IMG/VR virus record: IMGVR_UViG_3300006127_000025
Coordinates: 1 to 44,525 of that record
Source of the DNA: a virus
Lineage: Duplodnaviria > Caudoviricetes
Direction: 5' to 3' (one strand)
DNA: 44,525 bases
A program made the position numbers and the translations under genes. The notes under the pieces are model-generated. The model saw nothing but the letters and a program-made list of their open reading frames with translations. It had not been told where the DNA came from and did no database searches. Positions 1-44,525 of this stretch are shown here, in pieces; within the stretch, counting starts at the first letter, position 1; the number at the start of each line of letters is the position of its first letter.

Positions 1-272
1 CCAGCAACGTCATAAGCGATTAGATTTGGCAAAGAACGGCGTACCAAAGAAATCAAGATTGGGTCAAAGTTCTGAACACCACCACCAATGTTGGTTGGAC
101 CAGCAGAGTAAGTAGTTTCGTTCAACTGAGCAGCATCTTGATTCATTGCTTGTTGTTGATTTTCCAAAACAAGAGCTGTAACAGCCTTCTTGTATGGGTC
201 TTTAATGGAATCGAGTTCTGGATGTTCCAAAACTGGAGCCCATTTCTTTTGTAGTTCTTCAGTCATATACAT
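1..272 (-). CDS. gp23: Major capsid protein, N-terminal part (runs off the window start)
   Basis: Translated by hand from ATG at 272: MYMTEELQKKWAPVLEHPELDSIKDPYKKAVTALVLENQ...NFDPILISLVRRSLPNLIAYDVAG, the typical T4-like gp23 N-terminus. AAGGAA SD upstream; lies directly after gp22. Confidence 0.96.
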   Translation of the reverse strand, partial: MYMTEELQKKWAPVLEHPELDSIKDPYKKAVTALVLENQQQAMNQDAAQLNETTYSAGPTNIGGGVQNFDPILISLVRRSLPNLIAYDVA

Positions 273-300
273 GTTAGTTTTTCCTTATAGTTGTATATTT

Positions 301-1599
301 TTACTTGAGTGATTTAGAAATGGTCTTGGAATAAGTTTCCATTAAAGGATCGGCAGACTTAGCTACGGCCTCACCATCTTCTTCCACGAGCACTTCGTCT
401 AATGATGAACTGTCGGCAACTTTAATATCTGCTTTGAAATATGATTCTTTCAAAGTATCAATTTTGCCAACAAATTCGTCCTCAGTAGTGAATTCTACGT
501 TCTCTGCGAGCGATTTTAACTTCTCTACTTGGGTTTGAGTCAGGCCTTCACACGCTGTGTAGATAGCCTCAATTTTCTTTTGTTCGTTTAGTTCTTTATT
601 TAATTCGACACCACGTTGAATTTGTTCATTCAAAGCAGATTCAAGTTCTTCAACTTTAGCAGCCAAACCTTCAACGATATCTACCTTTTCAGATGGAACA
701 TCAATATAATGTTCTACGAATAGGTTACGGAGACCATCGATGAATTCTTCGGTAATTTCAGAACGTAAACCAGATTCGATAGCGATTTCGTTATCTTTGA
801 TCCATTCTTCTACCATGTAGTTGAGGTAATCATCAACTTTAGCGGCCAAATCTTCTTTGATTTCTTCAACAGCAGATTCAAACTGTTCCATCAATTCTGC
901 TTCAGCAATGGCAACAACTTCTTCTGCACGAGCAATAACGGCAGCTTCAAAAATTGTGGCAGCTTTAGCAACGAATTCTTCGGAAAGATTTTCACCTTCC
1001 AACAAAGCATCCATATCTTCTTTAATTTTGGCTTTGTTAATCATTTTCTTGATAAGCTTTTTATCTTCTGCTTCATCTTCATGCTTTTCTTCTTCAGAAA
1101 CCAAGTCGCCTTCGAGTTCAGCTTCTTCTTCATGATAAGATTGGAATGTAGCACCTGGATTCATGGACATAGTTTGCTTTGGCATTTTACCAGCAATACG
1201 GTCACGGATAGCATCCATGTGTGTAGATGGCTCTTGATGAGCATGTACCAAATCGTGACGACCCATAGTCTCTTGTGGTTGACCTTCGAGTTTACGGATA
1301 CCTACACCGTCTTTTTCGGAACCAACCGGAGGGGTAGCGCCAGGAGGAGTTGCTGATGGTGTGCCTTTTGTGTAATCTGGCAATGCATCTGTTTCTTCTT
1401 CTGGTGAGTGACCAATATCGCCAGCATCGTTAGTACCGTAAGCAGTCTTAGACTGGATACGATCTTCACCAACTTCACCTTTTGGATGATGGTCTTGACC
1501 ACGTTGACCACGCTTCTTGGCAATGTTTGCGTCAAATGTTTCTTTTGAACCTTCAGCCAAGATTGCTTTAGCGGCTTCGGACAGATTAAATTTTCCCAT
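301..1599 (-). CDS. gp22: Prohead core scaffolding protein
   Basis: Acidic coiled-coil with LSEEF..KAATIFEAAV, VDDYLNYMVEEW and LRNLFVEHYIDVP motifs; lies between gp21 and gp23; AAGGAG SD. Confidence 0.93.
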   Translation of the reverse strand: MGKFNLSEAAKAILAEGSKETFDANIAKKRGQRGQDHHPKGEVGEDRIQSKTAYGTNDAGDIGHSPEEETDALPDYTKGTPSATPPGATPPVGSEKDGVGIRKLEGQPQETMGRHDLVHAHQEPSTHMDAIRDRIAGKMPKQTMSMNPGATFQSYHEEEAELEGDLVSEEEKHEDEAEDKKLIKKMINKAKIKEDMDALLEGENLSEEFVAKAATIFEAAVIARAEEVVAIAEAELMEQFESAVEEIKEDLAAKVDDYLNYMVEEWIKDNEIAIESGLRSEITEEFIDGLRNLFVEHYIDVPSEKVDIVEGLAAKVEELESALNEQIQRGVELNKELNEQKKIEAIYTACEGLTQTQVEKLKSLAENVEFTTEDEFVGKIDTLKESYFKADIKVADSSSLDEVLVEEDGEAVAKSADPLMETYSKTISKSLK

Positions 1600-1627
1600 T
1601 TTGAAAATCTCCTTGATTTATTGGATA

Positions 1628-1635
1628 TATTTATA
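1628..1635 (-). promoter_or_regulatory. T4-type late promoter TATAAATA upstream of gp22/gp23
   Basis: Exact TATAAATA on the minus strand in the gp21-gp22 gap. Confidence 0.85.
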
Positions 1636-1636
1636 T

Positions 1637-2281
1637 TTAAAGTTTTTTCATGAAGTTCTCAAAAATGTGTAGACTAACTTCCTCAATCTCTTTGCGTGAA
1701 GCATGGCGAATCTGTTTGATTGCCCGAGAGTGATCCTGTTCTGTCCAAACACCATTGACTAACATCCATTCTTTACCTTCCATAATGCCCTGCACAAAAG
1801 CACCTGGTGCGGAAGGGTCTGCTACAATATCTGCCGCTGTGGCTAGATAAAAATCGTTCTGAACAACATTAACACCATTAACGTTTTTCAATGAACCCAT
1901 ACCTCTTGATGAAACACCTAATTGAGCGCCACCTTCAATAAGGCTTCTGGCGATTTGACCCATAGGAGTATCAAGAATTTTTGCTTTACCGATCCATTGT
2001 GTACCATCTTCTCTCAAACCAACAATCATATGTGATACACGGTCTAAGTTAATGGTTGGTGTTTCAGGATGTCCCAATTCACCAAAGGCACGGTTTTTGT
2101 TAATATATTCTTCAGTATAACGATGAACTTCTTTTTTCATCGTGTTGTATTCATACAAGCGGCCATTCTTGTTTTTCTTTTCGGAAACGAGAAAAGGACC
2201 TTCAATAAAGAGTTCCTTTTTACCATCGGTACCTTCGGTAATATAATTTACCGTTTCGTTAATTTCTTTAATAAGTTTCAT
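1637..2281 (-). CDS. gp21: Prohead protease
   Basis: NKNGRLY, AFGELGHP, LGVSSRGMGSL and DIVADPSAPGAFV motifs of T4 gp21. Confidence 0.96.
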   Translation of the reverse strand: MKLIKEINETVNYITEGTDGKKELFIEGPFLVSEKKNKNGRLYEYNTMKKEVHRYTEEYINKNRAFGELGHPETPTINLDRVSHMIVGLREDGTQWIGKAKILDTPMGQIARSLIEGGAQLGVSSRGMGSLKNVNGVNVVQNDFYLATAADIVADPSAPGAFVQGIMEGKEWMLVNGVWTEQDHSRAIKQIRHASRKEIEEVSLHIFENFMKKL

Positions 2282-2709
2282 AATCCCATTGCCCTTCGTT
2301 TTCTTAACGATATTTTTCTTTTTCTTATTGACGTCCTTAATTTAGCACGTCTTTTAAACTTTGACCGTCTGGCACCAATTTTACGGTGTCTACGTTCAGC
2401 CGGCATCATTCTGGTTAACTGACCGTGTCTAATGGTATATCCTTTAACCGCCGAAAACTTCTTACGGCGCTGAACTTTACCTTTACGGACTCGAACACGA
2501 ATTACTTTGGTTCGACCCATTTTTAATACATTCGACTTCTTGTTACCCTCAAACACCAATTCTGGTATTACATCACCAAACATTTCAGAAGCAATTTCTT
2601 TCTTCTTTTCATCCAACTTATCATAAATGATAGTTTCTAATATTTCTTCTAAATCCTTTTTTGCTTCTAATAACCTGTTGGCTAAAAGATTTGAAATGAA
2701 AACATCCAT
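2278..2709 (-). CDS. Prohead core protein (gp67/gp68-like) with acidic N-terminal half and very Lys/Arg-rich C-terminal half
   Basis: Sits immediately upstream of gp21, where T4 has gp68; overlaps both neighbours; basic C-terminus ending RKRRAMGL. Confidence 0.6.
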   Translation of the reverse strand: MDVFISNLLANRLLEAKKDLEEILETIIYDKLDEKKKEIASEMFGDVIPELVFEGNKKSNVLKMGRTKVIRVRVRKGKVQRRKKFSAVKGYTIRHGQLTRMMPAERRHRKIGARRSKFKRRAKLRTSIRKRKISLRKRRAMGL

Positions 2710-3290
2710 TACGGTACCAAATTGTATGGCTTGTAGTTAAACGCTGCTGGTTCGTTGAACTGACCACGTTGGTACATAGCGTTGTTCTTACGCAAAGTAA
2801 TAATTAAAGTGTATGCACTATTTGCAGTACCACCTGTTGTTTGAATACCAATATCTCCAACACCAACAGTATTAGCATGAATACCATCACCAGAGTTATT
2901 CATAATAGATGGTAGTTGTTCACCAAGTCCAAACTCACCTTGTAAGTTTAAATGGAAAATAGTTGCTGAATTGGCATACTGTGCTGTTGCGGTAGAACCT
3001 GCACCAGACCAAAATATTTCAACACCACCAATATTAGATGTTGGAAAGTTTACATAATACTTTACACCAGTTAATTGTAAATCGTAATATGATAATGTTG
3101 TGTTAGCAGAACCGCCTTGTGAATTTGCAACCAAATAACCATTAGTTGCCAAAGCACCATATAGTGAATTGGCAGCAATACGAGAAACGTTAAGTTCTGC
3201 ACCAGAAGTACCATCAAACACACCAGTTAATTTAATGATGGCGTCTGTTTGTGTATCTCTTAGAACTTGGTATGTAAATTTATTGGACAT
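2709..3290 (-). CDS. Hypothetical virion protein, paralog of 3292..3825
   Basis: 193-aa ORF sharing N-terminal, central and C-terminal motifs with its neighbour. Confidence 0.8.
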   Translation of the reverse strand: MSNKFTYQVLRDTQTDAIIKLTGVFDGTSGAELNVSRIAANSLYGALATNGYLVANSQGGSANTTLSYYDLQLTGVKYYVNFPTSNIGGVEIFWSGAGSTATAQYANSATIFHLNLQGEFGLGEQLPSIMNNSGDGIHANTVGVGDIGIQTTGGTANSAYTLIITLRKNNAMYQRGQFNEPAAFNYKPYNLVP

Positions 3291-3291
3291 A

Positions 3292-3825
3292 TTATGGCTT
3301 TAAGTTATAAGGTGGAGCATTAAACGCAGCAGGATCATTAAATTGACCACGTTGATAGTATGCGTTATCTTTACGGAGTTCAACAATTAATGTGTATGCA
3401 CAGTTGGCAACTAAACCATATGTAAATACACCAATATCACCTGTAGCATTAGGTGCATTGTTGTTAATAGTTACCATGCCTTGTTCTTCGGAATATTGAC
3501 CACACAAATCCATATTAAAGATAGGAACAGATTGTGCTGTATTTGCGGCAGTCCAACTTAACTCAACATAACCTTTTTGTTGTGAAGCAATATTGTAACC
3601 AATTCTTGAAATGGTTATTCCATAATATGGTAATGGAGTGTTTGCAAATTGTGTTGTTGAATTTGCAAGTAAATATCCATTAGTTGCTAAAGCACCATAC
3701 AATGTATTGGCTTGAATACGATAAGAATTAGCCTCTTGACCAGTACCGTCAAAATTGGCCGTTAATTTAATAACCGCTTTCTGTGTTGTATCTTTTAATA
3801 CTTCGTATGTGTAAATGTTGGACAT
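3292..3825 (-). CDS. Hypothetical virion protein, paralog of 2709..3290
   Basis: 177-aa ORF with AGGA SD; VLKDT..KAVIKLT..FDGT and LRKDNAYYQRGQFNDPAAFN motifs. Confidence 0.8.
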   Translation of the reverse strand: MSNIYTYEVLKDTTQKAVIKLTANFDGTGQEANSYRIQANTLYGALATNGYLLANSTTQFANTPLPYYGITISRIGYNIASQQKGYVELSWTAANTAQSVPIFNMDLCGQYSEEQGMVTINNNAPNATGDIGVFTYGLVANCAYTLIVELRKDNAYYQRGQFNDPAAFNAPPYNLKP

Positions 3826-3833
3826 TCTTTATC

Positions 3834-4049
3834 CTATTTAAATTCTTCTGGTACTGATGTGGACCATTGCATGGCTTCATATGGTACTGTTACATATTTA
3901 TCTATCTTATCCACATAGTATAAAGCAACTCTTTGACCGTTTGGAAACTGTCTAACAGACTTGCGTTTCATTACCAAAACGTTTGGAGGATCCATAGTCT
4001 TTTGATTGGATCTTTTTGCTTCAGAAACTACCTGTTTAAGCGTTTTCAT
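3834..4049 (-). CDS. Small hypothetical head-region protein; likely start MKTLKQ at 4049
   Basis: The ORF track starts at TTG 4073; the ATG at 4049 overlaps the end of the upstream 57-aa ORF. DPPNVLVMKRK..R.FP.GQRVALY motif. Confidence 0.7.
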   Translation of the reverse strand: MKTLKQVVSEAKRSNQKTMDPPNVLVMKRKSVRQFPNGQRVALYYVDKIDKYVTVPYEAMQWSTSVPEEFK

Positions 4050-4209
4050 CCGAATCGGCTTCTTGTTTGGCAAAATAGTTTTGTGCTACCGCTTGTTTAG
4101 CCGCTTCAATGTGAGCAGTTACTTTGTCGTGAATAGATGCATAAAGTGCATTTCTAAATTCTACGCCATTATCTTCTGCTGCGTAATCTATGATTTGTCT
4201 TGTATCCAT
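4036..4209 (-). CDS. Small prohead core protein in the gp67 position, 57 aa, absent from the ORF track
   Basis: Translated by hand: MDTRQIIDYAAEDNGVEFRNALYASIHDKVTAHIEAAKQAVAQNYFAKQEADSDENA*. AGGAG SD at 4216-4220 with a late promoter just upstream; follows gp20. Confidence 0.78.
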   Translation of the reverse strand: MDTRQIIDYAAEDNGVEFRNALYASIHDKVTAHIEAAKQAVAQNYFAKQEADSDENA

Positions 4210-4227
4210 TTGAATCTCCTATCAAAA

Positions 4228-4235
4228 TATTTATA
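4228..4235 (-). promoter_or_regulatory. T4-type late promoter TATAAATA
   Basis: Exact motif between gp20 and the 57-aa ORF, the position of the T4 gene 67 promoter. Confidence 0.85.
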
Positions 4236-4243
4236 ATAAATGA

Positions 4244-5872
4244 TTAATCATTCGTTTTTTTGGCAGATTGTTTTGCCATTTCAGCTTCATGTTCTTGGTC
4301 TAAAGGATGTTGTGGTTGACCTGGAACTTGAGACATCATCTGTTGTTGTGCTACGTCATTCATAACACCGACTGGCAATCCAAGACCGGCTTCTTTTTCT
4401 TCATCCATTTCTTTCTGCATTTCGCCAATTTCATCATCAGTTAAACGGAGAACATTACGTTGAATCCAAGATTGTGAGAAATAACGACCAGTATAAGCAT
4501 CAACGGCACCTAATAACTGTAGGCGGTTGGTCATTAATTCTGCTTCTTTTAATTCGGTAAAGTTATTATCACGAATGAAATCGTAATGAATATCATCTTG
4601 AAAATACTTCCATTCTTCATTAGTACAAATACCTTTAAGAACACATTGCACACGGAGTGCTTGGTCAAACATATCGGTAAATTTACTACGGAGTTTTTCA
4701 ACAAAACGTGAGAACTTAATTTCATCACGGGTAATTTCTGTTGAACGACCTAATGAGAAACCAGAAGATTCAGGATTCAAACGAGAAATAGGTACATTAA
4801 GTGACTTGTAGAGTTTCTTTTCAAAGTACTTAACATCTTCCAACTCGCCTAAGTTTTGACCACCAGGTAATGTAGAAATTTCTGTACCTTTTCCACCTTC
4901 ACGGCGAGGTAACCAAAAATCTTCTAACATAGAAAGATGTTTACGGTCATCACGAACTTCACCGGTATTTGAATCGTATACCAATTTGTTCTTATACTTG
5001 ACCATGATATCACGGAGGTATTGTTCTGCCTTTAACTTTGGAAGATTACCCACGTCAATATAAAAAATACGGCGTTCAGGAGCACGACTGATACGATAGA
5101 TAACTGTGGCATCTTCAATCATCCTTAACTGGTTAAGTGGTTTAATTGCTTTGTGTAGATAAGACAACACAACTGCACGGCGACTGTCCATGAGACCAGA
5201 AACCACGGAGATGATGGAGTCTGTAGTGATTCGTACACCAACTGGTCCAAAATTTTGAGATGATCCTGTGGTGACCTTATCGTTATAGATGTAGTATTCA
5301 TTTACCACATTCATTACATCCACTCCAGTACGTTCATCCTTTTGCTTCTTGATTTCACGAATCTTACGGAGTTTGCGTGGATCGATATAACGGAGTTCTT
5401 TGATACCAGAATTTGGTGCTTCTTGGTCAATAATGATGTGGAAGAATAAACGACCGTCCACATAGTATCTACGGAATAAATCTTGAGCCATACTCTTATA
5501 ATTCAATAACCGAATAATGGTATCAAATTCTTTTTTGATGGCGTTTTTAATTTTTTCTGGTTGTTGTAGATTGTCCAATACCAGTTTGATTGTGTTGCCA
5601 TCATCATCTTCACAGATGGCTTCACCTACAATATCATCAATGGCAGATTCAATTTCAGGTTGCATTGCCATTTCACGATAACGAGAAATAAGTTCTACAT
5701 CGTTTTTGGCGGTACCATCTAGGTCAACATATGTGCCATAATAGGCCGCAGAGGTAATGGTAAGAGCACCATCGTCATTTGATGGTGGAGAGAATGATTG
5801 CTGTGCTACTTGTTCTTCATCGTCCTTAGCACGAGCAATCGTAAAACCGAAAAGAGAGAATTTATTTGCCAT
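4244..5872 (-). CDS. gp20: Portal vertex protein
   Basis: YLHKAIKPLNQLRMIEDA.VIYRISRAPERRIFYIDVGNLPK and EDFWLPRREGGKGTEI.TLPGGQNLG motifs. Confidence 0.98.
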   Translation of the reverse strand: MANKFSLFGFTIARAKDDEEQVAQQSFSPPSNDDGALTITSAAYYGTYVDLDGTAKNDVELISRYREMAMQPEIESAIDDIVGEAICEDDDGNTIKLVLDNLQQPEKIKNAIKKEFDTIIRLLNYKSMAQDLFRRYYVDGRLFFHIIIDQEAPNSGIKELRYIDPRKLRKIREIKKQKDERTGVDVMNVVNEYYIYNDKVTTGSSQNFGPVGVRITTDSIISVVSGLMDSRRAVVLSYLHKAIKPLNQLRMIEDATVIYRISRAPERRIFYIDVGNLPKLKAEQYLRDIMVKYKNKLVYDSNTGEVRDDRKHLSMLEDFWLPRREGGKGTEISTLPGGQNLGELEDVKYFEKKLYKSLNVPISRLNPESSGFSLGRSTEITRDEIKFSRFVEKLRSKFTDMFDQALRVQCVLKGICTNEEWKYFQDDIHYDFIRDNNFTELKEAELMTNRLQLLGAVDAYTGRYFSQSWIQRNVLRLTDDEIGEMQKEMDEEKEAGLGLPVGVMNDVAQQQMMSQVPGQPQHPLDQEHEAEMAKQSAKKTND

Positions 5873-5903
5873 CGTATTTTAATCCAATTCAAAAAAACAT
5901 AAT

Positions 5904-5925
5904 GAAAGGGACCGTAGTCCCTTTC
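5904..5925 (-). terminator. Hairpin with C(UACG)G tetraloop after gp19, probable terminator or stabiliser
   Basis: Minus strand reads GAAAGGGAC-TACG-GTCCCTTTC (perfect 9-bp stem) then ATTATG and a T7 run; UNCG loops are typical of T4 terminators. Confidence 0.8.
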
Positions 5926-5940
5926 GTATAATAGTATATA

Positions 5941-6489
5941 TTAAGCGTCTGTAGAGGCAGCATTCGTCCAGTATTGGTATGCGAATGTTACACCGTATTC
6001 TTCGATGGTATCGTTTGAACCCCAATCTAAATCGATTGCAGCCATATCTAACGGGAACATACCAACAAATTTGTAGGTGTTAATTGCTTCGCCTGTTTTA
6101 CCATACTGAATAACAGAAGCGTCAACTGAATAACTTGAAGGAGTACCAGCAGCGGCACTTCTAACGTTACCAGCATGACTGTTGATAGCATTCATCCAAG
6201 ACTCAATAGAGTTACGGATTAAGAAATCTTCATCATTAATAATCTGCAATGTCCAGTCAGTAAATGTACGGTTACCAGCAAACTTCAATTCACGACCATA
6301 GTAATAAACTGGAACTGTACCAACTGTTGAACCAGGCAACTGTGCTGTTTTAGCCATAAACGTAAGTTTTTGACCAGCAGCAACCGAGTTATTAGCAATA
6401 GTTGGAAGGGTTAATGATACTTGGAATAGATTGGGACGGGCACCGTCTCCAATCAGATTCGCTCTAAATTCTGTTACGTTGAAAGCCAT
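5941..6489 (-). CDS. gp19: Tail tube protein
   Basis: GARPNLF, LPGS.VG...V.YYGR.LKFAG.RTF.DW and IEEYGVTFAYQYW motifs. Confidence 0.96.
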   Translation of the reverse strand: MAFNVTEFRANLIGDGARPNLFQVSLTLPTIANNSVAAGQKLTFMAKTAQLPGSTVGTVPVYYYGRELKFAGNRTFTDWTLQIINDEDFLIRNSIESWMNAINSHAGNVRSAAAGTPSSYSVDASVIQYGKTGEAINTYKFVGMFPLDMAAIDLDWGSNDTIEEYGVTFAYQYWTNAASTDA

Positions 6490-6512
6490 TGTTTTCTCCT
6501 ATATCGTTGTAT

Positions 6513-6520
6513 TATTTATC
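6513..6520 (-). promoter_or_regulatory. Late promoter variant GATAAATA upstream of gp19
   Basis: NATAAATA in the gp18-gp19 gap, followed by an AGGAG SD. Confidence 0.7.
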
Positions 6521-6523
6521 TGA

Positions 6524-8287
6524 TTAAACACCAGCTTGTCCAACGACTTCACTAAATGAAACACCAGTTCTTACTGCAACAAAGTTTAATTGGATAAAGT
6601 TAATGGAACGTGCAGGTTTAATGTAAATATCACCAACAAATTGGTTAGCATCAACAACAGCCGGAGTATTGTTTGTAGAATCACAAACCACTTGGAAGTC
6701 ATAGATACCACGGCGACCTTGTACATCTCTTAGGAATGGAGTTACTAAAGATACAAATTGTGCTTGTGTGAAAGCATCATTAAATTCAAATAATGAATAT
6801 TGTGAAGCTTTAGCAATTGTTTTTTCCAACACAATAAACAATCTACGAACATTAATACGGTCAAAAGCAGAAGGTTTGGATTGTAAAGTTTTATCGCCAT
6901 ACAATACTGTACCGTTTCCAGGGAAAGTAACTACTGGATTGATAGCCGATGCATAAAGTGTATCACGTTGTGTTTTGTTTGGATTCCATGCTAATTTAAC
7001 AACATTTTTTAAGTTGCCACGATTAAATCCAGCAGGCGAGAACCAAGGATCGTTAACTGAGTCTGTGTATACACAAAGACCAGCAATATCACCATTCAAT
7101 GGAACCCAACGATATACATTATTATACTTATCAAACATATATTTCCAACCAGAGTCGGCAACAGCATAAGATGTTGACCGAGCGAGTGATGTGTTCCAAG
7201 TAGTAATATTAGCTACTTCATTACCCGCTTGGTTAACAACAGCAGAAGATGGAGGTGATAAAAATGCCACACAATCTTTACGTTGATTAGCAATATTATC
7301 AACAACAAATTGTTGAACCGTAGTACTATGTCCACCAGTCATAACCAGTGAAATATCTACAGCATCAGCATTTTCAAATAATTGATAAGCATTTTCTAAA
7401 TCAGCATCAGTTGCCTGAACATATGCACCATTACCTAATCCACCAGCATTTGGACCTGTGGCGGTACTATTACCTAATACTTGGTAATTTGTGTTAGCCA
7501 ATGGTTTACCCCAAGTAGATGAAGTGTTTGCATACTGTGGAGGATCCATAATGTAGATGTATTTTGAATTATTATAGATGTAGTTCTTGTAGTAGTTTGA
7601 GTTACCCAAGTAGTCAGTAGCATCAATACCTTTCGACATGAATGGGAATACTTCTAATACGGTGTTTTTAGTACCAGTGATTAAACCACCAGTGTCCATA
7701 ACAACCATGTGAACTTCATCGTTAGCAGCACCTGCGGCAGCTGCCTGAGCAGAAGTACCAGGAGCACCAGTAAACAATGTTGAAATACCAACACTATTAA
7801 TATTCCAAGTGGCAAATCCATTAGCACCACCACCTGCATCCAAGAAAGCAAAACTAATCGAATTACCTAGAGCACCAGGGTAACGAGCAACAACTGGACC
7901 AAACGCATTACCGTTTGTAAGTGGTTGTAAGTAAGAGGCTTGATATACATCTTCATTTGGAATCTGAACATAACTTTGAACTTGGTTATTGATTGGACTC
8001 AAATTAGATGAAGCGTTGAATGAACTATTATTAGCTGCACGAACAATTTTTAAATTATTACCATATGCTAAAAATGAAGCAGCAGTAAAGAATGAAACGT
8101 GAGTGTTACCATCAGGATCACCAAACACTTTGTTTAGTGTGATTTCGCTGTCTACAGTAATAATTTTGTTTGCAGGACCCCAGTTAAAGTTTCCAGCAAA
8201 TGCACCGGCGGTAGTTAGAACCGATGGAACGACTGTAGTTAAGTCGACTTCGGAAACATTTACGCCTGGAGAGATTTGAAATGCCAT
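6524..8287 (-). CDS. gp18: Contractile tail sheath protein
   Basis: SPGVNVSEVDLT, PWFSPAGFNRG, FDRINVRRLF and IYIKPARSINFIQLNFVA motifs. Confidence 0.98.
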   Translation of the reverse strand: MAFQISPGVNVSEVDLTTVVPSVLTTAGAFAGNFNWGPANKIITVDSEITLNKVFGDPDGNTHVSFFTAASFLAYGNNLKIVRAANNSSFNASSNLSPINNQVQSYVQIPNEDVYQASYLQPLTNGNAFGPVVARYPGALGNSISFAFLDAGGGANGFATWNINSVGISTLFTGAPGTSAQAAAAGAANDEVHMVVMDTGGLITGTKNTVLEVFPFMSKGIDATDYLGNSNYYKNYIYNNSKYIYIMDPPQYANTSSTWGKPLANTNYQVLGNSTATGPNAGGLGNGAYVQATDADLENAYQLFENADAVDISLVMTGGHSTTVQQFVVDNIANQRKDCVAFLSPPSSAVVNQAGNEVANITTWNTSLARSTSYAVADSGWKYMFDKYNNVYRWVPLNGDIAGLCVYTDSVNDPWFSPAGFNRGNLKNVVKLAWNPNKTQRDTLYASAINPVVTFPGNGTVLYGDKTLQSKPSAFDRINVRRLFIVLEKTIAKASQYSLFEFNDAFTQAQFVSLVTPFLRDVQGRRGIYDFQVVCDSTNNTPAVVDANQFVGDIYIKPARSINFIQLNFVAVRTGVSFSEVVGQAGV

Positions 8288-8339
8288 TTGTTATCTCCTT
8301 GATATTATGATTTATTTGGCAGTTATGATACCATACGGA

Positions 8340-8347
8340 TATTTATG
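8340..8347 (-). promoter_or_regulatory. Late promoter variant CATAAATA upstream of gp18
   Basis: NATAAATA in the gp17-gp18 gap. Confidence 0.7.
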
Positions 8348-8358
8348 ATAGGTCATAT

Positions 8359-10041
8359 TTAGAGATTTTTGAGTGTGTCTCTTATAAAACCGGCATAAAC
8401 TTCACCGCCATCTGCAAATTCCCACACATCACCATCAATAACTTCTAGTCCTGGTCTTTCCAAACCAGTCTCAATGATAGGTGCAGGTAGTGTTTCTTCA
8501 TCCAACTGGTTCAAATTCTCCAGCTGAATTTGTTTACGAATGTCGTGGTTAACAATGTCTTTGAAATACTTTTGACCTGTTGCCCACGCAAACATAACTA
8601 AACCCATTACTAAGTCATCATTGTGGCCATCGTCTGCCTTAAATGATGTTTTGTCGGCCACAAAAGTGGTTAATTCAGAAATGGTATCAAAATCATTAAC
8701 TATTAATTTATTACCTTCAATCAAAGTTTTAAGATTTGAACAACCAATTCGTTTTACAGCAACCGACATTTTGAGTCCTAATTGAACTCCTCTACCAAAA
8801 CCACCCGATAATTGTTGTGGTTTTTTATTACCCGTAAAGATTTTCATTAGATTTTCATACTCTAAATCTTGATGAATGATATCTGCTACGGTTGGATTTG
8901 TATTAATTTCTATTAAAATGTAAGCATCGTTATATAATCTGGCGGCATTATAAATGACCGTTGGGAACAACATGGCAGACATAGAAGTACTACGATAACT
9001 AGCCACCTGCTTATAAGGAGTGGTAGATATATCTATTACAGAGAAAGCTTGGGCGTCCAGATTTCGACCTTCGGACACATCAACCACAAGCATATACATG
9101 TGGTCTTTGGTGGTTTCATCGTTACCTTTGATTGGTTGTTCATAGATTTTCATCATATCAAAATCAGCAATTGGTTCTTGATAAACCAACTGTTGCAATT
9201 TAGTACCAGAAATCAAAGTATTGGTAGAACCTAAAAACTCAGTTTCAAACTCCTGACGGAATTGATGCTCTGATGTGTTACGGATTGTTTCTTCTTTCCA
9301 TGCCTCATCACGACCTGGTACCATAGACCAATGAACTTCAAATGGTACATAGTTGTTTTTCTTATTGATGGCGTCTGTCCAAATCTTATAGAACAGATTC
9401 ATACCATTAGGAGTAGAAACAATAATAATCTTAGTTTTAGTACCAGCAGTAATAACTGGATAAACTGAGGTAAAGAAGTCTGTGGCTATATTTGCCGGTA
9501 CGAAAGCAAACTCGTCTAAGAAAACAATGTTATACGAACCAGAACGAGCCGCTGAACTTGATGTGGAAGAAGCAACGATTACAGAACCGTTTTCTAATTC
9601 TACACGACCTTTGTTCCACTCAATCACACCTTGTTGTAACCACATAGGTAGATTTTCATAAGCCAACTGAAGTTTACCAAGAATGGCTCGAGCAGTTTCA
9701 CCTCGGTTAGCAAGAACGGCTACAGTTTGAGAATCTTGAAATAGAATAGTCCAAAGTAAATATGCCACCGTAGTGGTGGTTTTACCAACCTGACGAGGAC
9801 ATTTCATGATAGTAAAACGATTATTATTAAATGTTCTAATCATGTCCTCTTGGAAATCATACATTTTAAAATCAGTCACACCTTCATCAAGGGTAATAAT
9901 CTTAATGTATTTGGCAAAGTAAATTGGATCCTTTGCACACTTAATATATTCTTGGACTTGTTCTTCCGTAAATTCAACCTGAACACCTACTCGTTTTAGT
10001 AGAGGGTTATCTCGGTAACTTTGTTTATTTTTTGTTGCCAT
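8359..10041 (-). CDS. gp17: Terminase large subunit
   Basis: Walker A PRQVGKTT, Walker B IVFLDEFAF, coupling motif STPNG, nuclease acidic motifs DVSEG and HNDDLVM. Confidence 0.98.
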   Translation of the reverse strand: MATKNKQSYRDNPLLKRVGVQVEFTEEQVQEYIKCAKDPIYFAKYIKIITLDEGVTDFKMYDFQEDMIRTFNNNRFTIMKCPRQVGKTTTTVAYLLWTILFQDSQTVAVLANRGETARAILGKLQLAYENLPMWLQQGVIEWNKGRVELENGSVIVASSTSSSAARSGSYNIVFLDEFAFVPANIATDFFTSVYPVITAGTKTKIIIVSTPNGMNLFYKIWTDAINKKNNYVPFEVHWSMVPGRDEAWKEETIRNTSEHQFRQEFETEFLGSTNTLISGTKLQQLVYQEPIADFDMMKIYEQPIKGNDETTKDHMYMLVVDVSEGRNLDAQAFSVIDISTTPYKQVASYRSTSMSAMLFPTVIYNAARLYNDAYILIEINTNPTVADIIHQDLEYENLMKIFTGNKKPQQLSGGFGRGVQLGLKMSVAVKRIGCSNLKTLIEGNKLIVNDFDTISELTTFVADKTSFKADDGHNDDLVMGLVMFAWATGQKYFKDIVNHDIRKQIQLENLNQLDEETLPAPIIETGLERPGLEVIDGDVWEFADGGEVYAGFIRDTLKNL

Positions 10042-10483
10042 CTTTAATTAATTTTGCCAATTCTGTGGTTGAGCCAACAAAAATGGCTTTATCGATATTG
10101 GTACTAGAAGATGATTTTTCTTTCATACCAGACATTTCACGCATTTGCTTTTGTATATTTAGGAGTTCTTTATTGGCATCAACCACGTTTTTCAGTAGAG
10201 TACCATAAACTTCAAATGCTCTTGGGTGTTGTCCGGCTTTAGCAATGGTTAGAATTTCTTCCATTGCTTCTGTGCCTTGTTCAATTAGACCTTGAAGATT
10301 TTCTTTTGATTGTTGATAAGCATCAGTTAAATCTTGTTGTAGTTCTTCTTCAACATTTTCAGATTTAATTACTGGTAACACAGGATGTTTGTTTGTATTG
10401 GTATCATTAATACCAGAATCATTTAGAAATTCTTTTGGTGTTACATCAAAAATTTCTTCCATGGATTTTTCAAATTTGTTCAT
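10025..10483 (-). CDS. gp16: Terminase small subunit
   Basis: HPRAFEV and AIFVGSTTEL motifs; overlaps the gp17 start. Confidence 0.92.
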   Translation of the reverse strand: MNKFEKSMEEIFDVTPKEFLNDSGINDTNTNKHPVLPVIKSENVEEELQQDLTDAYQQSKENLQGLIEQGTEAMEEILTIAKAGQHPRAFEVYGTLLKNVVDANKELLNIQKQMREMSGMKEKSSSSTNIDKAIFVGSTTELAKLIKDGNKK

Positions 10484-10509
10484 ATTAAATTCCGTATGTG
10501 CCTTTTACT

Positions 10510-11517
10510 TTAAGTATTTGGATAATAAGATGATATATTAGGTGTTTCTTCAATAATTGTGGTAACAGCATATGAAGTGTTTGCATTGGCAGTAGTTGGA
10601 TTAGGCTCAATTATTATTTGAGCATAATTAATTGGATTTACTTGATAAGAACCAAACACATAGTTAGCATTAGATGCTCGACCAATTACTGGCAAATCAG
10701 ATACAAAATTACCTGAAACATCTGTTAATGTTAATTGATTATTATTCCAGTAAATAACTTTACCTGATGCGGTAGAAGTACCAGCAGAATAACCTTGATA
10801 TACTACTTCACCAATCTGATATGTTCCAATTCCTGGTGAGGTCATATTGAACACAATATTATCTGTTGATGAAATTGTATTGAGAATATTAGTAATAGAA
10901 GTTTTAATTAATCCAGTAGAACTAATATTACCATAAATGAAACCTTTAACTGTAAAGTTAAGTGTCCAAATAATCATACGAGTTTCTACTGTATGTGCAT
11001 CACCTTCATATTCAATTTCTTGATTGGCAGAATTTAAAATAATAGGAACTTCTTTAACTACTCCCATCTCAGGAATTAAATTCAATTTGATTGTATAATC
11101 TGGTGCAAAATAAGGAATAATATGTTCTACAATTTGAGTACCATCTTCAATGTTACGAACATAGATGTATAAATTAAAATCAAAATTATATGGTACTGGA
11201 TTATATTGAGAAACAACACCTTCTGATGTTGAAGCAAAATTTTTAATATTTGTATTTTGTTTTCTGGTAGCATCATAAGTCATACCAGTCATCTCAAAAG
11301 ACATTTTAGGTAATGCAGTTTGAATCTTCTTATCTAAATTTGGATCATCTTCAAGACGCTTAACATACATCTCTTTGGCTGCATAAACAATAGGCACAAG
11401 CATACGTTGTGCTTCTGAATTATCAGGATTGTAACGCACTAAAGTAATGTTATCAAATAGGTTACCAAAACCTACAACTAACTTACGAATCACTCTATTG
11501 TATGTTGTATTTGCCAT
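10510..11517 (-). CDS. gp15: Tail sheath stabiliser / tail terminator with an extra C-terminal domain
   Basis: FGNLFDNI, LPKMSFE, QIVEHIIPYFAP and IIWTLNFTVKG motifs; synteny. Confidence 0.93.
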   Translation of the reverse strand: MANTTYNRVIRKLVVGFGNLFDNITLVRYNPDNSEAQRMLVPIVYAAKEMYVKRLEDDPNLDKKIQTALPKMSFEMTGMTYDATRKQNTNIKNFASTSEGVVSQYNPVPYNFDFNLYIYVRNIEDGTQIVEHIIPYFAPDYTIKLNLIPEMGVVKEVPIILNSANQEIEYEGDAHTVETRMIIWTLNFTVKGFIYGNISSTGLIKTSITNILNTISSTDNIVFNMTSPGIGTYQIGEVVYQGYSAGTSTASGKVIYWNNNQLTLTDVSGNFVSDLPVIGRASNANYVFGSYQVNPINYAQIIIEPNPTTANANTSYAVTTIIEETPNISSYYPNT

Positions 11518-12677
11518 TAGATACTACCAAAAGGATTAGATTCAGATAAATCCAAAATTGAATTTGCTGAAGTTGCCAAATAAGAGTTATCATAGTTCTC
11601 TTTCTTGGCAGGATTATTTAAAGGATCAAAACTAATCAATGTGTATTGTGCATTAGAAGATGAACCATATACAAACCGGCCATCAATAAATTCACCAGCA
11701 ATATTGTTCAATGATAACACATCTGTACCTTGTGCCCATGATTGAACAAATCCAAGTGCTGTAGCATTGGCTTGTGTAGTATCTGGTGATTGATAGACCA
11801 ATTCACCAACATTATAATCAACACCATTAGAACCAGACAACGGTGCAGAGAATGTGGTTACTGTACCTGATGTGGTGTTTCCAGTTTTAATTTGATATAA
11901 AGAACCAGAAATAATAATTTGTGTAACTGGTTGCTGAATATATGTAGTATTATTCATCACATAACTAAAATAATCACCTACTTTTAAACTCTGTAAAATA
12001 GGAATTAATGTAGAGTCGGTAGTATTAATATTTAAATAACCATTATTGTATACTGCAGCAGACCAATTGATTGGTTTGTAAATATGGAACAAACGACCGT
12101 CTAAATTCAAATGTGTGGTGTAACCAGAATCAGAAACAACAATATCAATATCTGCCACACCAGTTTGAATAATTTCTTGTGAGTATTTGTATTTCTCTAG
12201 AACCAATTCATAGAAATATGGGTATTTTTTACCCAACATATTAAAGTCTTTATTGTGTTCTACAAATTTAATTTCAAATAATTCACCAACACCATTGGTA
12301 ACTGGTACATATACTAAATCACCTTCTCGTGGTCTAGTAAAAGTATTCTGTGGAACTCTTTGTTGAAATGACCTGCGAGAACAAATTACATTCAAATCAT
12401 CTTTAATTTCTAAACCAAATTTGGTAAATATATCACGCTGACCAATGTAATCAGTTGGGTCAGAAGAAATATACATTTCCAATGGAAACGCATCTTGAAA
12501 TTTTTTGACTGGATCTTCACCATATAGAAGGTCACGAGCAGCATCATTACTATTAGGTAAGTAATATGCGTCAAATCCCATAATCTTTATGGACTCAACG
12601 ATTAAATTTTCTATGACTCTTTGTTCCGGCTTAGCGGCCGTGCCATAGTTATTAAAGTATTTGTTTACGCCGGTCAT
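11517..12677 (-). CDS. gp14: Neck (head completion) protein with insertions
   Basis: ESIKIMG.D.YYLP, KFGLEI.D, RPREGDLVY and C-terminal DLSESNPFG motifs. Confidence 0.93.
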   Translation of the reverse strand: MTGVNKYFNNYGTAAKPEQRVIENLIVESIKIMGFDAYYLPNSNDAARDLLYGEDPVKKFQDAFPLEMYISSDPTDYIGQRDIFTKFGLEIKDDLNVICSRRSFQQRVPQNTFTRPREGDLVYVPVTNGVGELFEIKFVEHNKDFNMLGKKYPYFYELVLEKYKYSQEIIQTGVADIDIVVSDSGYTTHLNLDGRLFHIYKPINWSAAVYNNGYLNINTTDSTLIPILQSLKVGDYFSYVMNNTTYIQQPVTQIIISGSLYQIKTGNTTSGTVTTFSAPLSGSNGVDYNVGELVYQSPDTTQANATALGFVQSWAQGTDVLSLNNIAGEFIDGRFVYGSSSNAQYTLISFDPLNNPAKKENYDNSYLATSANSILDLSESNPFGSI

Positions 12678-12678
12678 A

Positions 12679-13452
12679 TTAGTTGAGCATGAATTCTGCG
12701 GGGAGTTCGTATTTGTCTTGAATCTCTTGTTCTAACCTTTGAATTTCAGACACGGCTTCATCGTAAGTTTCTTTACCATTTAGTGTAACACCACCTGGTA
12801 ATTGTAGGCCACCGAATTTTTTCATGTTTTCTCCCCAAGTTCTCTTGATGAGTTGAGTGGCATATTCTTTTAACCAGCGGTCTTCCCATACTTGTGGGTA
12901 AACATCCGGATTAATATTGGCATAACATTCGGCAATAACAGTTTGACCTACTGGACACTCAGAAGCACCCCACGCCCAATCAATATAGAGACGTTGCATA
13001 TGACGGTTAAAACGAATAGGAACTTCTCCAGTAAACAACAGTTCTAATGAACGTAGATGTTGCATCGTCAAGGTATAGTTGATGTATGATGCGGAGGTGA
13101 AGTCGTAGAGTTCGTTTAGACGGAGTTGATATCTGAGGTCAAACATATTGATGGATGCCTGAGAATCGGAGAGTGGAAATATACGAGTAACACCAAGAAT
13201 CTGAAGGGCATTGTTGGCATTATCTTCAGCATCCGTGAGGTCCAAGTACATATTATGAATGTCTTGTTGCTGGATTGCTTTAATGTAATAAAATTTTTGG
13301 ACTCCATCATAATGGTAATCCTGCCAGTATTGAATGGCATCATCAATACGGTCTGATACCTGTTCTGGATCCACGTTAATTTCGATGACTGGAGCACCTA
13401 AGCGGCGCAAACAGTAATCTGCAAATTGTTGTCTGGTTTGTACGGTTGCCAT
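12679..13452 (-). CDS. gp13: Neck protein
   Basis: YCLRRLGAPVIEINV and WGENMKKF.G.QLPGGVTLNG motifs; ATG at 13452 with AGGAG SD. Confidence 0.96.
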   Translation of the reverse strand: MATVQTRQQFADYCLRRLGAPVIEINVDPEQVSDRIDDAIQYWQDYHYDGVQKFYYIKAIQQQDIHNMYLDLTDAEDNANNALQILGVTRIFPLSDSQASINMFDLRYQLRLNELYDFTSASYINYTLTMQHLRSLELLFTGEVPIRFNRHMQRLYIDWAWGASECPVGQTVIAECYANINPDVYPQVWEDRWLKEYATQLIKRTWGENMKKFGGLQLPGGVTLNGKETYDEAVSEIQRLEQEIQDKYELPAEFMLN

Positions 13453-13473
13453 CAAATCTCTCCTATGATGGAC

Positions 13474-13481
13474 TATTTATA
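13474..13481 (-). promoter_or_regulatory. T4-type late promoter TATAAATA upstream of gp13
   Basis: Exact motif in the intergenic gap. Confidence 0.85.
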
Positions 13482-13491
13482 TGGTATGGTA

Positions 13492-13869
13492 TTAGGCAGT
13501 ATTTGCCGTAAAACTATTTGGGGGTGTTGGCCAAGTAACATTAATTAGTGTACCATATTCATCCACTTGAGGATTAGCAGTGTTTGGTAAATCTCTTAAT
13601 TGTTGCCGATATGTTATCCAAGAACTTTTATCTGGATGATTGTAATCCGATAGTCCCCATGGCATATCGCATTGAGATAATAAACTATTTCTTTTCCATC
13701 TTAATTGAGTCATTGCTGGAACTATTGGTGCAGGTAGCGGTGTGTTTCCTTGTGCTAACCATTGTTCATATAAATTCCAATCATATGGATTTGCAACTTT
13801 ATGAATAACCACATTACCTTCAATTAACACAATAATATTTGGATCATTATTAAATAATAGTTTATACAT
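13492..13869 (-). CDS. Tail fibre assembly chaperone-like protein
   Basis: LR..RN.LL...D, W..YRQQLRDLP and WP.PP motifs typical of phage tail assembly chaperones; also Y..WLAQGNTP.PA. Confidence 0.75.
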   Translation of the reverse strand: MYKLLFNNDPNIIVLIEGNVVIHKVANPYDWNLYEQWLAQGNTPLPAPIVPAMTQLRWKRNSLLSQCDMPWGLSDYNHPDKSSWITYRQQLRDLPNTANPQVDEYGTLINVTWPTPPNSFTANTA

Positions 13870-14485
13870 TTAATTTTCCTTCCAATTCACTCACACGTTT
13901 TCTTAAATCTTGAACTTCTGCCAATAATATAACAGATAATTTTTCATAATCAACATTACGAACAACTGGTTGTCCTAATTCTTCAATCGTAATTCCTAAT
14001 TCTGGTAAAACTTTTGCTGTATCTTCAGCAATAAGACCAATCTGTAATTCTGCCGCATTGTTTTTACCTAATTTTTTCCACTCATCTTTGTATTGATAAG
14101 TAACAGGTTTTAATAAATCAATTGCACCAGGAGTTGGTTTGTAATCTGTGATGTTTTGTTTGTATTCTTTAGAAGAACCGGAAGAATAAAATGAGCCTAC
14201 TACATGTAAATTATAACTTGGTGATTGTGTACCAATACCTAAAGCATTTGAATGATATCCTGTTGCACCCATTGAAGAATAAACCGCTTGATTACTACCA
14301 CCTTGCATAAACAAATATGGACTATTGGTTGCACTGCCGCCAGCATATTCTCTAAAAGTATAAGTATCTCCAGCTGTGATTGTTGATCCGTCCGCGCTGG
14401 TTGTTCCACGAAATACCATATAGTGGTAATTATCAAGATTACACCCATGTTGTGAATAACCACCTGAATTGTCCATAAAAGACAT
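13862..14485 (-). CDS. Short fibre-tip protein with C-terminal intramolecular chaperone (peptidase S74-like)
   Basis: SSKEYKQNI, L.PVTYQYK, IGLIAED..PEL and VDYEKL followed by a coiled coil; one GIGT.SP fibre motif; AGGAG SD. Confidence 0.75.
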   Translation of the reverse strand: MSFMDNSGGYSQHGCNLDNYHYMVFRGTTSADGSTITAGDTYTFREYAGGSATNSPYLFMQGGSNQAVYSSMGATGYHSNALGIGTQSPSYNLHVVGSFYSSGSSKEYKQNITDYKPTPGAIDLLKPVTYQYKDEWKKLGKNNAAELQIGLIAEDTAKVLPELGITIEELGQPVVRNVDYEKLSVILLAEVQDLRKRVSELEGKLNV

Positions 14486-14486
14486 A

Positions 14487-15602
14487 TTATTCTCCTACCT
14501 CAGTAATATTAAATTTATATTTTTTGCCTGTTATTCTATTAATTAAAAATAAATTAACATCACCCTCTTGTAATACCCAATGACCTCTTGTACCATCAAC
14601 TTCATTAGGAGCCAAACTTTCATCTGTGTTATCCATAATAATGTCGCCCGTTAGGAAGGCTGTTGCTGCGGCAGTTCCGTTAACGTGTAATGGATATGAT
14701 GGTGTTTTGCCAATACCCAATTGGCCACTTGTGTTGAGCGTCATAGCTAAACTGTTGTTTGTATACCATTGTTGTTGGCCACGAGTTAAATTATAACCAA
14801 GCCATTGTGTATTACCACTACCTGCACCACCCAACCAAAATTGAAGTCCTGCAGAGTTTGCAATGGAAGACATTGAATTTTTAATTGTACTATACTGCGC
14901 TGTGTTACCATTATATACAAAATTTAAACCTTCAGCAAAAGTACCATCAACACCGCCATTATAAACAGCTGCGGAACCATACACGGATAATTTTGAAGAT
15001 GTTAATTGAGATGTTCCACCTACCAATAAATTACCAGAAGAATCAATACGCATACGTTCAATAGCAGCAGAAGCAGCAGAACCATCATTAATTCTGAACA
15101 CCAATCTACCTTTATTTGTGGCTCCATCATATTCACCTGCTAAATTAACATAACGAACAGTTGCTGCACCAAAATCTAATATACCGCCTTGAGTTGAAGT
15201 ATTTCCATAAATTTCAATAGAACCATAACCACCAGCAGAATTGAAAACAGTAAGTGTGTTGTTTAATCCAGAGTTAATTGCTGGACTACTCGTTCCAATA
15301 CCCACTTGCTGATTTGAATTAATGTATAGAGCATTTGTATTAGCCGTCTGTAACGCTAATGTACTTGGTCCATTTAATATAGGACTGCTTACAGAAGTAC
15401 TTGTAATAATTGATGTATTAACAATCTCTTGATTAACTGTCGTGGTTGTACCTTGAACAACCAAGTTACCAGACATTGTTGTGGTACCAGAAAATACCAA
15501 ATTAGGTTGTAACTGAGCAGATGTAATTAGTCCAACAATACCTGTGTTAGCAACACCTGATGTTGGAGAAACTTCATTGGCGGTAATTAGTTGTTGAGAC
15601 AT
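14487..15602 (-). CDS. Modular tail fibre / RBP (371 aa)
   Basis: VGIGT.SP and ERMRIDSSGN fibre repeats; C-terminal NEVDGTRGHWVLQEG..LFLIN..GKKYKF motif of the type found at the ends of cyanophage fibres. Confidence 0.8.
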   Translation of the reverse strand: MSQQLITANEVSPTSGVANTGIVGLITSAQLQPNLVFSGTTTMSGNLVVQGTTTTVNQEIVNTSIITSTSVSSPILNGPSTLALQTANTNALYINSNQQVGIGTSSPAINSGLNNTLTVFNSAGGYGSIEIYGNTSTQGGILDFGAATVRYVNLAGEYDGATNKGRLVFRINDGSAASAAIERMRIDSSGNLLVGGTSQLTSSKLSVYGSAAVYNGGVDGTFAEGLNFVYNGNTAQYSTIKNSMSSIANSAGLQFWLGGAGSGNTQWLGYNLTRGQQQWYTNNSLAMTLNTSGQLGIGKTPSYPLHVNGTAAATAFLTGDIIMDNTDESLAPNEVDGTRGHWVLQEGDVNLFLINRITGKKYKFNITEVGE

Positions 15603-15614
15603 TTATTTTTTTAA

Positions 15615-15881
15615 TTAATTTGAAATTTGTTGAACCAATTGTTCTTGAGTTCTTTGGTAAGCGGATTTAATATCCACATTTAAAACAATTTCCTCATGTG
15701 TTGTACCAGCAATTGGCTGACCATTTTTTAACTGCTCTTGAACATGGTTATTTACAATTTCATCCATTGCAATTCTACAACGATTATGAACTGCATTATC
15801 AATCCATTCTTGTGCCGAATTGGCTACATAATGAATAGCTTTATCTTCTGCATCTGTTAATGTTACTGTATATGTTGCCAT
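15615..15881 (-). CDS. Small fibre-associated protein (partner of the 749-aa fibre)
   Basis: 88 aa with AAGGAA SD; QEWIDNAVHNRCRIA motif; function unknown. Confidence 0.7.
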   Translation of the reverse strand: MATYTVTLTDAEDKAIHYVANSAQEWIDNAVHNRCRIAMDEIVNNHVQEQLKNGQPIAGTTHEEIVLNVDIKSAYQRTQEQLVQQISN

Positions 15882-15895
15882 TTTATTTCCTTAAA

Positions 15896-18145
15896 TTATC
15901 CTATTAAAAATCCTGACCAGTAAGTGTGGCCACTATAAACATTTGGACTGGCAGAGCCAGTTCTTAAACCCATTTGTACATAATCATTTGCATTTAAGTA
16001 TATAATAAATGCCCAAGACATCATGGTTGAACTCGCAATCATCTGCAATGCGTCAGCGGGGTAGTATCCAGCCCCGTTTTTGTAGACTTGATAATTTGCA
16101 CCAGCAGTATTAAAATCATACACTTGGAACGTAAATGAATAATACCCTGCTACTGGAGCTGTAAACGTGCCATTACTATATCCAGAAGTTCTAGTTGAAG
16201 GTTGTGATGGTGTAGTAACAAGACCTCCACCAAAAGTTGAACCAGCGGTATAACTTCCACCGGTAACTGAAGAGAAAAATGAAGGTTGGTAAGGTGTTAA
16301 CACGGCGCCAGTACTTGTAATTGTTGCGCAATAATCAGGTGCTGCTATAGCTAATCTGAATTTAATACCAGTAGCACCATATGATGAACCTAAATATAAG
16401 TTTGTTCCATCATTAACCAAGTATCCAGCGGTTGAAGTTGAACCGTTAGGATTTAATTGGATACCTGTTGTGCCACTTGATTGAATGTTTAACTGAAAAT
16501 TACCTGATGAACATCCAATATTTAAATGTCCGCTAGAATCAAGACGCATCCGTTCTGCAATATTTGAGCCACCATTAGATGTTTCAAATAATAAAGCTCC
16601 AGCTTCAGAACCTGCTGTAGTTGTTGTGAATGCTCCCTGAATAGCAGCAAATCTAAATCTATTTGATGCACTATTTGGACCAGCAAAGTTTAGACCTGGA
16701 TTAGTTGTATATCCAGCCAAATACAAAGTATCGTAATCACCTTGAATCAAAGCATTTGGGTAAACTTGGCTTGACCCTGAGTAATATGTTGTGGATGTTG
16801 TAGTATTAACTAACACTTGACCAGACGAATTAATACGCATAGCTTCTGTCCCACCAACCAACCAGCGGTGGGCCAAAGGTACACCAGCATTATTAACGTA
16901 GGCAGAGTTATACCAAGCTCCTGTGCCATCTGTACCTATATTTAATGCCTGTGCTCCAGATCCAGAACCAAACACTACCGATCCTGTAGTCATGTTACCA
17001 GATGTAATTGGGCTTTGAGCTGATCCTTGATTTACTGACAAAACAGAAGTAGCTTGAGTAGCAGCAGATCCCACATATAAGTGGCTTCCATCAAAACTTA
17101 AATTAGCAGAACCAGCAAAACTGCCAGAGCTATTGTATTGTATATAATTATTTGAGCCGCCTGGGGTTACACCAGCAACAGCTGTGTATTGCAAACCAGT
17201 ACCAGTAGACTGCAAGAAATAACCAGAAGTACCAACTGTAGACAAGCCAGTACCACCATAAGCAACACCTAAAGCATTTGTTAGATTTAATGTTGGTAAA
17301 GTCCATGTACCACTAGAGTTTACAGAACCTAATGATGAACTACCCACACCACCATTATAGAATGTAAGACCTGCACCAGAACCAACAGAAATTCTTCCTG
17401 TGGATCCTGAATAATCCATTACAATACCAGATGTATATGATCCTAAAAATGCTCCTGTGGAATATAATCCATTGTTAGCAACTTCTGAATTAACATAAGT
17501 TGTGTTACCGGCAACAGTTAAGTTACCAGCAACTACCACGTTAGCGGCAAATGTTGATGTACCTGTAAATGTTAAATTAGAACTTAATTTGGCAGATGTA
17601 ATTGAAGCATCATTAGGAACTCCAATAGAAGTAAGTGCAATACCTTGAGCACGAATTCTAGTACCTGCTGGTGGAGTAAAGTTCAAATAAAGATTAGAAC
17701 CATTTACATAATAATCATATTGTACAACACCGTTTGCTGTAACAATTAATGAGTTAGAAGAAACCGGTGGAGCAACCAATGTGATTACGTTTTGTGTACC
17801 ATTGGTAATTGTGTTGGTTACAAATGTATTAGCAATTTGTAACGAGAGCATCGATTGTGTAATACTCTGTGAAGATGGCACATTCACCTGAGAAGCAATA
17901 CCAAGATAGTTCACTTCGATTGGGGAGTTGGCTGCTGGTGCTGCTGAGAGTATTAATTGATTACCAATTAGGTAGTATGCTGGATTGGTTGTCGAAGCAA
18001 CTTGTTTAACGCCACCAATATACACCAGAATCGATGTGGCGGATGCTGGAGTATATGATAAAGTAAATGTCGTAGATGTACCATCGCCTGTGAAATAATC
18101 CACAGGATAATTCATTGACGATAAAGGATTTCCTAGATAAGACAT
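15896..18145 (-). CDS. Modular tail fibre / RBP (749 aa) with two N-terminal beta domains and a C1q-like tip
   Basis: MSYLG..., FTGDG..TTFTL..V.IGGV.Q..Y domains; E.MRI.SSG repeats; C-terminal PSF...GTFTAPVAGYYSF...LNANDYV...WSGFLIG is C1q/TNF-like. Confidence 0.8.
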   Translation of the reverse strand: MSYLGNPLSSMNYPVDYFTGDGTSTTFTLSYTPASATSILVYIGGVKQVASTTNPAYYLIGNQLILSAAPAANSPIEVNYLGIASQVNVPSSQSITQSMLSLQIANTFVTNTITNGTQNVITLVAPPVSSNSLIVTANGVVQYDYYVNGSNLYLNFTPPAGTRIRAQGIALTSIGVPNDASITSAKLSSNLTFTGTSTFAANVVVAGNLTVAGNTTYVNSEVANNGLYSTGAFLGSYTSGIVMDYSGSTGRISVGSGAGLTFYNGGVGSSSLGSVNSSGTWTLPTLNLTNALGVAYGGTGLSTVGTSGYFLQSTGTGLQYTAVAGVTPGGSNNYIQYNSSGSFAGSANLSFDGSHLYVGSAATQATSVLSVNQGSAQSPITSGNMTTGSVVFGSGSGAQALNIGTDGTGAWYNSAYVNNAGVPLAHRWLVGGTEAMRINSSGQVLVNTTTSTTYYSGSSQVYPNALIQGDYDTLYLAGYTTNPGLNFAGPNSASNRFRFAAIQGAFTTTTAGSEAGALLFETSNGGSNIAERMRLDSSGHLNIGCSSGNFQLNIQSSGTTGIQLNPNGSTSTAGYLVNDGTNLYLGSSYGATGIKFRLAIAAPDYCATITSTGAVLTPYQPSFFSSVTGGSYTAGSTFGGGLVTTPSQPSTRTSGYSNGTFTAPVAGYYSFTFQVYDFNTAGANYQVYKNGAGYYPADALQMIASSTMMSWAFIIYLNANDYVQMGLRTGSASPNVYSGHTYWSGFLIG

Positions 18146-18152
18146 GTTTTAT

Positions 18153-18485
18153 TTATGGATTTAGTAGGTGTTGAATTTCATCTTCTGTTAAACCAAGAGC
18201 AGACAATTTTGTTTTAACTTCTTGTTTAGAATTTATTTTTGCTTGTTCAGCATCAATTATGGCTTGTTTTTTGGTTTCATTTACCACTACTTTTCCGTCA
18301 ATCAGTTCCCAAGCATTGAAATAAGTATGATCTTCTGGAAGTTCTGAATCTTCAATAATGATAGCGTGGTCAGGACAATCTTTAGCTAACACATCCTCAA
18401 TAGTATTATTTTCTAAAAACTCAGGAGAAGGATATGTAACGGAAACGCCGCCATTATCGTTTGTATGAATAATTATTTTAGCCAT
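18153..18485 (-). CDS. Small fibre-associated protein, chaperone-like (partner of the 604-aa fibre)
   Basis: 110 aa with AAGGA SD; KD.P....II...ELP.D..YFNAW motif. Confidence 0.7.
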   Translation of the reverse strand: MAKIIIHTNDNGGVSVTYPSPEFLENNTIEDVLAKDCPDHAIIIEDSELPEDHTYFNAWELIDGKVVVNETKKQAIIDAEQAKINSKQEVKTKLSALGLTEDEIQHLLNP

Positions 18486-18493
18486 TTTTATCC

Positions 18494-20308
18494 TTAAGCA
18501 AATACAGAAGCATATACATAATTTGAGTTAGAATATCCAGAAGTCCAAACAGCTACATCAAATCTAGTGGAACTAGGCGGATTATCACTATCTTGGTTAG
18601 CTGAAATGCCAACACCAGTATTTCCATTTGAATATGATGTTAAAGCTGATATTGCATAGTTGGCAGAAGCCATAGCGTTGGTAAAATTAAATGTATATCT
18701 TCCTGTGCTATTAACAGTAATACTTGAGCAATTGTAAGAAGCAAAAATAGAGCCAGCTGTTGTTTGGTTGCCACCTCCCCATTTAGCCCATGCTTTAGCA
18801 GTAGTTTTTGCATACACAATACCAGTAGCTGTATTTTGTGTAGTACCCCCAACAAATATGTTGCCAGATGGGTCAATACGCATATGCTCAGTACTATTGG
18901 AAGAAAATGCTAAATATGAACCTGATACAGTTGCACCAAATTTAAAATAACCTTGGTTTTGCGTTCCATCAACACTGCGTCTTAAAAAGAAATCAACATA
19001 AGGCCAACTGCCAGTAGATGTATTTCTATAGGCATATAATTGTATTTGGTCAGTATTTCCATCATTTGTAGCACTATTAAAAATGTATTGAATATTACCA
19101 ACCGTGTTACCTAATGTGGCAGTTAAAATATCCAAGTATGCACCCGGAGATGATTGGCCAATACCCACATATCCAGTAGAATTAATACGCATACGTTCTG
19201 CCGTGGTACCATTTGTACCTGTACTCGTTTTAAAGATTATATTAGTTGCTTGTTGAGTTAACTGTATACCTTCATTGTATGTGTTGTTATCATTTGTTCC
19301 AAGACTTAAATAACCACCATTACCCGATACTCCATATCCAGTAATTTGTCCACCATAGTTATTACCTAAAGTTGAATCACCAAAAGTTAATGTGGGTTTT
19401 GTGGATGAATAAAGATTTAATGTTGTTGATGGATTTACTATTCCAATACCAACATTTCCCGTTGCAGTAATTGAAACAGCTTCTGAACCATTGGCAAATA
19501 ATTGTGTACGATATGGACTTGGAGTTGTTCCTAATCCACCCATTCCTATACCATACATATTCGTACCACTACTCTCATAAAGAGCAATAGATTTACCTAT
19601 GTTAGCACCAAAAGATAATGGGAAATTTGCACTAGTAGAACCAATAGCAACGTTACCTGCAGAGGTGATACGCATTGCTTCTGTCCATGAAATGGAATTG
19701 CTTGCTGTTCCTGACGTAGCATATTGCCATACATGAGTACCAGAATATTGATAATATTGTGTTGCTGCGGCACTATTAATATATTTCCAACCGGAATTAT
19801 ATACCGCATTAGAATTTATTTCAATACCAGTACCTGCATTATTATCAATAGTAGCATATGCACCAATTTGAAGTGTTGTTCTTGTGGCGGTTGCTGGAGT
19901 TACACCAAGACCTAAATTTCCATTTGTATCAATTCTCATTCTCTCAGTAGAATTTTGTGAGAATATCAAAGGAGAGTTTACTGAACTCCAAACAAATGAA
20001 GCATTAGCAACACCAGTAAGTGTTCCTGAAGAACTATCAATACCAATTGCTGTGGCACCTGCTCCATTGTTAGAGATAAAATAAGATGTGTTTGTGCCTG
20101 TCGTAGATTTTGTTGACGTAATACCTGTTGGACCTTGAACATCCAATTGATATCCTGGTGTTGTCGTACCAATACCCACCTGATTACTGGAGTTCCAGTA
20201 AGGTGCTCCAATAGTCAGGTTTGTTTGAGTAATGGTATTTGCAGCAATATCAGAGGCAACAACGGTACCTGCTTGAATACTTGCTGCATTAATCTGCGAT
20301 ATGCTCAT
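18494..20308 (-). CDS. Modular tail fibre / RBP (604 aa) with AKAW-type tip
   Basis: Five to six E.MRI...GNVGIG repeats; C-terminal AKAW...I.ASYN.SSIT...TG.Y..NF..AM..ANY domain. Confidence 0.82.
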   Translation of the reverse strand: MSISQINAASIQAGTVVASDIAANTITQTNLTIGAPYWNSSNQVGIGTTTPGYQLDVQGPTGITSTKSTTGTNTSYFISNNGAGATAIGIDSSSGTLTGVANASFVWSSVNSPLIFSQNSTERMRIDTNGNLGLGVTPATATRTTLQIGAYATIDNNAGTGIEINSNAVYNSGWKYINSAAATQYYQYSGTHVWQYATSGTASNSISWTEAMRITSAGNVAIGSTSANFPLSFGANIGKSIALYESSGTNMYGIGMGGLGTTPSPYRTQLFANGSEAVSITATGNVGIGIVNPSTTLNLYSSTKPTLTFGDSTLGNNYGGQITGYGVSGNGGYLSLGTNDNNTYNEGIQLTQQATNIIFKTSTGTNGTTAERMRINSTGYVGIGQSSPGAYLDILTATLGNTVGNIQYIFNSATNDGNTDQIQLYAYRNTSTGSWPYVDFFLRRSVDGTQNQGYFKFGATVSGSYLAFSSNSTEHMRIDPSGNIFVGGTTQNTATGIVYAKTTAKAWAKWGGGNQTTAGSIFASYNCSSITVNSTGRYTFNFTNAMASANYAISALTSYSNGNTGVGISANQDSDNPPSSTRFDVAVWTSGYSNSNYVYASVFA

Positions 20309-20315
20309 CTATTTT

Positions 20316-20507
20316 TTAGTTTGGTGTTACGTCTGTTACTGTTGGTTGTGTAGGTGCTTGTGTCTGTTGTTGAGCTTGAACTTGTGGAATTGCTTGACCA
20401 CGAATCTTATCAACAACTGGACTTACCTGCGCATATGGCAATTGTCCAAGACCTTGCATAACTACATTAACTTCGTCTAAATTAAGGGTAATCGAAATAT
20501 CACTCAT
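20316..20507 (-). CDS. Small hypothetical protein (63 aa); likely start MSDISI at 20507
   Basis: GGAG SD precedes ATG 20507; the ORF-track start at 20531 has no SD. Confidence 0.7.
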   Translation of the reverse strand: MSDISITLNLDEVNVVMQGLGQLPYAQVSPVVDKIRGQAIPQVQAQQQTQAPTQPTVTDVTPN

Positions 20508-20526
20508 TTTAAATCTCCATAAATTT

Positions 20527-20590
20527 ACCATCTATTAAAAATAAACTTGTATAGGATGGTTGTCTAATACAAGTCTGTATATTATTTAGG
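20527..20590 (-). promoter_or_regulatory. Late-promoter variant CCTAAATA followed by a candidate pseudoknotted leader
   Basis: Promoter-like motif 20583-20590; stem 1 20545-20552/20567-20574; stem 2 20527-20532/20555-20560. Confidence 0.45.
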
Positions 20591-20635
20591 CTGTGTTAAA
20601 ACCGCTTAAGGTAAAGTATTTCTTGTGTTATTAAG

Positions 20636-21220
20636 TTATTTTTCCAAAAAATCAAAATTTATTACAATTCTTTGTTTATAATTTACTGGATTATTTCCAG
20701 CATGTATTCTGTGACCATCAAATAAAATTGCACTACCTTTTTTTGGAGTATTTCTTTTATATTCTGATATTTCTTTTGTTATTTCGGTGCTTTCGCCTAA
20801 AGTATAAAATTCGTTAAACAATACGGTATCTCCATCTGAATCATTAACATAATATACTAATGTTTTGTACGGAGAAGCTTCTGGTAAATCAACATGTGGT
20901 CTATTATATTTGTTTAAATTGTGTCCAATAATAGGTGTTGTTTTTCTAATTCTTATTCTTAATATTCTATTAAATTCAATATTAAATTTATCTTCCATAA
21001 AATATAATATGGATTTAAAAAAAGGATAATAATTTGAATTTACTCCATTATATGAATCATATATGGTATGTACCAATCCAAAAGATTCTGTTACTGCTGG
21101 ATTATTATAATCTCCTTTTGATATTTCATCATAAAAATACCAAGGAAAATTAATATCATTTAATGTATTTTCAATATCATTTTCATAGTGCTTCGATAAC
21201 AAATTTTCAATTACTTGCAT
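20636..21220 (-). CDS. 2OG-Fe(II) oxygenase superfamily protein
   Basis: FPWY, PHVD (HxD), YYVNDSDGDT.LF, FDG..IHAG (distal His) and RIVINF (2OG-binding Arg) motifs. Confidence 0.88.
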   Translation of the reverse strand: MQVIENLLSKHYENDIENTLNDINFPWYFYDEISKGDYNNPAVTESFGLVHTIYDSYNGVNSNYYPFFKSILYFMEDKFNIEFNRILRIRIRKTTPIIGHNLNKYNRPHVDLPEASPYKTLVYYVNDSDGDTVLFNEFYTLGESTEITKEISEYKRNTPKKGSAILFDGHRIHAGNNPVNYKQRIVINFDFLEK

Positions 21221-21221
21221 T

Positions 21222-21509
21222 TCAATCCCAATTTAATGTTTCATCATTCCATCTACGAACATATCTACCTCTGGTCATATCATGTCCTGGATATGGAATT
21301 GGAGGCTCCCAATTTATTCCATTTAATAACCATCCTCTATGTGGACATGGTGGTATAAAATTAGTACCATCCCATGTGTGTCCTACACTACCATAGTGGC
21401 CACGTGTTCCATCTTGAAAGGTTTGTATAAAATTACCTTCAGGTTTAACGTCATTAACAACAACATTAATTACAGTATTTGAAGAATCTATTTGAGACCA
21501 AAAGTACAT
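21222..21509 (-). CDS. Small fibre-associated protein (partner of the Gly-rich fibre)
   Basis: 95 aa; N.VINVVV, QT, FIPP.P...W.L....WEPPIPYP and WNDETLNW motifs. Confidence 0.72.
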   Translation of the reverse strand: MYFWSQIDSSNTVINVVVNDVKPEGNFIQTFQDGTRGHYGSVGHTWDGTNFIPPCPHRGWLLNGINWEPPIPYPGHDMTRGRYVRRWNDETLNWD

Positions 21510-21511
21510 TT

Positions 21512-23017
21512 TTATATTCCTGCTACATATCTGATAATAACTGCGCCTTGATATCCTGAACCACCAGCATCAAGTTCTAATCCACCGCCGCCTCCACCAC
21601 AACCATACCATGTGGCATTTCCACCAGCACCTGGACCCCAACCTAGGGTATTGGTTCCCCATCCGCCGTTTCCGGCTCCTGGTCCTCCGGTTCCTGGTGG
21701 ATAATAACTAGAATTAACATTTGAGTATGCTCCGCCACCGCCTCCGCCAGATGCATATGTTACACCTACTCCGGTTATATCACTAATAATGCCTCCACCA
21801 GAAGCATTAATTTTTTCACCTTGTGATCCGTTGTTAGAACCATTTCCTCCGGTACCTCCGCCGCCATTATCTCCACCACCACCGCCACCTCCACCCACAG
21901 CGGTAATACCATTAAATGTTGTAGAACCGCCGCCACCGCCAGCATTACTAGTACTATTTGTGCCTCCTCCACCACCAGCACCAATACTATATGAAATTCC
22001 TGCTCCTGGTGTGACGGCCATTTTTGAAACAAAAACTACTTGGCCTCCACCGCCACCACCAGCTAAATTTGCACCACCGCCACCACCACCGCCAATAATT
22101 AAAACATCAATATGATAAACATTTGATGGTACTGTCCAAGATGTGCCTGACGTGAGTGTAACTAAAGTTGCAGCACTTGATACATTAGTATTTGCATATG
22201 TTGTATATACGTTTGAACCTAAATTTCCATAATAAGTTGTAGCACTAATATTACCATTAACAGTAAGTGTTTGTGAAGGTGAATTTGTATTGATACCTAT
22301 TTGACCTGATGAATTGACGGTTAATCGAGATGTATTATTATCTTTGTCGTAAATAAAAAATAATCCTGCACCTTCACCTGCTCCAGTATCCGTACTTCTT
22401 AATTCATAAATTTTACTACCTTGAATTTGAATTGAAGGACCATATGTACTTCCTGTTTGAAATAAAGCCGCACGATAATCATTTGGATTTTTTACATGTA
22501 AAGAATAAATTGGATTGGTTATTCCAATACCTACGTTACCTGTATTAGCAATACGCATGCGCTCAACAAAACCATTGGTACCAAAATATAAATGGCCACT
22601 TCCCATACCAATAAAGGCATTATATGTAACAGCATCAGTTAAATTGATGGTTGCATCGGCACCAGATGTATTTGCTGCAAATCTACCTACTAAATTTGAG
22701 AAAGGTGTAGTGTTTGCTGCTGTAGTATTTTTAACGCTGAATGGTATATTAGTGCCTGTTGGACCCTGAACATCCAATACAAACAAGGGTGATGTAGTTC
22801 CAATACCAACGTTAGAAGAATTCCAATATGGAGCACCAACACTTAGTTGTGAAAAAGTAATACTATTATTGGCATGAGCATTTGCTGGTAATGTATATGG
22901 AGTAATAAAGTTACCAGGAATGACTCCGCCATTCTGCGTATTAGCAAAATAAGAATTGGTTGCCGAAGCAAGTACGTTACCTGTTACAACGTCTGTGGTT
23001 ATCTGTGTAAGTGCCAT
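21512..23017 (-). CDS. Modular tail fibre / RBP (501 aa) with glycine-rich tip
   Basis: VGIGT.SP and ERMRI repeats; C-terminal WTVP..V..IDVLIIGGGGGGG...G.QGAVIIRY glycine-rich domain. Confidence 0.82.
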   Translation of the reverse strand: MALTQITTDVVTGNVLASATNSYFANTQNGGVIPGNFITPYTLPANAHANNSITFSQLSVGAPYWNSSNVGIGTTSPLFVLDVQGPTGTNIPFSVKNTTAANTTPFSNLVGRFAANTSGADATINLTDAVTYNAFIGMGSGHLYFGTNGFVERMRIANTGNVGIGITNPIYSLHVKNPNDYRAALFQTGSTYGPSIQIQGSKIYELRSTDTGAGEGAGLFFIYDKDNNTSRLTVNSSGQIGINTNSPSQTLTVNGNISATTYYGNLGSNVYTTYANTNVSSAATLVTLTSGTSWTVPSNVYHIDVLIIGGGGGGGANLAGGGGGGQVVFVSKMAVTPGAGISYSIGAGGGGGTNSTSNAGGGGGSTTFNGITAVGGGGGGGGDNGGGGTGGNGSNNGSQGEKINASGGGIISDITGVGVTYASGGGGGGAYSNVNSSYYPPGTGGPGAGNGGWGTNTLGWGPGAGGNATWYGCGGGGGGLELDAGGSGYQGAVIIRYVAGI

Positions 23018-23027
23018 GTCTTATTTA

Positions 23028-23360
23028 TTAAGGTTTAGGATATTGATTTTTGATTGCTTGTATTTGTGCTTTCCATGCATCATAACCACCATGATATAAA
23101 GTATCCAATTGGTCAACAATAGATGGGTAAGCCGCTTTGCGAGCATTACTGTAAATTGCCATGTGGTCAGATAAAGCTTGTTGAAATTCATCATGAGTCA
23201 ATTCACGAATACCTACTTCTTTTGTAACAGGATCGGTATCTTGTTTATGAATTACAAGTTCGTCCGGTACAACATATGATGTTTTACCTTCATAATCTCT
23301 ATGGTCGTCTGGACCAATAAGAAACATCGTTCCGTCTGGATTAAATACACATTTCATCAT
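23028..23360 (-). CDS. Small fibre-associated protein (partner of the 494-aa fibre)
   Basis: GGAGG SD at 23364-23368 supports a start at 23360 or 23357 (TAATG coupling); C-terminal R..AYPSI.DQLD.LYH...W...I..IK..YPKP motif. Confidence 0.72.
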   Translation of the reverse strand: MMKCVFNPDGTMFLIGPDDHRDYEGKTSYVVPDELVIHKQDTDPVTKEVGIRELTHDEFQQALSDHMAIYSNARKAAYPSIVDQLDTLYHGGYDAWKAQIQAIKNQYPKP

Positions 23361-24844
23361 TAACCTCCAATATATGTCCAAGCGCCAAAACCACCGCCCC
23401 AGCGTTTACGAGTCCAAAATTTATTATCACTATAGTCTTGGAAAAGTTGACCACCATCTCCTACACCTGTACCTTGTCCGCCACTCATACCATTCCAAAG
23501 AATACCTGCATTGTCGGGAGCGTTGGTAGCACTAGAAGCATAAGAACCCCAAACACCTGGTGATCTATTTGCATTAACATCAATATTAGAAGTAAAAGTA
23601 CACAACCATGTACCTGCACCAGAAGCAACCCCACCAACAAAAAAGTTTCCACCAGTAGAAAGAGCTGTTGGTGCATATACGGTACCACCAGTATCAATGT
23701 AAAGTCTATTTGCTCCGGCATTATTATCGTAAATTCCAAAATATCCAGCTGTTACTGGTCCACCTCCAGAAGAATAAATGGACCAACTCCGTCCTCCGGT
23801 AGCACTGGTAGCTAAAGAAAGATATGTACTATTTGTGCTGGATCCAGAAAGAGCAAGGGATCCAGCTGAATTAAGTGAAAATGGAGTTACATCACCACTA
23901 CCTACAATAGTTTGGTGTATGTTAAAAGCTCCTGTTGTGGCATCAATTTTCCAACTATCAGGATTTGCATTGTAATAAAAAATAACACTACAAATACTAT
24001 CATTTGCAGGTCTTGGGCCAAATCCAGCCGTACCATAAGTGCCGTCACTTACCCAAAAATAAGAAGATCCATCATACACGTTAAATTTGTGACCATTATT
24101 AAGGTTTGTACCAATAGATAATGTACCATTACTATACATACGCATTTGTTCTGTGTAAGCAGAGCCGGTCCATTTTCCAAAACCAAGATACTGATTTGAA
24201 CTTACGCCTTGTCCCCAAACAATATTTGTTTCACTATTTGATTGAGATAAATTTCCACCTATTAACAAACCATAAGTTGCTGCAGCAGGAGGATTTAATG
24301 AATTGGCTCCCATCCACATCCAATTATTACTTGATGCTGTACCGGCACCGTTTATTGTTAATAATGTTGCTGGACCTGTTGTGTTAATACCCACATATCC
24401 TGTGGAAGTAATTCGCATTGCTTCTACCGCAGCACTACCATCCGGTTTTTTGTTAAAAATTAAACTTGCACCATTTGCTCCTGTGAGAGCATTAACAAAA
24501 CCAGTTTGTATAGTTCCACCATCATTAGTGGTAAAAGAAAAATTAGCGTAATCGTTTCCAGTTCTATTTCTTACTGTAAGTCCTACTGCATCCACAGAAT
24601 AACTTAAAATATCCAAAGGATGATTTGGACTGGTAGTACCAATACCCACATTACCATTAGAAGTAATGGATATCCTGTTTGTATTAGCAGTTTGTAATGT
24701 AAGATTGCTTGTTGAATTTATTGTATTACCAGATAAATTTATATTACCATTAGTTAACCAAGTTGGCGCACCAGTACTTAACTGAGTAGGCCCAATAGCC
24801 GCAGAAGAAGAAATATCGGTGGCGACAATCTGTTGTAAAGACAT
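23360..24844 (-). CDS. Modular tail fibre / RBP (494 aa) with a pyocin-knob-like tip
   Basis: GNVGIGTTSP and EAMRI repeats; C-terminal D.N....PG.W.....TNAP...G.L....Q......W.R......FGAW pattern. Confidence 0.78.
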   Translation of the reverse strand: MSLQQIVATDISSSAAIGPTQLSTGAPTWLTNGNINLSGNTINSTSNLTLQTANTNRISITSNGNVGIGTTSPNHPLDILSYSVDAVGLTVRNRTGNDYANFSFTTNDGGTIQTGFVNALTGANGASLIFNKKPDGSAAVEAMRITSTGYVGINTTGPATLLTINGAGTASSNNWMWMGANSLNPPAAATYGLLIGGNLSQSNSETNIVWGQGVSSNQYLGFGKWTGSAYTEQMRMYSNGTLSIGTNLNNGHKFNVYDGSSYFWVSDGTYGTAGFGPRPANDSICSVIFYYNANPDSWKIDATTGAFNIHQTIVGSGDVTPFSLNSAGSLALSGSSTNSTYLSLATSATGGRSWSIYSSGGGPVTAGYFGIYDNNAGANRLYIDTGGTVYAPTALSTGGNFFVGGVASGAGTWLCTFTSNIDVNANRSPGVWGSYASSATNAPDNAGILWNGMSGGQGTGVGDGGQLFQDYSDNKFWTRKRWGGGFGAWTYIGG

Positions 24845-24848
24845 TTAA

Positions 24849-25106
24849 TTATCCTAATTTTGATACTGAATTCGCTAGAGCAGCTTGATAATCAGCAATA
24901 GTCTCTGGTGTATGTACAGCAGCGCATACTGCTTTTACTCGGTCATCTTGTGTAGAGTAATCTTCACCTGGTGCAATAGTGAACCTGTGGTATGATGAAG
25001 ATAATTCTTTACCATCTTCCAAAATACGGGTACATTCTCTTACATGTACTACACCATTTTCTGAAATTTCTATTTTATCGTTTACTACTACTTTTTCTAA
25101 TGCCAT
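24849..25106 (-). CDS. Small fibre-associated protein (partner of the 615-aa fibre)
   Basis: 85 aa with AAGGAG SD; MALEK...DKIE....V.VR....I.EDG.ELS...HR...V.AVC.AVHT motif. Confidence 0.75.
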   Translation of the reverse strand: MALEKVVVNDKIEISENGVVHVRECTRILEDGKELSSSYHRFTIAPGEDYSTQDDRVKAVCAAVHTPETIADYQAALANSVSKLG

Positions 25107-25130
25107 TTTAAATCTCCTTTTTGTTGTCCG

Positions 25131-25150
25131 CCTAGTACATCCATACTAGG
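25131..25150 (-). promoter_or_regulatory. Leader hairpin with GGA in the loop
   Basis: CCTAGTA-TGGATG-TACTAGG, a perfect 7-bp stem with no U-tract on the minus strand, just upstream of the SD. Confidence 0.55.
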
Positions 25151-25154
25151 TATA

Positions 25155-27002
25155 TTAGAAAGATGCTTGATATGTATAAGTCATATAAAATCCAAAAGAA
25201 CCTACAGGAAGGGTGTTGGCGTTATCATATCTCCATAATCCTACTGATGTTCCTCCTCCCGTTACATTAAGACCCCAAAAATATCCAGTTTGATTCCACT
25301 CTCTAGCAATACCACTGGATGAACCAACCGAAGCACAAGTAAATGGTAAATTATTAATTGTAGGATTTGCAGTTCCACTTGCAGCAGTTCCAGAAACGGA
25401 AATATTTACTGTTACAATTCTTCCTATTTTTGTATATGTTGCTGTTTGAGTTAAACCGGAAACGCCTCCGCCAGTTGAACTCCAAGTTGGTGTCCATGTA
25501 CCTGTTTCATAATCGTTCAGTACCGAATTATTTAAAGCTGAACTATTATTAAATTGAATCCCACCTGTTGTAGAAGATAATTGCAATACTCCACCAGCAG
25601 TCAAAGTCATAATCTGAGATGCGTTTGCTGTTGCACTTGTACCTTGTGTTCCAGGAAGAACGGTTGACCATTGGTGTATTCCAGCATTTCTGTTTATAGA
25701 ATAATATGCGCCAGGTCCGGTTGCTGCATAATTTATACCACCAGAAGAATTAATATAAAAATTATTTCCAATAAATGTATACAATCCGCCAGTATTGACC
25801 GAAAAAGATGATGTAGTACCCAATTGAAATACGGAATATCCTGATTGCCAACTTAATGGTGCGCCTCCAAGTCCTAAATTACCAGAAGAATCTAATCGCA
25901 TCTTCTCGCCTTCACCACCGGCATTAAAAACTATATTACCACCACTAGAATCGGAGTTATTTGACGTGAATAATAAACTACCTCCTCTAAATTCCATTGG
26001 ATAGTTTTGAGAATATGCATCATTAGTTGAAGCAATAGAAACACCATTGGCAAAATTAACAGGACCACCAAAAACAAGATTTTGATTTGTTGTGGCGTTG
26101 ACGTGTAATTTACCTCTTGGTGATGTAGTACCAATACCTAAACTACCACCGGAAGTTAAAGTCATCAAAGCTGTTGTTGCTGGCCCACCATTATAGAATG
26201 TAAGTCCGTCTCCGCCACCAACACTTATTCTTCCATTACCCGTCACATAGTCCATCACAATACCATCTGTGTAGGTACCTGTGAAATTATTTGAAGAATA
26301 TAATCCGTTATTAGCTTTAATACTACCTGTAATAGAAGTATTGCCTGAAATAATAGGAAGAATTGTACTACCAGTCAATGTTAAATTACTGGCTAACTTA
26401 GAGTTGGTTACCGAACCATCTACTGGTACTATACTTGTACCAACAACAGAGTTTTGAACCACACGAATAGTTGAATTGGCTGCTGGTGCTGATGTGAATG
26501 TAAGTGTTGCTCCATTTGTTGAATAATTTGCTGGAGAACCTTGTGTAATTCCGTTAACCGTTACATAACAAGAATTAGAAGATACTGCTGCTTGTGTTAA
26601 TGTAAAAGTAACTGTTGAACCATCACCGGTAAATGTACTTACCAATGGATTCAATAAACTATTTGATAATTGCCATGGTTGAATTGTATTTGCCGCAATG
26701 GCAGACATTGTAACTGTGTTGGCACCAGGAGCAATACCAGATTGAACCATCTGACGATATACAACATAAATGTTATTTGTACCTGAAGTTGGAGCACCAG
26801 TAAATGTAAGTGTGTTTAGATTACTTACATAATAAGCAACACCTGGATCCTGAATAACGTTATTAACAACTACTTGAATATCAGCATTAGCGGATACTTG
26901 GCGTGATAGTGTAAATGTGGTTGTAACACCATCACCATTAAAATGGTCATAAGCTGTAGAACCATATTGGAAGGAGTCTGGTCTTGCGCCTAAGAAGCTC
27001 AT
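25155..27002 (-). CDS. Modular tail fibre / RBP (615 aa) with two N-terminal beta domains
   Basis: MSFLG..., two F.GDG.T.TFTL domains, LGIGTTSP/EKMRLDSSGN repeats, and a C-terminal LNDYETGTWTP...YTKIGR.V...NLPF tip. Confidence 0.82.
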   Translation of the reverse strand: MSFLGARPDSFQYGSTAYDHFNGDGVTTTFTLSRQVSANADIQVVVNNVIQDPGVAYYVSNLNTLTFTGAPTSGTNNIYVVYRQMVQSGIAPGANTVTMSAIAANTIQPWQLSNSLLNPLVSTFTGDGSTVTFTLTQAAVSSNSCYVTVNGITQGSPANYSTNGATLTFTSAPAANSTIRVVQNSVVGTSIVPVDGSVTNSKLASNLTLTGSTILPIISGNTSITGSIKANNGLYSSNNFTGTYTDGIVMDYVTGNGRISVGGGDGLTFYNGGPATTALMTLTSGGSLGIGTTSPRGKLHVNATTNQNLVFGGPVNFANGVSIASTNDAYSQNYPMEFRGGSLLFTSNNSDSSGGNIVFNAGGEGEKMRLDSSGNLGLGGAPLSWQSGYSVFQLGTTSSFSVNTGGLYTFIGNNFYINSSGGINYAATGPGAYYSINRNAGIHQWSTVLPGTQGTSATANASQIMTLTAGGVLQLSSTTGGIQFNNSSALNNSVLNDYETGTWTPTWSSTGGGVSGLTQTATYTKIGRIVTVNISVSGTAASGTANPTINNLPFTCASVGSSSGIAREWNQTGYFWGLNVTGGGTSVGLWRYDNANTLPVGSFGFYMTYTYQASF

Positions 27003-27337
27003 GAGATTTCCAGAACGCTGAGTATTGCATCTGCTGAACCAGCAACAGATGAAGATACCTGAATTGAATCACTTGCTTTAAGAACCATCTTTTGATCACC
27101 ACCAATTACAACAATAGTACCACCAATAGGTACTGTAGCATTTGTTACAATATATGTTGGAGTATATGAGTTGGCAGAATCTAAAACGTAAGCAGAAACT
27201 TGAATAGTATTTGATGTAGTTCTATTGGCAATAGAAAGTCCAATCACCGTTGACTGTGTAGCCAAAGGTGTTTGGTAGACTGTCGTATTGGCGGTACCAA
27301 TACTAGGTTTTAGACTGTTACGGAAGTTGTTGGACAT
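26999..27337 (-). CDS. Small beta-rich virion protein, putative fibre adaptor
   Basis: 112 aa; MSNNFRN, VIGLSIAN, VPIGGT, GDQKMVL..SD and DAILSVLEIS motifs; ATGA-coupled to the 615-aa fibre. Confidence 0.72.
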   Translation of the reverse strand: MSNNFRNSLKPSIGTANTTVYQTPLATQSTVIGLSIANRTTSNTIQVSAYVLDSANSYTPTYIVTNATVPIGGTIVVIGGDQKMVLKASDSIQVSSSVAGSADAILSVLEIS

Positions 27338-27361
27338 TTTTTATTATCTCATATAATGTTA

Positions 27362-27369
27362 TATTTATG
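27362..27369 (-). promoter_or_regulatory. Late promoter variant CATAAATA heading the fibre array
   Basis: NATAAATA in the gap upstream of the 112-aa gene. Confidence 0.65.
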
Positions 27370-27372
27370 TTA

Positions 27373-30300
27373 TTAACCTAAAGCAATACTGAATGCCAAA
27401 GCGGTAGAGACGGCTATGTAAACAGCATTAGAAGTTGCCAATGTGTTTGCTGCATTAGAGGAAACAGAACTACTTGTGGCCACGATTGTCGAACTATCAG
27501 GGAATTGAATTGCTGTACATGCTGCTACGGTACCAGTTACATTCAAATTATTATTGATGGTTAAGGCACCAGTCATGGTATCACCGGCACGCTGTACTGC
27601 TGTATTAGCAATAGAACCTACTAAGTTTGCCTGAAAGTATGCTGATGTGGCCAATGAGTTGGCTGCATTGGCCTGTACAAATGCTGCATTGGCTTGAATG
27701 TAAGCCGCATTAGCCTGTATGTAAGCAGAGTTACTATTGGTGTAAGCCGCCTGAGCAGAATTGGTTGCCGCATTTGCTTGAGCATATGCAGCTGCCGTAT
27801 AAGCAAATGAATGAGCATTAGTTGTTTGAATGGTGCCATCAGGGAATCGTAAGTAACTCGTTGCACCATTAATTAGAACATTACCTACATGACTTGTGTT
27901 ACCATTGATTGCCAATGATGATGTAGTAATAGAATCGGCAAAGAGATTACCTTTAACTGCGGCACCACCAATAACTTGTAGAGCACCAGAAGTATTACTG
28001 GTTGAGGAAGTACCAGTTTCAATAATCAAATACTTACCAGTATTATTGAATCTCATTACCTCATTGGCAGCCAAGAAACCACCAGTTGCCCATACCATAT
28101 CACCGACAGCAGAAGTGGAATCGGTAGCAAATACTAAGTTACCACCAGCACCTGAACTTGCCACAGCACCAGTGAAAATGTATCCATCTTGTGGTTTGGT
28201 GATTGTAAAGTTAGGGTCAGCAAAAGAAGAACCGGCGATACCCATATCGACCCAACCATGGTCATTTAATGGTCCTGGATAGGTGTCGACATAAGCAATA
28301 TAGTCCGCAGAACCTGTGTTGGATCCTCCATTCAGGAGTGCTGCTTGAGTATAGTATTGTCCTGCTGTACCTGTTGTTGCCACACCTTTCATTACCAAAG
28401 CAGGGTTGGTAATATTGGTATTGAAAGCATTATTACCAATATATGTGGTATTGGCAATTACAACATAACTATTGTGGTATGTGTTACCACTAAATGTAGA
28501 ACCACCAGTAACAGTTAAGGCAGTAGAACTATTACTATTAGCAATATTCAAACGACCAGTCATTGTATCGCCAGCACGGAGTACGGCAGTATTGGCTAAG
28601 TTATAAGATGCCTGTGCTGAGTTAGTTGCTGCATTTGCCTGAGCATATCCTGATGTGGCGTAAGTATTAGTATTATTTGCCTGTAAGAATGCTGCGTTAG
28701 CGTATGCTGATACGGTATTGGCTAAATTATAACCAGATTGTGCAGAGTTTGTGGCAGCATTAGCCTGAGCATACGCACTAGTTGCATAAGTGTTTGTGTT
28801 GTTTGCTTGTAAGAATGCTGCGTTAGCATAAGCAGACACCGTATTAGCAAGGTTGTATCCTGACTGAGCAGAAGCAGTTGCTGCATTAGCTTGTGCGTAA
28901 CCACTAGTTGCATATGTATTGGTATTATTAGCCTGTAAATAAGCGGCATTAGCATATGCCGATACTGTATTTGCCAGATTATATCCAGACTGTGCTGAAG
29001 CTGCCGCAGCGTTTGCTTGAGCAAAAGCAGCAGTAATATTGGCGTTAGCAGTAGTTACATAACCTTGTAGTAAAGTAATGTTGGTGTTCTGAGTATTATC
29101 TACGCCTTGAATATATGCTAAGTTTGTATTGGCAGTATTGTATGCCTGATTGGCTTGAGCAAAAGCGGCATTTGCCTGTATGTAAGCCGAGTTACTATTG
29201 TTATAGGCATATTGTGCTGAGTTTGTAGCAGCATTAGCCTGTAGATATGCTGCGTTAGCAGTTGTACTAACAGTATTAGCTAAATTATATCCAGACTGAG
29301 CAGAATTGGTTGCTGCATTAGCTTGCAGGTAAGCCGCATTGGCTGTGGTACTTACAGTATTTGCTAGGTTATATCCAGATTGAGCAGAGTTCGTAGCCGC
29401 ATTGGCTTGTAAGTAAGCCGCATTGGATGTAGTAGAAACGGTATTTGCTAGGTTATATGCTGAGTTGGCTTCAGTAGAAATATTGTTAGCAAAATTGTAT
29501 ACTGATTGAGCAGAATTGGTGGCAGCATTGGCCTGTAGGTATGCTGCGTTAGCAGTCGTACTAACTGTATTAGCCAAATTATATGCTGAGTTTGCCTCTG
29601 TTGAAATATTATTGGCAAAGTTGTATACTGATTGTGCTGAATTTGTGGCAGCATTTGCTTGAGCATATGCAGTTGTGGCATACTGATTAGTTAAATTGGC
29701 CTGATTGTATGCTGCGGTTGAGTAAGCAAATAATTCTAGGCCATTAATATTGGCAGTAGGACTGTTGATGCCACCAGTAGTAATAGAATCATAAGTGATA
29801 TTTGCTTCAGTCCAATTGATTACCGATGTAGGTTCAGTAGATACATTGCTAAAGAATACCCAATTACCATTGTTATGATTACGAACAACACCAGTATGTT
29901 GATAATGACTTGGTACACCACCAACAAAGTGACCCACAATACCAATATCAACCACATTCGATGAGTTATTACCAGCAAGGTAGATAATTGAATTACCTAC
30001 GTTAGCAGAATTAACTTCATAATATGTTAGGTTACCAGAAATACTGACGTTACCTGAAACAGCTAAATCTTTACTAATAGTAACAGAACCAGTAATTGTT
30101 CCACCAGCAGAAGCAAATTTAGTATTTGCATTATCATAGGCAGCCTGTGCTGAGTTGGTTGCTGCGTTAGCCTGTAGATAAGCGGCATTAGCCGTGGTAC
30201 TTACTGTATTTGCTAGGTTATAACCAGACTGAGCAGATGCTGTAGCGGCATTCGCTTGAGCATATCCAGAAGTAGCATAAGTGTTGGTTAAATTTGCTTG

Positions 30301-32196
30301 GTTATATGCTGCATTGGCAGTTGTTGAAACAGTATTGGCTAAATCATATGCTGCGTTAGCATGTAATGAGATATTGTTAGCAAAGTTATAAACTGATTGA
30401 GCCGAGTTAGTGGCAGCATTGGCTTGCAAATAAGCCGCATTAGCGGTTGTACTTACAGTATTGGCAAGATTATATGATGAGTTTGCTTCAGTTGATATAT
30501 TGTTGGCAAAGTTGTATACAGACTGTGCTGATGCTGTGGCTGCATTGGCCTGTAAATAGGCAGCGTTTGCTGTAGTTGATACAGTATTTGCCAGGTTATA
30601 TGCTGAGTTGGCTTCTGTCGATACTGTGTTGGCCAAATCATATGATGCATTAGCATGTGTTGAAATATTATTAGCAAAGTTGTATACTGATTGTGCTGAA
30701 GCTGCTGCAGCATTCGCCTGGTTATATCCAAAAGTTGCATATATGGTTAATTGTGCAGTTGTTACGTTTTGAGCATTATCAACACCTTGTATGTAAGTAA
30801 GTGTTGAATTGGCAGTATTTAAACCACCAGTAATGTATACAGTATTTGCTGCAGCTGTATTAGCGGCATTATAGGCAGCTTGTGCTGAATTAGTTCCAGC
30901 ATTTGCTTGGAGATAAGCTGCATTAGAATTGGTATAAGCAAATTGAGCAGAGTTGGTTGCCGCATTAGCTTGTAGATAAGCAGCATTGGCAGTTGTACTG
31001 ACTGTATTGGCCAAATTATATGCCGAATTAGCTTCAGTAGAAATGTTGTTAGCAAAGTTGTATACAGATTGTGCTGAATTTGTTGCAGCATTTGCCTGAG
31101 CATAACCTGATGTAGCGTATGTATTGGTAATATTTGCTTGGTTATAAGCAGAAGCCGCATAGGTATTAACAGCAACCACGTTGGCATTAATAGTATTCGT
31201 TACAATTTGGAAGTAAATAATATTGGCTGCCAAGTTGGCAGTTGTAGTATTTGCTTGATTGTAACCTGATGTGGCGTAAGTATTTACAGCAATAATCTGT
31301 GTATTTTGTGTAGTATTAACACCTACCTGATATGCCGTATTAGCTGCAATCTGACTTACTGCTGAGTTTGCATTATTATATGCCGCTTGAGCAGAATTAG
31401 TTGCTGCATTGGCTTGAGCATATCCAGACACAGCATATTGGTTTGTTGCATTTGCCTGAGCATATGCTGAATTAGCATATTGATTTGCTGCGTTTGCTTG
31501 TACAAAAGCCGCATTAGCTTGAATATAGGCAGAATTTGAATTATAATAAGCGGCAGAAGCAGATGCTGTGGCTGCATTAGCTTGTAAGTAAGCAGAATTA
31601 GCAGTAGTAGAATCTGTATTGGCTAATTGATATGCTGCATTGGCTTGAATAAAAGCGGCATTAGCATCAGTATAGGCTGCTTGAGCAGAAGCCGTAGCTG
31701 CATTAGCCTGAGCATAAGCTGCATTTGCTGTAGTTGAAACAGTATTTGCTAGATTATACGCAGAAGTTGCATATGTATTAGTATTGTTTGCTTGTAAAAA
31801 AGCAGCATTAGCATATGCACTTACCGTATTTGCTAAATTATAACCAGATTGAGCAGAAGCCGTAGCAGCGTTGGCTTGATTGTATCCGGCTTGTGCTGAG
31901 TTGGTAGCAGCATTTGCTTGTGTATAGGCGACATTACTATTTGTATAAGCAAATTGTGCAGAATGTGTTGCGGCATTTGCTTGGTCAAAAGCATCTTGAA
32001 TAACTACGTTCTGGCCAGCATTAACTTCAATCAGATTGAGAATATAAGATTCACCACCAATTGGAATAATCTCATTATTTGCATCTCCAATAAACAAAGT
32101 ATTGGATTTAAACGAATACGCTAAAGCACCGTCTGCTAAAGTGGTCGGTACATTCGATGTATACGACCGGAGTATCTGTATGACTGTATTGGACAC
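27373..32196 (-). CDS. Long fibre/stalk protein (1607 aa) with Ala/Asn heptad repeats
   Basis: N-terminal IQILRS...P..LADGALAY fibre-anchor motif (Mtd-N / long-tail-fibre-like); dozens of AYxQANA repeats; three G(D/G)T(M/I)TG fibre motifs; C-terminal ALAFSIALG. Confidence 0.8.
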   Translation of the reverse strand: MSNTVIQILRSYTSNVPTTLADGALAYSFKSNTLFIGDANNEIIPIGGESYILNLIEVNAGQNVVIQDAFDQANAATHSAQFAYTNSNVAYTQANAATNSAQAGYNQANAATASAQSGYNLANTVSAYANAAFLQANNTNTYATSAYNLANTVSTTANAAYAQANAATASAQAAYTDANAAFIQANAAYQLANTDSTTANSAYLQANAATASASAAYYNSNSAYIQANAAFVQANAANQYANSAYAQANATNQYAVSGYAQANAATNSAQAAYNNANSAVSQIAANTAYQVGVNTTQNTQIIAVNTYATSGYNQANTTTANLAANIIYFQIVTNTINANVVAVNTYAASAYNQANITNTYATSGYAQANAATNSAQSVYNFANNISTEANSAYNLANTVSTTANAAYLQANAATNSAQFAYTNSNAAYLQANAGTNSAQAAYNAANTAAANTVYITGGLNTANSTLTYIQGVDNAQNVTTAQLTIYATFGYNQANAAAASAQSVYNFANNISTHANASYDLANTVSTEANSAYNLANTVSTTANAAYLQANAATASAQSVYNFANNISTEANSSYNLANTVSTTANAAYLQANAATNSAQSVYNFANNISLHANAAYDLANTVSTTANAAYNQANLTNTYATSGYAQANAATASAQSGYNLANTVSTTANAAYLQANAATNSAQAAYDNANTKFASAGGTITGSVTISKDLAVSGNVSISGNLTYYEVNSANVGNSIIYLAGNNSSNVVDIGIVGHFVGGVPSHYQHTGVVRNHNNGNWVFFSNVSTEPTSVINWTEANITYDSITTGGINSPTANINGLELFAYSTAAYNQANLTNQYATTAYAQANAATNSAQSVYNFANNISTEANSAYNLANTVSTTANAAYLQANAATNSAQSVYNFANNISTEANSAYNLANTVSTTSNAAYLQANAATNSAQSGYNLANTVSTTANAAYLQANAATNSAQSGYNLANTVSTTANAAYLQANAATNSAQYAYNNSNSAYIQANAAFAQANQAYNTANTNLAYIQGVDNTQNTNITLLQGYVTTANANITAAFAQANAAAASAQSGYNLANTVSAYANAAYLQANNTNTYATSGYAQANAATASAQSGYNLANTVSAYANAAFLQANNTNTYATSAYAQANAATNSAQSGYNLANTVSAYANAAFLQANNTNTYATSGYAQANAATNSAQASYNLANTAVLRAGDTMTGRLNIANSNSSTALTVTGGSTFSGNTYHNSYVVIANTTYIGNNAFNTNITNPALVMKGVATTGTAGQYYTQAALLNGGSNTGSADYIAYVDTYPGPLNDHGWVDMGIAGSSFADPNFTITKPQDGYIFTGAVASSGAGGNLVFATDSTSAVGDMVWATGGFLAANEVMRFNNTGKYLIIETGTSSTSNTSGALQVIGGAAVKGNLFADSITTSSLAINGNTSHVGNVLINGATSYLRFPDGTIQTTNAHSFAYTAAAYAQANAATNSAQAAYTNSNSAYIQANAAYIQANAAFVQANAANSLATSAYFQANLVGSIANTAVQRAGDTMTGALTINNNLNVTGTVAACTAIQFPDSSTIVATSSSVSSNAANTLATSNAVYIAVSTALAFSIALG
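28590..32000 (-). repeat. Coding degenerate 42/84-bp tandem repeats in two blocks (about 28590-29720 and 30120-32000)
   Basis: Unit ATNSAQSGYNLANTVSTTANAAYLQANA and variants; boundaries approximate. Confidence 0.85.
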
Positions 32197-32421
32197 TTAA
32201 AAGAACCCCGCATCGATGTTGGTAATTAATGAACCTGCTGGTGAAAGTACAAAAGAATTGGTATTTGCTTGATATGCGATAACATCAAGGTTAATACCAC
32301 CAGTTCCATTAAAGTCCGCAGCACCTTTGATGGTGTTTTTACCACCATAACTGATTGAATTTACTCTTGGATTTGTTGCTGATCCAACTTGGACATTGAC
32401 TGTCCCAATGACTTGTCCCAT
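32197..32421 (-). CDS. Small hypothetical virion protein
   Basis: 74 aa, abutting both neighbours; ends IDAGFF, resembling the (I/L)DGG.F fibre-junction motif. Confidence 0.65.
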   Translation of the reverse strand: MGQVIGTVNVQVGSATNPRVNSISYGGKNTIKGAADFNGTGGINLDVIAYQANTNSFVLSPAGSLITNIDAGFF

Positions 32422-32784
32422 TTATTGCTCCAAAATTTTAGTGCTGATAATGTTAGTAACACCAGGCGCCACTTCAGCAATTCCTTCTAAAATTCTGGTT
32501 ACATTTTGGGATGGATCAATAATAATGGTATCATAAACATAACGACCTGGAGAAATATTTGCTGTGGTCGGTGCATCCAACTGTAAAGTGATTGTTCCTG
32601 AACCTGAATTAATAGTGGTGGAAAATGTTGCTGTAACATTTGATGTATAATAGGAATGCTTCAATTGAGCTTTAGCTATATAACCAGACAAGTCGAATAT
32701 ATTATTATATACATCATCCAAAGTAATGGACGTTGAATATGTTGTTCCTTGTTCGATGTACAGGTCTTGGTAGGCTGCCGGCAT
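32422..32784 (-). CDS. Virion structural protein, possibly a fibre-attachment/collar beta-sandwich (LtfC/BppU-like)
   Basis: IEQG.T, DLSGY.A.AQ, G.I.L.L....T and GRYVYD...R.LEG...V.PGV motifs. Confidence 0.65.
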   Translation of the reverse strand: MPAAYQDLYIEQGTTYSTSITLDDVYNNIFDLSGYIAKAQLKHSYYTSNVTATFSTTINSGSGTITLQLDAPTTANISPGRYVYDTIIIDPSQNVTRILEGIAEVAPGVTNIISTKILEQ

Positions 32785-32818
32785 TTAAATTCCTGATTAT
32801 TGTTATTATTATATCGGA

Positions 32819-32826
32819 TATTTAGT
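32819..32826 (-). promoter_or_regulatory. Late promoter variant ACTAAATA
   Basis: TAAATATCCG context identical to that at the gp18 promoter. Confidence 0.55.
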
Positions 32827-32844
32827 CAATTCCTACCTTGGCTC

Positions 32845-32927
32845 AAAAGTAAAATCGCTTTTTGGAGTCTTGGATTTCATCTCCGGAATTTGGAGGCCGG
32901 AACGCAAAAAATCGAAATTTTACTTTT
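32845..32927. other. Candidate structured intergenic element (long imperfect inverted repeat with inner stems)
   Basis: AAAAGTAAAAT 32845-32855 pairs with ATTTTACTTTT 32917-32927; GC-rich interior. Confidence 0.45.
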
Positions 32928-35091
32928 TCTTCAATTCGTCAATTTCTAATTTGAGTGCTTTAACACACTCAATTAAAAGTGGTACTAATCTTTCATAGTC
33001 AATTGTTAGATATTGATTATCGATAGGTGCTGGAGAAACAATTTCTGGCATAATTGCTTGTACTTCTTGAGCAGACACACCAACTTCACGTTTAGGCTTA
33101 TAACCAAGTGCTTGGGCAGTTTCATTCGCCTCATAGTAGAAACCGTTTAACGACATTATTTTATCTAACGGATTCTCAATAGGACCCAAATATTTCTTCA
33201 ATCTCATATCTGAGTAGTAAGCAGTAATATTTGATGTTGCCCACACTTGACCACTTACATATAAACCTGTATTTGTAATTAATCCGTAAGTTGGGTTACC
33301 ACCTATAGACCAAGATGAACCATAGAAACCTACAGCACCATAACTTCCTGAGTTAATCGTAACGTTACCTGTAGAGTAGATAGCTTTATCACCACCGGCA
33401 GCATTACTCCAAACAGCTTGATACCAAGCACTATCAGTTCTATTAGGATTTTGATTTACACCATTGGCCAATCCGGCAGTCAAACTCGAAGCAGTACCTG
33501 TCAATTGAGTAGTAAAGCTACCAATACTTGATTTACGATAGTAACCATCAGCACCATTAGTTACGAGAACTTGTGAAACTGTTGGATTTTCATTATTGCT
33601 TGTATTTGAGTTAAAATAACTACCAAAAATGTATCCACTACCATCCGATCTCAATACTTGATTGGCACCAGGTACTGAACCTGCCGTTTGTACGCCTAAT
33701 CCATATGCAGTTGCTGCATTACCTGAAATATTGTGGCCGTAAGTTCCACCAGAACCAAGTTGATTTAAAACGTATGCGGTAGTAGCAATCTGTGTAGTAC
33801 TTGTTCCGTTGGTTGCTGTTGGTGCTGTTGGTGTACCATTTAATGTTAATCCAGCAAAAGTAGGACTGGCAGATGTTCTCAAATCTTGTGGAGAACTAAT
33901 ATCTAAATTGTTACCAGAAGCAACAATAGTCATGCCATTATCACTACTAAATGTAACTAGTCCGTTACTTGGATTTATAGAACCTGTTGTACCATTAAAC
34001 TGATTTAATGATGTATTGGCCCGAGCATATGCTGAATTGGCGTAATTGTTGATGGCCAAAGATGCTGTATTTTGAGTTGCATTAATACCTAATTGTAGAT
34101 TGGTATTTGATGTAATCTGGTTTTGAAAATTGGTTATAGATGCACTCAATAATGTATTAACAGCAATAATTGAGTTATTCAATGTATTTGCTGCTGTTTG
34201 AGACGCTAAACCAGAAGAATTAACAGTAATTACTGAATCACTAATTAGATTGGCAGTAAGAATCTTGGAATAACCTGTTGGATTATTAACATCACGAATA
34301 TCCCAATAAGTATTTGCTTCATTCCAACGAATGGCCGCATTGGCATTAACACCACGATTAACCGCAAATGTACTTGTTAAACCTACGTTACTATTGGCGT
34401 TAATCGTGAAAGTATTAGTATTATATACTGTTGTACCGTTAATAATAAAGTTACCAGTAACCGCTAATTGGCCACCAATTTGAGCATTATTAACAATATT
34501 TAAATTTGAACCAGAAATTAACTGTGTAGCAATAAAATCTGTAGCATTAACGTCATTTGTTACATTAATATATTTGGCAGCATTAATGTTTGCTGTAAAT
34601 GAAGCATCTTTTAATACACTTAATGTGTTGGAAAGTGTAGCAGCACCAGTAACAATCAAAGTATTACCTAAATTGGCAGCACCAACAATTGTACCTGTTC
34701 CGTAAACAATAACGTTTGCACCAATAGATGCGGAATTGGAAACTTGTAAACCAGTATTAGCACCTAATGCTAATAAAGGACCACCAATATTTGCTTGACC
34801 TGAATTGGTTAAACCTAAAGATGTATTTGTAAAATAAACTTGAGTATCAACACGAAGGTTGTTTTGTACATAAGCAGAAGAACCAACACCAGTAACTTGG
34901 AGTTGTCCAGCAAAGATGGCATTGTTACCAACTTGTAAACCTAAGGTTGGGTCGTTTAGGTATAATGTTCCTGATGGCTTAATATAATTATTAGCCGCCA
35001 TGTTGTTATTTTCTATTGCTAAAGCATTAGTTGTAACAACCCAATCACCAAATGTATTGGCATAACCTAATAGGGTAACTGTATTAGCCAT
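32920..35091 (-). CDS. Tail fibre (723 aa) with C-terminal intramolecular chaperone (peptidase S74-like)
   Basis: N-terminal NTF.DW...TN motif; PTAPTA..GT.TTQIATTAYV fibre repeat; C-terminal YYSDMRLK...GVSAQEV...PE.V...YERLVPLLIE. Confidence 0.85.
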   Translation of the reverse strand: MANTVTLLGYANTFGDWVVTTNALAIENNNMAANNYIKPSGTLYLNDPTLGLQVGNNAIFAGQLQVTGVGSSAYVQNNLRVDTQVYFTNTSLGLTNSGQANIGGPLLALGANTGLQVSNSASIGANVIVYGTGTIVGAANLGNTLIVTGAATLSNTLSVLKDASFTANINAAKYINVTNDVNATDFIATQLISGSNLNIVNNAQIGGQLAVTGNFIINGTTVYNTNTFTINANSNVGLTSTFAVNRGVNANAAIRWNEANTYWDIRDVNNPTGYSKILTANLISDSVITVNSSGLASQTAANTLNNSIIAVNTLLSASITNFQNQITSNTNLQLGINATQNTASLAINNYANSAYARANTSLNQFNGTTGSINPSNGLVTFSSDNGMTIVASGNNLDISSPQDLRTSASPTFAGLTLNGTPTAPTATNGTSTTQIATTAYVLNQLGSGGTYGHNISGNAATAYGLGVQTAGSVPGANQVLRSDGSGYIFGSYFNSNTSNNENPTVSQVLVTNGADGYYRKSSIGSFTTQLTGTASSLTAGLANGVNQNPNRTDSAWYQAVWSNAAGGDKAIYSTGNVTINSGSYGAVGFYGSSWSIGGNPTYGLITNTGLYVSGQVWATSNITAYYSDMRLKKYLGPIENPLDKIMSLNGFYYEANETAQALGYKPKREVGVSAQEVQAIMPEIVSPAPIDNQYLTIDYERLVPLLIECVKALKLEIDELKKK

Positions 35092-35094
35092 GTG

Positions 35095-35316
35095 TTAATT
35101 ACTCTTTTCTAATAGTTGAATCAATAGTTGCTTTAATTCACTTAAATCTTCTTTTACACTATTGATGTCGGATTTCATGGTATTTATTTCACTTGCCTGA
35201 CTGGCTAAACGGTTTCTTTGGCGATAATATTCTTGTAATCCATTTTTATCATTATTGATAAGTGCCATGGAAGTTGTATCACGAATTAATGTAGAGTTGG
35301 GTATTTGTACTAGCAT
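35095..35316 (-). CDS. Small coiled-coil hypothetical protein
   Basis: 73 aa; RD..S.ALIN.D motif and a C-terminal heptad; tightly packed between its neighbours. Confidence 0.7.
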   Translation of the reverse strand: MLVQIPNSTLIRDTTSMALINNDKNGLQEYYRQRNRLASQASEINTMKSDINSVKEDLSELKQLLIQLLEKSN

Positions 35317-35318
35317 GA

Positions 35319-38300
35319 TTAGTTTGTGGTATTAACGTTAGAAGGAAGAGCAATCGCTTGTAAACTTGTTGCAAAAGGAACAGCAGTTTTATCTATTGTT
35401 GTTAATACAACTTTGATAGCAAATTGACTAAAGTTTGTATATGTTTGTCCGTTTGAAGAAACATAACTTACATAACCTTGGTCTGTACCATTTGTACCTG
35501 GTGCGAATGTAAAGTCTATCAAATCTGATCTTGATTGTGAGTATGCTGTGTCTGAACTATTAGTCTTAGTCATTAACTGCCAGTTACCACTCTCAAATGT
35601 TTGTGTATCGTTACGACTTAAAATTTTGTAATATACGTTGATATCTGTATTAACAGGACGATAAGCAGTTACAGTCACATTCAAGTCACCAGAATCGTTT
35701 CCTGGTGCTAAAACAACCTTCTTAGTAACGTACTTAGCAAGCGCAGGACCGCCAAAGGATGAAGTTTCTCCTGTGATATTGGCAGTTGCCATTGATGTGT
35801 TTGCACCAGTAATGGTAATTGTTGGTGTAGTTAAGTAACCTTGACCACCATTTGTTAAGTAGATTGAAGTTACGTTACCACTCACCACGTTTGCCACAGC
35901 AGTTGCTTGAACACCATTCTTACCTGTAGGTGCTGAGATTGTTACAGTTGTATTGGAGTTACTATAACCACCGCCACCAGAAATTAAGTTTATCAAGTTA
36001 TTTGATAAACTAAGGTTGTTGATATTCCAGTTAATTGCAAATGTTGATAATCCAGCATCAGAAAGAATAGGACTTACATATTGGTCAGTTGATGATAATG
36101 TTGCGTTAACAATAAATGATGTGTTGGAGTTAGCAACTAACATTCGTTCACCGTTACCATCATTCAAGTAGATATTATCTGGTGTAGATGTACCATATTT
36201 ACCTGGTGTGATATTTGTGAAACCGGTCATTGAACCTGTTGCCAATGTAGCATTATATTGATACTGAATACCAGTGGTTGTTGGAACAAAATCTGTTGTT
36301 GTTACGTTGAAAGCATCAACCAAATAATTTGTTGTAGAAATGGTTGTTACAGTATTTGGAACACTATTGGCATTATTGAAATAATTCAATAATTGGTCAA
36401 TTAATGAACGTTTTGGTAACTTATTAGGTACAATAAACTCAACAGTTGGACTAACAGAAGTATTGAATACACAATTATCCATTACAAACATTAAGTCTTG
36501 GTTTTGGTCGGCAGTCCAAGTTTGTGAGTTTTGTGATAAAAACAAAGCGCCAATGTAAGGTGCTGAACCAATCTTAGTAATTACAGAAGGATTAGCATCT
36601 GTTGGTTTATTCTTAACAGAACTTGATAAGGCAATATCACCAGCCGCTGCTGTCCAAGCATTATATTCATCAGAATTTGATTTCAGAATAAAGGCATACA
36701 ATGTATTTGGTTGAATATAAACCGGAGCAGCAAATTGAAAACTTGTATAAGCTGTTGGATCCAAAAACTGTGGAGTTGAAGATACATTAACTTGGTCTGG
36801 TGTCAATGTAACAATAGAGTGGTCTAATGTTGAACCATTTGGATAACCATTTAATGTACCAACAATCGACAATGTGATTGGTGAGTTATCTGAAGGTTTA
36901 GTTTTAAAGAATACTTTAATAGCATTTAAGAACAAACCATTTGGATAGTTATCAGACGAAATTTCAAATGTTTGTGCTACAGGGTCATAAGGACTGTAAG
37001 TCTTAACAATATTTGTTTGAGTTTGTTGATTTGTTTGTGTAAATGTATTCTTAGCGCCAGCAGGTGAAGCACCAAAGTCAACAGATTGTGAAGTTGTTTG
37101 TAAACCTTCAGCATAGAATGTTGCTTGAGCATATGTTGTCCAAGAATTGGCATTAAAGTTGCTACCATTATCTAATTGTAATACTCTTTGGCCAGTATGG
37201 AACACACCAGCAGGAATATTAAAGATACCATAGAATGAACCATATTCATCAGTATTCATGCTACCGATAGAATATACATCACCTACAGCAGTACCTAAAG
37301 AAGCAGATAATGTTGCTACTTTTGTTGAACCATTGTAAGCAGTAATTGTTGCTGATTGGCCAATTGAAGTACCTGTACTGAAGTAAATTGTATTACCGTT
37401 ATAATAATTATTGGTAGAAGATGCTAAAGGTGAAAGTTGTACAGTATTTGTAGTAGTTGCAAGTACACGACCACCATAATGTTTTTGACTTGCAAATTGA
37501 CCATTGGTAGTTGTTGAAACATAATTACCATTTTGATCAAAGTAAGCATTTTGAATTGACTCACCAACAGTATCACTTGCTGAGTAAGCAGTTGTGTAAG
37601 GATCAGAAGCAACATACAATCTTACATTAGTTGTATTAGGATAATTCTGAATACCAATAATTCTGGCAGTACCAGTAAACACACCAGCAGAATATGTTCC
37701 AATAATATCACCAACTGTGAATTTACCAGAAACATTGGTTAATTCAACTACGTTTGTTTTACGAATGTAGTTTTGAATGTTTTGACCATCAAAAGATGCT
37801 TCTAATTGTGTGTTAAACAATAAGTTTTGTGTAGATATAATAATCTCTTGTGCTTGAATGTATGGCAATACAGAAACGTCTGTAATATAACCATTGTTTA
37901 AAGCATAAGTGTTACCAATGTTATCATAGTTACCTACGATGTTACTTTGTTGTTGTACTTGACTTGAATATGTTGTTGTGGCGGTATATCCAACGATTGA
38001 TCCATAAGGACTTTGTACGTTTGGATTACCATGGTTAACAACAGAAATACTTGATGAATATGATGTGCCAGAAATAGTCTGCCAGTCACCAGCAGACAAT
38101 ACATTGATTGCAGCTGAGTTTGCTTGGAATACTTGTAGGTTAGGATCAGTAATTAACAAAGCAGGAGATTGTTTTGTATCAACCCAATTATCAACGTTTG
38201 GTGTTAAAGACATTACACCTTGTTCTGTAACATAAGCAAATGGATTTACATTAACCGTTCTAGAAGCAAATTGTTGAACAACAGCATTAGCAGTTGTAAA

Positions 38301-41300
38301 TGGTAATGAGAAGTAGTTAATTAAACCATCAGAACCAATGTTGTAACCTAATGTATTGTTTTGGTCAGCAGCAGAAAGACCCATATTATAAGCAAGTGCC
38401 AATGATTTCAATGGATAATTGTTTACACGTTGTAAAGCAGTCATTTGATTGGTACGTTTATTGATAGATACAGCATAGTCAGGGTTTGCTGTATCAGCAG
38501 TAGCATAACTAGAGAAGTCATCTACCATAATACCATTTTTGAATCTGTTTAAACCATATGCGTCAGAAATTTGTAATGACTGAGCATTTTGTTCCAATAA
38601 ACTTAATGCGGTGTAGTATTCTACATTACTGATACGAGTGTCTAAGGCACCAATATCTGCCATTGTGTAACGTTTGTGTTGAACACCGACAACAGATAAG
38701 TCTGAAACAAATCCAGGAGGTGCTTCAGATGGAATATAACCTGTATATGGATTGTGTGTGAGTTGAGCAAGTACCAATGAACCATCTGGTGTAGCAGGCA
38801 GTATTGGGTTAATTGCTGGAGAACCTTCAATAATTTGGAAAGTTCTATCTTTGCTTAATACCAATTGGTCTTTACGTCCCAAATAGTATGAGTAATTTGT
38901 TTCAAACAATGTTGAATCAACAGGAATTAATACACCTTGTGTTGATGAAGAATTTGAATAGCGGAATACAAATGCTGATTGAGCATTTAAACGAGCAGGT
39001 CTAAAGTCTACACAATCTCTGAGAGCATATAATGTACCATGTGTACTTGTGTATTTTGGAATTGATTGATATTTTTCTGGACTTGATGATACACCAGCAG
39101 AGATATATGATTGTACAGAGAAGTAACCATCACCACCAGTATGTTGATAGTAGTTTAATAATACTAATAAGTTACCAGCAGGTTGTGGAGCACCAGGAAG
39201 TAATGTAATACTAGCATGGTCATAATAACCATCACGTTGTCCGTTATCTAACACATAATGTGAAGTAACATCGTAAGGTGAACTTGCGCCCAACATAGAA
39301 ACTGTTGGTGTAATAGATGGATTACCTGTATCAATAATTTGTACAATGTTCTTAACGTCAGATAGATACAAACTTTGTTTTTGACCAGGAGTTACCAAAC
39401 CAGCATTTTGAATATAAACTTGTCCTGTTGAAGAAAGTGATGCAATAGGATTGTAAGTTGTATTATCAACGTGTGTGTAGGTATTAACGTTTGTTCCATT
39501 AATATTAACAGTTGATGTGTTGGCATTAATTAAATTCTTACCTTTAAGAATATAACCAGTACTGTCACCGTTTTCAACAAACACGGTAGCAAGAATTGTA
39601 GCAGTAAATGCTGTTAAGTCTGGGAAAGCAATAGTGGCAATAGTTGCAGTACTGTCTAAAGAAATATTTCTTGGGCCAGTTACAACAGAAAGAATATCAC
39701 CTACGTTTACGTTAGCATTTGCACCTTTGTTTGTAACTACAATAGTGTAATTTTGTTTTGCTAATGAAGCAGGGATTGTTGTACTTGGTGTACCAAAATG
39801 ACGAATTGTGTTGTTATATGAAGAATAGTTTAACTGAGCAGATACACCAGAACCAGCAGCAGTGAAAGATACGTTTCTCCACTCTTGTTGTGTTGTATAT
39901 GAAGTATTAACTAAAGAAGCAACATATGGATTACCAACTTGAAAAATTAATTCAGGTGAACCTGCGTTCTCCAGTAGTGTATTGTTAAAAGCATCAAATC
40001 CAGTTGAATTCATATTTGCAGTACCATCAATTGTTGCTGGATATGATGATTTTGATGCAGCTATAATTGAATTGGCTTGTGCAATTTGATAATTGATTGC
40101 AAATACAGAAGTGGTATCTGGAGTTGTTGTCCAGTTTTGATTAACTGTTGCAACTTTTGTTGAACCGTTATAAGAAGTAATTGTTCTAAAATCACCAGCA
40201 TCTGTACCAGAATTGATAGAAATTGTTGCTCCAATATAAGCAGCATTAGATGATGAAAAATAACTAGGAAAAGTAATTGTATTTGTTGTGGCAGTTACAG
40301 CATGGTCGCTCGGAGTATTCAACTGTAAATTATTAACAAACATCTTGTAAACATAAGTGTTTGCAACCGCATCATTGGTGTTGTGGTCATATGATAATGA
40401 ACGAACATTGGCAGTTGCCACAACAGTAGCATTATATGCTAAAGCAGAAGATACGTTTACGGATGCTGCTGGAACATCGTGTAAGTCAATGTTTTGTTGT
40501 GTGGTAGTATCAAAGAATGTACCATTAGCACCATGAACTGTATCAACATAGAAATAATTACCATATGATAAGAACGTTGGATTATTAGTCTGTGAAGCCG
40601 TTGTTCTAGCACGGTCAGTAACCAAATCTACATTGGTTGTACTTTCAACACGATATCCATGAACATATGCCAAACCTTTACCAACACTCATAACATAAGT
40701 GTTATTTGAAGAATCGTTTGTGTTAGTCTTTGGTGTTAATTTAAAGTTATTAACAACATAGTCACCATTAGTTTCATAATCACGTTTAGCAAAGTAATCA
40801 TCAATAACTGAATATACAGAACCATCTACCAATTTGGCAACGTTACCATTAGTAATACGAACTAATTCAATAAATCCATCATCATCACCAAATGTTAATG
40901 GACGTGTTTCTAATGCCAATGTAATCTGATAACGGTCAGCACCTGGTGCCTGATAGTTAGAAGCACCAACAGCAGGGTCTAATAAAGAAGCATCATTAAT
41001 ATAATCGTGAATTGTTTCAGTAATATTTAAACCAACACGCAAATTAGGAGTAGAATCGTACTTATCTAAAATAATTGTTTGTGGGTTAACTTGAACAAAA
41101 TTACCACTTGAAATGGTTTCACCAGAAGCATTGATGTAACTACCAGAAATGTAGAATACACCTTGCGCAATAGATGCTACAGAACTTGTACCTGTGGCAT
41201 TTGTTGCTTGTGCTTGGCACACTAGGTTGTTTAATGTTCCAAAAATGATTGAACCATTAGTGAATTGTCCACCTGATTTATAAGTTACAATTAATGTTGG

Positions 41301-41666
41301 TGGTTCACCGTTGCCGGCAGTACCAGTAGCAACGGCAACAGCAATAACTTTAGCAGTAATTGTACCAGTTGCGTCTTGAATTAACTCACCGAGAAACTGG
41401 TTAACGTCAACCAAAGCACCATTATACGTTGGTTGCAATTGAATGTAAGAACAATTTAAATTGATTGTTACTTGTCCGCCAGTAACAGGAGAATTAGAGG
41501 CAAAAATGTTATCAGCAAAGTTAGTAATTTGATTCTGAAGAATTGATTGCGATTGAGTTAATTCTCGTGCTTGTACAGCATAACCTGGTTTAAATAGAAC
41601 ACGGTAATAATTTTTTGCCGGATCAAAATCATCATAATAGGGGCTGACGTTAAAATTCAGAGACAT
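35319..41666 (-). CDS. Large virion structural protein (DUF4815-like)
   Basis: FNVSPYYDDFD..KNYYRVLFKPG.AVQARELTQ.Q, APGADRY, RI.N.EYYT.LSLLE, RFKNG..VD.F and DPVAQTF motifs of the giant protein that follows gp8 in cyanophage-type T4-likes. Confidence 0.85.
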   Translation of the reverse strand: MSLNFNVSPYYDDFDPAKNYYRVLFKPGYAVQARELTQSQSILQNQITNFADNIFASNSPVTGGQVTINLNCSYIQLQPTYNGALVDVNQFLGELIQDATGTITAKVIAVAVATGTAGNGEPPTLIVTYKSGGQFTNGSIIFGTLNNLVCQAQATNATGTSSVASIAQGVFYISGSYINASGETISSGNFVQVNPQTIILDKYDSTPNLRVGLNITETIHDYINDASLLDPAVGASNYQAPGADRYQITLALETRPLTFGDDDGFIELVRITNGNVAKLVDGSVYSVIDDYFAKRDYETNGDYVVNNFKLTPKTNTNDSSNNTYVMSVGKGLAYVHGYRVESTTNVDLVTDRARTTASQTNNPTFLSYGNYFYVDTVHGANGTFFDTTTQQNIDLHDVPAASVNVSSALAYNATVVATANVRSLSYDHNTNDAVANTYVYKMFVNNLQLNTPSDHAVTATTNTITFPSYFSSSNAAYIGATISINSGTDAGDFRTITSYNGSTKVATVNQNWTTTPDTTSVFAINYQIAQANSIIAASKSSYPATIDGTANMNSTGFDAFNNTLLENAGSPELIFQVGNPYVASLVNTSYTTQQEWRNVSFTAAGSGVSAQLNYSSYNNTIRHFGTPSTTIPASLAKQNYTIVVTNKGANANVNVGDILSVVTGPRNISLDSTATIATIAFPDLTAFTATILATVFVENGDSTGYILKGKNLINANTSTVNINGTNVNTYTHVDNTTYNPIASLSSTGQVYIQNAGLVTPGQKQSLYLSDVKNIVQIIDTGNPSITPTVSMLGASSPYDVTSHYVLDNGQRDGYYDHASITLLPGAPQPAGNLLVLLNYYQHTGGDGYFSVQSYISAGVSSSPEKYQSIPKYTSTHGTLYALRDCVDFRPARLNAQSAFVFRYSNSSSTQGVLIPVDSTLFETNYSYYLGRKDQLVLSKDRTFQIIEGSPAINPILPATPDGSLVLAQLTHNPYTGYIPSEAPPGFVSDLSVVGVQHKRYTMADIGALDTRISNVEYYTALSLLEQNAQSLQISDAYGLNRFKNGIMVDDFSSYATADTANPDYAVSINKRTNQMTALQRVNNYPLKSLALAYNMGLSAADQNNTLGYNIGSDGLINYFSLPFTTANAVVQQFASRTVNVNPFAYVTEQGVMSLTPNVDNWVDTKQSPALLITDPNLQVFQANSAAINVLSAGDWQTISGTSYSSSISVVNHGNPNVQSPYGSIVGYTATTTYSSQVQQQSNIVGNYDNIGNTYALNNGYITDVSVLPYIQAQEIIISTQNLLFNTQLEASFDGQNIQNYIRKTNVVELTNVSGKFTVGDIIGTYSAGVFTGTARIIGIQNYPNTTNVRLYVASDPYTTAYSASDTVGESIQNAYFDQNGNYVSTTTNGQFASQKHYGGRVLATTTNTVQLSPLASSTNNYYNGNTIYFSTGTSIGQSATITAYNGSTKVATLSASLGTAVGDVYSIGSMNTDEYGSFYGIFNIPAGVFHTGQRVLQLDNGSNFNANSWTTYAQATFYAEGLQTTSQSVDFGASPAGAKNTFTQTNQQTQTNIVKTYSPYDPVAQTFEISSDNYPNGLFLNAIKVFFKTKPSDNSPITLSIVGTLNGYPNGSTLDHSIVTLTPDQVNVSSTPQFLDPTAYTSFQFAAPVYIQPNTLYAFILKSNSDEYNAWTAAAGDIALSSSVKNKPTDANPSVITKIGSAPYIGALFLSQNSQTWTADQNQDLMFVMDNCVFNTSVSPTVEFIVPNKLPKRSLIDQLLNYFNNANSVPNTVTTISTTNYLVDAFNVTTTDFVPTTTGIQYQYNATLATGSMTGFTNITPGKYGTSTPDNIYLNDGNGERMLVANSNTSFIVNATLSSTDQYVSPILSDAGLSTFAINWNINNLSLSNNLINLISGGGGYSNSNTTVTISAPTGKNGVQATAVANVVSGNVTSIYLTNGGQGYLTTPTITITGANTSMATANITGETSSFGGPALAKYVTKKVVLAPGNDSGDLNVTVTAYRPVNTDINVYYKILSRNDTQTFESGNWQLMTKTNSSDTAYSQSRSDLIDFTFAPGTNGTDQGYVSYVSSNGQTYTNFSQFAIKVVLTTIDKTAVPFATSLQAIALPSNVNTTN

Positions 41667-41675
41667 TTTTTTCCT

Positions 41676-43049
41676 TTAAAATCCTAAGACAAATTTATAT
41701 TGTTCAATACCATCAGAACTTCTTTGTACACCTGTTCTATTTTCAATAACAGTCATATAACCAGAGAATGGTACAAAGTCTGGAGTGCTAACAGATAATA
41801 ATGTTCTTGCTGTTTTTGATGTATTTCCTACAACAGTAGCATTAAGTGTTGGAGTTCCTGTTATATTTATGATGCTTATAACATTGGTTGCTGGATTAAA
41901 ACTTAAAACGGTTCCAACATATGATGCTGTTTCTAAAGAAGCGCCTTGATATACCAACTCATCAGAAATATAAGAACCAAAACCTGGAGAAACAATTAAG
42001 TCAGTTGAAACTTTATAAATGGAACTGTTGGCTGGATTTGGAAAAGTTCTTAATGATGTAGGATTAACTACAATACCAATTTGGCGATAATCGATATCTG
42101 TTGGAATAATACCACCTTCTGAGCCATTAAACTCACAGGTAATCATGGTATGGCTGCATCCTAATTCTGATACAGGATCAAACCCGTGGCCACCAATCGG
42201 AGACACATGGGAATCGAGTACGGCGCCACTTCCAATAGCACTTACTACATCGATAGTATAATTTGAATAATTTGAACCTGGATTGGTTACAACAACATCG
42301 GTAATTACTCCATTTTGAATTACAGGAGTACCTGCAGCACCAGTACCAATACCAGAAGTTGTGGTAACTACAACATCTACCACAGCATTTGCTGGATCAT
42401 ATCCAGAACCACCATTTATCACGTTAATTACTTCAATATCACCAATACCAGCTGCTGTTGATAATGGATTTGGTGTGTTGTATCCGATAGGAACTGGCAT
42501 CCAACCAGCATCCATAAAGGTCTTTTTAGAACCTACGTCAATCGTATACATGTATTTCCATTTGTAACCATCAGTACCAATATAGATATTATCTGTTCCG
42601 TAACTTCCTGGTTGGAAGAATGGTTCTACTGTGGACAAAGCACCATTATTATTCCAAAGGCACTTGAATACTTGGTCGTAACGATTTCTTACATAAAAAA
42701 GATTCAACAATAAACCGTTTTGGTCCAAAGCAAACATATCGATATTATCTTGATAATACTGATAAACAACATTTGATTGCCAATCGATACGCTGGATTAC
42801 TGGAGAAATTTGATTTGAAGATACTTGTTTTGCCACAAACATATTAGCAAAAACAGATTTAATATATCTTTGGTCTTGAGTTGGTACAGGTGGAACATTA
42901 TCATCTGGCCAAGAATCAACCCTAGAAAGAAAAACATAGAGTGTTGAGATTGCTTGGTTTGTAACCGGCAGCACGGATACAGGAGCAAAGTAAGATTGCT
43001 CTACTTGAGATACTTTTGCTGCGTATGTTAAAAGGTCTTGATTTGCCAT
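41676..43049 (-). CDS. gp8: Baseplate wedge subunit
   Basis: VFKCL.N, DGYKWKYMYTI, P.GGHGFD...ELG, DYRQIG...NP and ENR..V.R...E.YK.VL.F motifs. Confidence 0.9.
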   Translation of the reverse strand: MANQDLLTYAAKVSQVEQSYFAPVSVLPVTNQAISTLYVFLSRVDSWPDDNVPPVPTQDQRYIKSVFANMFVAKQVSSNQISPVIQRIDWQSNVVYQYYQDNIDMFALDQNGLLLNLFYVRNRYDQVFKCLWNNNGALSTVEPFFQPGSYGTDNIYIGTDGYKWKYMYTIDVGSKKTFMDAGWMPVPIGYNTPNPLSTAAGIGDIEVINVINGGSGYDPANAVVDVVVTTTSGIGTGAAGTPVIQNGVITDVVVTNPGSNYSNYTIDVVSAIGSGAVLDSHVSPIGGHGFDPVSELGCSHTMITCEFNGSEGGIIPTDIDYRQIGIVVNPTSLRTFPNPANSSIYKVSTDLIVSPGFGSYISDELVYQGASLETASYVGTVLSFNPATNVISIINITGTPTLNATVVGNTSKTARTLLSVSTPDFVPFSGYMTVIENRTGVQRSSDGIEQYKFVLGF

Positions 43050-43056
43050 ATTGATT

Positions 43057-43064
43057 TATTTATC
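43057..43064 (-). promoter_or_regulatory. Late promoter variant GATAAATA 7 nt upstream of the gp8 ATG
   Basis: GATAAATA-AATCAAT-ATG; no SD. Confidence 0.55.
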
Positions 43065-43066
43065 TA

Positions 43067-44524
43067 TTAACCCCAAATAGTTCCATTAGGACCGGTGGTT
43101 TGTGTGTACCAAATTTGTGCAGCACCTGATGTATAGTCTGCATTACACCAATATAACCTTACTCCATTACCAATTGCATTACCGGCATCCAAGAACATCA
43201 TACCTTTTTTATCTCCGGCAGAACCATTTGGATATGTAGGAGTAAAATCTATCCATGAGATAGCATATGCATGCTTAGAAACACCAGTATTTGATACTTG
43301 AATACGGCTATTGGCCATATCAATAATGGTGTTTGGTTGTGTGTAATTATTAGTACCAAATGAAACTGTATTGGATGCAATAGATACTACGTTTGCATAC
43401 ACGGTATTTGAACCAACACGGGTTACACTAAAATTAATTACTGCACCTTTATTTGTATCACTAAAGTTTTCAGCTGCCACAACATCCATTCTAGCAACAC
43501 CTAATGGACTGTATGATGTTGTACCGTATCCATTACCAGAGAATCTCATTAACACATCACCTGCTTGAGCAGCACTTGGTGCTGCAGCAGAACCTCTTGA
43601 TGTACGACCAGCAATCAATCCATAAGCATTACCAGAAGCACTAGCGGAATCTATAACAATTCTTGTTGGAGTATTATCTAAACCAACAATTTGCATCATA
43701 TAACCAGCATTAATAGGTGTCTGTGAAGCGTATGTAGAACTACCAATAATTTTTACTAATGCTGTTTGAGCAGAAAAAGAATTATTATTAATAGTTAAAG
43801 ATCCATTATTATTTCCTAAAATATTAACTTTAAAGAAATTTGCAGTAGATGTTGTATTATTTGCAATTAAATTACCATTAAGGTTTAAATTGTTTAATAT
43901 AATGGTTGATGTATTTTGAACAGCAGTATTAACTTGATTCCAAATAGTTTGAGTTGTTGTGTTTTGTGTTGCACTTACACCCGCTTGGTAAATGGTGTTG
44001 GCAGCTGCTGAGTTTGCCTGAGCAAAGGCTGCTGCAATATTGGCATTAGCAGTAGTTACATAACTTTGTAACAATGCAATATTAGTATTTTGTGTTAAGT
44101 CTACACCTTGAATAATTCCAATTAAAGTATTCTGTGTGGCATCAACACCAACAGTTACGTTTGCCTGAGCATAACCAGAAGCGGCATAGGTGTTAACAGC
44201 AGTAATATTGGTGTTTTGTTGAAGGTTAACACCAGTTTGATATGTTACTGTAGCAGTAGTTGAGTTAGCTAGATTGTAAGCGGCCTGTGCTGAATTAGTT
44301 GCAGCGTTAGCCTGTAGGTAAGCAGCATTAGCTGTTGTTGATACAGTATTGGCTAAGTTATAACCAGACTGAGCAGATGATGTGGCTGCATTGGCTTGAA
44401 GGTAACTAGCATTGGCAGTAGTACTTACAGTATTGGCTAAATTATATACAGACTGTGCTGAAACTGTGGCAGCATTTGCTTGTAAGTATGCTGCGTTAGC
44501 AGTTGTACTAACTGTGTTTGCTAA
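43067..44524 (-). CDS. Ala/Asn repeat fibre-like protein, 5'-truncated by the window end
   Basis: The frame stays open upstream of the ORF-track TTG at 44074 (...VSTTANAAYLQANAATNSAQ...IQGVDLTQNTNIALLQSY...); same repeat as 27373..32196; C-terminal G..GDKKGM..D motif. Confidence 0.8.
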   Translation of the reverse strand, partial: LANTVSTTANAAYLQANAATVSAQSVYNLANTVSTTANASYLQANAATSSAQSGYNLANTVSTTANAAYLQANAATNSAQAAYNLANSTTATVTYQTGVNLQQNTNITAVNTYAASGYAQANVTVGVDATQNTLIGIIQGVDLTQNTNIALLQSYVTTANANIAAAFAQANSAAANTIYQAGVSATQNTTTQTIWNQVNTAVQNTSTIILNNLNLNGNLIANNTTSTANFFKVNILGNNNGSLTINNNSFSAQTALVKIIGSSTYASQTPINAGYMMQIVGLDNTPTRIVIDSASASGNAYGLIAGRTSRGSAAAPSAAQAGDVLMRFSGNGYGTTSYSPLGVARMDVVAAENFSDTNKGAVINFSVTRVGSNTVYANVVSIASNTVSFGTNNYTQPNTIIDMANSRIQVSNTGVSKHAYAISWIDFTPTYPNGSAGDKKGMMFLDAGNAIGNGVRLYWCNADYTSGAAQIWYTQTTGPNGTIWG

Positions 44525-44525
44525 G

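Follow-up and report, generated by a model that had tools for sequence, protein, structure and literature searches.

The fibre locus

The window analysed here is the whole 44,525-nt stretch that makes up IMG/VR record IMGVR_UViG_3300006127_000025 (Caudoviricetes; genome completeness ~27 %). Its source phage is T4-like, and Pfam and PHROG matches in the window identify a contractile tail (sheath, tube, gp8 and gp13–15). A first-pass annotation had described a run of eight genes encoding a stalk, a 112-aa protein and six fibres. Inspection of the ORFs and sequence recovered all eight with the sizes, order and end motifs claimed, every ORF lying on the minus strand; however, the list was incomplete, as it omitted a small gene behind most of the fibres, the 207-aa S74 tip and 125-aa chaperone at the end of the block, and the 120-aa and 74-aa genes before the stalk (Table 1).

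Table 1. Features of the fibre block, in gene order on the minus strand
Feature	Position	Strand	Match or basis
120-aa LtfC/T5 p132-like beta-sandwich	32422..32784	-	Pfam LtfC E 0.002 (below cut-off); phrog_3304 'L-shaped tail fiber protein assembly' E 2e-17
74-aa linker, C-terminus IDAGFF	32197..32421	-	sequence
1607-aa Ala/Asn heptad stalk, two beta inserts, GTG start	27373..32196	-	phrog_33642 tail fiber assembly E 5e-8
ALAFSIALG plug, stalk C-terminus	27376..27402	-	
112-aa jelly-roll adaptor	26999..27337	-	AF2 model; phrog_1276
Class A hub fibre A615 (615 aa): MSFLG tag, two G domains, shaft, tip	25155..27002	-	
G domain 1 of A615, residues 18-83	26754..26951	-	Pfam PF03906 E 2.9e-5, just under cut-off
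G domain 2 of A615, residues 121-184	26451..26642	-	
85-aa small gene behind A615	24849..25106	-	phrog_6228 E 1e-19
Class B fibre B494 (494 aa), MSLQQI start	23360..24844	-	phrog_18345 tail fiber E 2e-11
110-aa small gene behind B494	23028..23360	-	phrog_9114 E 1e-14
Class B fibre B501 (501 aa), MALTQI start, Gly-rich tip	21512..23017	-	Pfam Gly_rich_2 E 2e-14
95-aa small gene behind Gly-rich fibre B501	21222..21509	-	phrog_7759 E 4e-10
194-aa 2OG-Fe(II) oxygenase within fibre block	20636..21220	-	Pfam PF13640 E 1e-4
71-aa small gene	20316..20531	-	no Pfam/PHROG family
Class B fibre B604 (604 aa), MSISQI start; residues 2-10, predicted docking peptide	18494..20308	-	phrog_18345 E 1e-18
110-aa small gene behind B604	18153..18485	-	no Pfam/PHROG family
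Class A hub fibre A749 (749 aa): MSYLG tag, G domains 15-81 and 112-168, shaft, C1q tip	15896..18145	-	Pfam C1q E 1.5e-6
88-aa small gene behind A749	15615..15881	-	no Pfam/PHROG family
Class B fibre B371 (371 aa), atypical MSQQLI start	14487..15602	-	phrog_892 tail fiber E 2e-5
207-aa fibre tip, S74 intramolecular chaperone, without class A or B tag	13862..14485	-	Pfam PF13884 E 7e-10
125-aa tail fibre assembly chaperone	13492..13869	-	Pfam PF16778 E 9e-12

The stalk is heptad-periodic, with 86 of its 110 AN-dipeptide spacings being multiples of seven. Two genes precede it. The product of the 120-aa gene is a candidate for a collar at the fibre root: in T5, p132 (LtfC) is the collar for the L-shaped fibres, and the likeness consists of a 120-aa gene preceding the stalk and a weak match below the Pfam cut-off, in a particle that is here T4-like. 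A sequence search of the PDB returned no solved relative of this protein. The IDAGFF end of the 74-aa linker is a candidate plug for the N-terminal IQILR module of the stalk; under a strict pattern, IQ.KR-type starts follow genes ending in DGG.F in 19 of 30 distinct cases.

Regarding the smaller genes, the 85-aa product behind A615 is likely a tip partner or chaperone and the 110-aa product behind B494 is likely a chaperone, while the 207-aa S74 protein is possibly the distal piece of B371. Similar small genes, judged by eye, also occur in the fibre blocks of phages P-SCSP1u and S-RIP2.

A conserved plug–adaptor–hub gene order

The first-pass annotation had proposed that the stalk, the 112-aa protein and the class A fibres belong to one system. 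Our survey of gene order supports this, with plug and adaptor genes linked in both directions. In dereplicated loci chosen by the 112-aa protein (the adaptor) alone, the gene directly upstream has an AIALG-type plug at its C-terminus in 53 of 59, the background being 2 plug-like C-termini among 1547 other ORFs from the same kind of loci. Conversely, in loci chosen by the plug alone, the 112-aa gene comes next in 58 of 64. A gene with a YIG-like start, the class A type, is next behind the adaptor in 45 of 61 loci; the number of YIG genes per locus is two in 18, one in 13, none in 10 and more than two in 3 (44 loci). The plug is found on unrelated bodies of 62–1607 aa in differently built cultured phages (CRP-9, HMO-2011, HTVC100P, HTVC026P, Melnitz, Ochrobactrum OC, Rhizobium TM30 and Yersinia GN1). 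The chain is broken in close relatives of the window: loci L221/L222 and L003 have the adaptor without a plug directly upstream, and in L002 the adaptor is followed immediately by a class B gene. Gene order in both directions supports a plug–adaptor–MxYIG chain with two putative physical joints.

The AF2 model of the adaptor (pLDDT 95, nine strands) is a jelly roll, for which the best solved match is the trimeric capsid cement of KHP40 (7dou: Z 10.1, rmsd 2.8, 103 aligned residues, 16 % identity), with further matches to a spore pilus subunit (Z 9.4) and the HFTV1 turret (Z 9.2). Foldseek against the PDB returned generic jelly rolls only, the ESM Atlas unnamed viral clusters only, and a sequence search of the PDB nothing useful. 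Two longer proteins were considered as natural adaptor fusions; both are apparently read-through of the following gene and were discarded.

Hub fibres and the G domain

Each class A protein carries two copies of a small beta domain (G), which is absent from the class B proteins. The N-terminal 215 aa of A615 are 41–95 % identical across 40 relatives, whereas its C-terminal part aligned over 100 aa in just 7 of the 40. The block contains several genes for receptor-binding proteins (RBPs) that are conserved at the N-terminus and vary in the C-terminal head, as is characteristic of branched RBP systems.

By profile comparison, G appears to be related to the T7 gp17 anchor barrel, with a second, sister subtype that we call Q. 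G scores 24.2 bits against PF03906 (cut-off 25.2), and the G profile matches T7-type anchors such as P-SSP7 gp17 (residues 5–73, E 2e-12) and HTVC011P (residues 6–66, E 5e-11). It also finds an internal copy in P-SCSP1u gp28 (residues 574–673, E 4e-14). Such internal G or Q copies lie 350–680 residues into fibres, several of which own a separate anchor. The main fibre of both P-SCSP1u and S-RIP2 consists of an anchor plus an internal G, and a downstream fibre starts MGLTKI or MALTQV; in HTVC011P, an internal Q domain is accompanied by an MTKARDL fibre; in P-SSP7, no canonical class B start follows the internal G, which is itself weak (E 2e-4). PDB entry 9k4a (K1 depolymerase) was matched in two copies (E 2e-12). 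T4 gp10 and TSP4 (XD-type) chains were absent from the best 60 PDB profile matches of G. Matches to antibody light chains, which arise through 'FSGSGSGT', were dismissed as chance. A PDB sequence search with the A615 N-terminus alone gave nothing useful.

G domains co-occur with class B peptides, and Q domains with KARDLA peptides

The proposal that class A domains are docking sites for class B peptides found support in co-occurrence, tested independently, and in a modelled complex, the interface itself being a predicted one. Among 25 loci chosen solely by a MAL[ST]KI start, 14 contained G and one contained Q, whereas among 18 chosen by M[ST]KARDLA, 17 contained Q and one contained G (G: p 9e-4; Q: p 7e-10; N-terminal anchors are left out of these counts). 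The same pairing is seen across 60 loci, where G is associated with class B starts (both, domain only, peptide only, neither: 18/11/1/30, p 6e-7) and Q with KARDLA-type (K) starts (16/8/2/34, p 5e-7); the cross pairs G–K and Q–B are unlinked. Domain and peptide counts correlate (Spearman 0.66 for G and B, 0.68 for Q and K), and B exceeds G in just 4 of the 60. Melnitz has two adaptors and seven G domains by the same count. Eleven of the 29 G loci are without a class B gene, and hence either G has other uses or the class B pattern misses some peptides.

The association weakens as relatedness is taken into account. In a held-out test on adaptor loci, with near-copies of the training loci removed stepwise, p values were 0.006 and 0.0003 at n=41 and 0.044 and 0.0096 at n=29; at n=24, the test was not significant. 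The adaptor tree yields just 7–9 independent pairs (B to G: 5.6 with and 0.2 against, p ~0.03; G to B: p ~0.06; Q–K: p ~0.38). Among the 11 of 25 B-chosen loci from which G is absent, about seven apparently owe their selection to chance non-fibre genes (judged by eye), and four (L457, L474, L487 and L500) hold apparently true class B genes, two of them with weak G matches.

In the window, four G domains match four class B fibres, a count that includes B371 by eye because its MSQQLI start fails the class B pattern. The same start is found in L219 and L221, and the relative L219 has the same four class B starts together with four G domains.

A predicted G–peptide interface

Structure prediction gave a confident interface for one class A/class B pair. 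Modelled at 3:3 stoichiometry, the first G domain of A615 and the B604 peptide scored 0.83, the best of three controls scoring 0.02; in calibration, the score mark is reached by 116 of 157 solved pairs and 2 of 215 mismatched pairs, and the present model is unlike the calibration pairs in its 3:3 stoichiometry and custom alignments. Model runs agree in 100 % of contacts, with a partner pLDDT of at least 81. Peptide residues 2–10 contact conserved G columns (e.g. Q51, 59/63; Y57, 56/63), and the predicted socket comprises residues 46–57 and 67–77 of the domain. The model gives no specificity, since close cousins of a partner pass too.

A probable branched fibre and its alternatives

Taken together, we consider it probable that the block assembles a branched host-recognition fibre through matched end tags. 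The AIALG tail of the stalk would plug into the 112-aa adaptor, which would in turn hold the MS(F/Y)LG-tagged hub fibres, possibly two per adaptor, and each small hub G domain would bind the N-terminal ten residues of a class B fibre. In the modelled complex, a hub trimer supplies three G domains, which grip the peptides at the three N-termini of a class B trimer, the putative grip surface being the conserved V-N-x-V-x-Q-x-P...Y...F-T-x-A-P. As G domains and class B genes number four each, the complete tree would have six tagged tips that differ in their C-terminal heads, and would presumably attach to the tail and bind receptors. Different heads on constant tags would make the tips swappable by recombination with the joints untouched.

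The first-pass annotation had placed this system in place of T4 gp9–12. Gene position agrees with that; replacement does not follow, as in Melnitz, a related phage, a gp9/10 N-terminal match is retained upstream of gp8. Homologues of gp9/10 were found neither in the window nor in two relatives (all fragments, 16–27 %), the Melnitz N-terminal match being one in four records, and a gp11 search matched nothing in any record, controls included.

The joints may be real and the tree nonetheless smaller or mixed, with fibres competing for fewer sites so that only some of the six tips occur per particle or stalk (e.g. one hub per adaptor, or G1 only). We regard this as unlikely. In its favour, a single adaptor gene serves two hub genes here, YIG genes vary in number between loci, and the modelled pair comprises only G1 of A615 and B604; against it, domain and peptide counts rise together, as one site per fibre predicts. 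Decoration of the head or neck, in which the 112-aa protein would be a collar subunit or capsid cement and the fibres would be head or whisker fibres, seems to us improbable. The adaptor's top fold matches, a cement, a pilus subunit and a turret, speak for it, but their Z values are typical of the common jelly roll, and in podoviruses the plug terminates an annotated tail fibre (CRP-9 gp47, HTVC100P gp43 and HMO-2011 gp43). The block does sit immediately before neck gene gp13, the slot of fibritin in T4, and some AIALG genes adjoin gp13 upstream (L109, L163, L180 and Melnitz). Such a placement would move the root of the tree and leave the G–peptide joint unaffected.

It is very improbable, in our judgement, that G is an anchor only, as in T7 gp17, with the tags co-occurring as co-inherited cassettes and the class B fibres mounted elsewhere. 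Membership of the T7 anchor family, the tail-binding N-terminal barrel of P-SCSP1u (PMC10575957, in the portion available) and the few independent pairs on the adaptor tree all speak for it. Against it stand the internal G and Q copies in fibres, several of which have a separate anchor, the persistence of the subtype–peptide match across unrelated phage groups, and a model in which the peptide stretch that contacts conserved residues of G is exactly the conserved one.

Beyond the branched fibre proposed for this phage, we are evenly divided on whether a small set of orthogonal plug-and-socket codes, built from a reused T7 anchor barrel, is common to aquatic tailed phages of the three tail types (AIALG to jelly-roll adaptor, YIG to adaptor, MALSKI to G, MTKARDLA to Q and DGG.F to IQ.KR). 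Gene ends would then suffice to read how an entire adsorption tree is wired, and in P-SCSP1u, S-RIP2 and HTVC011P the distal fibre, left unresolved, would bear a second fibre that has gone unrecognised. In phages of SAR11, Prochlorococcus, Roseobacter and methylotrophs, fibre genes annotated as 'hypothetical' form long runs. A tag code that can be read would tell which of these genes are host-binding tips, how many there are per particle and where they attach; it would also explain tip movement among podo-, sipho- and myoviruses and make host-range evolution testable with short peptides in cultured, harmless model phages. The literature searched, which covered subscription journals thinly, contained no account of the AIALG plug, of the adaptor or of the G/Q peptides, and no virion proteome of a carrier phage; PMC12014285, in its accessible part, deals with other phages.

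Comparison with known branched systems

The N-terminal anchor of T7 gp17 and P-SCSP1u gp28 (PF03906; PDB 8i4m) belongs by profile to the same domain family as G and, in the available portion of PMC10575957, binds the tail adaptor and nozzle. Here, the tail is contractile and T4-like, and the domains are tandem or internal. The internal copy in P-SCSP1u gp28, which we propose as a branch socket, lies in a part described there as left unresolved by cryo-EM.

In the myoviruses CBA120 and other Ackermannviridae (TSP1–4, PMC11414711), RaK2/phiK64-1 (PMC10253068) and phiKp24 (PMC9700779), tiered hub RBPs likewise receive secondary RBPs on several small domains at their N-termini; in the parts of these reports available, T4 gp10-like XD domains bind folded TD1/D1 head domains of depolymerase tailspikes. 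The CBA120 comparison drawn in the first-pass annotation is one of branching logic; the socket matches the T7 gp17 N-terminal family and gave no T4 gp10/XD match by sequence. The predicted partner here is a ten-residue peptide, and the stalk and adaptor are separate.

The dual-RBP Klebsiella podophages KP32, K11 and KP34 combine an anchor, a branching domain and a conserved peptide, the modelled contacts in KP32 being RBP2 residues 2–6 (PMC13352976, accessible sections). There, too, the secondary fibre is held through a short peptide at its N-terminus (residues 2–10 in our model) by a domain of the primary fibre. Unlike in that system, the socket here matches the T7 gp17 anchor family, has two subtypes with their own peptides and occurs in four copies below a putative plug–adaptor joint, and the tips are fibre, C1q and Gly-rich heads; Pfam and PHROG returned no beta-helix depolymerase family in the six fibres. 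The system described here thus likely works as KP32 and CBA120 branching does, with different parts.

Fibre block and its setting

Pfam and PHROG family searches place the window, which is the entire record (completeness ~27 %), in the structural region of a T4-like myophage, with every gene on the minus strand in the order gp8 wedge, 2115-aa DUF4815 protein, fibre block, neck, sheath stabiliser, terminase, sheath, tube, portal, protease and scaffold. All ORFs of the first-pass annotation were re-found with the same sizes, starts and order. Its coiled-coil stalk is borne out by heptad periodicity in 86 of 110 AN spacings, and two small beta domains do occur in each class A protein (the candidate hub fibres A615 and A749) and in none of the class B proteins (B494, B501, B604 and B371). 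Shaft repeats are common to the fibres, while the tips differ (C1q in A749, Gly-rich in B501). The N-terminal 215 residues of A615 show 41–95 % identity across 40 relatives; for its C-terminal part, just 7 of the 40 give an alignment over 100 residues.

Two genes lie upstream of the stalk, one LtfC-like (120 aa) and one with a DAGFF end (74 aa); an IQ.KR start follows a DGG.F end in 19/30 cases. The fibre-block oxygenase might modify fibre proteins, and a gene of similar size likewise sits behind the Gly-rich fibre of comparison locus L219. Relatives carry a 521–828-aa gene in the slot of the second heptad stalk, and L222 encodes a 2212-aa version of the S74 fibre directly before the adaptor, without a plug. 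No family was found in Pfam or PHROGs for the two tandem paralogues.

Coordinates of features in the window and in comparison loci
Feature	Sequence	Position	Description
Stalk	Window	27373–32196	1607 aa
Adaptor	Window	26999–27337	112 aa
Oxygenase	Window	20636–21220	2OG-Fe(II) type, within fibre block, directly after Gly-rich fibre and its partner
S74 fibre	Window	32920–35091	723 aa, with S74 chaperone; not part of the tag system
Second stalk	Window	43067–44525	Ala/Asn heptads, just upstream of gp8; the window edge truncates a longer gene, leaving its end as the '335-aa' ORF
Tandem paralogues	Window	2709–3825	193 and 177 aa, between portal and prohead protease; Y.VL.DT and RGQFN motifs in both
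Serial adaptors	Melnitz (L018)	11368–16559	Two adaptors in series via a YIG hub with an AIALG end of its own
Third plug gene	Melnitz (L018)	26098–26313	Directly before gp13
Endonuclease	HTVC100P (L016)	11582–11986	Insertion separating the plug and adaptor genes
Small gene	L043	Upstream of 9998	Similar to HTVC100P insert; between plug and adaptor genes
Second plug–adaptor pair	L219	9015–10071	
Second plug–adaptor pairs	L277, L239, L280, L096, L136, L142		

Plug, adaptor and hub

A profile of the 112-aa adaptor alone selected 159 loci, of which 61 were left at 90 % identity (2 without upstream sequence). An AIALG-type C-terminus (the plug) lies directly upstream of the adaptor in 53/59, compared with 2/1547 other ORFs; the exceptions, such as L221/L222 and L003, include close relatives. 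In the reverse direction, 120 loci were chosen solely by DNA for AxAIALG-stop; excluding duplicates, 50 truncated cases and 2 unscored ones left 64. In 58 of these the adaptor gene follows directly, 1 has it elsewhere in the locus and 5 lack it. Proteins ending in the plug are mutually unrelated (62 to 1607 aa) and include annotated podovirus tail fibres (CRP-9, HMO-2011 and HTVC100P); plug-ended genes also occur in HTVC026P, Melnitz, Ochrobactrum OC, Rhizobium TM30 and Yersinia GN1. From this gene linkage, we infer that the plug would bind the adaptor.

Of the 61 loci, 45 have a YIG-like start (the counterpart of MSFLG and MSYLG) on the gene after the adaptor, 3 have MGKSKD there, 9 have a different start and 4 lack a following gene; two is the commonest number of YIG genes per locus (18/44). 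As read from its genes, the tree of Melnitz would be deeper than that of the window. Second plug–adaptor pairs were also seen, in which KAIAMAIVFG(G) gene ends are followed by a 118–137-aa MAAPNIV/MANPNIV gene, or FDDxFLxGGM ends by a MARxYKILGQ gene; some of these genes match the adaptor profile.

Domain subtypes and their peptides

Across phages, the class A domain has two subtypes, G (F.GDG..T.FTL, the window's type) and Q (FTATAGQT.F). A pairing of G with MALSKI-type (B) and of Q with MSKARDLA-type (K) peptides was suggested by inspection of the first 98 loci. In a dereplicated set of 60 loci that extend 5 kb or more downstream, G was linked with B (18/11/1/30, p 6e-7) and Q with K (16/8/2/34, p 5e-7), and the cross pairs showed no linkage (p 0.26–0.41). 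Because the patterns were derived from part of these loci, three further checks were run. Held-out adaptor loci gave p values of 0.006 (G–B) and 0.0003 (Q–K) at n=41, 0.044 and 0.0096 with near-copies removed (n=29), and no significance at an 80 % cut (n=24). Independent pairs on the adaptor tree supported B to G (5.6 with, 0.2 against, p ~0.03), with p ~0.06 for G to B, p ~0.38 for Q–K and no trend among the cross pairs listed.

The third check used new loci selected by peptide DNA alone, with profiles fixed beforehand. Scoring covered 118 K and 114 B loci, and filtering left 18 and 25, respectively (dropped K/B: 61/56 under 4 kb upstream, 17/12 short, 15/5 duplicates, 7/16 internal matches). 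The first search found Q in 18/18 and G in 2/18 K loci, and G in 14/25 and Q in 1/25 B loci. A sensitive search excluding N-terminal anchors returned Q in 17/18 K versus 1/25 B loci (p 7e-10) and G in 14/25 B versus 1/18 K loci (p 9e-4). The co-occurrence of gene classes that the first-pass annotation proposed to survey held, as subtype–peptide pairing, in independent loci. G is absent from 11 B loci, of which ~7 resemble chance matches in non-fibre genes and 4 look real. Only 5/18 K and 9/25 B loci contain an adaptor; hence, the domain–peptide joint forms a separate module.

The proposed docking of class B peptides on class A N-domains was modelled for one pair, A615 residues 10–105 (x3) with B604 residues 2–38 (x3), chosen for its resemblance to L026 and L043. 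An interface was predicted, scoring 0.83, 0.81 and 0.83 against 0.02 for the highest of 3 controls, with 100 % contact agreement between runs and partner pLDDT of at least 81. The score mark was reached by 116/157 solved complexes and 2/215 mismatched pairs, counts that hold only roughly here because the job was 3:3 with custom alignments. Predicted contacts join B604 residues 2–7 and 9–10 to A615 residues 46–52, 55–57, 67–69, 71–72, 74 and 77, a surface that takes in the most conserved columns (Q51 59/63, Y57 56, V49 53, F67 54, P71 55).

Similar arrangements occur in cultured phages: in P-SCSP1u, a 426-aa MGLTKI gene comes after gp28, which contains an internal G domain (586–652); S-RIP2 has an anchor, internal G (1059–1127) and a MALTQV gene, and HTVC011P an anchor, internal Q (451–519) and a MTKARDL gene. 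The internal G of P-SSP7 is weak, and this phage lacks a canonical class B start. Phage records matched by a G or Q region number 64 and 90, respectively. PDB 9k4a, a capsule K1-specific depolymerase, contains two members of this small-domain family (residues 91–246), so the socket may exist in depolymerase systems too.

Overall reading and comparison with known systems

The tag system is real and widespread. For the window, we consider it probable that the stalk would connect through its plug to the adaptor, the adaptor to two hubs and the hubs to four branches, giving six tagged tips overall. Partial or mixed trees are a rather unlikely alternative. The adaptor is predicted to be a nine-strand jelly roll (pLDDT 95), and among the 174 viral models that a structure search returned at E < 0.001, several bear the name virion structural protein; its best solved match, amid common jelly rolls, is a trimeric cement protein (Z 10.1). 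Less probable still is a position on the head or neck, where the adaptor would act as cement.

The G profile also matches T7-type anchors themselves; therefore, the socket is likely a reused anchor barrel. That the domains are anchors only seems very improbable, given the matched peptides. As to the suggestion that the branched tree replaces T4 gp9–12, these genes were not found in the window or in two relatives (all three fragments), but Melnitz, which shares this layout, retains an N-terminal gp9/10 match on the upstream side of gp8; the gp11 search gave no match even in its controls.

We found no description of the window's tags in the literature searched, which covered main texts; supplements might hold relevant virion proteomes. 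In the sections available, the published P-SCSP1u structure leaves the distal fibre unresolved (PMC10575957), KP32-type systems have a branching domain and a conserved peptide as proven partners (PMC13352976), and CBA120, RaK2 and phiKp24 combine T4 gp10-like domains with depolymerase spikes (PMC11414711, PMC10253068, PMC9700779). The window's tagged fibre set, as read from genes and one model, would share the logic of the branching described for KP32, CBA120, RaK2 and phiKp24.
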